Shown here: positions 1 to 63,911 of the stretch, piece by piece
How positions within the stretch are numbered: the first letter of the stretch is position 1
Layout: each line of letters opens with the position of its first letter
NCBI RefSeq assembly: GCF_019244115.1
Contig: NZ_JAFATE010000506.1
Location: forward strand, 1 to 63,911
From: Bradyrhizobium sp.
GTDB lineage: Bacteria > Pseudomonadota > Alphaproteobacteria > Rhizobiales > Xanthobacteraceae
Length of the DNA stretch: 63,911 nt
Direction: 5' to 3'
Position numbers and translations under genes: made by a program
The notes under the pieces: generated by a model
Seen by the model: only the letters and a program-made list of their open reading frames with translations
Databases searched by the model: none
What the model was told of the DNA's origin: nothing

Positions 1-917
1 GGCAAACCCAGGCGCAACCAGCCCGGCCGGTCCCTGAAGATGCGCGACCAGATTTTTGCGCGCGCCAGCCGTTCCTGCGCGGCGGCGGCATCGCCGACTT
101 CATAGAGCCGGAACAACGGCGTTCCGCCCACCAGTCTCCAGCCGGCGTTCTGCGCCATGCCGTCGAGCCGCGGCACCTCCTCGGCAAGGCGCGCTGACGT
201 CGCCTCCGCCCATGCGCGGTCCATGAGCGCCTGCTGGCCGATCGCGATCGCCGGACCCGAGACCGGCCAAGGACCGGCCAAACGCGCGAGAGCGGCGACG
301 TCTGCTTCAGGGCCAAGCACGAAACCGAGACGCAGGCCGGCGAGTCCGTAAAACTTGCCGAGCGACCGCAAGATCAAAAGGCTCGAACGGCCCGCTTGCG
401 GCGCAAGCGACAGGCCGGGCACCGCATCCGCAAAGCTTTCATCGACGACGAGATGGCCGACCTGCGGCAGCAGCGCGAGCAGCGCCACCGGATCGTGAAC
501 GCGCCCATCGGGATTGTTCGGATTGGCGATGATGGCGAGGTCGGCGCCGGCGAGCCCGTCGAGATCGGCAACGTCCCGGACATTCCAGCCGGCCGCCCGC
601 AACACCTCCGCATATTCATGGTAGGTGGGTGAAAGAATCCGTGCGTCGCCGCGGACAAGCCAATGCGGCAGCAATTGAATGGCCGCTTGCGCGCCTGGCA
701 GCGCCAGGACTTTTGCCGGCGTGGCATAGGCCTGGCGTGCGGCGTCTTGCAGTCTTTCGATATCTGAGCGCGACGGCAACGCCGTCCAATGCCGCAAGGC
801 AAGCTCGGGCACCGGATAAGGGCTTCGGTTGATGCCGGTGGAGAGGTCGATCCAATCATCCGGCCGGCCACCAAAGCGCCGCATCGCCTGATCCAGATTG
901 CCGCCGTGGTCCAACAT
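1..917 (-). CDS. cobD: threonine-phosphate decarboxylase (CobD; called CobC in P. denitrificans nomenclature), 3' end runs off the window
   Basis: Absent from the ORF track (no stop in window). Manual translation from ATG at 917 gives MLDHGGNLDQAMRRFGG..DWIDLSTGIN..PYP and the PLP-lysine motif LRSLGKFYGLAGLRLGF; lies directly downstream of cbiB. Confidence 0.9.
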   Translation of the reverse strand, partial: MLDHGGNLDQAMRRFGGRPDDWIDLSTGINRSPYPVPELALRHWTALPSRSDIERLQDAARQAYATPAKVLALPGAQAAIQLLPHWLVRGDARILSPTYHEYAEVLRAAGWNVRDVADLDGLAGADLAIIANPNNPDGRVHDPVALLALLPQVGHLVVDESFADAVPGLSLAPQAGRSSLLILRSLGKFYGLAGLRLGFVLGPEADVAALARLAGPWPVSGPAIAIGQQALMDRAWAEATSARLAEEVPRLDGMAQNAGWRLVGGTPLFRLYEVGDAAAAQERLARAKIWSRIFRDRPGWLRLGL

Positions 918-929
918 GGCCTCTGTTAA

Positions 930-1871
930 TCAGGCGAGCGCGACGATGACAAGCAGGCCTGTCAGCACGATCATCGCGCGGACATAGATCTCGAGCCCGA
1001 GCGCGACATCGAGCGCGCCCGGATCGCGCGCGTCCCGGTTCAGCCATGGCTCCTCCGCGAGGCGGCCGCGATAGGCCCGTGGTCCCGAAAGACGCACGCC
1101 GAGCGCGCCCGCCATGGCCGCTTCCGGCCAGCCGGCATTGATAGAGCGATGCTGCCGCGCATCCAGCATCATGCAGGACATGGCCTCCGATCGTCGTGCC
1201 GCAACGAGCGCAAACAGCAAGCCCGTGAGGCGCGCCGGGATAAGATTGACGATGTCGTCGATCCGCGCCGCAGCCCAGCCGAATGATTGGTGGCGCGCGG
1301 TGCGATGGCCGATCATGGAATCCAGCGTGTTGACGGCCTTGTAACTGAAGATGCCGGGCAGACCAAACAGCGCGCCCCAAAGCACCGGTGCCACCACGCC
1401 ATCCGACGCGTTCTCAGCAAGGCTCTCGATCGCCGCACGCGCCACACCGGCTTTGTCAAGCAGCGCCGGATCGCGCCCGACAATTTTGGCGACCGCCAAT
1501 CGCGCCGCGTCGAGGTCGCCTGCTTTGAGCGGCTGCGCGACGGCGGCGACGTGATCGTAGAGCGAGCGGAGCGCTAGCAACGGCCAGGCGATGATGCCGA
1601 CGAGCACGAGGCGCGCCCAGCTGGCATCGATCGCCGATTGCACCGCCCAGCCTACGCCGGCCGCGAGCGCGATCACGGCCCCTGCCGCCGCGACGCCGAT
1701 TGCGCGCCGCTGAAGCGGCGGATCGGTCTCGCGATTGCAGCGCGCGTCGAGCGCAGTGATGAGCCGGCCGAGCCAGGTGACGGGATGGCCGAAGCGCACG
1801 AACAGGGCGTCCGGCCAGCCCAGCACGCTATCCACCGCCATCGCCACCGCGAGCGCGTCCGCAAAGCCCAC
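930..1871 (-). CDS. cbiB: adenosylcobinamide-phosphate synthase CbiB
   Basis: GHPVTWLG, IVGRD, ESLAENASDG, YKAVNTLDSMIG and SINAGWPEAAMAG motifs; GTG start at 1871 with AGGAGAGG upstream. Confidence 0.95.
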   Translation of the reverse strand: MGFADALAVAMAVDSVLGWPDALFVRFGHPVTWLGRLITALDARCNRETDPPLQRRAIGVAAAGAVIALAAGVGWAVQSAIDASWARLVLVGIIAWPLLALRSLYDHVAAVAQPLKAGDLDAARLAVAKIVGRDPALLDKAGVARAAIESLAENASDGVVAPVLWGALFGLPGIFSYKAVNTLDSMIGHRTARHQSFGWAAARIDDIVNLIPARLTGLLFALVAARRSEAMSCMMLDARQHRSINAGWPEAAMAGALGVRLSGPRAYRGRLAEEPWLNRDARDPGALDVALGLEIYVRAMIVLTGLLVIVALA

Positions 1872-1990
1872 GCATCCTCTCCTGTTTGCCGCTTCCCTGA
1901 TGCGCAAGAATGGGCCGTCAGCGCAAGAGGCGATTTTGCTTTGTCACCATAGGCGATAGATGGTTATTGGGGGTTCGAGGACGGACGAGC

Positions 1991-2494
1991 ATGACCATCA
2001 TCCTGATCACCGGAGGTGCCCGGTCGGGCAAGAGCGTGCGCGCGGAAGCCCGCGCGGCAGCCTTTGCAGGCCAGCCGATCTATCTTGCGACCGCGGAGGC
2101 GCTCGATGCCGAGATGAGCGAGCGCATCGCGCAGCATCGAGCGCGGCGCGGCCCGGACTGGATCGCGCGCGACGTTCCGCTGGAGCTCGCGCAGGCGCTG
2201 ATCGAGACGGATGGCCGCGGCGCCCGGCTGATCGACTGCCTGACGCTGTGGCTGTCCAACCTCATGCATGCCGAGCGCGACGTCACTCAGGAGTTATCGC
2301 GGCTCGCGGCGACGCTCGCGGGCCAGAGAAGCCCGGTCGTGCTCGTGACCAACGAGGTCGGGCTCGGCATCGTGCCGGACAATGCGCTGGCGCGCCGCTT
2401 TCGCGACGCGGCGGGCGTGATGAACCAGACGATCGCCGGCGTTGCCGACGAGGTTGAGTTCGTCGTGGCCGGATTGCCGATGCGGCTGAAATAG
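1991..2494 (+). CDS. cobU: bifunctional adenosylcobinamide kinase / adenosylcobinamide-phosphate guanylyltransferase (CobU/CobP)
   Basis: ITGGARSGKS P-loop, EMSERIAQHR, IDCLTLWLSN, VTNEVGLGIVP, VVAGLP. Confidence 0.96.
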   Translation: MTIILITGGARSGKSVRAEARAAAFAGQPIYLATAEALDAEMSERIAQHRARRGPDWIARDVPLELAQALIETDGRGARLIDCLTLWLSNLMHAERDVTQELSRLAATLAGQRSPVVLVTNEVGLGIVPDNALARRFRDAAGVMNQTIAGVADEVEFVVAGLPMRLK

Positions 2495-2504
2495 CCTCGC
2501 AGTC

Positions 2505-3071
2505 TCACGCGCGATTGACCGCAACGATCCGCCAGCCGCCATCCAGGCGGTCGAGCCGGGTCAGCGACCAAGGATCGATCACGAAACCCAAAGCGGCCTC
2601 AGCGGCGATATCCAGCGCGATTGCAAGCGCGGCTCGAATCGTCCCGCCATGCGCGACGATGATGACGTCACCCGCCGACAGCGCATCGATCGCACCGCGC
2701 ACGCGCGCGATCTGCTCGACAAACGTCTCGCCGCCGGGCGGCCGGCTGGTTGCAGGTGCGCGCCAGAAATCGTCATAGGTGGCGCCGAACGCGCGCCGGA
2801 GTTCGTCATGGCTGCGGCCGGTCCACGCTCCAAAGTCCTGCTCGTTGAAAGCCGGCTCGACGCGCGGCTCGAGACCGAGCGAGCGCGCGGTCTGTTGCGC
2901 GCGCCGCGCCGATGAGGTGATCGCAGAACGGTTGGCGGGGAGCTGCGCGCCAAGCTGCGACAGGGCCGCGACATCGCTGATATCAGCCGGCGCCTGGAGA
3001 TCGTGTAGCAAGCCGGGCGGTCCCGAAACAGGCGCATGGCGGATCAGCCAGAGATGCGTTTCCAGCGCCAC
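2505..3071 (-). CDS. histidine phosphatase family protein, probably alpha-ribazole/adenosylcobalamin phosphatase
   Basis: LIRHA, EQDFGAW, PPGGE and VAHGGTIR phosphoglycerate-mutase-family motifs; directly downstream of cobS. Confidence 0.85.
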   Translation of the reverse strand: MALETHLWLIRHAPVSGPPGLLHDLQAPADISDVAALSQLGAQLPANRSAITSSARRAQQTARSLGLEPRVEPAFNEQDFGAWTGRSHDELRRAFGATYDDFWRAPATSRPPGGETFVEQIARVRGAIDALSAGDVIIVAHGGTIRAALAIALDIAAEAALGFVIDPWSLTRLDRLDGGWRIVAVNRA

Positions 3072-3073
3072 GT

Positions 3074-3835
3074 TCAGGCCTGCGTGGAGAGCAGCGCCAG
3101 CAGGGCCACCTCACCGACCTGCTCCGCCGCACCGAGAACGTCCCCGGTCTGGCCGCCGATCTGCCGCTGTGCCAGAACGGCAAGGCAGAACGAGGCGGCC
3201 GCCACGACCAGCATGGCCCTGATGGCCGCACCGAACGGCAGGCAGAGCAGCGCGATGACGGCCGCCATGAAGCAGGACGCAACGGCCGTCCTTGCGTCCG
3301 GCTGTCCGGCCGCGACAGCAAGCCCGTCATCGCGGGCGTAAGCCATGCGCGCCGCGATCACCGCGAGCGGCGCGCGCGACAGCGCATGAATGACGATCAT
3401 GTCGAGCAAGATGTCGCTGCGCGGCAGCACGGCCAGTGTTCCAACCTTGACGGCAAAGGCGACCAGAAGGGACAGCGCGCCAAACGTGCCGAGCCGGCTG
3501 TCGCGCATGATCTCGAGTTTTCCCGCCTTGTCCCGGCCGCCGCCAAAGCCGTCCGCGACATCGGAAAGCCCGTCTTCGTGAATCGCCCCCGTGAGCAGCA
3601 TGCCCGCGCCAAGCGCGAGCGCAGCGGCCGGCATCGGCGAGAGCCCTGCTCGCAGCAGCAGGAGATCGGCGCACGCGATCACCGCGCCGATCAGCGCGCC
3701 GATCAGCGGAAAGGCGCGATAGGCGCGTGCGAGACCGGATGAGGTCAACCCGGCGCGGCTCGGCACCGGCAGACGGGTAAGGAACGCCATCGCGTTCTGG
3801 AGGTCGTCAAGCCACTGGCTGATGATCGGGTTCAT
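3074..3835 (-). CDS. cobS: adenosylcobinamide-GDP ribazoletransferase (cobalamin synthase, CobS/CobV)
   Basis: FLTRLP, LTGAIHEDGLSDVADG, LEIMRDSRLG, GGQTGDVLGA; hydrophobic membrane protein. Confidence 0.95.
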   Translation of the reverse strand: MNPIISQWLDDLQNAMAFLTRLPVPSRAGLTSSGLARAYRAFPLIGALIGAVIACADLLLLRAGLSPMPAAALALGAGMLLTGAIHEDGLSDVADGFGGGRDKAGKLEIMRDSRLGTFGALSLLVAFAVKVGTLAVLPRSDILLDMIVIHALSRAPLAVIAARMAYARDDGLAVAAGQPDARTAVASCFMAAVIALLCLPFGAAIRAMLVVAAASFCLAVLAQRQIGGQTGDVLGAAEQVGEVALLALLSTQA

Positions 3836-3884
3836 GCCGTGCCATTTACGGAAAGCGTGCGGACGACACCAGTAAAACATGCGC

Positions 3885-4688
3885 TTATTGCGACGCCCCG
3901 CCTTCGAAAAAATCCGCCATCAGGCCGATATTGCTCTCGAACATGCCGATGCCGGTCTGGATGGCACATCCTCTCTCCCGCGCGGCCGCAAGCAGCGGCG
4001 TGATCTCCGGCACCGTGATGACGTCGCCGACAAAGGTCGCCGCATCGAGGCGGGCAATGTCGAGCGGTAACGGATCATCCGCCCTCATGCCCATCGGCGT
4101 GGCGTTCACCAGAAGATCGACGTTCGACGCATCACCGGTCGTCTGCCCGATCCGGTCGCCAAACCTGTCAGCGAGCTTTGCGAGCAGCGCAGCGCGCCTG
4201 TCGGTATCGATGTCGTGAATGGCAAGCTTCGCCACACCACGATCGAGCAGAGACAAGGCGATCGCGCTGCCGGCACCGCCCGCGCCGATCAGAAGCGCGC
4301 GGGCGCCTTGCATGCGACATCCAACGCGCGCAGCCGCATCCGTAAAACCCTCGCCATCGAGCATGTCGCCATGCCAGCTCCCATCCGCATTGCGACGCGC
4401 GACATTGGCGGCACCGAGAAACCCCGCGCGATCCGACAGCGTCGAGCAATGCGATGCGAGCGCGAACTTATGCGGCACCGTCGCGATCAGCCCGTCGACA
4501 TTGCGCGCACGCGATAGCACGGACAAGCCCGCGCCGACATCGGCCGTTGTGAGTTGCAACGGGACCACGATCCAATCCCGGCCGCGCTTGCCAAACTCGC
4601 GCGTCAGCCCACCAGGTGCTTTCACCTGCGCGATCGGATCGCCGATGATGACATGGAGCCGCGTCGCGCCGCTGTAGCTGTCGAGCAT
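3885..4688 (-). CDS. aroE: shikimate/quinate dehydrogenase family protein
   Basis: IIGDPIAQVKAP, TVPHK, GAAN, GDMLDGEGF, LIGAGGAG, NATPMGM. Confidence 0.85.
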   Translation of the reverse strand: MLDSYSGATRLHVIIGDPIAQVKAPGGLTREFGKRGRDWIVVPLQLTTADVGAGLSVLSRARNVDGLIATVPHKFALASHCSTLSDRAGFLGAANVARRNADGSWHGDMLDGEGFTDAAARVGCRMQGARALLIGAGGAGSAIALSLLDRGVAKLAIHDIDTDRRAALLAKLADRFGDRIGQTTGDASNVDLLVNATPMGMRADDPLPLDIARLDAATFVGDVITVPEITPLLAAARERGCAIQTGIGMFESNIGLMADFFEGGASQ

Positions 4689-4801
4689 CACAGAACCAGA
4701 ATCAACCAACCGGTAAATTACGGAACCGACAACGTCTCAAGCTGGCACAAACCCTGCAAGAGTGAAACCAACGGGTATTCTCCCGAGCAATGAAGGCACC
4801 C

Positions 4802-5017
4802 ATGCTTGTTACTCTCGTCGCTATTCTCTGCAACGGCCAGCTCTGCATGGAGAAGGTCGTCACCAACAGTGAGCAGTCCGGTATTACGATGGCATCCTGC
4901 GCAATGAATGGGCAGATCGGGATTGCGGACTGGCTCGCACACGGGCCCTACCACGACTGGAGGCTGGAGCGCTACAAATGCATCGCCGGGCAATATTTGC
5001 CGAAGCGGGACGTTTAA
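4802..5017 (+). CDS. small hypothetical protein with four Cys, probably exported
   Basis: Hydrophobic N-terminus MLVTLVAILC, four Cys, protein-like composition; alternative start at 4790. Confidence 0.65.
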   Translation: MLVTLVAILCNGQLCMEKVVTNSEQSGITMASCAMNGQIGIADWLAHGPYHDWRLERYKCIAGQYLPKRDV

Positions 5018-5217
5018 CTCACCGCGACAGCGCCCCTGCCCCGGACGCCTTGAGGCTCCCGCCCCGCGCAATTTGCGAGCGGACTGCGCGCCAGACGAGG
5101 CTCTGGGAGACGCGGTCGTTTACTCCATCTTCAGCATCTTGCCGATGCTGCGAGGCGCGTTTACCGCATTTGAACCGGACGCTGGGCTTAATCGCCTGCG
5201 GCAACCCGGCAAGCGCC

Positions 5218-5448
5218 ATGGCAGCGAGAGTGACCATCCCGATCGACAATGATCACGCGCGCGCGATCTGCGATGAGATCGGCGAGCGCCTGCGCATTTG
5301 GCTCAAGCGCGACATGCCGACCCGTCTCCCGCCGCGCTTTCAGCAACTGATCGAGCAGCTGGCCGCGACCGACCACGACGTGGCACCGTCGATCGTACCG
5401 TCGCTCGACGACATTTCGGACAGCGTGGCTCCAACGCCCGCAAGCTGA
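5218..5448 (+). CDS. small hypothetical protein, NepR-like anti-sigma fold suspected
   Basis: AICDEIGERLR...LPPRFQQLIEQL resembles the NepR core IGxxLR...VPDRFxxLLxxL. Confidence 0.6.
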   Translation: MAARVTIPIDNDHARAICDEIGERLRIWLKRDMPTRLPPRFQQLIEQLAATDHDVAPSIVPSLDDISDSVAPTPAS

Positions 5449-5450
5449 GC

Positions 5451-5663
5451 TCACCAGCCGGTAAAGCGCGGATCCGGTCCCTCGTGGATCTCTTTCAGAT
5501 AAGCACGCGCGTATTCTGCCAGTCGCAGTGGATCGCGTTGGCCGGCCGAGATGAGGCTGTCGATGTAGCGGGCCACCCTCTCGCGCGAGACTGCAACTTG
5601 CGCGGCGTCCATGGCGTCGGTCAACTCGTAGCTCTTGAAAGCCTGCTCGATGACTTCTCTCAT
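5451..5663 (-). CDS. hypothetical protein (70 aa)
   Basis: ATG with GGAG upstream; helical, charged sequence ending EGPDPRFTGW; plausible promoter upstream. Confidence 0.65.
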   Translation of the reverse strand: MREVIEQAFKSYELTDAMDAAQVAVSRERVARYIDSLISAGQRDPLRLAEYARAYLKEIHEGPDPRFTGW

Positions 5664-5694
5664 CGAAACTCCAACGCTGCGCTGCACTCGACGC

Positions 5695-5723
5695 ATTGCA
5701 GCATCGAAATTCGGGAGCGTCAA
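5695..5723 (-). promoter_or_regulatory. putative sigma70 promoter
   Basis: Minus strand reads TTGACG-N17-TGCAAT about 30 nt upstream of the ATG at 5663. Confidence 0.35.
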
Positions 5724-5768
5724 GGCTGGTGGGGTCGCAGCTAATTACCTCTCGCAACTTAGGATGAA

Positions 5769-6050
5769 TCAGGCTGGCCCCTCGGACAGCTCAAACTCCT
5801 GCTGGCGCGCCGCCACCACATCCGCCAGCACGCTCCCGCATCGTTTGCGATCGGCTTTGCCGTACCTCACACCCTTGACGGCCCAATTGGCCGCATCGGG
5901 CCATGGCGGGACGACCCGCTCGACGAGAACAGCCACCAATCCCTCGCATTCCGGATGGCTGGCTCTGACCGCGTCGGCAAGCGCCTGCTCCAATTCGACG
6001 CGTGTCATCGCCTTGCGCGGTTTCGACTTGTCCTTGCTCTTCGCGTTCAT
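5769..6050 (-). CDS. hypothetical protein (93 aa)
   Basis: Protein-like ORF (LEQALADAVR..CEGLVAVLVER..NWAVKGVRYG). Confidence 0.65.
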   Translation of the reverse strand: MNAKSKDKSKPRKAMTRVELEQALADAVRASHPECEGLVAVLVERVVPPWPDAANWAVKGVRYGKADRKRCGSVLADVVAARQQEFELSEGPA

Positions 6051-6100
6051 CGCGTCCTGCGTGGCGTTGGAAGCGGGGTGCCATGCTACCTTCCGACCGG

Positions 6101-6847
6101 CTAAACCAGGCAATTGTTACGGAAAGCCGCGTGACCAGGCCGAAATAAGCTCTCGAGACACGACAGGATATCCGCCGCGGGCGAGCCTCGCAAGCTGGCG
6201 CCAAACAAGCCGCCTGATGTTCGCGGAGCAGCGTTTGCCATCCGACAGCGTTCCGCTAGCCGGCTTTTGCGACGATTGCGCGCTGCGCCAGGGTGGCCGC
6301 AATTTCGGAGTGCGGGAGCTGGCGGCGAGTAGAAATAGCCCTGCACCAGGACGCCTCCAAGCTCCTTGAGCGTGGCCATCTCCGCCCCGGTCTCGACTCC
6401 CTCGACGATGCAGTCGATCTTCATGTCGCCGCTGAGCGCGAGCAGCGACTTGACGATCTTGTAGCTCGCCGGTTTCTCGTGCAGGTCCGTGACGAAATCG
6501 CGATCGACGTTGATCTTGGTGAGCGGCAGCGCATGAAGCCGCGACAGGCTGGAATATCCCGTCCCGCAATCATCCAGCGAGATTCCGCAACCGAGATTCC
6601 TGAGCATGGGGATTGATTCCTGCAGCTGGCCAAAATCGCGCGTGAAGGCCGTTTCGGTAATCTCAAGCTCGAGGCGCCGAGCCTCGAAGCCGCTCTTCTC
6701 GATCGTGGCAACCACGGCGAGAACACCCTCGGACGAGGTGAGATCATAGCCCGAGAGATTGAACGACAGGCGCAGCCCGGCGGGCCAGCCCCGGGCTACC
6801 AACAATGCCTTTTCTAGTAACGGGCGCGTCAGCCGGCTGGTGATCAT
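6101..6847 (-). pseudogene. 5'-truncated EAL (c-di-GMP phosphodiesterase) domain fragment
   Basis: SFNLS, LELEITE, LDDCGTGYSSL, IVEGVET and QGYFYSPP are present, but the N-terminal EAL motif is missing, DDFG reads DDCG, and the C-terminus reads through into non-protein-like sequence. Confidence 0.75.
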
Positions 6848-6852
6848 CCTAT

Positions 6853-7296
6853 TTAGCCTGGTGATCTGGCCACCACTGCGCCCACCGCGTCTTTCAGATG
6901 ATCGGGGATCCTGCCTTTGTGCTGAGTGAGAAGCAGAGAATCCAGCGGCTGATCATTCGCGTGAGCCCGCCCACGGCTGCCACTTCTGTGGCGACGTGCA
7001 ACACGCTTTGATAGGAGCGCGCCCGAAATTCCCGACCTCCTCGCCTGAGGCGATCTGGCGTTCGACACCCATTCAAGACACGTTCAAGCCGGGGGCTGGC
7101 GAATATTCCGCAATGCGCGTGCGCCGCTATGGTTGAAGCGGTAGCGACATAGAACGCCGCCATATCGAGTTCATGATTTGCGTAGGCCGCCTCGGCGCGC
7201 TGGACCTCCGCCTCAAATCGAGCAAAGCTTGCTAGAAGTCGCGCGGCCGAATTGGATAACCCTCACGCTCCCCTCTGAACTCTTCGATTTTGTCAC
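6853..7296 (-). pseudogene. frameshifted 5' fragment of a glycosyltransferase-like gene
   Basis: Joined frames give ..HCGIFASPRLERVLN..VLHVATEVAAVGGLTRMISRWI then, in a shifted frame, SLLLTQHKGRIPDHLKDAV, a GT-B/GT4-type N-terminus; interrupted by stops and frameshifts and ends abruptly at the EAL fragment. Confidence 0.5.
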
Positions 7297-7618
7297 AGGA
7301 CACTGACCAGCCGCTTGCTTGCGCCATTCTCGGTTACAAAAATTGACAAGAAATCCTATCCTTGCTGGCGACCTTGTCTACTCGGATTATGCTTAATTGG
7401 AGATGTTCGTTGCGTGCCTCATGGCACACGGATAGGTTAGTCGTTCTGATCGGTTAGCCTTTTTGCTGAAGCGGGTCCCCCACAATCCGGCTCGCTTTCG
7501 TTCGTAGTCTAGGAAGTGCGGCCTTCAGACCGGTTCTGACGAAGCGGTCCAGGCGGGTCATGTGGACCAGTTCAGGTTATATGAGCTTAAGACGGCAAAC
7601 GCATTTGAGTTGGAGCTG

Positions 7619-8722
7619 ATGATAATTCCTTTTGTTGACTTGAAAGTGCAGTACAAGGCCATCCAATCTGAGATTGATACCGCGATCAACTCCGTGTTGG
7701 ATTCCTGCCAGTTCACGCTCGGAACGGAAGTCGTCGAGTTCGAGAAGGAGTTCGCGACGTACTCAGGTAGTGTCCACGGCGTTGGTGTAAACACCGGGAC
7801 AAGCGCTTTGCACCTTGCGCTGTTGTCGGCCGGCATCGGCCCCGGCGACGAGGTCATCAGCGTTCCATTTACGTTCGTCGCGACGGCGGCGGCCATCCAC
7901 TACACCGGCGCGAAGACAGTATTCGTTGATATTGACCCGGTCACTTACTGCCTCGATCCTGCACTCCTCGAAGCAGCGATCACCCCGCGCACAAAGGCCA
8001 TCATACCGGTTCACCTGTATGGGCAGGCTGCCGATATGGACCCGATCTTGGCGGTCGCGCGAAAGCATAACTTGGTCGTAGTCGAAGACGCGTGTCAGGC
8101 GCACGGGGCCGAATACAAGGGGCGCCGCGTTGGAAGCATCGGCGACATCGGCTGCTTTAGCTTCTATCCTGGCAAGAACCTTGGCGCCTACGGGGAAGGG
8201 GGCATGGCGGTCACCGGGAATGCGACATTCGGTCGCTCGCTGCGCATGCTGCGCGACTGGGGGGCCGAAAAGAAATACGAGCACGTATTGAAGGGATACA
8301 ACTACCGCCTCGAGACGATCCAGGGCGCCATCCTCCGCGTCAAGCTGCGCCATCTGGATGGCTGGACCGAAGCGAGACGGCAAGCTGCGAAGAGGTATGC
8401 GGCGTTGCTTGCCGAAACCGGCATCCCGTTGCCGCAGGAGGCGTCCTACGCCCGGCACGTCTATCACATCTACGCGATCAGAGCGCCGAATCGTGATGCG
8501 CTTCATGCACGGCTCCTGGCTAAGGGCATTCAGAGCGGAATTCACTATCCCCACCCGATTCATCTTTTGCCCGCCTACGCCGATCTTGGCTACAAGCGCG
8601 GTCAATTCCCGGCTGCAGAGCAAGCCGCAGCGGAAGTTCTTTCGCTCCCGATGTATCCGGAGCTTACCCAGTCTGCTCAAGAAGCGGTAGCGGCCGCCGT
8701 CATCGAAAACTACCAAAAATAG
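7619..8722 (+). CDS. DegT/DnrJ/EryC1/StrS sugar aminotransferase
   Basis: IPFVDL, GTSALHLAL, PVHLYGQ, EDACQAHG, SFYPGKNLGAYGEGG. Confidence 0.95.
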   Translation: MIIPFVDLKVQYKAIQSEIDTAINSVLDSCQFTLGTEVVEFEKEFATYSGSVHGVGVNTGTSALHLALLSAGIGPGDEVISVPFTFVATAAAIHYTGAKTVFVDIDPVTYCLDPALLEAAITPRTKAIIPVHLYGQAADMDPILAVARKHNLVVVEDACQAHGAEYKGRRVGSIGDIGCFSFYPGKNLGAYGEGGMAVTGNATFGRSLRMLRDWGAEKKYEHVLKGYNYRLETIQGAILRVKLRHLDGWTEARRQAAKRYAALLAETGIPLPQEASYARHVYHIYAIRAPNRDALHARLLAKGIQSGIHYPHPIHLLPAYADLGYKRGQFPAAEQAAAEVLSLPMYPELTQSAQEAVAAAVIENYQK

Positions 8723-8763
8723 CGCTACCCTTCATCTTCATGCTTAAGTAGGGATAAACAATA

Positions 8764-9735
8764 ATGGAAATCGAAGGCGCTCGAATTCTTGTGACTGGCG
8801 GTTGCGGCCTGATCGGCTCGACAACGATCGATCTCCTGCTACGCGAGCATAATCCCGAGCAGATCGTCATTTTGGATAATCTGAGCCGGGGCACGACGCG
8901 AAATGTCGAGGAGGCGCTGAAGGATCGGCGCGTGAAGCTGATCGAAGGAGACATTCGCGACGTCCCGACGGTGCATGCGGTCACGCGGGGCATGGACGCG
9001 GTCATCCACATGGCGACCTTGAGAATAACTGCCTGCGCTGCGGAGCCGCGTGAAGCCCTTGGCGTGATGTGCGACGGGAGCTTCAACGTGTTAGAGGCGG
9101 CCCACGCGGCCGGTGTTCGGAAAGTCGTCACCGCATCGACAGCGTCCATCTACGGACTTGCCGATACCTTTCCGACCCGAGAAGAACATCATCCCTACAA
9201 TAACCGCACATGGTACGGAGCCTCCAAAATCATGCTGGAGGGCCTGCTTCGCTCGTTCAACGACATGTACGGCTTGCCTTACGTCGTGCTACGCTATTTC
9301 AACGTTTACGGCCCGCGCATGGACACTCACGGCAAGTATACCGAAGTGTTGATCCGTTGGATGGATCGTATCGCCAGCGGCCAGCGTCCCCTCATTCTCG
9401 GCGACGGCTCGACCACCATGGATTTCGTCTATATCGATGATGTTGCCCGGGCGAACATACTCGCACTGCAGAGCGGCGTGTCGGACGAGGCCTTCAACGT
9501 TGCAAGCGGGATCGAGACCAGTCTGAACGAACTCGCGGCGACATTGCTCGACGTCATGAACTCGAACCTCAAGCCGGAATACGGCCCCGAGCGAAAGGTG
9601 AATCCCGTTTCACGACGGCTCGCTGACACATCGAAGGCGGAAAAGCTGCTCGGCTTCCGGACGCGTGTCGGGCTAAGGGAAGGCTTAGAGCGACTCGTTA
9701 CCTGGTGGCATGCCAATCGTGAACTGGTGAGCTAA
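8764..9735 (+). CDS. NAD-dependent epimerase/dehydratase (extended SDR)
   Basis: LVTGGCGLIGS, YGASK catalytic motif, LRYFNVYGP, DFVYIDDVARA. Confidence 0.95.
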   Translation: MEIEGARILVTGGCGLIGSTTIDLLLREHNPEQIVILDNLSRGTTRNVEEALKDRRVKLIEGDIRDVPTVHAVTRGMDAVIHMATLRITACAAEPREALGVMCDGSFNVLEAAHAAGVRKVVTASTASIYGLADTFPTREEHHPYNNRTWYGASKIMLEGLLRSFNDMYGLPYVVLRYFNVYGPRMDTHGKYTEVLIRWMDRIASGQRPLILGDGSTTMDFVYIDDVARANILALQSGVSDEAFNVASGIETSLNELAATLLDVMNSNLKPEYGPERKVNPVSRRLADTSKAEKLLGFRTRVGLREGLERLVTWWHANRELVS

Positions 9736-9766
9736 GATCCGCGCTTTCATTCCTGAGGTTGCCGGC

Positions 9767-10906
9767 ATGATACCGATCATCAAGCCCGTAATGGACGAAC
9801 GGGAGGTTGAGGCTGCGCGACGCGTGATCTTGAGTGGCTGGATCACACAAGGGCCCGAAGTCGCGGCCTTTGAACGCGAATTCGCAGCGTTCACCGGGGC
9901 CGAGTTAGCCGTAGCCGTTTCGAACTGCACCACCGCTCTCCACCTGGCGCTCCTGGCGGCGGGAATTTCGCAGGGCGACGAGGTGATCACGGTCAGCCAT
10001 TCCTATATCGCGACAGCCAACTCGATCCGATATTGTGGCGCGATACCGGTTTTCGTCGACATCGAACCGGAAACGTTCAATATCGATCCGACATTGATCG
10101 AGGCCGCGATCACGCCAAGAACTCGCGCGATCCTTTGCGTGCATCAGATGGGCATGCCCTGTGACCTTGGCCGAATCGTCGAGCTTGGCCGCCGGCATGG
10201 CCTGGTTGTGATCGAGGACGCCGCCTGCGCGATCGCCTCCGAGATCCTCATCGACGGCGAATGGGAAAAGATCGGCCGGCCGCGCGGCGACGTGGCGTGC
10301 TTTTCCTTCCATCCCAGAAAAATCATGAGTACTGGCGACGGTGGCATGCTCACGACTTCCAAGCCCGAGTGGGCGGCCAAGTTCCGCCTCCTCAGACAAC
10401 ATGGAATGAGCGTCCCCGACACGGTGCGCCATGGCTCGCCGCAGGTCATTTTCGAAGATCATCCTGTTGTAGGTTACAACTACAGAATGACCGATATTCA
10501 GGCCGCTGTGGGTCGGGAACAGCTGAAGCGTCTTCCGGTGATCGTCCAGGCGAGACGGCAGCGGGCCAGCCGCTATTTGGAACAGCTTGCAGCAATCCCG
10601 GGGCTTGGCTTGCCAGTCCAACCCTCCTATGCCCGCAGCAACTGGCAAAGTTTTTGCGTTCGTCTACCCGACGGTTGCCATCAGCGCCAGGTAATGCAGG
10701 CTATGCTCGATGAAGAGGTCTCAACCCGGCGCGGCATCATGTGCGCGCACAGGGAAAAAGCCTATTCTGGAATGCGGCACCTCCATTCGCTCGCAAGATC
10801 GGAAGAGGCCCAGAATCGAACCGTCATCCTGCCGCTCTATCCGCAAATGACCGATACCGATCAGGACCGCGTTGTGGACGCGCTGGCTAGGGCCTGCGGC
10901 CGCTAG
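9767..10906 (+). CDS. DegT/DnrJ/EryC1/StrS sugar aminotransferase (second)
   Basis: SGWITQGP, SNCTTALHLAL, EDAACA, SFHPRKIMSTGDGGM, GYNYRMTD. Confidence 0.95.
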   Translation: MIPIIKPVMDEREVEAARRVILSGWITQGPEVAAFEREFAAFTGAELAVAVSNCTTALHLALLAAGISQGDEVITVSHSYIATANSIRYCGAIPVFVDIEPETFNIDPTLIEAAITPRTRAILCVHQMGMPCDLGRIVELGRRHGLVVIEDAACAIASEILIDGEWEKIGRPRGDVACFSFHPRKIMSTGDGGMLTTSKPEWAAKFRLLRQHGMSVPDTVRHGSPQVIFEDHPVVGYNYRMTDIQAAVGREQLKRLPVIVQARRQRASRYLEQLAAIPGLGLPVQPSYARSNWQSFCVRLPDGCHQRQVMQAMLDEEVSTRRGIMCAHREKAYSGMRHLHSLARSEEAQNRTVILPLYPQMTDTDQDRVVDALARACGR

Positions 10907-11979
10907 CGAGACGCATATGTCAGCGGCTCGTCGGATTTGTGTCGGCGAATACGAACGGTTTCTCCCCGGCCACGCATCGAGCTTGTGGCGGCTTCGATCA
11001 CTTCCACGATGCGGAGGCCAAGCCGGCCATCTGTGATGGGAGGTTCGCCCTTTGCGATACATTCCACGAAATGTTCGACAGCGACCCTCAATGCTTCGCT
11101 TCCGTCGAGTTTCGGCGCCCACATATCTCCTGTGCGATAGCCGACGCGCATCTCGTGTATCACCTTCGGATCATCGGTGAAGCTAATACCCTTGTCGTAG
11201 ACCCTGACCTTCTCGCTAGGCTCTAGGTCATCGTATGTGATCATTCTCTTGCTTCCACCGACGAGAACCTTCCGAACCTTCACGGGCGCAAGCCAGCTGA
11301 CGTTGGTGTGACCTATCGCGCCGGAATCGTAGAACAGCGTAATGTACGCAAGATTTTCCGGAGTCCCTGGAAAGTGGTTGATGCCGCTGGCAGAGACCGC
11401 TATCGGATGCTCATCCAAGAGATAGTCGAGAATCGCGAAATCGTGAACTGCAAGATCTGCGATCACGTTAACGTCGCGCTGAAACAGGCCGAGATTAACT
11501 CGCGTCGAGTCGTAATAGAGGATCTTCCCAAGATCTCCGCTCTTGATCAATTCACCCATCTTGCGGACCGCACCGGTGTAGATGAAGGTGTGATCCACGA
11601 ACAGTGTGAGTGAACGCTTCTCCGCCTCCTCAACCAGCTTTTCTGCCTGGTGACTTGTTTCCGTCATCGGCTTTTCGAGCCACAAATGCTTTCCTGCCTT
11701 GAGGGCTGCCATACCGAATTCGAAATGGGTCGCAACTGGCGTTGCGACCACGATGGCTTCGATACTTTCGTCGGCGATGAGATCTTCGAAATGCGTTGTT
11801 GTTCTAATCGAAGGATATCGGCGCGAAACAGACTCAAGCTGCGCAGGCCTGAGATCTGCGACGGCGACCGTCCTGACGCCGGGCAATTCTGCAAAATTTC
11901 TCAGTAGATTGGGTCCCCAGTACCCGTAACCGATGAGGCCAATGTTCACCACTGCTTTCGATCCCAGTTTGTCTTCCAT
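10903..11979 (-). CDS. Gfo/Idh/MocA family oxidoreductase (nucleotide-sugar dehydrogenase)
   Basis: IGYGYWGPNLLRNF, ATPVATH, LEKP, DLAVHD; its stop codon overlaps that of the convergent aminotransferase (CTAG 10903-10906). Confidence 0.93.
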   Translation of the reverse strand: MEDKLGSKAVVNIGLIGYGYWGPNLLRNFAELPGVRTVAVADLRPAQLESVSRRYPSIRTTTHFEDLIADESIEAIVVATPVATHFEFGMAALKAGKHLWLEKPMTETSHQAEKLVEEAEKRSLTLFVDHTFIYTGAVRKMGELIKSGDLGKILYYDSTRVNLGLFQRDVNVIADLAVHDFAILDYLLDEHPIAVSASGINHFPGTPENLAYITLFYDSGAIGHTNVSWLAPVKVRKVLVGGSKRMITYDDLEPSEKVRVYDKGISFTDDPKVIHEMRVGYRTGDMWAPKLDGSEALRVAVEHFVECIAKGEPPITDGRLGLRIVEVIEAATSSMRGRGETVRIRRHKSDEPLTYASR

Positions 11980-12019
11980 TTCCGTGCGCCTCGTGCAGCA
12001 ATGAAGCAACAGAGGCCGT

Positions 12020-12502
12020 TCAAGCCGTTCTCTTCCGAGTGTCGCCAATGACGCGCGCAGGTACTCCTGCGACAATCGCATAGTCCGGGACGTCCTTGGT
12101 CACAACCGAACCGGCGGCGATCAGCGACCCTTCTCCGACGATAATGCCGCACAGGATGGTCGCGTTGGAGCCGATCGAGGCACGACGCCTGACGAGTGTT
12201 TTTTCAACGGACCAATCTGCTTCCGTCTGCGGCACGCCGTCCAGATTGGTCGCCTGCGGGAAACGATCATTGGTGAACATCACGCCGTGCCCGATGAAAA
12301 CTTCGTCTTCAATTGTGACGCCTTCGCAGATGAAGCTGTGCGAGGAGAGCTTGCATCGCGCACCGATGGTGGCGTTCTTCTGAATCTCGACGAAAGAGCC
12401 AATCCGGCTTTCATCCCCGACGGTGCAGCCATAAAGATTGACTTGATCCTCATGGTAAATCCGCACATCTTTGCCAAGGCCCACCGTGCTCGCGATCGGC
12501 AT
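12020..12502 (-). CDS. hexapeptide-repeat (left-handed beta-helix) sugar N-acyltransferase, WbpD/WxcM-like
   Basis: SFICEGVTIEDEVFIGHGVMFTND, ASIGSNATI, AAGSVVTKDVP, GVPARV; AGGAG upstream. Confidence 0.93.
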   Translation of the reverse strand: MPIASTVGLGKDVRIYHEDQVNLYGCTVGDESRIGSFVEIQKNATIGARCKLSSHSFICEGVTIEDEVFIGHGVMFTNDRFPQATNLDGVPQTEADWSVEKTLVRRRASIGSNATILCGIIVGEGSLIAAGSVVTKDVPDYAIVAGVPARVIGDTRKRTA

Positions 12503-13344
12503 AACACATTCTCCTGATAAGTTTACGCTGCGCTTAGAAAGCTGGTCAACCAAGGATGCCGGGCGCCGCCACGTCAACAGTAGCAGCCGCCCGAGCGGTT
12601 TTGGAAAATTCGCTGGCCTTTGCTTAACGCGCCGGTGCGACGTATTCGCGCAAAGGTGTGCGACTTGGTGTTTGAATGCCGGTCGTTAAGTAGTGGCAGC
12701 ACGCCGGCGTGGCACCTACGACAGTTGGACGCCATCAGCCCGGGCGCCAAGGCATTGAACTCACCCGCCACGATCGCAAGTGACTCACGCTACGGTTCCC
12801 CGCGGGCGTGTCATCGCGGGCCTATCTGGCCGGCACCTATGGGTCATTGGGGGCGAAAGGCAATAGATGAACCAAAGTGCCGAGAAGAGAACAGCGATAG
12901 GGGTAGTCGTGTCGGCGGCCCTGCGCCCCCTGTCCAAGGCGGTATCGTGCCTGCTCGGCAAAAATGTCTGACGCCATGATCGCGGCAGCGATGAGCGTAT
13001 CGATTTTATCGCCTCTACCGGTTTTCGAGTCTTCCTGCGGTACCATGATGCCTCACCAACCCGTGCGCCAACTGCTGAGAGGGCTGGCGCAGAGCGCATG
13101 ACCGTTGGCGTTCCCGCATTCATTAAGAACAATGATAGTAACCGAAGTACAAGAAAAGGGCCTTGAGCTTTCCCGATTGTGCCGGGCACAACAACACTTG
13201 TTGTTTTTGCTTTCACCTCTGCCTTTACTATGAATTCACGATTATGTGCCGCAACTCTCTGAGCCCACCCTCTATGCTATGGGCTAGTGACCGAACTCGA
13301 CTGCACGCCCGGGGACTGCGGCGCGCGATAGCAGGATCAGTATA

Positions 13345-14811
13345 GTGTCACTCCGCAGGATTGTGACTGGTACCGCACTCGTCTCATCGGCCAGCCTCAC
13401 CCGCCTCCTCGCGCAGTTCATCGCCGTCCCGATTCTGTCGCGCCTGCTCACGTCCACCGACTACGGATTGGTCGCGATTGCATCGCCCCTCATACTCTTC
13501 TCAATGCTGATCACGGACGCGGGACTTGGCATGTCCCTCGTTCGCTCGACGCCGCTAAAGGACGAGACGGCGTGGTCGACAAGCTTCTGGGTGATCTTCT
13601 CCTTGGGCGGTGCAATAGTGCCGATCCTGGTCCTTCTTTCGCCGCTCGTGGCCTACACCTTCGGCGAACCGAAGCTCAAGCTAATTGTCACCACGCTGTC
13701 CTTAATCATCGCGGCACAGGCGGCCGCCGTAATTCCCGGCGCGGCGCTCCAGCAGGCCCGCCAGTTCTCAACTATTGCGGCTATCGAAATCAGTTCGACC
13801 GTTCTTGGTGTCGCTACGGCTGTCACCGCCGCATTCATGGGAGCCGGGGTCTGGGCCTTGGTTGCCCAACAGATTACCTTTTTCTTCACCCGGCTGTTAG
13901 TGACCTTCGTCTGCTCGCCATTCCGCCCGCGCTTGGTCTTCGATCTCGCCGCGATCAAACATCACCTGGTATTCGGCCGGGACGTTCTTAGTACCAACCT
14001 TATCGCTCAGCTGTCCGGATCGGTCGACAACCTTGCTCTCGGAGGTGTGCTGGGACCGACTTCGGTGGGCTTCTACACCATCGCCATGCAGTTCATTCGC
14101 CTGCCGACGATGGTCATCACCGGGCCGATGCAATACGTGCTCTATTCGCATTTGGCGACAGTCAAGGAGAACTTGCCGGCCATCCGGCGGACTTTCCTGC
14201 TCGCCACTCGCGTCCTCAGTGTCCTCGTGGTCCCGTCGATGAGCTTGGTGGCGGCCGCCCATCACTCGATCTTCAAGATCCTGCTCTCCGAAAAGTGGGC
14301 CCAATCGGGCACAATCTTCATGATCCTGGCGGCGGCTGGAGCGATCCAGGCAATGATGGCGCTCGGCGGTGACATCATGCTGGTGCTGGGCCGGCCTGAT
14401 CTGAGGCTGCGGATGACGATCGAGTTCAGCCCCATCTGGCTCGGCGCGCTGCTGCTGTCGCTTTTGTTGTCCCACGATATCCATTGGGTGGCCGGAGCCT
14501 ACACCTTCGCGGTCCTGCTTTATGTACCGCGCACGCTGAGCCTCGTGCTCTCTCTCCTTCAATGCCGGTTCGCGACATATCTCGAGACCTTGGTTGTGCC
14601 AGCTCTGATCACCCCGATCGCGATACTGGTCTACTCGGAGGTCAACAGAACCTTTGCACTTCAGAAGTTTGCCGACGTCGGGCTCTGCGCCCTCTTGGCT
14701 TTCGCGACGATGGTCGTCTGTGTCCTCGTTCAGCGACGTTCCTTCATCGACGAAAGCGCGCTGCTGTCTCTCCCGTTCGGATCGACTCCAGCCGTGCAAA
14801 AGCAGAGCTAA
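13345..14811 (+). CDS. Wzx flippase (ExoT-like polysaccharide biosynthesis protein)
   Basis: About 12 hydrophobic segments; LSRLLTSTDYGLV, GAGVWALVAQQ, LGPTSVGFY, LLSEKW. Confidence 0.9.
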   Translation: MSLRRIVTGTALVSSASLTRLLAQFIAVPILSRLLTSTDYGLVAIASPLILFSMLITDAGLGMSLVRSTPLKDETAWSTSFWVIFSLGGAIVPILVLLSPLVAYTFGEPKLKLIVTTLSLIIAAQAAAVIPGAALQQARQFSTIAAIEISSTVLGVATAVTAAFMGAGVWALVAQQITFFFTRLLVTFVCSPFRPRLVFDLAAIKHHLVFGRDVLSTNLIAQLSGSVDNLALGGVLGPTSVGFYTIAMQFIRLPTMVITGPMQYVLYSHLATVKENLPAIRRTFLLATRVLSVLVVPSMSLVAAAHHSIFKILLSEKWAQSGTIFMILAAAGAIQAMMALGGDIMLVLGRPDLRLRMTIEFSPIWLGALLLSLLLSHDIHWVAGAYTFAVLLYVPRTLSLVLSLLQCRFATYLETLVVPALITPIAILVYSEVNRTFALQKFADVGLCALLAFATMVVCVLVQRRSFIDESALLSLPFGSTPAVQKQS

Positions 14812-15749
14812 TGAAAGTATCCGTCGTCATCTGCACCAAAGACCGAGCTCACGCGATCGTTCATTGCCTGCAATCGATCGACGCGGCTGCGCGGGCGGCC
14901 TCGCTGAGAGATGCCGAAATCGTGGTGGTTGACAATGCATCGATTGACGACACGGAGGCCGTTCTGCACAATTTCGCAGCCGACGCATCGATCCCGGTTC
15001 GGGTTGAATGTGAGCCTCGCACCGGCATCGCGATAGCAAAAAATCGAGGACTCCGAACAGCGCAAGGCGACATTCTCGTCCTCATCGACGATGATTGCCG
15101 CCTGCAGCGGGACTACTTCGTCGAGCTCGTGCACCTGCATGCGACGGATAAGGACCTCGCACTGCGTGGCGGCCGGGTCGAATTGGGGAACGCCGGGGAC
15201 TTATCGCTGACGATCAAGACCGATACCACGCGAAACCAATGGCATATCAAGGACCGCTCCGCGCGATATGAGAACCTCGGGAACTGCTTTCTGGGCTGCA
15301 ATCTTTTCGTGAGCCGGATGGTCTACGAACGACTTGGCCCGATGGACGAGCTGTTCGGGGTCGGGTCCATCCCGGCAGGAGAGGATACCGACTATATCTT
15401 TCGTGCCTATACCGCGGGCATCAAGCTCGAATACATGCCGAACATCGTAGTTTACCATCATCACGGCCGCCAAACTTCAGAGGCCGCCCAGCGACTCTGG
15501 CGGAGTTACATGATCGGCTCCGGCGCTCTCTACGCCAAGTATCTCTTCAAATGCCCCGATCTGTGCCGACAGGCGCCCTGGGATCTAAAGGGGTTCGTAA
15601 GAGAGACGCTCGCCCGCGAGAACCGGTTTCTGCCCGAATATGACTTTTCCTACGCGGATAAGATGCGTTGCTACGCAGCCGGCGCCTCTTCCTATCTCTC
15701 GGCCAACATGAGGGTTCAGGGGCAGAATCGCCGCTCATGCGGAGCGTGA
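14811..15749 (+). CDS. glycosyltransferase family 2
   Basis: VSVVICTKDR, VVVDNAS, IDDD, GEDTD; translationally coupled to the flippase (TAATG). Confidence 0.92.
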   Translation: MKVSVVICTKDRAHAIVHCLQSIDAAARAASLRDAEIVVVDNASIDDTEAVLHNFAADASIPVRVECEPRTGIAIAKNRGLRTAQGDILVLIDDDCRLQRDYFVELVHLHATDKDLALRGGRVELGNAGDLSLTIKTDTTRNQWHIKDRSARYENLGNCFLGCNLFVSRMVYERLGPMDELFGVGSIPAGEDTDYIFRAYTAGIKLEYMPNIVVYHHHGRQTSEAAQRLWRSYMIGSGALYAKYLFKCPDLCRQAPWDLKGFVRETLARENRFLPEYDFSYADKMRCYAAGASSYLSANMRVQGQNRRSCGA

Positions 15750-15892
15750 GCTCGTTAACCGATCTGGCGTCAATCTGGCCCTGCTTTGTTCACGGACGGC
15801 GCAGCCTGGCGCGCAACCGCGTTCATCAAAACCTTCGAAACGGCCGCAACCTGCCGCTCGGCGTCTTGACGACACGTGATCAAAAATCGACA

Positions 15893-17311
15893 ATGGACCC
15901 GCCCGATAACCAGCGGCCGTCAACCACCGATTCCGGTCACGCTGATGAATCGCAGCAGCGACAAATAAGGCCGCTGTCGCGCCAGACATCGGGGAGTCCA
16001 CTGCCGGCGGTCTACGAAATGGTCTCTAGAGCACTATCGACACAAAATGCCAGATCAGATGCGCGCGCGCAGCGGTACGACCCTCTCGCTACCGGCGATT
16101 GGCGCGACATGAGCTCCCCGTCACTTGCCATTGCGGCCCATCAGACGGACTGGGAATACCGGGTCACCTGGCTGTTATGGCTTTGCTGCGCGCTTTCAAG
16201 CACACTCATTATTGTCGTCCAGACCATACCAGCTATCATCTTTCTGTGCGCGGTCCTGCTCTATTGCGCGCTGTTTCCGCTTCGCTTCTACCAGGCCCTG
16301 ACCTGGAATATCATTCCGTGGGCCATCGTGTTGTTCGGAGCGCTCTCCGTCATCTGGTCCGAACAGCCGACGCAATCATTGCGCAGCGCGGCCCAAATTT
16401 GGGTATCGGTGCTTGCGGTCCTCATGTTCGCGCAAGGACTGCGTGCCGGATCGTTCATCCTCATTACCTTTTTCGCATTCGTCGGTGCGAACGCGACCTT
16501 TCTGTTCGCCCCTTCCGTGTTCGGTTCCAAGAACATGGTCGGTCAAACGCTTGCGCTGGTTGTGCTATCAAGCTTCTGGCTGATACTCGACCGACAGCAT
16601 CTGCTCATTCGAGCCATTGCCCTCGCCGCTTTGCTGGCTGCGCCGAGCATGCTCATAGCAGCGGACTCGGAAGGCGCTTTGCTGGCGGGGAGCCTGGCTC
16701 TCGTTTGTTCCCTCGCTCCCTTTCTGATGCGACCGTTTCGACCAGCCACGCGAATATTTCTGGCCTGCGTTGGCGCGTTTGTTGCCAGCGTAATCATATT
16801 GGCTTCGTTCCTGCTGTTCGATGGCCTGTTTGAGACGATCCTACAATCAATCGGGAAAGACGTCAGCCTTACCGGCCGTACGCTTCTATGGTCTCACGCG
16901 GCTGAAATCATTGCCGATCACCCGCTTGGTGTCGGCCTCCAGGCATTTTGGAACGAAAGCAATGCCGACGCGATACGGTTCTGGGAAACTTTCTACATCA
17001 ATAATCACTACGGTTTTCATTTTCACGATCTGTGGCTCGAAACAGGGGTGGAGCTGGGCGTGATCGGAATTGTGATCGCCGCCGCCACGACGCTTGTCGT
17101 GTTCTTCAGCGTCTGGCGGTGGGCACTATGGTATCCTGCACCGGAAAGCTGCTTTTTTGCCGGATATGTGACGTTCATCCTGGCGCGTACAATTGGCGAG
17201 GTCGAGCTTTACAGCCAGTTCAATATGACCTCGATGATGTTCATCGCAGCTTTTTACTATGCTCGCTCGCCATCCCGACAGCAAGCTGACAACAGGGGCG
17301 GCCATGGCTAG
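15893..17311 (+). CDS. Wzy polymerase / O-antigen ligase family (ExoQ-like); start uncertain (15893, 16019 or 16109)
   Basis: Multi-TM; GSKN, GKDVSLTGRTLLW, GFHFHDLWLE motifs of the ExoQ type. Confidence 0.85.
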   Translation: MDPPDNQRPSTTDSGHADESQQRQIRPLSRQTSGSPLPAVYEMVSRALSTQNARSDARAQRYDPLATGDWRDMSSPSLAIAAHQTDWEYRVTWLLWLCCALSSTLIIVVQTIPAIIFLCAVLLYCALFPLRFYQALTWNIIPWAIVLFGALSVIWSEQPTQSLRSAAQIWVSVLAVLMFAQGLRAGSFILITFFAFVGANATFLFAPSVFGSKNMVGQTLALVVLSSFWLILDRQHLLIRAIALAALLAAPSMLIAADSEGALLAGSLALVCSLAPFLMRPFRPATRIFLACVGAFVASVIILASFLLFDGLFETILQSIGKDVSLTGRTLLWSHAAEIIADHPLGVGLQAFWNESNADAIRFWETFYINNHYGFHFHDLWLETGVELGVIGIVIAAATTLVVFFSVWRWALWYPAPESCFFAGYVTFILARTIGEVELYSQFNMTSMMFIAAFYYARSPSRQQADNRGGHG

Positions 17312-17416
17312 AACAAGAAGTCAGATCGAACCGCCCGCCGGGAAACTAGCGTTCTGAACTTAACGGCCTGAGCGCTACATCATGTCCTTTTGAGAGAATT
17401 TTAGTGAGAGGCCGAT

Positions 17417-18172
17417 ATGAGCCACCAACCGCGTATCGAGCGAGAACGTGATTTTCACAATCAACGTTTCGGAGCGGAGCACGACATTCGCGAACCGTTG
17501 AACAAGTGGTACGGCGCACTTGCCGCCGGCACACAGGCTCAAAACGATCTCGTGCGGCAATATGGGCGCGGCGCGAACGTCTTGGAGTACGGCTGCTCAG
17601 ACGGCGTCATCTCCCTCGTCAACGATCGACTCGCTCAGGAGACGGCTCATTTTCATGGGATCGACATATCCGATAAGGCCATTGAAAAGGCGCGGCAGAT
17701 TTGCACCTCGCTAGGGTTGAGCAATTGTGACTTCGCGGTGATGAACGCCGAAGCCCTGACGTTTCCGGACAATGAATTCGACCTGGTGTTCGGTCGCGGC
17801 ATTCTCCACCATCTCGACCTGAACAAATGCTTTTCTGAAATCTTTCGGGTGCTCCGCCCTGGCGGTAAAGCAATTTTTAGCGAGCCATTGGGGCATAATC
17901 CAGCGCTCAACCTCTTTCGGAAGATGACGCCTCAGTATCGCACGGAAGACGAGCATCCTCTCGTCATGAGCGATCTAGAAATTGCCCGCGGCGTTTTTCG
18001 CGATATTGAGTGCAAATTTTTCGGGTTGACAACGCTCGCCGCAGTTCCCTTCAAAACAACCCTCATCGGTCCAACTATGATGAAGCTGTGCGAGCGCGCA
18101 GACGACCTGTTGCTTCAAGTTCCTTTTGTCCAGCGCCACGCTTGGTCTGTGCTCATTGTTCTTACCAAGTGA
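17417..18172 (+). CDS. class I SAM-dependent methyltransferase
   Basis: VLEYGCSDG, GIDIS, MNAEALTFPDNEFDLV, ILHHL, LRPGG. Confidence 0.92.
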   Translation: MSHQPRIERERDFHNQRFGAEHDIREPLNKWYGALAAGTQAQNDLVRQYGRGANVLEYGCSDGVISLVNDRLAQETAHFHGIDISDKAIEKARQICTSLGLSNCDFAVMNAEALTFPDNEFDLVFGRGILHHLDLNKCFSEIFRVLRPGGKAIFSEPLGHNPALNLFRKMTPQYRTEDEHPLVMSDLEIARGVFRDIECKFFGLTTLAAVPFKTTLIGPTMMKLCERADDLLLQVPFVQRHAWSVLIVLTK

Positions 18173-18221
18173 GCGGCCTCGAACACCAACGCTTCTCCGA
18201 CCGGCGCAAGAGCCGTGGCGG

Positions 18222-19196
18222 TTAGCGACCAACGTACTGAGGCCTTTGCCAAACCCTGATGTAGGCGACCTGCATCGTGGCGGGAAAATGCGTCGAGCTA
18301 TCAGGTGCGCCGCCCCAGCCGTTTTCCTTGCCGACGCCGACGTTTGCCACGATGTAACAGGGCTTGTGCAGATCGGGTGGCGTGGGCCGCGAGTAGACGA
18401 GCTTTCGGTCGAAATACCAGTCAATCTTTTCCGGTCCCCAATCGACAGCGTATTCGTGGAAGGCGGCGCTCAAGTCGAGATGGGTGTCCGTACCCAATCC
18501 ATACGCCGTTTCCCTATGGGGAATGTTCGTATGAAGGCTCGTGTACAACGTGCTCGGCTCCACACCAATCACTTCCATCACATCGATTTCGGGGGGCCAG
18601 CTCTTGTCCGCCGGCAATAGCCAGAATGCCGGCCAGAGTCCCTTGCCCAACGGGAGTTTCGCAGAGATGGCGAAGATGCCGTATTTTTGCGCGAAGGGAT
18701 AGCTGTTGATGGTCGCGCCGATATACTCCTTTGGGTCCTCCTTGCCGACGGTTCGGGCAAGTTCGGCGGGCATTTCCTGCACTGTGAGATTCAGCGTTCC
18801 CGACCACGTGAGCGGAACGAGCTTGCCTTCCATCTGGCGCATCATATCGCCATTGGGACTGGCGTCTGCTAAGCCGTTCGACGTCCAAGCCGGGAAATCC
18901 TTCGCGGGTGGCGGCCATAGCACCGGCTGCCCCGCCAAATGATGGTTCCAGATATACCCGGCCGCCCAGGAAAATGATGGATCATTGAACGGCAGGACCG
19001 GCGCATCGACCTGCACGCCCCCTTCTCTCCAAACAGGCGGCGAACCGAAGTGCTGGTCAAGCATTTCCAGAGTGTTGGCGAACGACAGCTCACTACCGAG
19101 CACTGAGCCCGTTTCCAATACAGGCCGTTCCCCTGAGAATGCCGTGGCGACTTGACAGACTGAACACACGGCTGCCAGCACGCTCAAAAATCTCAT
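18222..19196 (-). CDS. glycoside hydrolase family 16 beta-glycanase (ExoK/ExsH-like), exported
   Basis: GLWPAFWLLP, WPPEIDVME (ExDxxE catalytic motif), FHEYAVDW; signal-peptide-like N-terminus MRFLSVLAAVC. Confidence 0.92.
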   Translation of the reverse strand: MRFLSVLAAVCSVCQVATAFSGERPVLETGSVLGSELSFANTLEMLDQHFGSPPVWREGGVQVDAPVLPFNDPSFSWAAGYIWNHHLAGQPVLWPPPAKDFPAWTSNGLADASPNGDMMRQMEGKLVPLTWSGTLNLTVQEMPAELARTVGKEDPKEYIGATINSYPFAQKYGIFAISAKLPLGKGLWPAFWLLPADKSWPPEIDVMEVIGVEPSTLYTSLHTNIPHRETAYGLGTDTHLDLSAAFHEYAVDWGPEKIDWYFDRKLVYSRPTPPDLHKPCYIVANVGVGKENGWGGAPDSSTHFPATMQVAYIRVWQRPQYVGR

Positions 19197-19643
19197 ATGA
19201 CGCCTCCGCCAGGACTTCCGCGGAAACCAGCCGCGCCAGGGTGCGACCCAAGAGAGACAACAAGGCACAGTTAAACGACGATCATCCATCTCAGCAAAGT
19301 GAAAAACGCGTGACGAGGCAATAGGGCTCTCCATTGGAGGCCAACCGTTGGGCAACAATGCGGCCGTTGACCCGATCTCCGCGTTGATCAACCGCAACCG
19401 TTTCGTGCGGGCTGTTTGGTCTGCAGCCGAGCCGGCTCTGTGACACTCGTCACGAACGGTCGCCCCCGGCTCGTCGCCGCGCGGACGCGCTTACCTTTTT
19501 ACCGAACCTGACGCGGAAAAGCGATGCAGCCAACGTCGCGGCAACGGGGTTGAGCAAGAGCCACGCGAACAGCTCCGCTTTGACGAGCAAATCTTGCCAA
19601 TGCAATAATGCGGGGTGGCTTTTCAACCGGTAGACTAGTTAGC

Positions 19644-20798
19644 ATGAGACATGCATTGAATATATTGGCGCCGACCCGTTATCCGTGGCTGTTCAACTCA
19701 CCCAAGCATTCCACGCACAACATCTCCATTCGAAACTTCCTGCCCCTCAATTACATTCATACATCAATCGAAGGCGCAACGATTTTCAGCCCGTTTCCGC
19801 TTCGCAGATTCGATCTCATACATGCCTTCAACCGCATTCCTATTGGCGTGACGCCCTTCGTGATCGGCTACGAGTCGCATCTCCCTCGCGTCTTCGGCCG
19901 CGAAGATTGGAAGATCTTTGCAATCCTTTCGAGAATGCTTGCCGGCCAGAGATGCCGGAAGATCGTGGCAATCTCGGAGATTGCCCGCCGCCAATTCCTG
20001 CACCAGCATGCCGGCAGGCCGTGGCTTGACGATATTGCCCCCAAACTCACCGTTCGCTATCCTAATATCCTCATTCCCCCTGAGGCAGATGGTTTCGACC
20101 CGTCACAACCGGAAACCATCAAGCTGGTCTTCGTAGGCAATCACTTTTTACGCAAAGGCGGTCTCGTTGCCGTGCGCGCCGCTCAGCTCGCGCACGAACT
20201 TGGCTTTCCGCTCAAGGTCGACATCGTTTCCGGGCTCGACGTGGGGGCCGGCTCATGGATAGGTCCGTCGCGCCCGGAATTCTTCGAGGCATATCGTCGG
20301 CTTATCGACACGCTTCCCAACGTCACGTCGCATGGCTCGTTGCCAAACCCCGCCGTCCTGGAATTGATCAGGCAATCGCATTTTCTTCTTCTGACGACTT
20401 TCAGCGATACCTTTGGTTACAGCGCAATCGAAGCAATGGCGCGCTACACCCCCGTTATTGCGACGAACATAGGGGCGCTGCCGGAATTCATTGAAGATCA
20501 GGTCAACGGCATCTTGCTCTCTCTGGACAGGAACGAGATGGGAGAATGGAAGTATGAGGGGAACACCGAGAGGCACCTTCCTTGGTACGAGGCGATGTTT
20601 CGCGACGAAGTCGAGCGGCTTGCCGGCGAGCTCCTCGAGAAAGTTCAAGCCTGCGTCAAGAACCAGTCAACCTATCGCAGCATGCGAGCGAAGGCCCGTG
20701 CCACCGCAGAAGCACTCTTCGCCCCTGGCGATGCGGAACGGTTCTGGGATGACCTGTATCGCGAGGCTGTGGGTCGTCGGCCCCAAGCCGGCGAGTAA
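19644..20798 (+). CDS. glycosyltransferase family 4
   Basis: FVGNHFLRKGG, DTFGYSAIEAM, PVIATNIGALPE. Confidence 0.92.
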   Translation: MRHALNILAPTRYPWLFNSPKHSTHNISIRNFLPLNYIHTSIEGATIFSPFPLRRFDLIHAFNRIPIGVTPFVIGYESHLPRVFGREDWKIFAILSRMLAGQRCRKIVAISEIARRQFLHQHAGRPWLDDIAPKLTVRYPNILIPPEADGFDPSQPETIKLVFVGNHFLRKGGLVAVRAAQLAHELGFPLKVDIVSGLDVGAGSWIGPSRPEFFEAYRRLIDTLPNVTSHGSLPNPAVLELIRQSHFLLLTTFSDTFGYSAIEAMARYTPVIATNIGALPEFIEDQVNGILLSLDRNEMGEWKYEGNTERHLPWYEAMFRDEVERLAGELLEKVQACVKNQSTYRSMRAKARATAEALFAPGDAERFWDDLYREAVGRRPQAGE

Positions 20799-20812
20799 CT
20801 TCGCGCGCACTC

Positions 20813-21874
20813 TTATGACAGTCCGAGTGACCTCTTGCTCCTGATCATGAGCTGCTCCAAGAGACAGCGCATCAGATAGACGGACGTAGTCCAGCGAAGG
20901 AAAAAAGGCGCGAGAAAGGCCGCTAAGCTTCGCGCTTTTACGGCGTCAATCACATTGAGCCATTGCACGCGCGCATCGATGGATTCGAAGTGCTTGCGCG
21001 CAAGCCTCTTGTCCAGCTTCGACAGGGTCGGCAACGTCTGAAGTGACCTGGCGCTATCGCGCAGGCACTCCAGATCGTGCTTCGAGTGCTTGCCGCTAAG
21101 CGAATCCGCCCGAATGACCGAAACATATGTGCGGGCCGGAATGACCCTGAAAACGGCCCCGGCACCTAGCGCTCTGGCGTAGAGTGCGAAATCCTCTCCC
21201 AAGCGCAACTGTTCCGGATACCGCAGCTGGTTCGTGTCCAAGAACGACCTGCGCATGATGGGCTTGAGAAAACCGAATTCCTTCCTGAGGCGGCCCCCCC
21301 TGCTGATGTTGTTCGCAACGAAGATCGCAAAGTCGAGGGTCATGACGGTGTCATGACCGATGAGGGCATCGCCGAACAGGTCAGGATCCTGACCCTGCTT
21401 CACCTGGATCTGATCGTCCGCGACGAAGTCAGCTCCCTCGGAAGCATCAAGAAGCGCCTTTATCCGGCCAGGACAAAAATAGTCGTCCGCATCCAGGACC
21501 GCGACCCAAGGCGCACTGGATAATTCCAGGCCGCGGTTGCGCGCGACCGACGGCCCCTTGTTTTGACCCAATCGCTGAAGAACAATCCGGGCCCCGATCC
21601 TGTCTTTGATAGCTTCGACCACCGCATACGTGCCGTCGGTGGATCCATCATCGATGACGATGACCTGGCTGACATGATCGTCCGACAATGCCGACTGCAC
21701 CGCTCTTTCGATCGTGGCGGCTCCGTTCCACGTCGCGATCACGACGTCCACATATGCCGACCCGCACGATTGGGATAAATTGGTGATCACGAGCCTCGAA
21801 TTCCCGAACAAGCCGCGCTCTCTCTCCGGCCGCGCAGATATCCACTGCTCCAATCGAGCAGCAGGACCTTTCAA
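20813..21874 (-). CDS. exoU: glycosyltransferase family 2, ExoU-like; start uncertain
   Basis: VVIATWN..TIERAVQSAL, IDDGSTD, VLDADD, GFLKP, LRLGEDFALYARAL; in the exoLAO operon. Confidence 0.75.
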   Translation of the reverse strand: MKGPAARLEQWISARPERERGLFGNSRLVITNLSQSCGSAYVDVVIATWNGAATIERAVQSALSDDHVSQVIVIDDGSTDGTYAVVEAIKDRIGARIVLQRLGQNKGPSVARNRGLELSSAPWVAVLDADDYFCPGRIKALLDASEGADFVADDQIQVKQGQDPDLFGDALIGHDTVMTLDFAIFVANNISRGGRLRKEFGFLKPIMRRSFLDTNQLRYPEQLRLGEDFALYARALGAGAVFRVIPARTYVSVIRADSLSGKHSKHDLECLRDSARSLQTLPTLSKLDKRLARKHFESIDARVQWLNVIDAVKARSLAAFLAPFFLRWTTSVYLMRCLLEQLMIRSKRSLGLS

Positions 21875-22127
21875 CGGGCGGAATTTCTATCCGTGCTCGA
21901 CTTCGGCCGCTACGATATTCCGTGTCGGCCGCTCGAATGGACAGTCCAGCTTTGTTTTCAACGTCCTAGTTCCAAATACCCTGGCCTTCCATGGTTAACA
22001 CGAGAGCGGGACATCGTCACAAGAACTCGTCGACAATGATACCGGCGGGATGGTCCCTGCCCGGGCCACACCGCCGCAGGCCATGCCGCATGACGGATCG
22101 AAATCAGCGCTCTCTGACACGTGCTCA

Positions 22128-23159
22128 TCAGTTCTGCAACCGCCGTTCCGTGGCGTGCTCGTGCTGATCCGAAATGGTTCGCGGCCCGAAGACCTTCGGG
22201 CCGGAGCGGAGACGTTTGAAAAACTGCCCGAGCGAAAGCCTCAGCAGCCAGGCCGCGGCGGGATCGGCTGCGGCCAACGTTGCCGCTTTCATCAGTTGTC
22301 GTGACTTGATGGCTTCGACCAGTTCCTCAAAAGCGAGTGCCCGCCGGATCGAGCGTTCACGCGCGCGGAACAGGGGCTGCAGAGAGGCCTGGGGCCATCG
22401 CTCTGCCCAACCTTTCTCGGCTTCGAGAATGCCCTCGAGCGCCTTGGGGTTGAGGCGATGCGAAATCGAGCCGCTGTGCCTGCGGTAGAAATAGCCGGCG
22501 TAGGTTATGGTGAGAAAAGCCGCCCCGGCCATGAGGAGCTGAAATACGAAATTGTAGTCCTCCGCAATTGTCAACCGTTCGTCATAACGCAGGTTCTGCT
22601 TGTCGATGATCGATGCCCGAAACAAGGGTTTGAGATACCCGAGAGCCGGCCCCTTCCCGTAGAAATTGTTGGTTGCCAGATAATCCTCGGGAGCAACCCA
22701 GTATGAGGCCTCCGACCATCGCCCACCCAGCAACGACTGTGAAGGTGCCCGGTAGTCGGTATCGAAAAACAGCAGGTCGTCGGCCACGATGTCGGCGTTG
22801 CTCTTCACGCCTTCTTCGATTAACCGCGAGAGCCGATCGGGATGCATGACATCGTCGCTGTCCAGGACGCCGATCCACCGGCCTCTGGCGACCTCGAGAG
22901 CCCGGTTGCGAGCTGCCGCAGGACCGCCGTTCACGCTGGACTCGATGAGGCGAATTCGGCTGTCTTTGGCGCTCAGTGCCTTCACGATCTGAACGCTGGA
23001 GTCGCTCGACGCATCGTCCGAGACGATGATTTCGATAGTCCGAAGGCTCTGGTTGCATGCCGAGCGGACGGCATCGGCAAGAAATTGCTCGCCGTTGTAG
23101 TTCGCCACGATGACACTGACGTCGACTACAGGCGATCCGTTGTTAAGCCGCCCTATCAT
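22128..23159 (-). CDS. exoO: glycosyltransferase family 2, ExoO-like
   Basis: NGGPAAARN, GRWIGVLDSDD..HPDRL, ADIVADDL, LGYLKP, SGSIS. Confidence 0.78.
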   Translation of the reverse strand: MIGRLNNGSPVVDVSVIVANYNGEQFLADAVRSACNQSLRTIEIIVSDDASSDSSVQIVKALSAKDSRIRLIESSVNGGPAAARNRALEVARGRWIGVLDSDDVMHPDRLSRLIEEGVKSNADIVADDLLFFDTDYRAPSQSLLGGRWSEASYWVAPEDYLATNNFYGKGPALGYLKPLFRASIIDKQNLRYDERLTIAEDYNFVFQLLMAGAAFLTITYAGYFYRRHSGSISHRLNPKALEGILEAEKGWAERWPQASLQPLFRARERSIRRALAFEELVEAIKSRQLMKAATLAAADPAAAWLLRLSLGQFFKRLRSGPKVFGPRTISDQHEHATERRLQN

Positions 23160-23174
23160 TGATCCATACCAATC

Positions 23175-24209
23175 TTACGTGATGGCGCTCTGGGCGTCGC
23201 GGCTCGATCGCCGCCCCCCGGCGCGCAGCGCCTGTGAAATGAACCCAAATGAAAACCCAAGGTGCATCAGCAGCGCTGCCGCTCCTGCGCCACAGGCGCA
23301 CCTGCTCCTGTTGCGAACGCCGAGCGCAAGCCCATACGAGATGCCGGCAATCGCCCAGAGCATGGCAGGGATTGCCAACAACGGAGTCAAAGGCCACAGC
23401 AGCGACATGGCGACGGCCGGGCCGACCAAAACTGGAAGGACCTGCCGCAGCTTCGGCTTGGTGCGATGCTTCAAGATCGTCATCGCCCGACCGCGTCCAA
23501 AATTCCTGTACTGATTGAAAAGCGAGGCCGGGCTCTTTCTCGGGTAATAGGTGATCTCGGCGCCGGCGCACAGATAGATCCGAAATCCAGCAGCGATGAG
23601 CCTGCGGTCGAGCTCGGCGTCCTCGTTGTGCGAGAACGACTCATCATATCCTCCCACCGAGCGGAACGCGTTCACGTCCATCAGCGCATGATGCCCATGA
23701 TCGACGTACCCGCCCTGCGCAAGCCTGCGGTGCACCGAGCCTCCATTGCCCAACTTCGAATTCTGCGCGGCCGCGGCGGCGACCTGAAAGCAGGTAACCC
23801 CCTTGGCGATCATGCTAACAACGACCGCTTCGGCCCCCGTCATCTGCTGAGCCGCGAGCAACCTCTTGCAGAATCCGGGGGGATAGTCCGCGTGTGCGTC
23901 GGCTCGAATGATGAAGCGCGCCAGGTGCCCATATTGCTCGACAGCCCTGTTCAAGGCGCTGCTCTGGATTCGCCGGTTGTTACGCAGCAGGACGACCCGG
24001 TTGTCGCGGAGCGCGCATTGCTCCACGATCTTGACCGTCCGGTCCGTGCTGCCGCCATCCGAAACCACGATCTTCCGCACCGCGTCATAGGGCTCCGCCA
24101 TGAAGTGAGCGAGCGTCTTCTCGATATGCTCCTCTTCATTGAGACAAGGAACCACGACAACGACACCATCCGGCGAGCGAGCGGCCTCAAATGTTGACAT
24201 GTTCGACAT
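23175..24209 (-). CDS. exoA: succinoglycan-type glucosyltransferase ExoA
   Basis: PCLNEEEHI, DGGSTD, DAHADYP, SKLGNGGSVHR, VDHGHHALM, FSHNEDAELD, KPKLRQ. Confidence 0.9.
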   Translation of the reverse strand: MSNMSTFEAARSPDGVVVVVPCLNEEEHIEKTLAHFMAEPYDAVRKIVVSDGGSTDRTVKIVEQCALRDNRVVLLRNNRRIQSSALNRAVEQYGHLARFIIRADAHADYPPGFCKRLLAAQQMTGAEAVVVSMIAKGVTCFQVAAAAAQNSKLGNGGSVHRRLAQGGYVDHGHHALMDVNAFRSVGGYDESFSHNEDAELDRRLIAAGFRIYLCAGAEITYYPRKSPASLFNQYRNFGRGRAMTILKHRTKPKLRQVLPVLVGPAVAMSLLWPLTPLLAIPAMLWAIAGISYGLALGVRNRSRCACGAGAAALLMHLGFSFGFISQALRAGGRRSSRDAQSAIT

Positions 24210-25347
24210 CCGGCTCGAACGAAACCTTGGGCTTCTCGAGTGCTTCGAGCAGCCGCTGGCAGCTTTCCCTCCCGTCGGCCAATTCGGTCAGTGGTACGCT
24301 TCGTAGAGCGCCGGCCAGCTCTCGATAGCGCTGATCAGTCAGCGTCTCAAGGAAATTGCGCAACGCCAGTTCAGGCTGACCTTCGAGGATCACCCCGATT
24401 TTCCTTTGCCCAAGCCAGCATGCTGTTTCAACGCCCTCGACGGCAATCGGAACCGCCCCAAAAAATGAACTCTCGTAAACGCGATTGGGGAGCAACCAGG
24501 TGGAATTCGCTCCCTGTTCGAAGAAGTCCACCGCCCAACTGAAATGCACATCGCTATAAAGCGGTGCCAAGTCGTCAGGCCGATAAGGTCCGGTATACCT
24601 GACATGCGGAGACGCGCCGACGAGCGCTTCGAAATCCGGAAATTCCTTTGGAGACGGACGGCCGGCGATCCTGACCTGGAGGCTGCCGCCCGCATCCCGC
24701 GCCGCCGATCTAAGAATTTCGAAACTTCGACGGCACCTTATCATGCCGAACCAGCCGATTTTCCAGGGCGGCCCGACTGGCTGCGAAGACCAGCTCGGAG
24801 GGCCGATGCCAGGGTTGGAAAGGAGGACCTTGTTCTCGACAATTCTTATGGGACGGTTGAACTTTCTTGGCCCAAAATATTCGGAGATGAAGCGCGGTGA
24901 ACTGGTCAATATCAGGTCCACCTTGCGCATCAGACCAGACTCGATCGATCGCAGCAGGCCTCCCGCCAGACCCTTGCCCAGCAATATTCGATGGATGTCG
25001 AGGCACTCGAATACCAAGCTGGCACCGGGGACGTAACGACGACGGGCTTCTACGGCCAGAAGCAACATTTCCAGGTTTCGTGCGAGCACCACTCGGCAGC
25101 CGCGCACAGCCTTCCGGAGCCGCCTCAGCCGCATCGCCGCCAAGGCAATCGAGCCGACCCTTGCAAGCAATGCACCGTCCCTGGTCGGGCCGAGATCAAT
25201 CGTCTCGCAGCCCTCAACGTTGGTCATTGGCGCTGCGGTTCGCCTGAACCCGATGACGACGATCTGGGCCGATGCGATCTTCAGCATCCGCAGCCGTCGA
25301 TGTACGGCGGGATCTGAAAGATCATGTACCAAATATGCGATCTTCAG
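24187..25347 (-). CDS. exoL: succinoglycan-type glucosyltransferase ExoL
   Basis: YLVHDLSDPAVHRR, LARNLEML, ECLDIHR, IGWFGMIRC, DFFEQGANSTWLLPNRVYE; probable CTG start at 25347 (TTG at 25332 is the alternative). Confidence 0.9.
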   Translation of the reverse strand: MKIAYLVHDLSDPAVHRRLRMLKIASAQIVVIGFRRTAAPMTNVEGCETIDLGPTRDGALLARVGSIALAAMRLRRLRKAVRGCRVVLARNLEMLLLAVEARRRYVPGASLVFECLDIHRILLGKGLAGGLLRSIESGLMRKVDLILTSSPRFISEYFGPRKFNRPIRIVENKVLLSNPGIGPPSWSSQPVGPPWKIGWFGMIRCRRSFEILRSAARDAGGSLQVRIAGRPSPKEFPDFEALVGASPHVRYTGPYRPDDLAPLYSDVHFSWAVDFFEQGANSTWLLPNRVYESSFFGAVPIAVEGVETACWLGQRKIGVILEGQPELALRNFLETLTDQRYRELAGALRSVPLTELADGRESCQRLLEALEKPKVSFEPDVEHVNI

Positions 25348-25620
25348 TTTAGCACTCCCGCGCCAGGGAACTTGAGATCATGCACTTCACTATAACATTT
25401 CATAAGGAGCCATGCAGGATTTTGCGTAAATGGCGCCTATCGATCGACTAAAGGGCTCACGCAAAGCCCGAAAAACGGCCATTACTATGTCGGCGGAGGT
25501 GTGATTGGATTCCACCTCCTTGTCATGATAGATTTGGTTTAGCAATTGGTTTGGGAGCTGCAACGCGAACCGGGGTTGGTCCTCACGAACTATGGTTAAC
25601 TCGTCGCGGATTCAGGACCC

Positions 25621-27864
25621 ATGAACCTAGCCAGACCATTCCAGCGGTATGCCGCAACGCCGACCGCAGCCGGCTCCACCGGTGCGGCCTGGCAACTGTT
25701 GCAGGTGAAGGATTTTCTCGGTCGGCAATGGCGGCTGATTGCGCTCGCGCTTGCGGTCGCGCTCGCGCTGGCCGGCGTGTACCTTTCGGTGACACCTGCG
25801 CGGTACACCGCGCGTCTCGATCTGGTTATCGACACCAAACGGATCACCTGGTCCAATTCCGAATTGTCAACCGAAAACCGCATCGTCGAGGACGCGTCGG
25901 TCGAAAGCGAAATCGAAGCAACACAATCGGAGAACATCATACTCTTGGTGGTAAAGCGGCTGCACCTTGACGAGGATGCCGAATTTGCCAGAACCAGCCC
26001 CGGCTTGCGCCAACGCCTTCTCGCATTCCTGAAACTGGCGCCGGCTGCCGCGCCCGAGGATTCAAAAGAACAGCTGACGCGAAACGCTGTCGACGCTTTG
26101 CGACGCAATCTGGACGTCACCCGGATCGGACGCAGTTATATCGAGCAGATCGCGTTCACCTCGCTCGATCCCGACAAGGCAGCCAAGATCGCCAACGGAT
26201 TTGCCGATGCTTATATCGAAGACCAGCTGCAGGCGAAGTTCGACGCGACCCATCGCGCAAGTCTCTGGCTGGAGCAACGGATAGGCGAATTGCGGCAACA
26301 GGCGAGTGATGCCTTCAGGCAAGTTCAGGATTTCAAATCAGCAAACAGCATCATCATAGGTGGCGAAGGCAAGCTGGCCAGCGAAATCGAACTTGATCAA
26401 CTCGGCAAGGCGCTGGCAAAAGCCCGTGCAGATACCACCGAAGCCCAAGCCAAGCTTGAACGGATGACGCATGTCCTGCAACAGCGGGCAAGAAAGCAAA
26501 ACGTCGATATTCCTGACCCGGCGGTGACAGACGCGCTCAGCAATCCGGTGATCACCAAGCTGCGGCAACAGTTCTTCGACGACCAGAACAAGGACATCGA
26601 ATGGAGCGCGCGTTACGGCTCGGACCACCAAGCCACCAAGAACCTACGGGCCGAGATGGCCGCGCTCCGCCAAGCCATCTGGGATGAGATCTCGCGTATC
26701 GCCGAGAGTTACAAGAGCGAGGTCCAGATCGCGCAGAGCCAGGAAGCAGCGATCGATCAGCGGATGTCGGAGGTATTTCAGCAATCCGCCCAAACACGTC
26801 AATTGCAGGTCCGCCTGCGCGAACTCGAGACAGCCGCGAACACCTATCGCGGGCTCTACGAGACGTTCCTGACGCGTTTCACGCAATCGGTCCAGCAGCA
26901 GTCGTTTCCGTCTACTGAAGCGCGGGTGATCTCGACGGCCGCAGTAGGCACGAAAAGCCACCCGAAGACGGCATTCACGCTCATCTTGGCCAGTCTTTTC
27001 GGACTTGGCTTGGGAGTTGCGGGGGGGCTCGCCCGCGAGCAGATGAGCCGCAGGATCCGCACGCGCGCGCAGCTCGAAAGCCTGCTCGGAACCAGCTGCC
27101 TTGCGGTCGTTCCTTCCATCGGTTCCCGACTGCTTCCCCGGCGGAAGAAGGGCGCAACCAAGGACTCTGGGGCATTTCGCAAGATAACCGAGGTTGCGCC
27201 GTTTTCCGCGACCGCAGAGGCGTTTCGCTACGTCAAGGTGGCGATCGACCTCAGTCCAGCCGACAGCAAGGTCATTGGAATCGTCTCGGCGTTGCCGGGA
27301 GAAGGTAAGACCACGATCGCGGCAACCCTTGCCGCCTTTATCGCCAAGAGCGGCGCACGAGTCCTGCTGATCGATGGCGATCTGCGCAATCCCTCGATTA
27401 CCAAGTCGCTGGGCTACACCAATCATCAAGGCCTGATCGACGTGGTGGTCAACAACGCGTCCGCCAGTGACCTCGTCATCCACGACCACAAATACGAGTT
27501 CGATTTCCTGCCCTCATCGACGCGAATGAAACCGGTCAACAGTTCGGATGTCCTGACCTCGGCGGTGTTCACGAAAACGCTGAAATCGGCCGCCGATGAC
27601 TACGACTACGTGCTGGTCGACTTGCCTCCCGTTCTTGCGGTCGTCGACGTCAAGGCAGCGGCTCACCTGTTCGATGGGTTCATTCTGGTGGTGGAATGGG
27701 ACAGCACATCCAGCGACGATGTCGTCAGGGCCCTCTCCGCCTCAAGCACAGTTTCGGAACGGCTGATCGGCACCGTCCTCAATAAGGCCGACGTATCGAC
27801 CTTGCGGCGCATGGAAGGATATTCGGATCGAGACTACAAGTACTACACCAAAGATGGGATTTGA
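25621..27864 (+). CDS. exoP: Wzc/ExoP polysaccharide co-polymerase / BY tyrosine kinase (copy 1)
   Basis: Two TM segments, coiled-coil periplasmic region, Walker A SALPGEGKTT, LIDGDLRNP, VDLPP, C-terminal Tyr cluster YSDRDYKYY. Confidence 0.92.
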   Translation: MNLARPFQRYAATPTAAGSTGAAWQLLQVKDFLGRQWRLIALALAVALALAGVYLSVTPARYTARLDLVIDTKRITWSNSELSTENRIVEDASVESEIEATQSENIILLVVKRLHLDEDAEFARTSPGLRQRLLAFLKLAPAAAPEDSKEQLTRNAVDALRRNLDVTRIGRSYIEQIAFTSLDPDKAAKIANGFADAYIEDQLQAKFDATHRASLWLEQRIGELRQQASDAFRQVQDFKSANSIIIGGEGKLASEIELDQLGKALAKARADTTEAQAKLERMTHVLQQRARKQNVDIPDPAVTDALSNPVITKLRQQFFDDQNKDIEWSARYGSDHQATKNLRAEMAALRQAIWDEISRIAESYKSEVQIAQSQEAAIDQRMSEVFQQSAQTRQLQVRLRELETAANTYRGLYETFLTRFTQSVQQQSFPSTEARVISTAAVGTKSHPKTAFTLILASLFGLGLGVAGGLAREQMSRRIRTRAQLESLLGTSCLAVVPSIGSRLLPRRKKGATKDSGAFRKITEVAPFSATAEAFRYVKVAIDLSPADSKVIGIVSALPGEGKTTIAATLAAFIAKSGARVLLIDGDLRNPSITKSLGYTNHQGLIDVVVNNASASDLVIHDHKYEFDFLPSSTRMKPVNSSDVLTSAVFTKTLKSAADDYDYVLVDLPPVLAVVDVKAAAHLFDGFILVVEWDSTSSDDVVRALSASSTVSERLIGTVLNKADVSTLRRMEGYSDRDYKYYTKDGI

Positions 27865-27928
27865 CCTTAGGGCCCGGCACCGATGCGTCGATAAGCGCCC
27901 GCAGCACGCGCATTGCCGAGCCACTCCC

Positions 27929-29257
27929 TCACTTGCGCCGGCGGAAATGGGCCACCACGCTAGCGTAACAAGCCTCGGCTGAGAAGTGGTCGCGCACGAC
28001 GGCGAGTGCGCGCTCGCCATAAGCCCTCCTGAGCACGGCATCCGCGAGCAGCGTCGTGATCGCGTCCGCAAAGGCCTGGGCAGCGTCGGCGACCAATACG
28101 GCCGGCGCGACGACGCCAGCCACGCCCTGGAGTGTCGTCGGGGTTGCCACGATGGCCTTGCCTTGGCCGAGAGCCTCGATCAGCTTGATTTTCAGGCCAG
28201 AACCGCCGCGCAGCGGAGAGATCACGACAGCGGCCTCGGCATAGAGCGGGTTCAAGTCATCTACCCGCCCGAGCAGGACGACGCCGTCCGGCACGCCCGT
28301 TGGAAACGAGACAGCAACGTTGCCAGCGACCTTCAAGCGGGCCGCTTGGTTCGCCCGCCGCACCGATGGCCAGACGTCTTCGAAGAACCAGCGCAATCCA
28401 TCCACATTCGGGGTGGTGTTGCTGCCAATGAACAGGAGATCGAGCCCTTTGCCGGCCTGTGGCGCGTCGACTGGGACGGTCGCCATGGGCGCGAGCAGAA
28501 CCGGCGTACCCGGCAGCTGTTGGCGTACTTTGGCGGCTTCTTCCGCCTGAATGGCGATCACGGCGCCGGCGCGGCCAAGCATCGCCATCTCGGTATCGAA
28601 ATCGACGAGGCCGCCGGTTTGGTCGGAGCCGAGCGGCCCAAAATCGGATGGCCGGCTGGAAAAGAGATCGTGCATGACAACCGCGCTGGGCCCGCAGGGG
28701 GCAGGCACTCGCGCAATACCTTCGGTCAGGAATGCGTAGTCGACCAGGACGCCGTCGGCCTGCCTTGGCGCATGCCGTTCGACGTAGCGCAGATCGGCCG
28801 CCTCCCAGGGCAGCCCGATCGCGTACGGCGCCGGCCTGGACAGGGCCGCGATACGGATGCCCATTCGCGCCAGAACCTTGCCGAGGACTCCGACAAAAGC
28901 TCGTTTCAGCACCATAGGGTCAACGGCGACGTAGACGTTCCCGATCCGCACGGCGCGGCGGATCTTTATCGAACGGAAGATCGCCATCTCCCGTCCCATC
29001 ACCAGGGCTGGCCAGCGCCCGAACATTGTGGGAGATGGACATAACAGGTGCAGCACGTGTCCATCTTGGTGCAGCGCCTCGCACAGGCTCAGCAGATAGG
29101 TGGAGCTGCCGTTCGTATTGCCGACAATGCGTTGCCGTGACAAGACGCAGATTCCACCCGCGCGCCGCTCGCGAGCAGCGGAACGCTCGTGGTGGTCTTT
29201 GGCCTCCACTGGTGCCGGTCCGGAGGGTTCGCTGGACAGATCTCTTCCTACGCTCAA
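27929..29257 (-). CDS. glycosyltransferase family 4
   Basis: LLFIGS..PNVDGLRWF, ISPLRGGSGLKIKLIEALGQGKAIV. Confidence 0.9.
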   Translation of the reverse strand: MSVGRDLSSEPSGPAPVEAKDHHERSAARERRAGGICVLSRQRIVGNTNGSSTYLLSLCEALHQDGHVLHLLCPSPTMFGRWPALVMGREMAIFRSIKIRRAVRIGNVYVAVDPMVLKRAFVGVLGKVLARMGIRIAALSRPAPYAIGLPWEAADLRYVERHAPRQADGVLVDYAFLTEGIARVPAPCGPSAVVMHDLFSSRPSDFGPLGSDQTGGLVDFDTEMAMLGRAGAVIAIQAEEAAKVRQQLPGTPVLLAPMATVPVDAPQAGKGLDLLFIGSNTTPNVDGLRWFFEDVWPSVRRANQAARLKVAGNVAVSFPTGVPDGVVLLGRVDDLNPLYAEAAVVISPLRGGSGLKIKLIEALGQGKAIVATPTTLQGVAGVVAPAVLVADAAQAFADAITTLLADAVLRRAYGERALAVVRDHFSAEACYASVVAHFRRRK

Positions 29258-29430
29258 ATTATCTACCGTTCCGCAATCATATCATCGACAGGCGATAGCA
29301 TGCGAGCGGCCACACGCCCATGCCGGTCGGGGAAACTCTTCGCGAGATCAAGGATGCAAGTAAGAGCACGTGCGGCTGGTTTGCCGCTTCGTCCGGGGCG
29401 CGTTTCCCGGCGCGGCGGCCATCGATGGTC

Positions 29431-30780
29431 TCAGGGCTCCTGACATAACCCAGGCGCTGGTGGTCCTGGATGGGACGGAACTGGCGCCGCGCCCGCAAAA
29501 TCTACCTCCGGAATCTCATCCGCAGGAGGGAACGTGTTCGCGAACGACTTGGCCAGCACGCGCGCCGGGTCAGGCCGCCCCATCACGAAGCCGGTCAGAC
29601 GCGCCAACGGGCTGCGGACATCCTTCGGCCGCCGCAGCAATTCGGCGACCAGTTTCGGCTCGTGCCACGGAACGTCAAGATATGCATCCGAAAGCAACGG
29701 GGCGTCGGCCTCGGCCAACCACGCCTGCGGGAAGAAGGCGACATTTGGTCGTTCCGCGCTGCGCCCGCCGTTATCTGCCGATACGGTCTCGCCGCGAACA
29801 CGCGACAGCAGCACGGACACGAGCGAACCGGCCGGACCGAACGGCAAGTGACCAAGCTGCGTAGCCCTCGGATTCAACTCGATCATGATGGCTCGATCGC
29901 TCCCCTCTTCAAGGATGAAGTCGAGGCCGCAGAAACCCGACATTCCGAGGCGGCGAACAAGCCGCGTTGCCGCAGCCTCCATTCCGGGATGCGAGATCAG
30001 TTTGACGATTGTCGCGGCACCGAAATCTTGCTTGGTCTTCAGCGCGACGGCGCCGATCGAGGCAAGGACCTCGCCGTTCCAACAGGCGACCATGATGTTC
30101 GCAGCGCGACCTTTGACGAAATCTTGACCGATCACGCCAGGACGTGTTCGATCGAGCCACCCGCACAGCGGGAATGGGTCGCGATTGGACAGCAGGAATT
30201 TCAACACACGCCAGGTGGCAAGCGGGCGCGACAGTCGACGATAGGCGGCGAGGGCGGAAGCCAGACTGTCGACCAACGCGACCCCCGCGCCGCCCCAGGT
30301 ACCATCGGCCTTGATCACGGCGGGAAACGACCGGTTTGCGCACCAGTCTAGCACGTCCGCCTCGGAGTGGAGTTCGTGCGATGCCGGCTCAGGACTGCCG
30401 TCCTGGGCGGCCAGGCGAAGTGCTTGGCCGCGGCTTCGCGCGGCGGCGTACCCCGCCGGGTTGCCAAGCGAGCGCTCGATGAGCCGGCGCAGACCGTCGT
30501 CGTCAGGCAGCGAGGCATGGAGAGCGTGTAAATGCCCCAGCGCACGGTCGTCGCACGGAACGATGAGGTCGGGCCGCATCCTGCGCAGCGCTTCGGCGAC
30601 GGTCTGCGTGGGAGAGAGCGCAGAATATTTGAAGATCTCTCGGACGGAACTGACGGAGAGCAGCGGGCTATCGCGCGGGCATATGGCGCCCGTGTAGGCC
30701 CCCGCTTTCCCGAACTCGGACGCCAAACGCGCTGCCAAAGGCCACCAATTGGTCGAACTAAACAAAACTCTAGATTGCAC
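29431..30780 (-). CDS. ATP-grasp domain protein (putative carboxylate-amine ligase)
   Basis: IVPCDD, FPAVIKADGTWGGAGV, QDFVKG, GFCGLDFILE, IELNPR. Confidence 0.85.
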   Translation of the reverse strand: MQSRVLFSSTNWWPLAARLASEFGKAGAYTGAICPRDSPLLSVSSVREIFKYSALSPTQTVAEALRRMRPDLIVPCDDRALGHLHALHASLPDDDGLRRLIERSLGNPAGYAAARSRGQALRLAAQDGSPEPASHELHSEADVLDWCANRSFPAVIKADGTWGGAGVALVDSLASALAAYRRLSRPLATWRVLKFLLSNRDPFPLCGWLDRTRPGVIGQDFVKGRAANIMVACWNGEVLASIGAVALKTKQDFGAATIVKLISHPGMEAAATRLVRRLGMSGFCGLDFILEEGSDRAIMIELNPRATQLGHLPFGPAGSLVSVLLSRVRGETVSADNGGRSAERPNVAFFPQAWLAEADAPLLSDAYLDVPWHEPKLVAELLRRPKDVRSPLARLTGFVMGRPDPARVLAKSFANTFPPADEIPEVDFAGAAPVPSHPGPPAPGLCQEP

Positions 30781-30905
30781 CCTGGGAGTATCCTCGTTGG
30801 GGTTGACACCCCTTAACTCTGACTGATCTTGACTCTTTACAGCGTATTAGATTTTCACAAAGTGGCAAGCGACCAGCAGAACTCTGGCGGTGAAATGGTG
30901 CTGAG

Positions 30906-32132
30906 ATGACGATGAACGCGGCGCGCAGGTCTGACACTGATTCCACCGGTATCGCGATCATCGGTGCGGGGCCGTACGGCCTTTCGCTTGCGGCGCATCT
31001 GAAGGCTCGCCGCCTGGACTTTCGAATTTTCGGCGACCCGATGGCGATGTGGCGAAGCCGGATGCCCAAAGGCATGCGGCTGAAATCCGAGGGATTTGCG
31101 TCCAGCCTCTATGATCCAGGGGGAATCTTGACGCTCGCCCGATATTGCGCCGACAACGATCTTCCTTACGCGGACGTGGGTCTACCGGTCCCGCTGGAGA
31201 CATTCACGCAGTACGGATTGGAGTTTCAGCGTCGTTTCGTCCCCGACGTGGAAAACCGAACCGTCAGCGACCTTCGCAGCAACGCCGATGGTTTCAAGCT
31301 CACCTTCGAGGATGGCGGCGTCCTGAGCGCGCGCCGAGTTGTGGTGGCAGTCGGCATTGGCCATTTCGCATGGCTTCCTCCGATGCTCGAAGGGGTGCCT
31401 CCAGCGTTGGTGACGCATAGTTCGGACCATCATGGTCTTGAGAAGTTCGCCGACCGGGACGTCGCGGTGATCGGCGCGGGCGCGTCCGCGGTCGACATCG
31501 CCGCGCTGCTGCAGCAAGCCGGCGCCCGCCCAACGCTGGTGGCTCGCACGGATCAGCTTCGCTTCCAGGACCCGCCGCCGCCGCGCGGTCAGTCGCGCCC
31601 GCTGGCCGCGCGATTGCGGTGGCCGATCTCGGGCATCGGCAACGGTTGGAAATCCTACCTGTGCGCAGAACTGCCGCTGGTCTTTCGCGCGATGCCAGAG
31701 CCATTCCGGCTCACCGTGGTGCGCACCCATCTCGGCCCCGCGCCCTGCTGGTTCACCAGGGACGAGATCAATGGCCGTGTGGCCCTGCGCCTGGGCCGGT
31801 CCGTCGACCAGATTCAAGCGGACCAGGATCGCCTGCGACTGTCCCTCAGCGGACCCGACGGCGCCGAGGAATTGCTGGTCGACCATTTGATCGCCGCGAC
31901 CGGATATCGCGCCGATTTGAGAAGAGTTCCGTTCCTTTCCCCCGAATTGCGCGGTGCTATCGCCAAGACCGCCGAGACGCCCATATTGTCGTCGCGGTTT
32001 GAATCTTCGGTGGCCGGTCTGTTCTTCGTTGGGGCGTTGTCGGCAAATACCTTCGGGCCCCTGACGCGGTTCGCTTTTGGCGCCGGCTTCGCCGCCGAGC
32101 GCGTGACGGAGCGGCTCGCAAGAGCGCATTAG
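30906..32132 (+). CDS. NAD(P)/FAD-dependent oxidoreductase (two dinucleotide-binding domains, class B flavoprotein monooxygenase-like)
   Basis: IAIIGAGPYGL, VAVIGAGASAVD, IAATGY, GLFFVG. Confidence 0.88.
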   Translation: MTMNAARRSDTDSTGIAIIGAGPYGLSLAAHLKARRLDFRIFGDPMAMWRSRMPKGMRLKSEGFASSLYDPGGILTLARYCADNDLPYADVGLPVPLETFTQYGLEFQRRFVPDVENRTVSDLRSNADGFKLTFEDGGVLSARRVVVAVGIGHFAWLPPMLEGVPPALVTHSSDHHGLEKFADRDVAVIGAGASAVDIAALLQQAGARPTLVARTDQLRFQDPPPPRGQSRPLAARLRWPISGIGNGWKSYLCAELPLVFRAMPEPFRLTVVRTHLGPAPCWFTRDEINGRVALRLGRSVDQIQADQDRLRLSLSGPDGAEELLVDHLIAATGYRADLRRVPFLSPELRGAIAKTAETPILSSRFESSVAGLFFVGALSANTFGPLTRFAFGAGFAAERVTERLARAH

Positions 32133-32699
32133 CGGCCGTTGTCGTCATCGGACCGGCAGATGCCAACGCCGCACTGAGCTGATTCGAATTGGATCGCCGA
32201 ACCGGCAGGAGGCTTCGCAACGCGTCACGCTGCTGCAAATCGCTCCCCTGCTCTTGCAAAGACCGCCAGGTAGCCCATGATGGGCCGCAGTCCGAACGCT
32301 ATGGAAATCCGACGCGGGAAACGCACGGGCCGCTGAACAGCGACGCAAGATCCGGCCAGTCGCCGTCGCCTCGCGTTTTGCTCGTTCGGCGGATCGCCGT
32401 TCAAGGACGTACGCGCCGTTGCTGCGTATCGGGAAGGCGGTCCACCAGACCAAATGATAGCGGTCGAAGCCTTTAACCAAGTTCAGCCGCGTCAAGTGAC
32501 ATGGTTCTACTGGGGCTGTACCTTAGCCTTCTGAATAGAAGACTGGCAGCAACAACAATCTCAGGTTATTCATACGTTTCTAAATTGTCAATCTTCGGGT
32601 GTATTCCCTCAATCAAATATTTCCTGGCCACCTTGAAACGATACGCGCGCAGGCGTGCGGGAATGTCGGGCTCTTCACCGAGTAGAAAAGGTTCTAGTT

Positions 32700-33713
32700 G
32701 TGAAGCGCGAACTTTATGGCATCCAGTACTTGCGCGGCATCGCATCGCTCTCTGTTCTGGCCTACCATCTCACGCTGCGTGCTGGTGGCACGCCGTTCCT
32801 AGGCACCTTTCGCATCGACCTGTTTTTCGTAGTCAGCGGCTTTATCATGTGGGTGATTACGGTCGACCGCGACATCGCCCCCTCCACTTTCATGCTTCGG
32901 CGCGTCATCAGGCTGGTGCCAAGTTATTGGCTCGCGACCGCAGCGACCGCGCTGCTCATTCTCGCGAAGCCCAATTTCACCTACGGTCACCAGCTTGATT
33001 CATACCGTTTGGTGGCGTCACTCTTCTTCATTCCGACCCTCGCCGGCGATGACATCCTTCCTGTGGTCTTGCAAGCTTGGACACTCATCTATGAAATGAT
33101 GTTCTACCTGTTGATTGCGGCCTCGTTGCGGGTCGAGCAACGATATCGCTGGCAGTTCATCGCCGCGACGCTTTGCGGGTTGGCGGTGTTGCACGTGCTG
33201 GTGCCGGAAGCTCACCTCGCATCGGTTACGAACCCGAACATTCTGCTCGAGTTCCTCGCTGGCGTGCTGGTCGGCGTCGTTTGGAAACGTTGTGATGTTC
33301 CTTCGGGCTGGGCTTTGCTGTTCCTCGTGATCGGGCTTCTCGGTTTCGCCCAGTCCGAGTATTTTCATCCTGACATGCCGCCGATGCTGAAATTCGGCAT
33401 ACCGTCGGTTTTCGTTGTCGCCGGCGCCGTCTACTACGAAAAGGCGAAGCGTGTGCCGAACATCCGCATCCTCAGTCTGCTGGGTGAAGCGTCCTACTCC
33501 ATCTTCCTCTGGCATGTCTGGGTTTCCCTGATTCTCGAAGGCCTCCTTCTCCATCTGCACCTTCCACTCAGGGCACAGTTCATGCTGGAATTGACCGGCA
33601 CCGTCTTTATCAGTTGCCTTATCTGTATCTGGGTCGAACGGCCAACAACCGAATACCTTCGCTCGCTCGTTACGCGGCCGTCGCTCCCGCTTGCCCGTGG
33701 TACTCCCTCGTAG
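32700..33713 (+). CDS. exoZ: membrane O-acyltransferase (acyltransferase-3), ExoZ-like
   Basis: GIQYLRG, DLFFVVSGFIM, RRVIRLVPSYW, WTLIYEMMFY, LGEASYSIFLWH. Confidence 0.8.
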   Translation: MKRELYGIQYLRGIASLSVLAYHLTLRAGGTPFLGTFRIDLFFVVSGFIMWVITVDRDIAPSTFMLRRVIRLVPSYWLATAATALLILAKPNFTYGHQLDSYRLVASLFFIPTLAGDDILPVVLQAWTLIYEMMFYLLIAASLRVEQRYRWQFIAATLCGLAVLHVLVPEAHLASVTNPNILLEFLAGVLVGVVWKRCDVPSGWALLFLVIGLLGFAQSEYFHPDMPPMLKFGIPSVFVVAGAVYYEKAKRVPNIRILSLLGEASYSIFLWHVWVSLILEGLLLHLHLPLRAQFMLELTGTVFISCLICIWVERPTTEYLRSLVTRPSLPLARGTPS

Positions 33714-33770
33714 GAGAAGGACGGCGCTGCGATTCAGGTTTTCGCTACGCGACGCCGTCGCGGCGCCGAC

Positions 33771-34538
33771 TCAGCTCCGGTTCTCCTGAGCCCCGCGTTT
33801 CTCGGAATCGATTACCGACAACGAGCCCTGATCGATCACGAGGCAACTGAGCCGCCCGGTGGCGAAGGCGCCGGTGTCGATGTTGATGCGGTTCGATGCC
33901 ACCTCGATCTCGCGCGTGGGCGTATGCCCGTGCACGACGATCTTGCCGAAATCCTCGTTCGACGACAGAAACTCGTCCCTGATCCAGAGTAGGTCGCTCT
34001 CCTTTTGACGCGACAAGTGGACATTCGGCCTCACGCCGGCATGGGCGAAAAAGAAGTCACCGCAAGAGAACGACATCTGCAGGTCGCGGAAAAAGCGGAA
34101 ATGCGCCTGTGGCAGCGCGCCGTGAAAGGCCGCCTGCAGCCTGACGATTTGCACCTCATCCAGCCCTGGCTTCGGCGAAATGCCATATGAAATCAATGTC
34201 TCGATCCCGCCCAGCCGCAGCCATTGATCAAACAGCGAGCGATCGGACAGGCACTTGATCGCGATCTGTTCGTGATTGCCTTTCAGGAATACGCACTCGT
34301 TGCTCCGACCATGCGCGATCAGCCGATCAATCGCTGCACGCGATGACGGTCCCCGGTCGATGTAGTCCCCGAGAAATACAAACATCGGTCTGGCCACCGG
34401 ACGAACTGAGACGTCTTGCTCGATCCGCGCCAGCAACAGATCGAGAAGATCGAGCCGCCCGTGAATGTCGCCGACGGCATAGATTCTCATGCCCGCCGGT
34501 AAGCAGGGACGCCGACCTTGAACCTGAAGCTGCTGCAT
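33771..34538 (-). CDS. PPP-type metallophosphoesterase (PrpA/PrpB-like protein phosphatase)
   Basis: GDIHG, GDYIDRG, GNHE, HAG, HGHTP, IDTGA. Confidence 0.92.
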   Translation of the reverse strand: MQQLQVQGRRPCLPAGMRIYAVGDIHGRLDLLDLLLARIEQDVSVRPVARPMFVFLGDYIDRGPSSRAAIDRLIAHGRSNECVFLKGNHEQIAIKCLSDRSLFDQWLRLGGIETLISYGISPKPGLDEVQIVRLQAAFHGALPQAHFRFFRDLQMSFSCGDFFFAHAGVRPNVHLSRQKESDLLWIRDEFLSSNEDFGKIVVHGHTPTREIEVASNRINIDTGAFATGRLSCLVIDQGSLSVIDSEKRGAQENRS

Positions 34539-34891
34539 ATCCGCGAACGAAATCGGCACCCGTCAATCCACCATCGCCTCATCGCATCCGGGGATGCTCG
34601 CTGCTCCAGACAGAGGCTTCGTGATCCGTTCGCTGGTAATATATCCCATTTTTGCGTTGCAATCCGCGCCTTCGCTCCAGCTTTATGCCACGTCGAGCGG
34701 TATAAAAATCAAGCCCCATGATCGTTCGCCGTCAAAAAGCCGTTATCTAAGCCAGAAAATGCCGATATTGGCGCGAAAGCTCGCGCAGTCAACCATACCG
34801 CTGAACTCTGGTTGATCGGTTGAGCAGCATTCGATAGTTGTTGTGTTCTGAAAGCAATTCGCAATCAGAAACAGTTGTTTGGAGTGGTTCC

Positions 34892-35533
34892 ATGAGTAAG
34901 GGCCTGATCGCGAAAATCTCATCTGCTCAGTTGTTCCTGGTCTCTTGCCTCAGTGCATTTTGTTTCGGATCGGCTTCCGCTGCACCTTGCGTCCTACCGC
35001 CCGCATCTAGCCAGGCGATCGTTCAATTCAAGGCGAGTCCGCAAGCCCTCGTTGCGCCGGAGTCGGATGCCCGAACACTTGAGGCAACAGTCAGGGATCT
35101 CGCAGGCACCGACGCCAATCTCGCAGCCGATATCGTGCGCTTGGCCGAAAGCGCGTCGCAGCGCTTCCGGACGGCCATTGCTGCGGGCCTTGCGCAAGCA
35201 GCGGTTGCCTGCGCAAACCTCGATCAGCATGCCGCGCTCATCATCCAGCAGGCGGTGGCGGGCTTCGACGATGGCGACTTTCAGGCCTCCTTCGCCGCGG
35301 TCGCGGGCGACCTCTCTACCGCCGCCACGGAGGCTGCGGCAGCCTCGGCCTCGAGCTCCGTTGGGAGCGTGGTCGTCGTGAACCCCAATACGTCCGAGAA
35401 ACTGGCCATCAATCGTGGCGGGGGCGGCGGCGGAACTCCGCTCAGTGCGATCACCTCCATTACTGTGACCGCTGCGACCACCACGCCCTCCCCGTCGACG
35501 ACTGCGGCAAGTCCAGTCAGCGCAACCCATTGA
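34892..35533 (+). CDS. exported alanine-rich protein, PssO-like
   Basis: Signal peptide, helical Ala-rich core (AIAAGLAQAAVAC), Gly/Ser/Thr-rich tail; directly upstream of Wzc. Confidence 0.65.
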   Translation: MSKGLIAKISSAQLFLVSCLSAFCFGSASAAPCVLPPASSQAIVQFKASPQALVAPESDARTLEATVRDLAGTDANLAADIVRLAESASQRFRTAIAAGLAQAAVACANLDQHAALIIQQAVAGFDDGDFQASFAAVAGDLSTAATEAAAASASSSVGSVVVVNPNTSEKLAINRGGGGGGTPLSAITSITVTAATTTPSPSTTAASPVSATH

Positions 35534-35593
35534 ACTTCCTTGGCGGGAACGGCGACTCACGGCTGACGCAACGGGTGGTTCGAGAGATTGTGG

Positions 35594-37855
35594 ATGAACG
35601 TAACCGGACAGTTTTCACCCTATTCGCCCGTCTACAACGATCCACGGGCGGAGTCTCTGCCGCTGCTCCAGGTTAAAAGCTTTCTGCGCCGGCAGTGGCG
35701 GCTGATTGCCCTGGTGACCGGCCTGTCGCTCATCGTCGGCGTCGCCTACCTGGCTGTCACGCCGGCACGCTATACCGCGCAAGCGGACATGATCATCGAC
35801 ACGAAGAGAGTGACCTGGACCCAATCGGAGCTCGCGACCGAAAACCGCAGCATCGAAGATGCCGGTGTCGAGAGCGAAATCGAGACCACCAAGTCCGAGC
35901 GGGTGGCCCTCTCCGTGATCAATCATCTGCATCTGGACGACGATCCCGAATTCGCCGGCGCCGGCCAGGGCCTCAAGCGGCACGTCCTCTCTTTGTTGCA
36001 CCTTGCTCCGGCGGTCCAGGTCGAATCGGCAAAATCGGACCCGCTGCGCACCGCGCTCGCCGTCGTGGAAGGCAACCTGCGCGTGACCCGCTTGGGGCGC
36101 AGTTATCTTGAGCAGATTGAATTCACCTCGCTCGATCCCGAGAAGGCCGCGAGGATCGCAAACGCCTTCGCCGACGCGTATATCGAGGATCAGTTGCAGG
36201 CCAAATTCGAGGCGACGCGCCGCGCCAGCGTTTGGCTCGAGCAGCGCATCGGCGAGTTGCGCCAGCAGGCCAGCGACGCCTACAGGGAAGTGCAGGACTT
36301 CAAATCTAAGAACAGCATCATCATCGGTGCCGACGGCAAGCTTGCCAGCGAGATCGAGCTCGACCAGCTTGGGATTGCACTGGCGAAAGCTCGCGCCGAC
36401 ACCAGCCAGGCGAGGGCAAAGCTCGAGCGCATATCGCGTGTCCTCGAACAGCGGCCCGAGTCGAGCAAGGAAAGCTTCAACATTCCAGATCCAGTCGTGA
36501 CCGACGCACTCAACAACCCGGTCATCACCAAATTGCGGCAGCAGTTCCTCGACGATCAAAGCCGCGAATCCGAGTGGAGCGCGCGCTACGGCGCGGACCA
36601 TCAGGCGGCGAGAAACCTGCGCGCTGAAATGGCGGCCTTGCAACGCGCGATCTGGGACGAAATCTCGCGCATCGCGGAAAGCTACAAGAGCGAGCTGCAG
36701 ATCGCAAAGAGTCAGGAAGATTCGATCGACAAGCGGATGGTTGAAGTCTTCCAGCAATCGGGGGCTACACGGCAATCGCAGGTGCAGTTGCGCGAGCTGG
36801 AGACGGCCGCCAACACCTATCGAAGCATTTACGAGACTTTCCTCTCTCGTTTCACCCAGTCGGTCCAGCAGCAATCGTTTCCCTCGACCGAGGCGCGCGT
36901 CGTCACTCTGGCTACGCCTCCGGGCAGGCCAAGCTCACCCAAGACGAGCTTGACGATGGCTTTGGCCTTGCTCTGCGGGATTGGCTTCGGAGTGTTGTCG
37001 GCCTTCGCGCGTGAACAGATGAACCGGCAGATTCACACCCGCGCGCAGCTGGAAAGCCTCTTGGGCGCCAATTGCCTTGCCGTCATTCCGGCGTTCGCCC
37101 GAGAAAAGGCCGCGCTGCGAAAGAACCGGGCATTGCGTGAATCGGGCGCATTCCGGCAGATCAGCGAAGTTGCACCTTTTTCCGCGACCGCCGAGGCGCT
37201 GCGCTACATCAAGGTTGCGATCGACCTGCACCCGTCCGGCGGCAAGGTGGTCGGTATCGTCTCTGCACTTCCAGGCGAGGGAAAAACCACCGTCGCCGCG
37301 GGGTTCGCTGCGTTCGTCGCGCGAGGCGGCGCACGAACCCTGCTGATTGACGGAGATTTGCGCAATCCATCTCTGAGCAGCACATTCGGCTATACGAACA
37401 CTCCGGGGCTGGTCGAACTGGTGGCGGAGAAGTCGTCCTTTGAGGACCTGGTCATCACCGACTCGAAATACAAGCTGGATTTCCTGCCATCGGCGACGCG
37501 AATCAAACCTCCCAACAGTTCGGACATTCTGAACTCGCCGACGATGAAGCAGACGCTGAAGGCGGCGGCGAGCAAGTACGATTACGTACTGGTCGACTTG
37601 CCTCCGGTTCTGCCGGTGGTCGACGTCAAGGCGGCTGCCCATCTGTTCGATGCCTTCATCCTCGTCGTCGAGTGGGGGAGCACATCGACCGAAGAGATCC
37701 TCAAGGCTGTTGCCGCCTCCCCGGTTCTCTCTGAACGGCTCTTGGGCGCGGTTCTCAACAAGGCCGACGAAGCAGTGATGCGTCGCTTCGAGGGCTATTC
37801 GGACCGAAACTACCACTACTACACCAACGAAAGACTCCCCGCCGAAGTTGCCTAG
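35594..37855 (+). CDS. exoP: Wzc/ExoP polysaccharide co-polymerase / BY tyrosine kinase (copy 2)
   Basis: Same architecture as copy 1; SALPGEGKTT, LIDGDLRNP, PxxPSSPK motif before TM2, YSDRNYHYY tail. Confidence 0.92.
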   Translation: MNVTGQFSPYSPVYNDPRAESLPLLQVKSFLRRQWRLIALVTGLSLIVGVAYLAVTPARYTAQADMIIDTKRVTWTQSELATENRSIEDAGVESEIETTKSERVALSVINHLHLDDDPEFAGAGQGLKRHVLSLLHLAPAVQVESAKSDPLRTALAVVEGNLRVTRLGRSYLEQIEFTSLDPEKAARIANAFADAYIEDQLQAKFEATRRASVWLEQRIGELRQQASDAYREVQDFKSKNSIIIGADGKLASEIELDQLGIALAKARADTSQARAKLERISRVLEQRPESSKESFNIPDPVVTDALNNPVITKLRQQFLDDQSRESEWSARYGADHQAARNLRAEMAALQRAIWDEISRIAESYKSELQIAKSQEDSIDKRMVEVFQQSGATRQSQVQLRELETAANTYRSIYETFLSRFTQSVQQQSFPSTEARVVTLATPPGRPSSPKTSLTMALALLCGIGFGVLSAFAREQMNRQIHTRAQLESLLGANCLAVIPAFAREKAALRKNRALRESGAFRQISEVAPFSATAEALRYIKVAIDLHPSGGKVVGIVSALPGEGKTTVAAGFAAFVARGGARTLLIDGDLRNPSLSSTFGYTNTPGLVELVAEKSSFEDLVITDSKYKLDFLPSATRIKPPNSSDILNSPTMKQTLKAAASKYDYVLVDLPPVLPVVDVKAAAHLFDAFILVVEWGSTSTEEILKAVAASPVLSERLLGAVLNKADEAVMRRFEGYSDRNYHYYTNERLPAEVA

Positions 37856-37860
37856 CGTCC

Positions 37861-38631
37861 TTGGGCGCTTTGGGCTTGCGGATCGGAGCGGTTGCGCCAG
37901 TCTTGCCCCCTGCATCCAAACCAGCGCTCTCCGTTCGCTTGCTTTTTCTGCGAGCCCTCACCGCTGCCGTCGCTTGCTTCGGCTTTGCCTGGGGCCTTTC
38001 CACCGTGTGGGGAGGTGAGGTGACCGACGATTTTCGCGATATCGAGTCGCGCCTGCTGCGGTTTGAAGCCTTCAATCAGGCGACAACAGCGGAAGTGTTG
38101 TCGAGCGCGGCCGCGCGCGAAGCGAGCCCCTGCGACAGTCACACACAGCGTGCACTGCTGCTGATGGAGATTCCCCTCGCGGATGCGGCGCTGCGGTCTG
38201 GCGCCCTCAACGAATACAGTCGACGAACCCAGGCAATGGAGATCCGGGCCAGAGAGCTCCTCGCCTGCACCCCGCGGGATTCATTCGTCTGGCTCGTGTT
38301 GTTCGGGATCGCGACCGGGCACGGCAATTTGGACCAGAGCGCGTTCGACCTGCTTGCGATGTCCTACGAGACGTCGCCAAACGAAGCTTGGGTCGCGAAC
38401 CGTCGCATCATGCTCGCAATTCCGGTCCTGCGTTCCGCGCCCGAGCCGATACAGGAACGTATACTCGGCGAATTTCAAGAACTAGTCCGGCGCGGCTTTG
38501 TCGACATTCCCGCACTCGCCTATCTCGGCGCATCTGAACCTGTTCGCGCATCGCTGCGAGCGCGGATCGAAGCACTCGACGAGCGCACGCAAAAGGCCTT
38601 CACCGAGGCAATAAAGCAGCGTCGGACCTGA
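37861..38631 (+). CDS. hypothetical membrane-anchored protein, EPS-locus associated
   Basis: One N-terminal TM segment followed by a helical domain with two Cys; 5 bp after the Wzc copy 2 stop. Confidence 0.7.
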   Translation: MGALGLRIGAVAPVLPPASKPALSVRLLFLRALTAAVACFGFAWGLSTVWGGEVTDDFRDIESRLLRFEAFNQATTAEVLSSAAAREASPCDSHTQRALLLMEIPLADAALRSGALNEYSRRTQAMEIRARELLACTPRDSFVWLVLFGIATGHGNLDQSAFDLLAMSYETSPNEAWVANRRIMLAIPVLRSAPEPIQERILGEFQELVRRGFVDIPALAYLGASEPVRASLRARIEALDERTQKAFTEAIKQRRT

Positions 38632-39217
38632 ATGCCGCGGCAGCTATCGCCGTCGTCAGAAATACCTCACAACAGACGTGGGTCCGCAATGCCAGTCTGC
38701 TGTATGCCCTTGCTGCTGAGGCTCCAAGCCTGAGGAGTTCATGCGGACCCGCGCTCAAAGAGGGTCACCCCCACGGCGTGGCCCCGACCTCCGCCTGGTC
38801 CGGCGCCGGCGGGGCCGATCCGAGCCTCCGTCAAGGCGACACGGGGCAACCGCAACGGCTCCGTCGTTCTTGTGAACCGCCACGAAGAGAATCAGCCTGA
38901 AGAACGTCGTGATGATTGAGGGCGCCGCCGAACCATCCGCCGTAGCTGACTACCTAACCGAACGTGGAGTGAAGAGGACGGGAGGTCTCTTCCGCGCCGA
39001 GGATTTCGATACCGTGAGCACGCAGCGCGGACGATCACCACAAACACATCGAGCTGTCATTAACCCAGGCTACCGTCTTTGCAGATTATGTCCGCGCGCC
39101 GCCGCAAAAAAATCACATAAAAAGCAAAACAATCTGGAAGTCATTGAGCGCACGACAAGCTGCATAACGACGTTTCAGCGAAGCGGGCCGGTAGCAATCT
39201 GGCTACCGCGCCGCCCA

Positions 39218-39232
39218 CTAACGGACGGTTAA
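39218..39232 (-). promoter_or_regulatory. CtrA-like box upstream of exoY
   Basis: Minus strand TTAA-CCGTCCG-TTAG versus consensus TTAA-N7-TTAAC. Confidence 0.35.
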
Positions 39233-39386
39233 ACGGTCGCGTAGTTGACCGTTTATCCTAACGGAACATTACCCAGAATAGGGTTGTACGATGCATGTCT
39301 GCTTCGTACACGGGGAGAGAGATGAAGAAAGTCTGAAGGACAGCCCGGGGATTTTAGATTTTGTTTCGAGTACCGAGGTAAGTGTC

Positions 39387-40052
39387 TTGGCCAATACCCG
39401 TATCGCTCTGCAATTTGCTCCCGTGACATCACGGGGCCCGATTGGACTGACCCCGAAGAGGATGATCGACATCCTGCTGGCGCTCTCCGGGATTGTGCTT
39501 CTCGCTCCCTTATTGATCATCTGTTTCGTTGTCACCGTCCTCTCATCACCAGGTCCTGCGCTGTTCCGCCACAAGCGCGTCGGCTACAACGGCAAGCACT
39601 TCGACTGCCTCAAATTCCGCACCATGGTAACAGACGCTCCTGAGCGTCTGCATCGGCTGCTGGACACGGACCCGGTGGCAGCCGCCGAATGGGCGGCGAG
39701 CCGCAAGTTGCGCTACGACCCCCGGATCACGGCGATCGGCTCCCTCCTGCGCAAGTCGAGCCTGGACGAACTCCCCCAGCTGTTCAACGTTCTCAAGGGC
39801 GACATGAGCATCGTTGGACCTCGGCCGATTACGGACGAGGAACTCGAGAGGTACGAAAGCTGCGTCGGCGCGTATCTGGCATGCCGGCCAGGCATAACCG
39901 GGCTGTGGCAGGTCAGCGGCCGAAGCTCGGTGACATACGGCAAGCGCGTGGCTTGCGACACGTTCTACGCTCGCAACTGGTCGATGGCTCTCGACATCAA
40001 GATCATGATTGTCACGATCCCATCCCTCCTGGCTTCCGACAGCGCGTTCTAA
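39387..40052 (+). CDS. exoY: priming undecaprenyl-phosphate glycosyl-1-phosphate transferase, ExoY-like
   Basis: PIG..KRMIDI, CLKFRTM, EWAASRKLRYDPRIT, LRKSSLDELPQL, GPRP, PGITGLWQVSGR; TTG start with GAGGT upstream. Confidence 0.9.
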   Translation: MANTRIALQFAPVTSRGPIGLTPKRMIDILLALSGIVLLAPLLIICFVVTVLSSPGPALFRHKRVGYNGKHFDCLKFRTMVTDAPERLHRLLDTDPVAAAEWAASRKLRYDPRITAIGSLLRKSSLDELPQLFNVLKGDMSIVGPRPITDEELERYESCVGAYLACRPGITGLWQVSGRSSVTYGKRVACDTFYARNWSMALDIKIMIVTIPSLLASDSAF

Positions 40053-40382
40053 CCTCCGCGGCGCGAGGCCAGGTGCGCCGCTAGCGGGCTTTCGCTGACC
40101 CGGCAGCGGTCTCGGCCAGCATGATGCTCGATCACGCCCCCAAGCGGTGCTCGCCCCTCCGGCCTCGTCGCAAGGCGCAGACCATGAGCGGCGTTACTAC
40201 GGCGACCACGGTCGCCTGACCCGAAAAATCCCGTCGTGACCGACAATAGTGGCTGAAAAGTCGCTGCACGCAGTGGTATAAGCATGCCAATGGGCACTTC
40301 TTTTACGTTAATTCCTCCTTGAGATTGCTGGCAGCGCTCGTTTGCAGGTACTCATGCGAGGTCAGACAGCGGCACCCCCCAA

Positions 40383-40595
40383 ATGAGCCACCTGAAACCG
40401 ATCAACCTGCAGGATCCGCGGGGCAAGGTTCGACCCTCATCCGCGTCGGTGGGGAGAAAGATTGTGATCGTATCGCTGGCGATCGTGATCGTGTCCGCGA
40501 CGATCGCATGGTGCTACCTTCTCGGCTGGGGAGTTGTCGAAATCTTGCGCCTGGGTGGGACCGCGCTCTACTGGCTCTGGCCGACGTTCTTCTGA
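40383..40595 (+). CDS. small membrane protein (70 aa)
   Basis: Hydrophobic segment IVIVSLAIVIVSATIAWCYLLGW; lies between exoY and galE. Confidence 0.55.
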   Translation: MSHLKPINLQDPRGKVRPSSASVGRKIVIVSLAIVIVSATIAWCYLLGWGVVEILRLGGTALYWLWPTFF

Positions 40596-40696
40596 CGTCC
40601 AGGCCCGCCGGCTCGTGGGGGGTCGGGCGTGAACTTTCGCCATCATCGATCACGAGAACAGCATCATCATCACAGCCGACCCGGAGCTTCCGGCCA

Positions 40697-41674
40697 ATGA
40701 CAAACATTCTGGTGGCAGGCGGAGCCGGCTACATCGGCGCGCACACCTGTGTTGACCTGTTCAACAAGGGCTTCCGGCCCATCGTCTACGACAATCTTTC
40801 GAACGGTCACGCCGAATTCGTCAAATGGGGACCGCTGGAGATTGGTGACATCCGCGACCGGCGCAGGCTTGACGAAGTCTTTGCGAAATACCGGCCTGCG
40901 GCCATCATCCATTTCGCCGCGGCAATCGAGGTCGGTGAATCGGTCCGCGACCCCGCCGCCTATTTCGACAACAATGTCGGCGGAACGCTCACCTTGCTGC
41001 GGGCAGCGCAGTCGGCCGGCATCGACAAAATCGTGTTTTCCTCGACCTGCGCGACATACGGGGTGCCTTCAGCGATCCCGATGAGCGAGGCCCACCCGCA
41101 ATCGCCGATCAATCCCTACGGTCGCAGCAAGCTCATCGTCGAGCAGATGTTGCAGGACCTCGATCGCTACCAGGGCTTTCGGTCCTTTGTCCTGCGCTAC
41201 TTCAATGCGGCCGGGGCAGACCCGGACGGTCGAATTGGCGAATGGCATCTGCCAGAGACGCATGCGATTCCGATTGCAATGGATGCGGCACTCGGCCGGC
41301 GGCCGCACTTCGAGGTCCTCGGCACCGACTACGACACGCGCGACGGCTCCTGCGTCCGCGATTTCGTTCACGTCCTCGACCTTGCCGACGCCCATACGCG
41401 CGCAATCGCCCATCTGCTGAATGGCGGCCCAAGCCACGCCGTCAATCTCGGGACCGGCCAGGGGACGACGGTGAACGAGCTGCTAGCCGCCATTCGGCGC
41501 GTCGTCGGCCGCGATTTTCCGATTAAGTACAGCCCGCGTCGGCCCGGCGACTCACCTGAACTGGTCGCCGACAACAGGCTCGCCGGTTGCACGCTCGGCT
41601 GGTCTCCTAGGCACGATCTGCGATCGATCATCGAAACAGCGTGGAAGTGGCACGCGAACCACCTTCCACATTGA
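40697..41674 (+). CDS. galE: UDP-glucose 4-epimerase GalE (ExoB)
   Basis: LVAGGAGYIGAH, VFSSTCATYG, NPYGRSK, LRYFNAAGAD, DGSCVRDFVHV, RRPGD. Confidence 0.96.
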   Translation: MTNILVAGGAGYIGAHTCVDLFNKGFRPIVYDNLSNGHAEFVKWGPLEIGDIRDRRRLDEVFAKYRPAAIIHFAAAIEVGESVRDPAAYFDNNVGGTLTLLRAAQSAGIDKIVFSSTCATYGVPSAIPMSEAHPQSPINPYGRSKLIVEQMLQDLDRYQGFRSFVLRYFNAAGADPDGRIGEWHLPETHAIPIAMDAALGRRPHFEVLGTDYDTRDGSCVRDFVHVLDLADAHTRAIAHLLNGGPSHAVNLGTGQGTTVNELLAAIRRVVGRDFPIKYSPRRPGDSPELVADNRLAGCTLGWSPRHDLRSIIETAWKWHANHLPH

Positions 41675-41745
41675 AACGATCTCGTTCCTATGATACCGTA
41701 CCTTCCTCATAATACCGCAAACCGCTTCAAATGCTCGCGCGCTCG

Positions 41746-41760
41746 TTAGCGTCGCCTTAA
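41746..41760 (-). promoter_or_regulatory. CtrA-like box upstream of the BTLCP gene
   Basis: Minus strand TTAA-GGCGACG-CTAAC, one mismatch to TTAA-N7-TTAAC. Confidence 0.4.
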
Positions 41761-41835
41761 TGCCGCCACGGGATAATCAGCTGATCATTCGGCACGCCGC
41801 TTGGCGATCGCATCCTCTTGACCAGGTGACATATT

Positions 41836-42492
41836 ATGGCGCGACCCCGAGCAACGATATCGCTGTTAGCGGCGCTTGCGGGCTGTCTCTTTTCAGGGAA
41901 CGCCGAGGCTCGCAACCGCATTGCGCCGGAATCGGATACTTCTTCGGGAATCGTCGAAGCATTCCCCGTTCTGGCTCCATTCCAGCACGTTCGTTTCTGC
42001 ATTCGCTATCCTGGCGATTGCAAATCGAACCCGAACGAAGCTGATCGTCTCGAGCTCAATGATGAGACCTCAGCGCTCCTGAAGCGAATCAACGGCCGCG
42101 TCAACGCTGCCATTGCCCCGGCCCTCAAGAGCTACGGCTCGAATCTCGCGGATCGCTGGACGATCGCACCTACGAGCGGAGACTGCAACGACTATGCCGT
42201 GACAAAGCGGCACGAGCTCGTCGCGAGCGGCCTGCCGGGACGCGCACTACGGCTATCCGTAGTGAAGACAGCGTCGGGAGCAGGACACCTCGTCCTTGTT
42301 GCCGCGACCACAAACGGCGACCTGGTGCTCGACAATCTGACGGATGCAATTCGTCCGTGGCAGAGAACGGGCTATGAATGGCTCAAGATCCAATCGAGCC
42401 GAGACGCAAAGTTCTGGTCCGGCCTCAAGGCGTCGCGCGCTGCTCCGGCCGTGTCGCAGGACCAACGCAAGCTGCGGTTCGCCGATCGCTAG
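41836..42492 (+). CDS. bacterial transglutaminase-like cysteine peptidase (BTLCP; HvyA/LapG family), exported
   Basis: Signal peptide; catalytic triad motifs GDCNDYAVTKR, GHLVL, VLDNL. Confidence 0.92.
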   Translation: MARPRATISLLAALAGCLFSGNAEARNRIAPESDTSSGIVEAFPVLAPFQHVRFCIRYPGDCKSNPNEADRLELNDETSALLKRINGRVNAAIAPALKSYGSNLADRWTIAPTSGDCNDYAVTKRHELVASGLPGRALRLSVVKTASGAGHLVLVAATTNGDLVLDNLTDAIRPWQRTGYEWLKIQSSRDAKFWSGLKASRAAPAVSQDQRKLRFADR

Positions 42493-42518
42493 CCGAGCTC
42501 CGCCGCGCGTCGCGGCCG

Positions 42519-43925
42519 TCACGCAGCGTTCGCCGACAGTGGCGAGCGCTCCTTGTCCGGTGCCGACTCCGCCGACGCGCGCGCGAGACCGCAGCCAAGC
42601 AGAATGCCGAATACAATGAGATAGCCGGGAATCTGCAGCGAAAAATCGATCAGCGAGTGCAGGTAGCTAAGGACGGCTATTCCCGCGATGGCCGATAGCG
42701 CGCTCCGACTGCGGCCTTGCGAACGAAGCGCCGCCCGGGCGAGAATCAGAAACGAGACGACTGCGGCTAGAATGACGATCGCAGCAATCGGCAGTCCCAT
42801 TTCGACGGCTATTTCGACAATCGTCGAATGCGCATACTCCCAAACACCCCAGGAACTGAGATCGGTGCTGCGCAGTGAAGGGAAGATGTCGGCGAAGGTG
42901 CCGATACCCGACCCGAGCAGCGGCCGCTGCCGGATCGCATCGATACACAATCCGTACACCGACCAGCGGCCGTCGTCGAACAGTCCGCGGGTGCCGATGC
43001 TACTGGTCTGGCCGAGCCAGATGACAACCAGCACCAGCGCCACGACGCCCGAACCGAGAATGTACCACAGCCGCGTCTTCAGCCTGTTGGCGATCATCAG
43101 GCCGATCGCCGTGAGCAGGCCCAACGATGCGCAGATCAGTCCGCCGCGCGAGCCGGTGAACAGCAAGGCGAAGAAGCACACGAGGCCCGCGCCCGAGCGG
43201 AGAATGAGTTCGAACGCCACACGCTCGCTCGAGGGCAGCAGCAGCAACAGCCGGATCGACGAGATTCGAAGCGATTGCAGCGAAAGGCCGGCCGAACAGA
43301 ACCAGAGGATCGCCCCGGCGCCCACCAGGGTCGCGGCGGTGTTGTGGTTGACAAAGGTCGCGGTCAGAAATCCGCGGTAGGCGACCTTGGGTGACCACAA
43401 GAGCAGGCTCGGCGTAAGGGCGAGTGCGAGGATCCCGTAGATCGCATAAAGCAGGATCGCCGATTGCGCGAAGCTGACGAGAAGATCGCTGTTGCGCCGC
43501 GACGTGGCGGCGAAGAAACCGCTGGCAAGGGAGGTGACGAGGAGCAGAAAACGTCCCAGCGCCTCCGGCGGGATCTCGGCGCGGGTCGAAATCCGCGGCA
43601 AGGCGCCCAGTCCCAGCAGGCTGTTGACGCGCTGCCAGATCGGATCGTCGAGCGCCTCGATCAGATGCGGCGCGACCTGCACGATCGCGACAACGGCATA
43701 GGCGGCGCAGACGGCAAGAAAGCCTGCAAGCACGCCGCGCTGCGCGGTTCCGGGCTGCTCTGCGACGCCGCAGAAGGTGCTGATCGAGAGCAACATCGCC
43801 CAGATCGCGATCCACACCCGGTCGACCGACCCGAAGAACAGTGGCGCAAGCACAAGCGCCGCAATGGTACCGCAGAGCTGGACCCACTTGAGCGCCTCGA
43901 TTGCTGACTTCGACAGACCAGTCAT
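42519..43925 (-). CDS. O-antigen ligase / Wzy-C family membrane protein
   Basis: Multi-TM; TFVNHN, TGSRGG, RPLLGSGIGTF, YAHS, LHSLIDFSLQIP. Confidence 0.9.
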   Translation of the reverse strand: MTGLSKSAIEALKWVQLCGTIAALVLAPLFFGSVDRVWIAIWAMLLSISTFCGVAEQPGTAQRGVLAGFLAVCAAYAVVAIVQVAPHLIEALDDPIWQRVNSLLGLGALPRISTRAEIPPEALGRFLLLVTSLASGFFAATSRRNSDLLVSFAQSAILLYAIYGILALALTPSLLLWSPKVAYRGFLTATFVNHNTAATLVGAGAILWFCSAGLSLQSLRISSIRLLLLLPSSERVAFELILRSGAGLVCFFALLFTGSRGGLICASLGLLTAIGLMIANRLKTRLWYILGSGVVALVLVVIWLGQTSSIGTRGLFDDGRWSVYGLCIDAIRQRPLLGSGIGTFADIFPSLRSTDLSSWGVWEYAHSTIVEIAVEMGLPIAAIVILAAVVSFLILARAALRSQGRSRSALSAIAGIAVLSYLHSLIDFSLQIPGYLIVFGILLGCGLARASAESAPDKERSPLSANAA

Positions 43926-43955
43926 CGTGACGCGATTGAAGCGTTTGGTTTCAGT

Positions 43956-45164
43956 TCACCACCTGGTCTTTACGGCCGTGTTCACGTTCGTCACCGAGTT
44001 CGCGGTGTTGGAGACCGAATTTGCGGTGTTGTTAACGAGCGTCAGGAACTTGTAGTAGTCCACGACCTTGGCGTTGGCGACGTACATCACGTCCTTGGTC
44101 CGCATCTGGAAGGTCGACGCAAGCAGCAATCCCGAGGGATCACGCAAGTTTATGTGGTAAATCGTCGGAACACTGTCGGTGATGAACCGCGACGTGTCGA
44201 TGCCGAGCCGCTGCAGGAAGGGGCGATCCTCATGCCGATAGACGTAGACCTCACTCGGATCGGACTGCTGATCGTTGAGCCCGCCCGCCTTGCCCATGGC
44301 CTGGGCCAATGTCAGCGTCTCCGTATCGAACGCAATCTCCGAGTTGAAGCCGAAGACGTTCTGGTTGAGCGCACCAAGCGCGGTGAAGGTCGGCGACTCG
44401 CGCGTGATGAAGATTACGTCGTTCGGGCGAATGAAGATGTTTTCGCTCGGGTCGTGCACGATGCGGCTGAGCAGAACCTTGACCCGCCTGCCGTCACGCT
44501 GCAGCGTCACGTAGCTCTCGATCGCCTCGAATTTCGGTCCACCGGCTCGGGCGATCAGGTTCAGTATGCGCTCGCCGACGCTGTTGAGCGACAGCACGCC
44601 GGGGGTGTTCACATCCCCGAGCACGCTGACGATGCTGGAATGCTGCTCGGCCAGCCTGACGACCACCTGCGGCTCGATCGCGCGATTGCGGAGACGGGCC
44701 ACGATCGCGTCCTGAATTTCCGGAATTGTGCGCGCCGCGGCCGGGATCTCGCCGGCATAGGGAACGGCGATGTTGCCCTTCTGGTCGACCGCCTGCGCCG
44801 GCAGGTCGACGAAGTTGCCCGGGCGGGCGCCTGCCGCCTGTGCCGGGGTGAACAAGCCTCCCGGCGCGGCCTCGAAGATCGAGACGTTGAGCACGTCGCC
44901 AACGCCGACGACCTGGACCGGCTTGGGGCGCTTGTCGGAGAACGCTCCCTTGAAGGTCACCAAGTTCGGCTGCGACAGGAAACCGATCGTGTCTGCCGAG
45001 ATGTCAACGAGCGCGTAAGGCAGCGCGGCGTTGGACCGAATGCCGGAGGTGGCCTGGGTCTCGACGGCATCGCTCTTTGGTCCCGTTCCGGGCAGAAGCG
45101 AGCACGCGGGCAGCAGCGCAACCGCGACGAGTGCCAGGAGTGGATTTCCAAGCCGTTTCAGCAT
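43956..45164 (-). CDS. outer-membrane polysaccharide export lipoprotein (Wza/PssN/CtrA-type OPX)
   Basis: Lipobox LPAC, GVGDVLNVSIFEA, VPYAG, AIEPQVVV, VLGDVNTPG, AGGLND. Confidence 0.93.
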   Translation of the reverse strand: MLKRLGNPLLALVAVALLPACSLLPGTGPKSDAVETQATSGIRSNAALPYALVDISADTIGFLSQPNLVTFKGAFSDKRPKPVQVVGVGDVLNVSIFEAAPGGLFTPAQAAGARPGNFVDLPAQAVDQKGNIAVPYAGEIPAAARTIPEIQDAIVARLRNRAIEPQVVVRLAEQHSSIVSVLGDVNTPGVLSLNSVGERILNLIARAGGPKFEAIESYVTLQRDGRRVKVLLSRIVHDPSENIFIRPNDVIFITRESPTFTALGALNQNVFGFNSEIAFDTETLTLAQAMGKAGGLNDQQSDPSEVYVYRHEDRPFLQRLGIDTSRFITDSVPTIYHINLRDPSGLLLASTFQMRTKDVMYVANAKVVDYYKFLTLVNNTANSVSNTANSVTNVNTAVKTRW

Positions 45165-45294
45165 GCCCAATTGTCTCGCTTTTCGTCGATTGCGGTTGTC
45201 GAAATCGCGCGGCCAGACAAGCAGCGCCACGTGATCGTCCCCAAAAACCGCAAATCGCGCCCCTCAAGTGCCATATCAGTATCGAGCCGCACCG

Positions 45295-45309
45295 CTAACT
45301 TGATGTTAA
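45295..45309 (-). promoter_or_regulatory. CtrA-like box upstream of wza
   Basis: Minus strand TTAA-CATCAAG-TTAGC, one mismatch to TTAA-N7-TTAAC. Confidence 0.4.
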
Positions 45310-45867
45310 TTAGCCGAAAAACAGCCCGCTAAAATCCGTGTCATCGGGACCCTACAGGGCGATTCTCCCGCATCAAAGCGCGGAGTTCCTCGCCGCCCCT
45401 GATTTGCGGAACAAGTTGCAATCAGGCCACACCGCCGTCATCTCCCATTCAAAATAAAACGTTTGGCGCACAAGCGCTTAGTGGCGAATCAGAGAAGTTC
45501 CGGTATTATCGTCGCTGGGGGCTGTGGACAGGAAATTACTTCACATAGAGGAGATCTACGCCAACCGCCTCACTATCGCCGGCATCGCTGAGAAGCTGGA
45601 GTTTGGCTGTCGCGATTTTGTCATGAACATGCCGCTTGAACTGCCGGGATCGTTCGCTACAACGCCATGTGAATTTCGTGAGCCTGTCGCGATGGTGCGG
45701 AACCAAGACTGCAATGGTCCGCTTGAGGTGATATCAATGGATGATATCGACAGGGTGTAGAGCCGTACAATTTTAGGCGGTACTCGCGCGGGGATGCGCG
45801 TGAGCTTGCGCCGCCGCGTGGATTGTGGCTAAATTTCGTTAAAGAACGAAACGACGGGGACACTGGA

Positions 45868-46122
45868 ATGCTATTCGCGGCCATTGCGCTCGCATTGGTG
45901 GGATTCGTGGTCGGCGTTGTGTTCCGATTCAAGGTGCTGTTGCCGATCCTCCTGCTACTGCTTCTCGTCTCGATCATCGTTTCGGTTGGCCGCGGCTTTG
46001 GCTTTGGCGATTCGGTGCTCACCGTCTTCGTTGCCCAGACCATCATCCAGTCCAGCTATTTTCTCGGGCTGGTGGCGCGTGCGGTGTTCTCGGCAACCGA
46101 CCGCATGCGGCAGATTCTCTGA
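45868..46122 (+). CDS. small hydrophobic membrane protein, possibly ExoX/SyrA/Psi-like
   Basis: 84 aa, three hydrophobic segments, QTIIQSSYFLG resembles the ExoX LIQVGYFLA motif. Confidence 0.65.
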   Translation: MLFAAIALALVGFVVGVVFRFKVLLPILLLLLLVSIIVSVGRGFGFGDSVLTVFVAQTIIQSSYFLGLVARAVFSATDRMRQIL

Positions 46123-46146
46123 CCTGCGGACATTGCGCCAGGCAGC

Positions 46147-47352
46147 TCAGAGCTTCTGGCATTCCGAGTAGAACGCACCATTGGCGGCCTCCGTCCGCTC
46201 CAGGCATTGCGCGAGCTCGGTGACGTTACCCCCGACAGTAAAGTCATACCCCTGCCCTCTCAACGCCAGGACGTAGCGGCCAGGGGCAAGGGTGAAATCC
46301 GCTTTTTCCGGCTGCACCAGCAGCATCTCGGGATTGCCGGCCACCGGCCGCACCCTGAATTCGTAGGACACGTTGCGGATGCTCCAGGTGTCGCTGACGG
46401 GCAGAAGCTGCGGCTTGCCTTTGGCGTCGAAGCTCAGGGCCCGAACCACGCGAGCAACCACGCGGACCTCGATGCGGTCGGGCGCATTGCCGACGAGGTC
46501 GCGGCGAAACAGGATGAACTTGGCTTTGCCGTCAGGCAGCGTCGTCAGGCTCGGCTGATTCACCGGCGTCGACACCGCGATCCGCTTGTCCGGCACCTGT
46601 GTGGAGAGAGCGGTGAGTTCGCTGAGCGCGCCATTGCTGAGGACGTAGACGCCGTAGTCGCTCGGCAGCGGAAACGGCGGCTTGCTCGGCGGCGGGGCCG
46701 GCTTCGCATCAGCGGCCGCCACCCCCGCAGCGCCGGGATCGGCCGCCGGCGGTTTGACGTCGGCCCCGGTCAGGGCCGCGCTCGCGCGATCAAACCATTC
46801 GGGCAGGCTTTGCTTGTTGTAGGCGAGCGTCACCACCAGGCCGAACAGCAGCATGCCGACCGAGAAGCGGAGCAGCATGGATGCCAGGGCCGCCGGCCGC
46901 TGCTCCAGCACGATCCGCAGCTCCTGGTGCGAACGCTCCGGCGGCAGAATGTCCCCGTCGGCCGGGCTCACCGGATAGACGCTCGCCCGCATCGACGTTC
47001 CGGACGGTCCGTCAGCGGTGGGGCCTGCGAGCGCAATCTGCAGGCTCGGCGCCGGCGGCGGCGCCAGCGCTGGCCGCTCGTTATCCCCGTGCCGCACCGA
47101 AAAGGCCTCCACGCCCTTGATCGCCGTCTCCAGCGCGCCGAGGAGGCGCTTGCGTTCGCCCTCGTCGGCGATCGACGAATCGATCTTCAGCCTGGCGCGG
47201 GCATATTCATAGACGGTGGCGCGCATCCGCGCGGGGTCGTCTTTCACGCCATCGATCAGGCGCGAGAGAATGAGCGCATATTCGATCTCCTGCCCATGCG
47301 GCGAGACCGGCTCGTCCGGGGTGATGCTGGCAATATTCGAATTCACGGCCAC
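46147..47352 (-). CDS. hypothetical single-pass membrane protein
   Basis: 401 aa; helical N-domain, one TM, Pro-rich linker, beta-rich C-domain ending C-x12-C. Confidence 0.8.
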   Translation of the reverse strand: MAVNSNIASITPDEPVSPHGQEIEYALILSRLIDGVKDDPARMRATVYEYARARLKIDSSIADEGERKRLLGALETAIKGVEAFSVRHGDNERPALAPPPAPSLQIALAGPTADGPSGTSMRASVYPVSPADGDILPPERSHQELRIVLEQRPAALASMLLRFSVGMLLFGLVVTLAYNKQSLPEWFDRASAALTGADVKPPAADPGAAGVAAADAKPAPPPSKPPFPLPSDYGVYVLSNGALSELTALSTQVPDKRIAVSTPVNQPSLTTLPDGKAKFILFRRDLVGNAPDRIEVRVVARVVRALSFDAKGKPQLLPVSDTWSIRNVSYEFRVRPVAGNPEMLLVQPEKADFTLAPGRYVLALRGQGYDFTVGGNVTELAQCLERTEAANGAFYSECQKL

Positions 47353-47629
47353 AACCGGCTTGTCACATGATCTGCCGACGACATGTCAACCATTTGACCT
47401 AACGCAGTTTTTCATCAAGCTTCGTTCCAGCCGATTGGCTTTGCAGGCAGCGTTCCGAAAACAACCAAAGCGGCATTCTTACCCTGCGCGCTCTCACTCT
47501 CCTTTTCGATTCGGCCACAGCCTCGAAAGGAAAGCCCACCGCATGCCCTTGGCGATGGCGGAGGTTACAGTCTATTGTGCCTCCGACCAAGCTCCACCGT
47601 CCACCAGGGACGCATTTCGGGATCAGCAC

Positions 47630-47914
47630 ATGCCGCACGCCTCCAAAATCGCCCTCGCCGCCCTCCTCGCCCTGCTGGCCGGCCTGTCGAACCCGGCCGA
47701 GGCGCGCGGACGCCACTACCCCCTGACCCGCTGCGGCCCCGATCTCGAATCGCTCTGCCCGATCCACGGCTCTTTCGACGGCGCCCCCTTCCACTACCAC
47801 GTGGCGGTCTATCCCGGCTGCGTCCGCGTCGCGTCCGTCGAGACGCGGCATGGCCTGCGCCACCGGCCCGTGCTGGTCTGCGACGTCGTTCAGCGCCCGA
47901 TGATCTGGTGGTAA
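47630..47914 (+). CDS. small secreted Cys-containing hypothetical protein
   Basis: Signal peptide ending AEA; four Cys. Confidence 0.7.
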   Translation: MPHASKIALAALLALLAGLSNPAEARGRHYPLTRCGPDLESLCPIHGSFDGAPFHYHVAVYPGCVRVASVETRHGLRHRPVLVCDVVQRPMIWW

Positions 47915-48009
47915 GCCATCAGAACCGCAACCTGGGCATTGCGAGCCTCCGTCAAGCGGTGGCGCCGGCACATCACCGCGGTCGGACGCCCTTGCCGGGG
48001 AGATGACAC

Positions 48010-48219
48010 ATGGAATGGGTTCTGTTGGTTTCGCTGCAATGGATCGTCTATGGCAGCCCGACGCCGCCGACGACCGTGCAGATCACGTCGTTTCCGTCCG
48101 AGGAGCTTTGCAACAAGGCGGCCGAGGCTATCAGGACCGAGATCAATGCGCCGATTGCCGGCCAGCTCCGCGCCCAGACGCTGGGACGCGTGGTCTGCCT
48201 GCTGCGCAAGGACAAGTGA
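48010..48219 (+). CDS. small hypothetical protein
   Basis: GGAG upstream, hydrophobic N-terminus, FPSEELC..A motif and terminal VCL. Confidence 0.65.
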   Translation: MEWVLLVSLQWIVYGSPTPPTTVQITSFPSEELCNKAAEAIRTEINAPIAGQLRAQTLGRVVCLLRKDK

Positions 48220-48231
48220 GCGAAGCGTTGG

Positions 48232-48861
48232 TCATGCGCTCAGCCGGTCGGACGTGACCTGCCACCAGTCGCTGATCAAGGCGAGGCGCCGCTTGTAATT
48301 CGCGGAGGAATCGGCCACCGGCCTGTCCTTCGCCGGAATGGCCGCCTCGATCCGGCTAATCGCCCGCGCGGCGTCCTGGGCGTCGTCCTGGCCGCTGAAG
48401 CGATAGCTCTCAAAGCCGCGGTAATTCGGCATCATGTGCTGAAAGCCGAGATGCGCCAGCCAGCCGAGCTGCAACAGCTCGGTCACTGAAAGGTCGAGGC
48501 GGATGCGGCCCGCCGCCGGCGCCTTGCGCCGCACGCCCGCGCCATGGCCCCTGAGCCAGCAGGCTTCGCCGATCGCGTTGCCGAGAATCCAGAGTTGCGC
48601 ATGCACCGGATCGGTCGCCTTCGCCTTGCCGGTGGTGCGGCGCCGCGCCGGCGTCGCCCCTACGGCCGCCATCGCCTTCTCCACATCGGGCGGCAGCGCG
48701 CCACCCTCGAGCTGGCAATGGGAGCTCACCCCCCGCGCCATCTCGCGCATGGCCTCTTCAATGCCCTGGCGACGCCCGGACTCGAAATAGGATCGCGCGC
48801 TCGACCACGCAGCCACCATCAGGGCGACGATGAGGCCGCCCAACATCAAAAGAATATCCAC
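48232..48861 (-). CDS. hypothetical protein with N-terminal TM segment
   Basis: Protein-like from VDILLMLGG (GTG 48861); the longer ORF extension looks non-coding. Confidence 0.7.
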   Translation of the reverse strand: MDILLMLGGLIVALMVAAWSSARSYFESGRRQGIEEAMREMARGVSSHCQLEGGALPPDVEKAMAAVGATPARRRTTGKAKATDPVHAQLWILGNAIGEACWLRGHGAGVRRKAPAAGRIRLDLSVTELLQLGWLAHLGFQHMMPNYRGFESYRFSGQDDAQDAARAISRIEAAIPAKDRPVADSSANYKRRLALISDWWQVTSDRLSA

Positions 48862-49294
48862 TGCCCAACCCCCACGCGGGCCCATCCAATTCGAGGCTAG
48901 ATGAATTTGGTTAACGCCATCGTACCGAAGGCCGCCGGCCTCGCTTTCGAGGCGCAAAAGCTGCGCGATTACTTGGGTTCGAGCCCCGATCGACTTGGGA
49001 GGCTCACGACCATCAGAAGCAGAGTGGGAGACGAATACTGGTATCATGTCGCGCCTGCGCCGTTCGATCGGCTCGTAAAATGACGGGCTCGCATGCCGAT
49101 CAGAGATCGCCATCGACCCGAAAACATGATGCCACTTCGAGCTTGGTCGCTCATGACCCAAAAGAGACTTTGGGCGAGCGACGCCGGCTGTGCTCTCTCG
49201 CGCCGTCGGGCTTGGCCCATCGTTTCAATATTGGCAGACCGCACTGACCTCCTCTTCCGAAGGTATCGCCGACGTGATTTGTCGGTCGCGAGCA

Positions 49295-49567
49295 TTAGGG
49301 ACTAAACACGCTGTCGAGAAATCGCTCCTTTTCGCCAGGCGCGTAACCCTGGGAAGCGCCAAAATACGGTTCATTGTAACCATTGTACGGTGCAGACCGG
49401 TAGTACATCGGCGACCGACGTGGCGCGTAGGCAAAACCCGAAGCGGGATCCGAGGCGATCATGCCGTGATAGGGACGAACCGCGTGCCGGTGTGCGTGAT
49501 GCACCGTCGCCGCGTTCGCAGAGCCAAACAGGGTGACTAAAAGGCTCAAGGCCAAGATAGAACGCAT
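49295..49567 (-). CDS. small secreted hypothetical protein
   Basis: GGAG RBS, signal peptide MRSILALSLLVTLFGSANA, His-rich and Tyr-rich mature part. Confidence 0.7.
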   Translation of the reverse strand: MRSILALSLLVTLFGSANAATVHHAHRHAVRPYHGMIASDPASGFAYAPRRSPMYYRSAPYNGYNEPYFGASQGYAPGEKERFLDSVFSP

Positions 49568-49878
49568 CGCTTTTTCTCCCAAAGCCCCCGCTCCTGCTTA
49601 GGTAAGGCTCAGCCGCGCCGTCCCAACAAATAGCGGCTTCACGATTAGTCACATCGCTGGCATCATGGACGCGGCGTGTCGACTTCATCACGGCCCGGCC
49701 GACATGAAGCGCAGCGCCGCGGGACCGAATTTGACTTGAGGCCGACATTCCGGCCGTCTCCGCTCTTTCGGATTGGCAGCGCTTGGACGCTGGGGCGACC
49801 CAAAAGGTCTGCCATCGCGGAGAAGCTCCGACTGGGGCGGATCGACGGCAGGCTTGATACCGATTCCAGAGGGAAAAT

Positions 49879-50271
49879 TCAGCGTGCGGGAGCGACATCC
49901 TTCTCATGCTGTCCGGCGGCCTCGATCGGATGCTGCCACGGTTCGCGTCGGATGATCCAGCCTTCGTCGATCGGAGTGATGCCACTCGGCACGCGGTCAA
50001 GCGTACCGATGTATATCTCGATTTGACGCTCGCTAAGACTGAAGAGGCGGGATCCACAGATCGGGCAGAAGCTTCGTCCCCGATAAGTCGTTACTGCGCC
50101 GGTGTATTCAAATTGCTCCGGTCGCCAATCCGCGTAGGCCAGAAAGGCCGAACCGGTCACCTGGCGGCAATCGGTGCAGTGGCATAGGCCGCTCTTGTAC
50201 GGATCGCCTCTCAAGGTGTAACGGATGCTGCCGCATAGGCACCCACCTGTCCTGATGATTTCGGCAGCCAT
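49879..50271 (-). CDS. GFA / CENP-V family zinc protein
   Basis: GGCLCG, CHCTDCR, RSFCPICGS. Confidence 0.92.
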   Translation of the reverse strand: MAAEIIRTGGCLCGSIRYTLRGDPYKSGLCHCTDCRQVTGSAFLAYADWRPEQFEYTGAVTTYRGRSFCPICGSRLFSLSERQIEIYIGTLDRVPSGITPIDEGWIIRREPWQHPIEAAGQHEKDVAPAR

Positions 50272-50479
50272 GAACGCTCCTCTCACACCAGATCCTCGGA
50301 GGACCGGTCATTAACGTGCCGCGGTCTGTTTGGTTGCCGATGCCACCCGATCGATCGGCCCTGGGCACGATCTTGCAGGCGGACTTTCGGTGAGGTTTAC
50401 AGAGAGGCCGCACGTCACTACGGTGATGAATGCTAAGGATATCCTACGCGCTCAGCCGCTGAATTCCGGGTCGAACACA

Positions 50480-51514
50480 ATGTCGATGGACACGCCAAGC
50501 CAAACGCTCAAACCCGTGCGCTGGGGTGTTCTCGGGGCTGGCAACTTTCCCTTGAAAGTCAGCCTGCCCGGCATGAAGCGCGGCCCGCTGACGGAGATCG
50601 TTGCGCTCGCCTCGCGCGAGACAGCCAAAGCGCAGGCCGCGGCGCAAGCGCTCGGGATTCCCCGGGCCTATGGCAGCTATGAGGAACTGCTGGCCGATCC
50701 CGAGATCGAGGTGATCTACAACCCTCTGCCCAACCACATGCATGTGGACTGGAGCACGCGCGCCGCGCGGGCCGGCAAGCATGTGCTGTGCGAAAAACCG
50801 ATCGCGCTCGATGCCGCCGATGCCGAAACGTTGATCGCGGTGCAGCGCGAGACCGGCAAGCTGATCTGCGAAGCCTTCATGATCCGCTATCACCCGCAAT
50901 GGCGCCAGGCGAGGGAATGGGTGCAGAGCGGGCGCATCGGCGAACTATTGAGCGTGCAGACGGCGTTTTCCTATTTCAACCGCGATGCCACCAACATCCG
51001 CAACCGCAAGGAGGTCGGCGGCGGCGCGCTCTATGACATCGGCTGCTATGCCGTGAACACCTCGCGCTTTCTGTTCGGCCGCGAGCCGCTTCGCGCGGTC
51101 GCGCTGATCGAGCGCGATCCCGATTTCGGCACCGATCGCCTGACCTCGGGCCTGCTCGATTTCGGCGGCGCGCATTTGACCTTCACCTGTTCGACCCAGC
51201 TCGTGCCCTATCAGCGCGTCAACGCGCTCGGCACCAAGGGACGCATCGAGATCGAAATCCCGTTCAACGCGCCCGCCGACCGGCCATGCCGCGTCTTTCT
51301 CGACGACGGCTCGGTGCTGGGCGGCGGCTCGGCTGAGCTGACAACGTTCCCGATCGTCGATCAGTACAACCTGCAGAGCGAGGCGTTTTCGAGAGCTGTC
51401 CGAACCGGCTCGGATGTCGAAAACGGACCGGAGGTCGCGGCCGCCAACATGCGCGTCATCGACGCGCTGTTTCGCTCGGCCGCAAGCGGCGGCTGGGAGA
51501 AGATCGCGCGCTGA
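50480..51514 (+). CDS. Gfo/Idh/MocA family oxidoreductase
   Basis: RWGVLGAG, YNPLPNHMH, GKHVLCEKP, GGGALYDIGCY. Confidence 0.93.
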   Translation: MSMDTPSQTLKPVRWGVLGAGNFPLKVSLPGMKRGPLTEIVALASRETAKAQAAAQALGIPRAYGSYEELLADPEIEVIYNPLPNHMHVDWSTRAARAGKHVLCEKPIALDAADAETLIAVQRETGKLICEAFMIRYHPQWRQAREWVQSGRIGELLSVQTAFSYFNRDATNIRNRKEVGGGALYDIGCYAVNTSRFLFGREPLRAVALIERDPDFGTDRLTSGLLDFGGAHLTFTCSTQLVPYQRVNALGTKGRIEIEIPFNAPADRPCRVFLDDGSVLGGGSAELTTFPIVDQYNLQSEAFSRAVRTGSDVENGPEVAAANMRVIDALFRSAASGGWEKIAR

Positions 51515-51681
51515 GGCGCGCTCTCGACGGTGCCTCAGTGGATCGACCCTTAGTCGATTCCGGCGGAGGACGAAATAACGCGGCGGGCCGATTCCGACGT
51601 CAAGTCGTTCTGGCACAGGCCGCTTGCCGGTCCGCATCGCGCTCTGCAATGACAGTCTCAGGACACGCACGGACGGCGAGC

Positions 51682-52167
51682 ATGGTTCTTCCTCAAAGCC
51701 TGAGCTCTTATCAGTATCGCCCGCGCACCTTTTCATTTCAGGGCGCTCGGACGAGCGGCAGGTGGCGTGTGAAGATCAATGTCATAACGGTGCGGGACAC
51801 GGCATCGCAATTCACCGATATTGTCGAAGCCGCGTGGGAGACAGTTGTTTCTATTCTTCGCGGAGTACCCGAAACGGACATCGATACGAATGTCGCTTTC
51901 CTCACCCTGCATGTAGGTACGGCGGGGGTATGGCTTCTGATTGACCGATGGGAAGACGGCGACATGCTGCGCCATCATCACTTTCGTGCTGCGTTGGATG
52001 ATCCGATCCACTTCGCCGATGTCAGCTCCGACCACTATGGCCCCTGCGTCTGGGAGCTGGCGGTCCAGGCGTACGAGCGACAGGCTTGGCTTACCCACGT
52101 TTTGGCCAATCCGGCAGGACCCGACATCGAGGCATACCTCACGGCCGGGCTGAGTGGCTCCATCTGA
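51682..52167 (+). CDS. hypothetical protein
   Basis: Protein-like ORF (AFLTLHVG..WLLIDRW..PCVWELAV..ERQAW). Confidence 0.7.
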   Translation: MVLPQSLSSYQYRPRTFSFQGARTSGRWRVKINVITVRDTASQFTDIVEAAWETVVSILRGVPETDIDTNVAFLTLHVGTAGVWLLIDRWEDGDMLRHHHFRAALDDPIHFADVSSDHYGPCVWELAVQAYERQAWLTHVLANPAGPDIEAYLTAGLSGSI

Positions 52168-52500
52168 ATCTGATGGAGCGAGGAAGCGTGCGATATGTCC
52201 ACCGCGAGAATTGATGGCTGCCTTTGCCCATCGTGGGCGATCCTTTCGCGCCGACGACATGACGCCGCTGGGTCACCGGCTGCCTTCCTGACTGCGCCAG
52301 CATCGCTGTTTACCGCCCTCATACCCCCGCTTGTTGCGATCCTGGCCGCTGTCTCCTCGACAACGAGAGCATGCCAAGTCGCGGAGATTGAGAGAACGGA
52401 GAACCGGGCGCTGAGAAACCAAAGTCTGCGTCGGGACTGAGGCACCGCGTCCGGGCCGTGAACCAGGTCCACGCACCGCGTGCGTTGCGCGGGCAAGTTG

Positions 52501-53154
52501 CTAGACGCTCTCGTGAGCATGCGGCCTCAGCGAGCTCGCTAGCACGCCGAATCTGGACCTCGCCATCTGCAGCATCGCATCGTGCCGCCACAGAAAACCG
52601 GGAACGATCGCACAGAGCGTGGTCCTGATCTGCTCTTCATCCGAATCGCCTGCGAACCAGTCCATCTCGTCTTCCGACCAGATCCGCGAGTGCTGCGCAA
52701 CCGAGGCGATCCAGCCGGCGCTTGCAACATACTCGCCCCAGACATGCGCAACGAGCCCGAGCGCCGCTCCTTCCTGGTGCGCCCGCTCGGAAATCGCACC
52801 GAGCACGCAGGCCCTGAAAAAGTGATGCAGCCGCCTGAAATGGATGTCATGGGGGCTTTGCGCTTCTGGCCTGCTCGCCGGAAAGTCGTCGAACTGCAAC
52901 GCCAGCATGCGCCCCTGCGCGGCATAGGTCTTGGGCAGGCCGCTTGCATAGGACTTCTCGACCGACCGATTGATCTTGAGCTCCGCGCGTATGTTGGCGA
53001 AGGCGACCAGAAGCATGGCGCGCTCGACGGATGCCTCGTTCTTCAGCCTGGCGAGCAGCATCTCTGCGAGCTCCGGCAACGACATATCGAACGCCCGCGC
53101 GAAGCGCTCGCCTCGGGTCGGCTCCCTGCTCTTTCCCGCAAGCCACCGAAACAT
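52501..53154 (-). CDS. hypothetical protein
   Basis: GAGG upstream of (V)MFRWL; helical protein-like composition. Confidence 0.65.
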   Translation of the reverse strand: MFRWLAGKSREPTRGERFARAFDMSLPELAEMLLARLKNEASVERAMLLVAFANIRAELKINRSVEKSYASGLPKTYAAQGRMLALQFDDFPASRPEAQSPHDIHFRRLHHFFRACVLGAISERAHQEGAALGLVAHVWGEYVASAGWIASVAQHSRIWSEDEMDWFAGDSDEEQIRTTLCAIVPGFLWRHDAMLQMARSRFGVLASSLRPHAHESV

Positions 53155-53418
53155 CACGGCGGTCCTCAAGGCAGTTGTCGCTGCTGGCACCGCTGATTGT
53201 CGACGTCCGTGCGAGCTGCCCGCGTCCCGGCTCTGGCGTTCGTATCACCTTGCGGCGAACTCGTTCACGAACGTCGGAGCGCTCCCCCGGGGGCACGCCC
53301 AAATTCAAGTTCCGGTGTGATCTCTGTCCGACATTCGCCGACCGGACCTAAGGTTCATTTGCTGAAGCGAATGTCGGGCACGCCACACCGGTAGCGTCCA
53401 GGCAACGGACTTCGACTC

Positions 53419-53523
53419 AAAAAAAGCGGCACCACATATCATCGGCCGTTGCGAGGTGTCCCGGAATTCCGAAATGGGCCTCGCTCCGGCCGGCCCCATG
53501 CTCCCATAACCGATGGCCGCTTT
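53419..53523 (-). ncRNA. candidate structured RNA or complex terminator
   Basis: AAAGCGGC/GCCGCTTT and CATCGG/CCGATG close a long stem with two inner hairpins, ending in a 7-T run on the minus strand. Confidence 0.35.
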
Positions 53524-53690
53524 GCAAGTACCCGCGTGATGGCGCAGCGCATCGGACCGCCACTGTCGTCTTCGGCCGAAGCGCCAAGCTCATGATATTC
53601 AGCATGCAATATGCGATATCCGATGTCCGTCGAGCGGCGCCGATGCAGCCGCGGGCCCGGTCCGAGATCGCAACCTGCCTCACCGACCGG

Positions 53691-53906
53691 TCAGCCCAGA
53701 AGCAGGTCCGCGAACGGATCCTGATGGAGCGGCCTTTGCGGTGCAGCCGTCGTTCGCCTGGGGACGCTATCGGCGCGATCGGTCCGGCCGCCAGGCTGGC
53801 CGAACTGCCGCGTCTTGGAAAGATACGCAGGGCTGGCTGCGAATGAAACCGTGCACGCGGCCAGCACGGCCATGAGTATCGCGCGTCTTGATATGATGTT
53901 GGTCAC
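53691..53906 (-). CDS. small hypothetical protein
   Basis: GAGGAG RBS before GTG; signal-like N-terminus; ends QDPFADLLLG. Confidence 0.55.
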   Translation of the reverse strand: MTNIISRRAILMAVLAACTVSFAASPAYLSKTRQFGQPGGRTDRADSVPRRTTAAPQRPLHQDPFADLLLG

Positions 53907-54114
53907 TGCATTCTCCTCGATCGCAACGTCGATGCCGCGGCAGGAGCGTCGACGGCTCGGCGGTTGCACATCAAGGACGGCTCCGCACGCCAAAATATTT
54001 CACGCTCACACGACACGATTCCGTGCGCCCCGCGCGAGCCGATCGATCGCGATGATTGATTCACGCGCGGTTGAACGCGTGTGAGCGAATAGTGCGTTCG
54101 TTCGGCCAGTCAAT

Positions 54115-54146
54115 ATGAATATCTGGCTCAATGAATATCTGGCTCA
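54115..54146. repeat. perfect 16-bp tandem duplication
   Basis: ATGAATATCTGGCTCA at 54115-54130 and 54131-54146. Confidence 0.9.
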
Positions 54147-54191
54147 CACGGCCAGACCGCTTTGGCTCGTATTGCAAAATGGAGAAACCCG

Positions 54192-54434
54192 ATGACCAGC
54201 CTCAGACTCATGTCGACTGGATTGATGGCGGTGGCGATGCTCGCGACGCCGGCTATGGCGCGAATCCACCATCACGCGAACCAGCCCCGCCTGCATGTCA
54301 GCGCGTCCGGGTCCGCGGCGCCCATCGATCTGGGGGGCGGCCGCCTGTGCTATCCGGCGCCGCGGATCGGCGCGTTCGCCACGGCGCCGTGGACCGGCGA
54401 CAACATTCCCTGCGAGCCGAGTCCAGGCATGTAG
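54192..54434 (+). CDS. small secreted hypothetical protein
   Basis: GGAGA RBS, signal peptide ending AMA, C-terminal C..APRIGAFATAPW..PC. Confidence 0.7.
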   Translation: MTSLRLMSTGLMAVAMLATPAMARIHHHANQPRLHVSASGSAAPIDLGGGRLCYPAPRIGAFATAPWTGDNIPCEPSPGM

Positions 54435-54523
54435 ACCGCCGCCGCCGTCGGACGCCGACGTTCCAAGCAAAGCCATGGCCGGGCCACGGGCCCGGCCATG
54501 ATGCGATCGTCGCGATACGAAAG

Positions 54524-54973
54524 TCAGACCCAAGAGCGCTTTTCCATGAAGACGCTGAGCGGGTCCGGTGCGTAGTTTCCGAACGGCGCGATCGCCACGA
54601 AGCCGGCGCTCCGGTACAGCGCGATGGCTTCCTTCTGCTTGACGCCGGTTTCGAGCCGGACCACGCGTTTCTCCTCGCCTGCGATCGCTTCGAGCGCGCG
54701 CAGGATGCGGCGGCCCAGCCCCCTGCCCCGATGCGCCGCCGCGACGAACATCCGCTTCAGCTCACATTCGCCCGGCCGGCTGCGGACCAGCGCGCCACAG
54801 CCGACGGCTTCGCCCGCGCAGAGAGCGCCGAGAAAGGTGACGTCGGGCGAGGCGAGCGTCGCGATGTCCGTGAGATGATTGTTCTCGGCGGGATATAATG
54901 ATGCGAGATAGCAGTCGCTCGCCGCGATCAGTTGACGGACGTCGTCGCGATCGGGAGCGATGATCGCCAGCAT
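54524..54973 (-). CDS. GNAT family N-acetyltransferase (start uncertain)
   Basis: AVGCGAL, ELKRMFV, RGRGLGR, RLETG..Q.EAIALY..AGF. Confidence 0.9.
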   Translation of the reverse strand: MLAIIAPDRDDVRQLIAASDCYLASLYPAENNHLTDIATLASPDVTFLGALCAGEAVGCGALVRSRPGECELKRMFVAAAHRGRGLGRRILRALEAIAGEEKRVVRLETGVKQKEAIALYRSAGFVAIAPFGNYAPDPLSVFMEKRSWV

Positions 54974-55148
54974 ATAGGGGTCCGGCTCCGTCGTCGGCAA
55001 GACATCTCCCCAAATTACCATCGCCGAAATTTTCGAGGCCCGCCAAACGGTCGCCGGCGCGCCGGGGCACGGCACAAGATGGTTGCAAGCGACGCCAAAT
55101 ATCTGTTTGAGTCAAGCTGAAGCTCGAGAGCGGATCGCAGGAGAGGCA

Positions 55149-55655
55149 ATGGCGGAGCGGTTTTCCGGAAGCGTGTTACGCAGCGATGCGGGCGACGACC
55201 AGCTGCTTCCGAGCCTCGGCGAGATCGGGCTCAACAATTTCGCCCCCTATCTGATGAACCGCATCATGGCGCGGTGGAACACCAACATTGCCGAGGAGCT
55301 GAGGGCGCTCGACATCACTACAGCCCAGATGCGGGCGCTCGCCGTGCTCAGCGTCTCCTCACAGGTCACGATCAACGAGCTCAGCGTGTTTGCGGTCACC
55401 GAGCAGTCCACCATGAGCCGGACGCTCGATTCGCTCGAAGAGCTGGGCTTTGTCCGCCGCCAGCCGCGCCTCGACGACATGCGGGTGCGCGAGGTCTCGA
55501 TCACGGCGAAGGGCCGCACGGCATTCGACAAGGTCTGGCCGGTGCTTTATCGCGGGCTATTGCAGATGTTCGACGGCGTCGAGGAGGACGAGTACCGGAA
55601 TTTTCTCGGCACGCTGCACAAGATCCTGCGCAACATCCGCAAGCACGACATCTGA
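55149..55655 (+). CDS. MarR family transcriptional regulator
   Basis: NFAPYLMNRI, EQSTMSRTLDSLEELGFVRR, DMRVREVSITAKG winged helix. Confidence 0.93.
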   Translation: MAERFSGSVLRSDAGDDQLLPSLGEIGLNNFAPYLMNRIMARWNTNIAEELRALDITTAQMRALAVLSVSSQVTINELSVFAVTEQSTMSRTLDSLEELGFVRRQPRLDDMRVREVSITAKGRTAFDKVWPVLYRGLLQMFDGVEEDEYRNFLGTLHKILRNIRKHDI

Positions 55656-55669
55656 TCCCCGAAAAAAGC

Positions 55670-57217
55670 CTACAGCGTGGCGACCGTCTTCAACGCGCCG
55701 TCGAGTGCGAGCCCCTCTTCGTCCATCAGCGCGGCCTGGCACAGCCGCCTGAGCCAGTCCGCGCCGTCCTGCCGTCCCGCGAGCAGCGGCAGCGCCGCCA
55801 TGACCCGGTCGAATTTCGACTGGCCACGCGCGTGCGTGTCCGAATAGCCCTTGACCAGGCGGCGGCACTTCAACGCCTCTACCGCGAGATCGTAGTTCGA
55901 CGACAAAAGGCCGGTGGCGGCGCCGAGCCAGGCCTCGCGATGCAGCCGCTCGCGATAATGCCGCAGCGTGCCGCGGCGCATTCCGCGCAAACCCGAGACG
56001 AGATAGAGGCTGGCGAACCAGACAACCGTGCCGGTGCGCATGCGGCGGCCGCGGTTGACCAGCCGGTCGAGCGCCGCGAACAGTCTTGGGCGATCCTCGA
56101 TCCATTGCCCGAGCCGCTTCGGCAGCGTGCCGCAGACCTCGTCCATGCGCGGGTGCAGGTATTCGGTGGTGTAGACGATCTGATCAGCCTTGGCGCCGAC
56201 CTCGGCGCGCACCCGCGCAAAGCGCGCGCCGCGCACCTTGAGATCGGCGACGCGGATCACGTCGTCATAGGCCATGGCGACGGCGACATATTTGGCCGCT
56301 GCGACCGTGAAGGCAAAGCCGTCCGCGGCGCCGCCATGCTCGCGATCGCGAACGACGAGCGCACCGAGCCGGTCGAGATACTCGTTCGCATAGGCTACGT
56401 CCTGGAAGTCGACCAGGCGCTTCACGCCGGCGAACAACAGGCCGTGCGCGACATCGGGGAATTCGGCACGGATGCGGCCGACCAGTCTGTCGAGCGATGG
56501 ATGGCCGGCGAAGTCCGGCAGCGGATCAAGCCGCTTGCGCGGGACGGCGGCGACGTCATCCCGCGGTTTGTCGCGCGCACGGGCGTAGGCGGCATCAAAG
56601 GCCCTGAGGCTCGCTTCCGCGCCACGGCCAGCGGCCCTGATCGTCGCCTCGAACGCGCTCCTGTCGAATGGCAGCACCGCGGCCGCCGCCAGCGCGCCGA
56701 ACAGCGCCGCTGATATCACGCTGCCGTTCTCGAGCGCCAGCGCCTCCATGTCGAAGGCGATGGTCCGCTTCGCCGCAAAATCGGCCGCATCGACCACGGC
56801 GCGCGGATCGCCGGTGCCGTCGCCCGGCACCTCCTTCTCGCTGACGGCAAAGGAGCGATGCGTGGACGCGATCACCACCGTCTTGTCCGGCGTGACCAGG
56901 CCGCGCAGGATCGATCGCCCCGCCTCCATCATCTCGGCGGCGATGACGACGTCGACATCGCCGGGGGTCGGCATCAACGACAGGATCGGCGCGACACCGT
57001 CCCGCGGCGGCAGCATCTCGATATAATAGATCGTCGCTCCGGTGCGCTGCGCGACGCCGGGCACCGAGGTCGACTGCGCCGCAAAGCCCTGCGCCTCGGC
57101 GAGCGCCACGATCCAGTCGGTGAGCACACCGCCGCCCTGTCCGCCCATCGCGAGAATGGCGATGCTCAGCGGTTTTGTGCTCGCAAGCCTCGCTTCGCTG
57201 GTCGCATGCTGGTCGAC
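55670..57217 (-). CDS. iorB: indolepyruvate oxidoreductase subunit beta family protein (long form)
   Basis: AMGGQGGGVL, QSTSVPGVAQRTGATIYY, MAYDDVIRVA, RLVKGYSDT; start codon unclear. Confidence 0.88.
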   Translation of the reverse strand, partial: VDQHATSEARLASTKPLSIAILAMGGQGGGVLTDWIVALAEAQGFAAQSTSVPGVAQRTGATIYYIEMLPPRDGVAPILSLMPTPGDVDVVIAAEMMEAGRSILRGLVTPDKTVVIASTHRSFAVSEKEVPGDGTGDPRAVVDAADFAAKRTIAFDMEALALENGSVISAALFGALAAAAVLPFDRSAFEATIRAAGRGAEASLRAFDAAYARARDKPRDDVAAVPRKRLDPLPDFAGHPSLDRLVGRIRAEFPDVAHGLLFAGVKRLVDFQDVAYANEYLDRLGALVVRDREHGGAADGFAFTVAAAKYVAVAMAYDDVIRVADLKVRGARFARVRAEVGAKADQIVYTTEYLHPRMDEVCGTLPKRLGQWIEDRPRLFAALDRLVNRGRRMRTGTVVWFASLYLVSGLRGMRRGTLRHYRERLHREAWLGAATGLLSSNYDLAVEALKCRRLVKGYSDTHARGQSKFDRVMAALPLLAGRQDGADWLRRLCQAALMDEEGLALDGALKTVATL

Positions 57218-57228
57218 GGCCGCCCCCT

Positions 57229-59382
57229 CTACTCCGCGAAGACGATCCGCCTCGCCTCGCGCCGGCGCTGCAGCCAGCCGATGACGGCGCCGCGCATGCG
57301 ATGGACGAAGCGGTCCCACCAGTTCGGATTGTGGATAATGTCGGCGCGATAGAACGACGGACACAGCACCGCCGCCTCGGAGACCTCGCCGCAATTGCCG
57401 CAGCCGACGCAGTTGTTGTCGATCGCGGCGACCGGATCGTCCTTGAGCGGATCGTCGGTGTGTTTGACCGACAGCGACGGGCAGCCGGACAGGCGGATGC
57501 AGGCGTGATCGCCGGTGCAGACGTCCTCGTCGACGCCAAAACGCTGCTTCACCACGCGCTCGCCGTTCTTGACCGCTTTAAGGAATTGCGGGCGGACGCG
57601 GCGCTGCTTGTTCAGCATGCATTCCGAGGAGGCAACGATGACCTTTGGCCCCTTCTCCCTGGTCGTCAGCGCCTCGCGCAGAGTGTCGCGCATCTTCGCG
57701 ACATCATAGGTGTGGTCGATCTGCCGCACCCATTCGACGCCGATGCCCTTGACTGCCTTGACGATCGAATTGTTGGTCTTGCGGTGCGGATTGAGGGCGC
57801 GGGAGGACATGATGTCCTGGCCGCCGGTCGCGGCGGAATAATAATTATCGACGACGAGGATGACGCCGTCCTGCTTGTTGAACACGGCGTTGCCGACCGA
57901 GGACGCCAGCCCGTTGTGCCAAAAGCCGCCGTCGCCCATGACCGCGATCGCCCGCTTGCCGGCCTCCACGTTGAACGCCGATGCCGAGGCCGGGCCGAGC
58001 CCATAACCCATCGTCGTGCCGCCGATGTTGAACGGCGGCAGGATCGAGAACAGATGGCAGCCGATGTCGGCGGAGACATGGTGCGGCCCGAGTTCCTTCT
58101 CCACGAGCTTCATCGCCGCAAAGATCGGTCGCTCCGGACAACCGATGCAGAAGCCGGGCGGCCGGGGCGGCACTACCTTGGCCAGCGCCTTTATCTTCGG
58201 GTCATTGAGAACAGGCGTCGGGTCCGGCACGGGCGGCTGGTTGCGCAGGAGCGTCCGCGCATGAACGGAGATGAACTCCCTGATGCCCTTGAGCATCACG
58301 GGCGCGGTATACTCGCCGCCCATCGGCAGCACGTCCTTGCCGGAGACTCTTGTCTGGATGTCGCGGCGGCACAAAATGGTGTTCAGTGCCTGCTCGATGT
58401 AGTCCGGTGCGCCCTCCTCGACCATCAGCACCGCCGTCTTCCCCGAGCAGAACGCGACGAGCTCGTCGTCGATCAACGGATAGGCGACATTCATGACATA
58501 CAGCGGCACAAGCGAGCAGCCATACACGTCGGCAAGTCCGAGCTGCTGCAGCGCGCGCATCACCGAATTGTACATGCCGCCGAGCATCACGATGCCGATC
58601 TCGCCCTCGCCGGGGCCGAACAGCTCGTTGAGTTTCCGCTGCTTGACGAACTCGACCGCGGCCGGCCAGCGCCGCTCCAGCTTGTCCTTCTCGTGCAGGT
58701 AATTCGCCGGCGGCAGCACGATGCGGTTGACATCGCGCACCGGATTTTCCAGCGCCTCGCGCAACGTATGCTTCGGCTTCTGATTGTCTTTGGCTACGAA
58801 CTGACCGTGCACGTGGCAGGCGCGGATCCGAACCTGGAGCATGACGGGCGTCGAGGACGCCTCCGACAGCTCAAAACCGTCCTCCACCGCCTTGACGATC
58901 GAGGGCAGGTTCGGCCGGGGATCGAGCAGCCAGATCTGCGACTTCATCGCAAAGGCATGCGAGCGCTCCTGCATGATCGAAGAGCCTTCGCCAAAGTCCT
59001 CGCCGATCACGATCAGCGCGCCGCCGATGACGCCGCCGGACGAGAGGTTCGACAGCGCGTCGGAGGCGACATTGGTGCCGGCGGTGGATTTCCAGGTCAC
59101 CGCGCCGCGCACCGGATACATCACCGAGGCCGACAGCATCGCCGCAGCAGCGGCCTCCGAGGCCGAGGTCTCAAAGTGCACACCAAGGTCCTGCATGACA
59201 TCCTTGGCATCGGCGAGCACGTCCATCAGATGCGAGATCGGCGAGCCCTGGTAGCCGCCGACATAGGCGACGCCCGACTGCAGCAGCGCCTTGGTGATCG
59301 CCAAAATGCCCTCGCCGCGAAAGATCTCGCCGGCGCCAAGCTTGAGATCCTGAACCTCGCGTTCAAAAGACCGTTCAGCCAT
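57229..59382 (-). CDS. iorA: indolepyruvate ferredoxin oxidoreductase subunit alpha
   Basis: GYQGSP, FCIGCPER, DIGCH, TPP motif GDGGFWHNG, Fe-S motifs CTGDHACIRLSGCP and CVGCGNC. Confidence 0.93.
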   Translation of the reverse strand: MAERSFEREVQDLKLGAGEIFRGEGILAITKALLQSGVAYVGGYQGSPISHLMDVLADAKDVMQDLGVHFETSASEAAAAAMLSASVMYPVRGAVTWKSTAGTNVASDALSNLSSGGVIGGALIVIGEDFGEGSSIMQERSHAFAMKSQIWLLDPRPNLPSIVKAVEDGFELSEASSTPVMLQVRIRACHVHGQFVAKDNQKPKHTLREALENPVRDVNRIVLPPANYLHEKDKLERRWPAAVEFVKQRKLNELFGPGEGEIGIVMLGGMYNSVMRALQQLGLADVYGCSLVPLYVMNVAYPLIDDELVAFCSGKTAVLMVEEGAPDYIEQALNTILCRRDIQTRVSGKDVLPMGGEYTAPVMLKGIREFISVHARTLLRNQPPVPDPTPVLNDPKIKALAKVVPPRPPGFCIGCPERPIFAAMKLVEKELGPHHVSADIGCHLFSILPPFNIGGTTMGYGLGPASASAFNVEAGKRAIAVMGDGGFWHNGLASSVGNAVFNKQDGVILVVDNYYSAATGGQDIMSSRALNPHRKTNNSIVKAVKGIGVEWVRQIDHTYDVAKMRDTLREALTTREKGPKVIVASSECMLNKQRRVRPQFLKAVKNGERVVKQRFGVDEDVCTGDHACIRLSGCPSLSVKHTDDPLKDDPVAAIDNNCVGCGNCGEVSEAAVLCPSFYRADIIHNPNWWDRFVHRMRGAVIGWLQRRREARRIVFAE

Positions 59383-59530
59383 GACATGCTCTCATCCGGT
59401 TGATCGATATGATGCGTTCCGCCTGGTGCGCGAACGGCCCCGCGGCGGCGAAAAATGGCCACGCTATAGAGAAGCCAGAATAGCAGGTGCGAAGGCCGCG
59501 CGCTTGCCCCGCGACGTTTCGAATTACTTG

Positions 59531-59559
59531 ATGTCTAAACATATGCATATGCATGTCAA
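59531..59559 (-). promoter_or_regulatory. putative iorA promoter with palindromic operator between -35 and -10
   Basis: Minus strand TTGACA followed by TGCATATGCATATGTTT and AGACAT; overlapping 12-bp palindromes CATATGCATATG (59540-59551) and ATGCATATGCAT (59543-59554). Confidence 0.6.
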
Positions 59560-59910
59560 TTGCCAGTCGCCTGCGCCTCGCCACGACGACTGGCATGGTC
59601 ACAGCCCTTTGCGCCCGACATCGCGGCGCTCGGACAGGCAGGATAGCGGCGGAAATATCAGTACAAGCCGGGCCATTCGCATCACCAGGCCGGGCATCGA
59701 CCACGCTGCGCCCAGGCCGTCGGCTGCTGACGTCGCTCGACAGAAATATGCCATCGCATATAACCAGCGAACCATCACCGTTGCGTTGACGCACGGCGCA
59801 TCGAGACCTAAAGTCGCCGTGCGGCGACAGAGCGCGCATTCGCGGACGATTGAAAGCCAGTACGAAGGCCCTCAGACGCGAGCTCGGCTCGCAATGAAAG
59901 GTGATCGACC

Positions 59911-60693
59911 ATGACGACGCCCGATCTTCTTGCTTTCGCCAGTGCCGTTTCGTCCGGTGCCATCCGCGTCATCGACCTGACGCAGACCCTGTCGGGCGAA
60001 TTTCCGACCATCGTGCTGCCGCCGGAATTCGGGCAATGCGCGCCGTTCCGCCTCGAAGAGGTGTCGCGCTACGACGCGCGGGGCCCGGCCTGGTACTGGA
60101 ACAATTTTACGGTCGGCGAGCACACGGGCACGCATTTCGACGCGCCGATCCACTGGGTCTCGGGCAAGGACCTGCCCGACAATTCGGTCGACACGATTCC
60201 GGCGGCAAAGTTCATCGCACCCGCCGCGGTGCTCGACTGTTCGAAGGAAGCGGCCGACGATCCCGACTTCATCCTGACCGTTCCCTTCGTCGAGCGCTGG
60301 GAGGCCGCGCATGGCCGTATCGAACCCGGCAGCTGGGTGCTGCTCCGCACCGACTGGTCGAAGAAGTCGCTGAAGGATTATCCCGGCCTGCGCGACGACG
60401 GCGCGCACACCCCGGGCCCGAGCCCGGAGGTGGTGAAATGGCTGGTCGAGGACCGCGACGTGCACGGATTTGGCACCGAGACGATCGGCACTGACGCCGG
60501 CCAGGCGCATCATTTCAACCCGCCCTATCCCGCGCATTTCTACATGCACGGCAAAGGCCGCTACGGGCTGCAATGCCTGACAAGGCTCGACGAGCTGCCG
60601 CCGAAAGGCGCGGTGATCGTCGCAGCTCCCCTGAAGATCAAGCAGGGTTCGGGCAGTCCGCTCCGCGTGCTGGCGCTGGTGCCGGGTCACTGA
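59911..60693 (+). CDS. cyclase family metal-dependent amidohydrolase, isatin hydrolase-like
   Basis: GEHTGTHFDAPIHWVSGKD, DCSKEAADDPDF, IGTDAGQA, APLKIKQGSGSPLR, as recalled for characterised isatin hydrolases. Confidence 0.88.
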   Translation: MTTPDLLAFASAVSSGAIRVIDLTQTLSGEFPTIVLPPEFGQCAPFRLEEVSRYDARGPAWYWNNFTVGEHTGTHFDAPIHWVSGKDLPDNSVDTIPAAKFIAPAAVLDCSKEAADDPDFILTVPFVERWEAAHGRIEPGSWVLLRTDWSKKSLKDYPGLRDDGAHTPGPSPEVVKWLVEDRDVHGFGTETIGTDAGQAHHFNPPYPAHFYMHGKGRYGLQCLTRLDELPPKGAVIVAAPLKIKQGSGSPLRVLALVPGH

Positions 60694-60919
60694 GCGATCG
60701 ATCTTGAGCCCCGCATGCGCCGCATGACATGCTCGCCCGTTTCCCGAGCCGGCTCTCCCGCGGACTGAAGCAGCGGGGCAAGGTGGTCGAACAGGGCAAC
60801 ACGTCAGAGGGATTTTGTCGTCCGCAGCACGCCTATACGCGCCTGTTGCCCTGCCCTCGGCCCAGGCCATCGACGAGTCATTGAACCACGGCTGAACCCG
60901 CTCGATCCCGTCCACCGCT

Positions 60920-62365
60920 TCAGCGGAGCTCGGGATCCGGATCGAGCGTCACCGGCTTTGCGCCGGGCCGGTCCACCCACTGCTTGCCGGTGTTGCCCTC
61001 GGTGAAGCTGGTGGCCGTCTCCGGCAGCATGGTCGCGTTCCAGGCGTTCCACTCCGCGACGAGGCGATCATAGATATCCTTGTGCCGCTCCTTCATGTTG
61101 GCGCGCTCCATCGGATCATCGGCGACGTTGAACAGAAACGTATTGTCCAGAATCTTTAAGAATTTCCAGTCGCCGATCCGCGCCGCGCGCTGCCACAGCG
61201 ACTTGTAGCGCCAGAACAGCCGGCGCTCGACCGCCGCCGCGCCGTCAGCGAGTTGCGGCAACAGGTTCATGCCGTCGGACGGGTAAGCCGGATCCGGCGC
61301 CGTGCCGGCGGCGGCCAACAGCGTCGGCAGCCAGTCCATGTTCGCGGTCACCTGCCCGCTGACGAAGCCTGCGGGAATCCGCGCGGGCCACGAGATCAGC
61401 GCAGGGATACGCAAGCCGCCCTCCAGAAGCTCGGTCTTTCGACCGCTGAAGGGCCAGGTGTCGGAAAATCGCTCGCCGCCATTGTCGCTGGTGAAGACGA
61501 CGATCGTGTTGCGATCGAGGCCGTTGTCCTCGATCGCCTTCAGGACACGGCCGACCTGCTCGTCCAGCGCGAGCACCATCCGCTTGTAGGTCTCGCGCGA
61601 GCCGCCATCATAGTCGCGCAGGTTGTGGCCACCCAGTCGTTCGGACTCGGCCTGATCGTCCGGCCCCTCCCATGGCCAATGCGGCGCGCTGAAATGCAGG
61701 CTGAGCAGAAACGGCTGGCGGGCCTTTGCATACTCCGCGATCACGTTAACCGCGCGATCGCCGAGCAGGCTCGTCAAATAGCCGGCCTGCGCGACCGGCT
61801 GATCGCCATCCCAGAGATCCGGGTTGCCGGCGCTGTTGACATGCAGGAAGTAGTCGACCACGCCGGAGCGATAGCCGAAGAAATGATCGTAGCCGCTCTT
61901 TTGCGGACTGAAATCCGGCAGGTTGCCGAGATGCCATTTGCCCACCAGCGCCGTGCCATAGCCCGCTTTCTTCAGCAGCGATGGCAGCGTCGGATGCTCC
62001 GGCGGCAGGCCGATGCCGGGCTTGGTGATCGGCGCGATCGGCTCTTCCAGCCCGACCGGCAAGCGGACTTGGTAGCGGCCTGTGATGATGGCGACGCGCG
62101 AGGCGGTGCAGACCGGCGAGTTGGCGTAACCTTGCGTGAAGCGCGCGCCGCGCGCTGCGATGCGATCGATGTTCGGCGTCGCATAGTCGCGGCGGCCATT
62201 GCAGGAAATATCCGCATGCCCCATGTCGTCGGCGAGAATGAAGACGATGTTGGGCCGCTCCGACGGCTGCTGGGCGAAGGCGGCGCCATCAGCGCCGATG
62301 GTCAGGGCGGCACCGCCTGACGCTGCGCTCCGCAAGATCGTGCGTCGCGTGTATGTGGCGGTCAT
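60920..62365 (-). CDS. Tat-exported sulfatase (arylsulfatase family)
   Basis: TRRTIL twin-arginine signal, PNIVFILADDMG, CTASRVAIITG, GKWHLG, FTSDNG. Confidence 0.93.
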   Translation of the reverse strand: MTATYTRRTILRSAASGGAALTIGADGAAFAQQPSERPNIVFILADDMGHADISCNGRRDYATPNIDRIAARGARFTQGYANSPVCTASRVAIITGRYQVRLPVGLEEPIAPITKPGIGLPPEHPTLPSLLKKAGYGTALVGKWHLGNLPDFSPQKSGYDHFFGYRSGVVDYFLHVNSAGNPDLWDGDQPVAQAGYLTSLLGDRAVNVIAEYAKARQPFLLSLHFSAPHWPWEGPDDQAESERLGGHNLRDYDGGSRETYKRMVLALDEQVGRVLKAIEDNGLDRNTIVVFTSDNGGERFSDTWPFSGRKTELLEGGLRIPALISWPARIPAGFVSGQVTANMDWLPTLLAAAGTAPDPAYPSDGMNLLPQLADGAAAVERRLFWRYKSLWQRAARIGDWKFLKILDNTFLFNVADDPMERANMKERHKDIYDRLVAEWNAWNATMLPETATSFTEGNTGKQWVDRPGAKPVTLDPDPELR

Positions 62366-62477
62366 CGGCTCCACTCCAAATTCGGGCGCTTTGCACGTTG
62401 ATCGACGATGTCGGTTGCGGATGCAAGCCGAAACGCGCGGAGCCCCTCAGCCCATGGAGCGGCAGATGCAAGCCGCC

Positions 62478-62651
62478 TCAGGCCGTATGTCCTGGATCGA
62501 CCGTCGCCGGCGTCTTCTTATCGCGCTGCGGCGTCATCTTGGCGGGATCCGGCGCCCCGGGCACGCCACGCGGCCCAAGCTGCTCGCGCTGGATATCGTC
62601 TTCGGATTTTTCCGGTTCGATCCCGTTGATCGGTCGTTCGGTCTGCTTCAT
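62478..62651 (-). CDS. small hydrophilic hypothetical protein
   Basis: GGAGA RBS before MKQ; ends DPGHTA. Confidence 0.6.
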   Translation of the reverse strand: MKQTERPINGIEPEKSEDDIQREQLGPRGVPGAPDPAKMTPQRDKKTPATVDPGHTA

Positions 62652-62709
62652 CGGCGTCTCCATTGCCATCATGCGCGTTCCGCGGGAGATTGCCTCGACG
62701 CATACCGGC

Positions 62710-62734
62710 AACTCCGCCAATAGGCTTTCGTTCG
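62710..62734 (-). promoter_or_regulatory. possible EcfG (general stress sigma) promoter
   Basis: Minus strand CGAAC-N17-GTT upstream of the gene at 62651. Confidence 0.35.
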
Positions 62735-62837
62735 CCGACCCGCGGATGCCCGATGCGGAAACCTGGACCTGCGTTGGAACCAATGCAGACCCAGGACATC
62801 AATTCCAGAGGGGGCCAAAAAGCGTGGCTCGATCGGG

Positions 62838-63089
62838 ATGAAAACGGGTTCCTGGCTCATCATCATTGTGCTGCTGGCGATCCTCGCGGCCGCCGGCTGG
62901 TTCGGTTACGCAGGTTTGACCACTGATCCCGGCGTGCCGATCTCGATCCACGGCTACATCGCGATGGCGCTCGGCATCTTCTTTTCGCTCGCCATCGGCA
63001 TCGGACTGATGGCGCTGGTGTTCTACTCGAGCCGCGCCGGTTATGACGAACCGCCGCACCAGATCGGCGGGCGTTCCGACGAGGAATAG
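62838..63089 (+). CDS. small two-TM membrane protein
   Basis: Two hydrophobic segments; HGYIAMALG..GLMALVFYSSRAGYDE. Confidence 0.8.
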   Translation: MKTGSWLIIIVLLAILAAAGWFGYAGLTTDPGVPISIHGYIAMALGIFFSLAIGIGLMALVFYSSRAGYDEPPHQIGGRSDEE

Positions 63090-63201
63090 CTGGCACGCCG
63101 GATGCGCTGACCACGGCGTTGAAAGCCGCCGCGATATGCCAACGACGCGATGGAAGCGCTCATGGCGCGATAGGGCGAGCGCAGCGTGCTTGCTCAATGC
63201 G

Positions 63202-63615
63202 CTAGTCGGTCGCAGGTACGGAGTGATGCTCGTGCGCGATACGCCAGTCGCCGGCGACCTTGCGCAAACCCACGGTCAGCCGAAACAGGAAACCGTCCTT
63301 GTCCGCGGGGTTGCTGGAGGAGTCGGGACCACAGCGCATGATCGCGACCGCAAAGGCGACGTCCTGGCCTGCGGTCACGCTGAGTTCTTCGATATCGAAG
63401 GCCGCTCCGGGCTTGTGATAGCGGAACATCAAGTCCCAGGTCTGTTCGTACGCCTCGATCCCCTTGCACTGCAGGGGCGGCGGCAAGTCGAACATCACGA
63501 TATCCCGCTCATGATGGGCGAGAATGGCTGGAACATCGTGCCGGCGGACGGCTTCCGCCCAGGATTCGAGAAGCGTCCTGATTTGGCTCTCTTCAATGTC
63601 GGCGTGCTCATGCAT
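63202..63615 (-). CDS. SnoaL-like / NTF2 family (YybH/DUF4440) protein
   Basis: IVMFDLPPPLQ..G, RLTVGLRK..GDWRIAHEHHSVP; GGAGG RBS. Confidence 0.88.
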   Translation of the reverse strand: MHEHADIEESQIRTLLESWAEAVRRHDVPAILAHHERDIVMFDLPPPLQCKGIEAYEQTWDLMFRYHKPGAAFDIEELSVTAGQDVAFAVAIMRCGPDSSSNPADKDGFLFRLTVGLRKVAGDWRIAHEHHSVPATD

Positions 63616-63911
63616 GGCTTTGCCTCCTTGGCAACCAGAGGACGAACGACCGGCCTCCAATCCGACATGAAGATGCGAAGGTTTCGCAACGCCTATCCCG
63701 CCGGTAGGCAGTTAGCAATTTGGTTGCAGTTCGGCACGTATGGTAACCGAAAGGGGGCGGACGAATCCTTTTGGCAGACCGCCGCTTTGCGCCGATGTCG
63801 ACAAGCGCCATGGACGTCAAACCGAGTGGCAGGGGCATCCTGCTGCGACATTCCGCCGCCGACGATGGAAGGGCTGGTTCGAAGCACTGTGACTGCGAGG
63901 CGCGATTGTGT

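What the first reader, a model, noticed from the sequence alone, without database searches (positions are those of the whole stretch)
7619..46122. Large succinoglycan-derived locus that probably builds an undescribed, heavily decorated polysaccharide
Seen: exoY, exoLAOU, exoQ/T/Z-like genes, galE, GH16, two Wzc, Wza, three extra GTs, an amino-sugar cassette, a methyltransferase, an ATP-grasp ligase and a flavoenzyme. Established: Sinorhizobium succinoglycan needs ExoY-A-L-M-O-U-W plus ExoH (succinyl) and ExoV (pyruvyl). Here exoM is missing from its usual place between exoA and exoO, and exoW/H/V are not recognisable. Inference: a shortened Gal-Glc backbone whose side chain carries N-acylated amino sugars and methyl/amide groups instead of succinate and pyruvate. 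The left half also looks less GC-rich than the flanks, consistent with modular acquisition.
Basis: partly seen in the sequence, partly recalled or inferred. Interest (0 to 1): 0.75.

Follow-up and report, generated by a model that had tools for sequence, protein, structure and literature searches.

The report
Succinoglycan pathway with swapped fourth enzyme
A Bradyrhizobium-like bacterium carries a relative of the succinoglycan slime pathway that lacks the gene for the fourth sugar step, and an unrelated sugar-transfer enzyme likely takes its place, which would give a polysaccharide with a different backbone; the neighbouring amino-sugar genes have lost their usual partner transferase and probably do not decorate it.

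Summary
The gene inventory is real. This is a Wzx/Wzy exopolysaccharide locus with relatives of ExoY, A, L, O, U, Q, Z and B; no succinoglycan-type ExoM, W, V or H was found in the 91%-complete genome. Missing W/V/H is known from S. fredii; missing exoM is the unusual part. The best reading is replacement, not a shortened backbone. The GT4 at 27929-29257 is fused to an ExoO-like domain in 39 of 41 long homologues. Among 45 ExoL-positive genomes, 25 have true ExoM, 11 have this GT4, none has both intact; one locus fuses ExoO to ExoM instead. It likely adds sugar four, probably alpha-linked. The decoration claim is weaker. The amino-sugar cassette's partner transferase is a truncated remnant here (6830-7270), bridged by contigs of three runs. 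The ATP-grasp/flavoprotein pair travels with unrelated polysaccharide loci. Acetyl and methyl groups are plausible. Low GC is confirmed. No paper found describes this variant; the scan's notes held nothing on it. New variant of a known kind; no chemistry tested.

The parts
6101..6847 (-). 5'-truncated EAL phosphodiesterase fragment, joined to the transferase remnant; left edge of the locus
   Evidence: Pfam EAL positions 61-236 of 236 only; junction read
6830..7270 (-). Truncated, frameshifted remnant (about residues 19-165 of about 550) of the GT-B glycosyltransferase that flanks the amino-sugar cassette in kin
   Evidence: 59-67% identity in three frames to G119/G320 copies; only match in the genome; bridged without gaps by single contigs in runs X1, X2, X3
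7619..8722 (+). DegT-family sugar aminotransferase 1, likely C3-type
   Evidence: PF01041; best solved relatives include QdtB and WbpE
8764..9735 (+). NAD-dependent sugar epimerase (SDR)
   Evidence: PF01370; nearest solved: UDP-glucose 4-epimerases, WbgU, WbpP
9767..10906 (+). DegT-family sugar aminotransferase 2, likely C4-type
   Evidence: nearest solved: ArnB, perosamine synthetase
10903..11979 (-). Gfo/Idh/MocA dehydrogenase, candidate sugar 3-dehydrogenase
   Evidence: PF01408; best NCBIfam NF040723 UDP-GlcNAc 3-dehydrogenase, under its cut-off
12020..12502 (-). Hexapeptide N-acetyltransferase
   Evidence: nearest solved: WxcM-like, 3mqg, QdtC
13345..14811 (+). Wzx flippase (ExoT-like)
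   Evidence: PF13440; 25% to ExoT
14811..15749 (+). GT2a, accessory GT2, not an ExoM
   Evidence: own clade in GT2 tree; orthologues in some related loci with or without ExoM
15668..17311 (+). Wzy polymerase, ExoQ-like (true start probably downstream)
   Evidence: PF04932; 28% to ExoQ
17417..18172 (+). Class I SAM methyltransferase, candidate sugar O-methyltransferase
   Evidence: Pfam; 44-45% homologues beside exoQ-like genes in loci L165 and L171
18222..19397 (-). GH16 glycanase, ExsH/EglC-like catalytic domain
   Evidence: PF00722; NF052454 under cut-off; 36% to ExsH
19608..20798 (+). GT4a, accessory GT4, likely side chain
   Evidence: 43-50% homologues in loci that keep ExoM (L163, L175, L193)
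20813..21874 (-). ExoU orthologue
   Evidence: 42%; groups with ExoU, support 99
22128..23159 (-). ExoO-like GT2, stand-alone here, usually fused to GT4b in kin
   Evidence: 36% to ExoO; separate clade within the ExoO/ExoU family
23175..24209 (-). ExoA orthologue
   Evidence: 47%; support 100
24187..25347 (-). ExoL orthologue, probable CTG start
   Evidence: 43%; CTG at the start position behind a GGAG-like site in kin
25621..27864 (+). Wzc 1 (ExoP-like)
   Evidence: TIGR01005 364 bits, under cut-off; 66% to Wzc 2
27929..29257 (-). GT4b, proposed replacement of ExoM
   Evidence: PF13692; fusion and exclusion pattern; model closest to retaining GT-B enzymes
29431..30780 (-). ATP-grasp ligase of unknown substrate
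   Evidence: PF02655; ATP-grasp fold, no close solved relative
30906..32132 (+). FAD/NAD(P)H flavoprotein, partner of the ATP-grasp gene
   Evidence: Pfam; adjacent in 9 of 9 other Bradyrhizobium hits
32655..33713 (+). ExoZ-like acyltransferase 3
   Evidence: 34% to ExoZ, no ExoH hit
33771..34559 (-). Metallophosphoesterase, conserved beside wzc
   Evidence: PF00149; synteny
34838..35533 (+). Conserved hypothetical protein of the export chassis
   Evidence: 53-64% in kin
35588..37855 (+). Wzc 2 (ExoP-like)
   Evidence: TIGR01005 394 bits, under cut-off
37861..38631 (+). Conserved hypothetical protein of the export chassis
   Evidence: 46-56% in kin
39291..40052 (+). ExoY-like initiating phosphoglycosyl transferase, likely Gal-1-P
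   Evidence: 47% to ExoY; best NCBIfam WbaP-type, under cut-off
40697..41674 (+). GalE/ExoB UDP-glucose 4-epimerase
   Evidence: TIGR01179 over cut-off; 69% to ExoB
41836..42492 (+). BTLCP transglutaminase-like peptidase
   Evidence: PF06035
42519..43925 (-). Second O-antigen-ligase/Wzy_C membrane protein
   Evidence: PF04932; conserved beside wza
43956..45230 (-). Wza outer-membrane export protein, not ExoF-type
   Evidence: PF02563, NF011658; ExoF match only E 1.6e-4
45823..46122 (+). Small hydrophobic protein conserved at the chassis end; not shown to be ExoX
   Evidence: 41-54% in kin; no significant match to ExoX
46147..47352 (-). Conserved hypothetical protein at the chassis end
   Evidence: 35-57% in kin; no Pfam match

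Best explanation
This is a succinoglycan-type Wzx/Wzy exopolysaccharide locus that lacks exoM, and the GT4 at 27929-29257 likely replaces it, adding the fourth, branch-point sugar, probably with an alpha linkage. Inferred path: ExoY puts Gal-1-P on the lipid carrier (UDP-Gal from GalE), ExoA and ExoL add two glucoses, GT4b adds sugar four, the ExoO-like enzyme and ExoU start the glucose side chain, and GT4a and/or GT2a cap it in place of ExoW. The ExoZ-like enzyme would O-acetylate and the methyltransferase may O-methylate; no pyruvyl or succinyl transferase was found. Wzx, the ExoQ-like Wzy, two Wzc and Wza would flip, polymerise and export; the GH16 would cut oligomers. The amino-sugar cassette is probably an orphan of a second glycan module whose transferase is broken here. 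Shown: gene content, fusions, exclusion pattern, remnant. Inferred: all donors, linkages and the order of steps.
For: GT4b is fused to an ExoO-like domain in 39 of 41 long homologues, 8 of which also carry an ExoA domain; no ExoM domain was picked in any. Of 45 ExoL-positive genomes, 25 have true ExoM (E<1e-100) and no intact GT4b, 11 have GT4b and at best an ExoM paralogue (E 1e-35), 9 with distant ExoL have neither. Of 68 loci showing L, A and O: 34 ExoM only, 26 GT4b only, 8 neither, 0 both at my cut-offs. On an ExoA tree of 60 rows the state changes 7 times, at least 2 forced by strong branches. L147 fuses ExoO-like (aa 11-336) to ExoM (aa 346-638) in the same order; L171 has an inverted exoM-exoO pair next to a 79-residue C-terminal GT4b remnant. 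The GT4b model (pLDDT 91.5) matches retaining GT-B enzymes such as GlgM, BshA, MshA and PimA best. In S. meliloti exoM mutants make no polymer and exoO mutants polymerise four-sugar units (PMC1403797, passage).
Against: No biochemistry, no expression data. Ten of the 11 GT4b genomes are Bradyrhizobium or close kin, so they are not independent; 7 of the 11 and 6 of the 25 supplied rows of the profiles; the tree was the quick version. My 80-bit cut leaves out the L171 remnant (77 bits). G302 holds two GT4b copies, one fused and one free beside the ATP-grasp gene, and one cluster has ATP-grasp fused to GT4b, so the free copy may have a further role. The window's ExoO-like protein is a separate clade from S. 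meliloti ExoO, so its acceptor may differ. Fold matches are at 10-17% identity, and ExoL is also GT4-like in Pfam though succinoglycan is all beta-linked (PMC3233446, passage), so the alpha prediction is soft. A Novosphingobium plasmid has exoL, exoA and GT4b without a nearby exoO.
Confidence: 0.6

Rival explanations
1. Shortened backbone: the repeat has a three-sugar Gal-Glc-Glc backbone, the ExoO-like enzyme branches directly from the ExoL product, and GT4b adds a side-chain sugar.
For: exoM is absent; the ExoO-like protein forms its own clade; fusion to ExoO fits a step after ExoO as well as before; alpha-linked side-chain sugars are known in S. fredii EPS (PMC8227245, passage).
Against: The same ExoO clade occurs with true ExoM in sister loci (L165, L147); a side-chain enzyme gives no reason for strict exclusion with ExoM, and the side-chain candidate GT4a does coexist with ExoM.
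Confidence: 0.25
2. The amino-sugar cassette still feeds this polymer: a 3- or 4-acetamido sugar nucleotide is added to the side chain by GT2a or GT4a.
For: All five cassette genes are open frames; the close epimerase type (80-91%) occurs in 5 of 401 genus genomes, all exoL-positive (5 of 9 such genomes); the cassette abuts wzx-GT2a-exoQ.
Against: In G119, G320 and G385 the cassette comes with its own GT-B transferase, flippase, GT2 and methyltransferase (G106 similar); here the transferase is a remnant and the others have no orthologue (best 28-31%). GT2a and GT4a occur in genomes without the close cassette type (G414) or in distant loci.
Confidence: 0.2
3. The ExoM-like gene on contig C101 acts in trans, so the backbone is canonical succinoglycan.
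For: 35% identity to ExoM over 242 aa; sister to the true ExoM clade with support 95.
Against: It lies in its own cluster with Wzc and polymerase and is 60% identical to the cluster-I copy in G005; four GT4b-type kin at 99-100% completeness (G119, G320, G385, G414) have no match at E<=1e-25.
Confidence: 0.06
4. The locus is a decaying mosaic that makes little or no polymer in this strain.
For: A deletion junction and pseudogene at the left edge; low GC, rare in the genus (9 of 401).
Against: All core genes are full-length open frames; a scan of the intergenic gaps with relatives' proteins found no other remnant.
Confidence: 0.08

Closest known systems
Succinoglycan (EPS I) exo cluster of Sinorhizobium meliloti 1021
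   Same: ExoY, A, L, U, O-like, Q, T-like, Z, B, P and an ExsH-type GH16 at 25-69% identity; exoL-exoA-exoO order.
   Different: No ExoM, W, V, H, K or N in the locus; GT4b, GT4a, GT2a added; Wza of another type, two Wzc, a ligase-like gene and BTLCP as export chassis.
S. fredii NGR234/HH103 exo cluster (and M. loti R7A EPS)
   Same: Succinoglycan core with exoV, exoW, exoT and exoH absent and a different side chain (PMC8227245, passages; L035).
   Different: S. fredii keeps exoM, and so do the exoL-A-M-O-N-P loci of order-level genomes; this locus does not.
Bradyrhizobium diazoefficiens USDA110 EPS cluster I (exoU-exoM-metA-exoP-exoT-exoB)
   Same: Same genus, same gene names, a methyltransferase among EPS genes (10.1101/2025.07.22.666213, first 10,000 characters read; PMC8707904, passages).
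   Different: A cluster of that type lies on contig C101, not here; its 'ExoM' and 'ExoU' are paralogues of the succinoglycan enzymes.
3-acetamido-sugar pathways (WbpB/WbpE/WbpD, QdtB/QdtC)
   Same: Dehydrogenase, PLP aminotransferase and hexapeptide N-acetyltransferase together.
   Different: An extra SDR epimerase and a second, C4-type aminotransferase; product unknown; partner transferase broken in this strain.

Membership tests
Wzx/Wzy-dependent exopolysaccharide locus | Initiating phosphoglycosyl transferase, GTs, Wzx, Wzy, Wzc and Wza present | tested here: met
Succinoglycan (EPS I) cluster | ExoY, ExoA, ExoL orthologues | tested here: met
   47%, 47%, 43%; ExoA clade support 100
Succinoglycan (EPS I) cluster | ExoM orthologue | tested here: not met
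   best genome hit E 3e-35 against <1e-100 for true ExoM; outside the ExoM clade; genome 91% complete
Succinoglycan (EPS I) cluster | ExoO orthologue | tested here: inconclusive
   same position, 36%, but a separate clade in the ExoO/ExoU family
Succinoglycan (EPS I) cluster | ExoU orthologue | tested here: met
   42%; clade support 99
Succinoglycan (EPS I) cluster | ExoW, ExoV (pyruvyl) and ExoH (succinyl) | tested here: not met
   no orthologue by tblastn; PF04230 0 matches; 21 PF01757 genes in the genome, none matching ExoH at E<=1e-3
Succinoglycan (EPS I) cluster | Octasaccharide Gal-Glc7 product with acetyl, succinyl, pyruvyl | not testable with these tools
   needs NMR/GC-MS
S. fredii-type exo cluster | exoL-A-M-O-U core kept, exoV/W/H absent | tested here: not met
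   V/W/H absent as there, but exoM absent too
B. diazoefficiens EPS cluster I | exoU-exoM-metA-exoP-exoT-exoB order with its own paralogues | tested here: not met
   such a cluster maps to contig C101 instead
GT4 retaining glycosyltransferase (for GT4b) | GT-B fold closest to retaining enzymes | tested here: met
   PF13692; Foldseek top hits GlgM, BshA, MshA, PimA at 12-17% identity
GT4 retaining glycosyltransferase (for GT4b) | Forms an alpha linkage from a nucleotide sugar | not testable with these tools
   needs an enzyme assay
3-acetamido-sugar pathway (WbpB/E/D type) | Dehydrogenase, C3 aminotransferase, N-acetyltransferase plus an intact transferase that uses the product | tested here: inconclusive
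   three enzymes present by similarity; partner transferase is a remnant

The most novel reading that the evidence does not exclude
An undescribed family of succinoglycan-like polymers, spread over Bradyrhizobium and other Alphaproteobacteria (GT4b homologues in Roseomonas, Lichenicola, Sphingomonas, Novosphingobium, Caulobacter, Phenylobacterium), in which a retaining GT4 has repeatedly traded places with ExoM, turning the branch-point linkage from beta to alpha; in this strain it also carries O-methyl and acetyl groups and an unknown group installed by a widespread ATP-grasp/flavoprotein pair.
Probability: 0.35. Interest if true: 0.65.

Novelty: new variant of a known kind. Interest (0 to 1): 0.45.

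Why it matters
Succinoglycan-type polymers are symbiotic signals and industrial thickeners, and their four-sugar backbone is treated as fixed. A natural swap at step four gives a ready part for engineering the backbone and a clean test of how ExoO and ExoQ read their acceptors. A 2025 preprint states that the EPS genes of photosynthetic Bradyrhizobium are still unidentified; cultured strains such as STM 3809 carry this locus type, so the prediction can be tested, though it is rare in the genus (9 of 401 sampled). It also flags a mis-annotation: many GT4b proteins without a GT2 domain are named 'ExoO' by their source.

Tried and rejected
ExoM supplied by GT2a: rejected, 23% identity and its own clade. 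The 99-aa ORF as ExoX: no significant match. Assembly error as the cause of the pseudogene: rejected, single contigs bridge it in three runs, two of which may be the source of this DNA. tRNA, Rfam RNA or mobile-element repeats at the borders: 0 tRNA, 0 Rfam matches, repeats only from the two wzc and two degT paralogues or chance. Promoter scan of 25.3-33 kb: not above chance. Expression: no RNA holder listed, no evidence either way. ATP-grasp substrate: PDB sequence search, fold search and ESM Atlas gave only the generic family; the flavoprotein likewise. The ExoL tree did not finish, and the ExoA tree is the quick version. An ExoM search of the Novosphingobium plasmid was blank but covers one replicon only. 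No complex prediction was run. One earlier scan note concerned another topic and was not used.

Full report
Setting. The window is the whole of contig C183 of a 7.6 Mb, 915-contig assembly, 91.4% complete. The closest named carriers of its exoA are Bradyrhizobium sp. SZCCHNS2002, HKCCYLS3077 and STM 3809 plus three alphaproteobacterial MAGs; their contigs match genomes listed as the same genus, so I read the host as Bradyrhizobium (inference).

Observation. As reference I fetched the S. meliloti 1021 pSymB cluster; the record is unannotated, so gene names were set by order, length and Pfam from recall. Identities: ExoL 43, ExoA 47, ExoO 36, ExoU 42, ExoY 47, ExoB 69, ExoZ 34, ExoQ 28, ExoT 25, ExoP 32 and 34%; the GH16 follows ExsH (36% over 181 aa). 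ExoV and ExoH have no tblastn hit in the genome, ExoW only a weak one on the window's ExoO, and PF04230 has 0 matches. An ExoM-like gene on C101 (35%) is 60% identical to a copy in an exoU-exoM-exoP-exoB type cluster of G005 and is sister to, not inside, the true ExoM clade. GC is 58.0% over 7.5-27.9 kb against 63.6% for the genome; genes there fall at the 3rd-25th percentile of GC3.

What is ordinary. S. fredii lacks exoV, W, T and H and makes a succinoglycan-core polymer with another side chain (PMC8227245, passages). Related Bradyrhizobium loci shuffle the same modules: one has an ExoV-like gene (G288), some an ExoW-like gene (G414, G302), others heptose or deoxy-sugar genes. The right half (wza, ligase-like gene, BTLCP, exoY, wzc, phosphoesterase and hypothetical genes) is a chassis shared by most of them and in part by an Agrobacterium larrymoorei plasmid locus that keeps exoM. 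exoL was found in 9 of 401 genus genomes, own included; a tenth hit at 26% is not an orthologue.

What is unusual: exoM and GT4b. In most kin the ExoO-like gene is fused at its C-terminus to a GT4 domain 43-47% identical to the window's stand-alone GT4b. Of 41 long homologues of GT4b, 39 carry an ExoO-like domain, 8 of these also ExoA, one an ATP-grasp domain and one an acyltransferase. I then searched 45 ExoL-positive genomes (10 Bradyrhizobium-type, 24 from a draw of 400 in the order, 11 from a draw of 400 in the class) with GT4b and ExoM profiles: 25 have ExoM at E<1e-100 and no GT4b at E<=1e-30; 11 have GT4b and no ExoM better than E 1e-36; 9, all with distant ExoL, have neither. Seven of the 11 and 6 of the 25 contributed rows to the profiles. 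Among 68 loci showing L, A and O together, 34 have ExoM only, 26 GT4b only, 8 neither (mostly short contigs) and none both at cut-offs of 130 and 80 bits; several GT4b loci are near-copies. The single near-exception, L171, has a 79-residue C-terminal GT4b remnant (77 bits) beside an inverted exoM-exoO pair, which reads like a swap caught in the act; L147 encodes one 645-aa ExoO-ExoM fusion. On a quick ExoA tree (60 rows, four near-copies left out) the state changes 7 times, at least twice across strong branches. Kin share labels, so this shows recurrence, not a measured correlation.

Mechanism. In S. meliloti the transferases act in the order exoA, L, M, O, U, W (PMC4443731 and PMC3233446, passages); exoM mutants make no polymer and exoO mutants polymerise four-sugar units (PMC1403797, passage). 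That ExoM adds the branch-point glucose in beta-1,4 linkage is recalled, not read. A GT that is fused to the step-five enzyme, sometimes also to the step-two enzyme, and appears exactly where the step-four enzyme is missing most simply does step four. Its model (pLDDT 91.5) is a GT-B fold closest to retaining enzymes, so an alpha linkage is the prediction; the donor is unknown. GT4a has 43-50% homologues in loci that keep exoM and so suits a side-chain role. The rival, a three-sugar backbone with GT4b in the side chain, cannot be excluded because the ExoO-like protein forms its own clade.

Decorations. The five-gene cassette looks like a 3-amino/acetamido pathway with an added epimerase and C4-type aminotransferase. 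Its close type occurs in 5 of 401 genus genomes, all exoL-positive; a distant type occurs in 58 others. In G119, G320 and G385 it comes with a roughly 550-aa GT-B transferase, a second flippase, a GT2 and a methyltransferase, and G106 is similar. In the window only the first third of that transferase remains, frameshifted and joined to a truncated EAL gene; the other partners score at best 28-31% in the assembly. Single contigs of runs X1, X2 and X3 span the junction without gaps; X1 and X2 may be the source of this DNA. So amino sugars on this strain's polymer are doubtful, though the intact genes and their tie to exoL loci keep the option open. The ATP-grasp and flavoprotein genes are adjacent in 9 of 9 other hits among 226 genus genomes, none of them exoL-positive, at least 6 amid other polysaccharide genes, and twice in Granulicella plasmids. 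Near exoL loci they occur in only G041 and G302 of 9 kin. Their chemistry is unknown. The methyltransferase has 44-45% homologues in two other exo loci, so O-methylation is plausible.

Literature. Nine searches of the open library showed no description of an exoM-less, GT4-bearing succinoglycan locus; subscription journals are mostly missing. I read passages of PMC8707904, PMC1403797, PMC8227245, PMC4443731, PMC6144797, PMC3233446, PMC2877612 and 10.64898/2026.10.16.759691, and the first 10,000 characters of 10.1101/2025.07.22.666213, which says the EPS genes of the B. elkanii and photosynthetic groups are unidentified; its supplementary tables were not seen and may list strains that carry this locus. 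The scan's own notes held nothing on it.

Verdict. Observation confirmed; interpretation partly supported. A new variant of the succinoglycan-type pathway, most likely with GT4b in place of ExoM (0.6). 'Heavily decorated' is overstated for this strain. Interest 0.45.

Noticed in passing
window 25345-25347 (- strand): exoL appears to start at a CTG codon behind a GGAG/GGGG-like site; CTG stands at this position in 8 of 9 Bradyrhizobium-type genome loci matched (G288 has ATG) and in 26 of 62 pattern matches overall, with TTG, GTG or ATG at the same place in others. Standard ORF calling cuts five residues.
   Followed up: partly
window 29431-32132; L254-L262; L204, L205: An ATP-grasp ligase and an FAD/NAD(P)H flavoprotein form a fixed pair in Bradyrhizobium and Granulicella, mostly inside polysaccharide loci; Atlas clusters add Actinomycetota for the flavoprotein. 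No characterised relative was found: a candidate for an unknown polysaccharide modification.
   Followed up: partly
G119:C22:63057-74332; G320:C7:383044-394837; L236: Intact form of the amino-sugar module: cassette plus a 550-aa GT-B protein with no NCBIfam match, own flippase, GT2, methyltransferase and sometimes a deacetylase; these strains are the better test of amino-sugar decoration.
   Followed up: partly
L052:3786-7700 (G041) and L073:17564-19967 (G288): Related loci carry GHMP sugar kinase, nucleotidyltransferase/HAD and epimerase genes (heptose-type precursor genes); G041 also has a second, distant exoL.
   Followed up: no
window 41836-47352: The export chassis holds a BTLCP transglutaminase-like peptidase, a second O-antigen-ligase-like protein and three conserved proteins without Pfam family; a paralogous chassis lies on contigs C519, C602 and C389.
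   Followed up: no
own genome, contigs C62 and C689: Two further dehydrogenase/aminotransferase sets (one with an acetyltransferase and flippase) suggest other 3-amino-sugar pathways in this genome.
   Followed up: no
window 930-4709 and 55670-62374: Flanks hold cobalamin genes (cbiB, cobU, cobC-like, cobS), a shikimate dehydrogenase, an indolepyruvate-oxidoreductase-like pair in two frames and a sulfatase.
   Followed up: no
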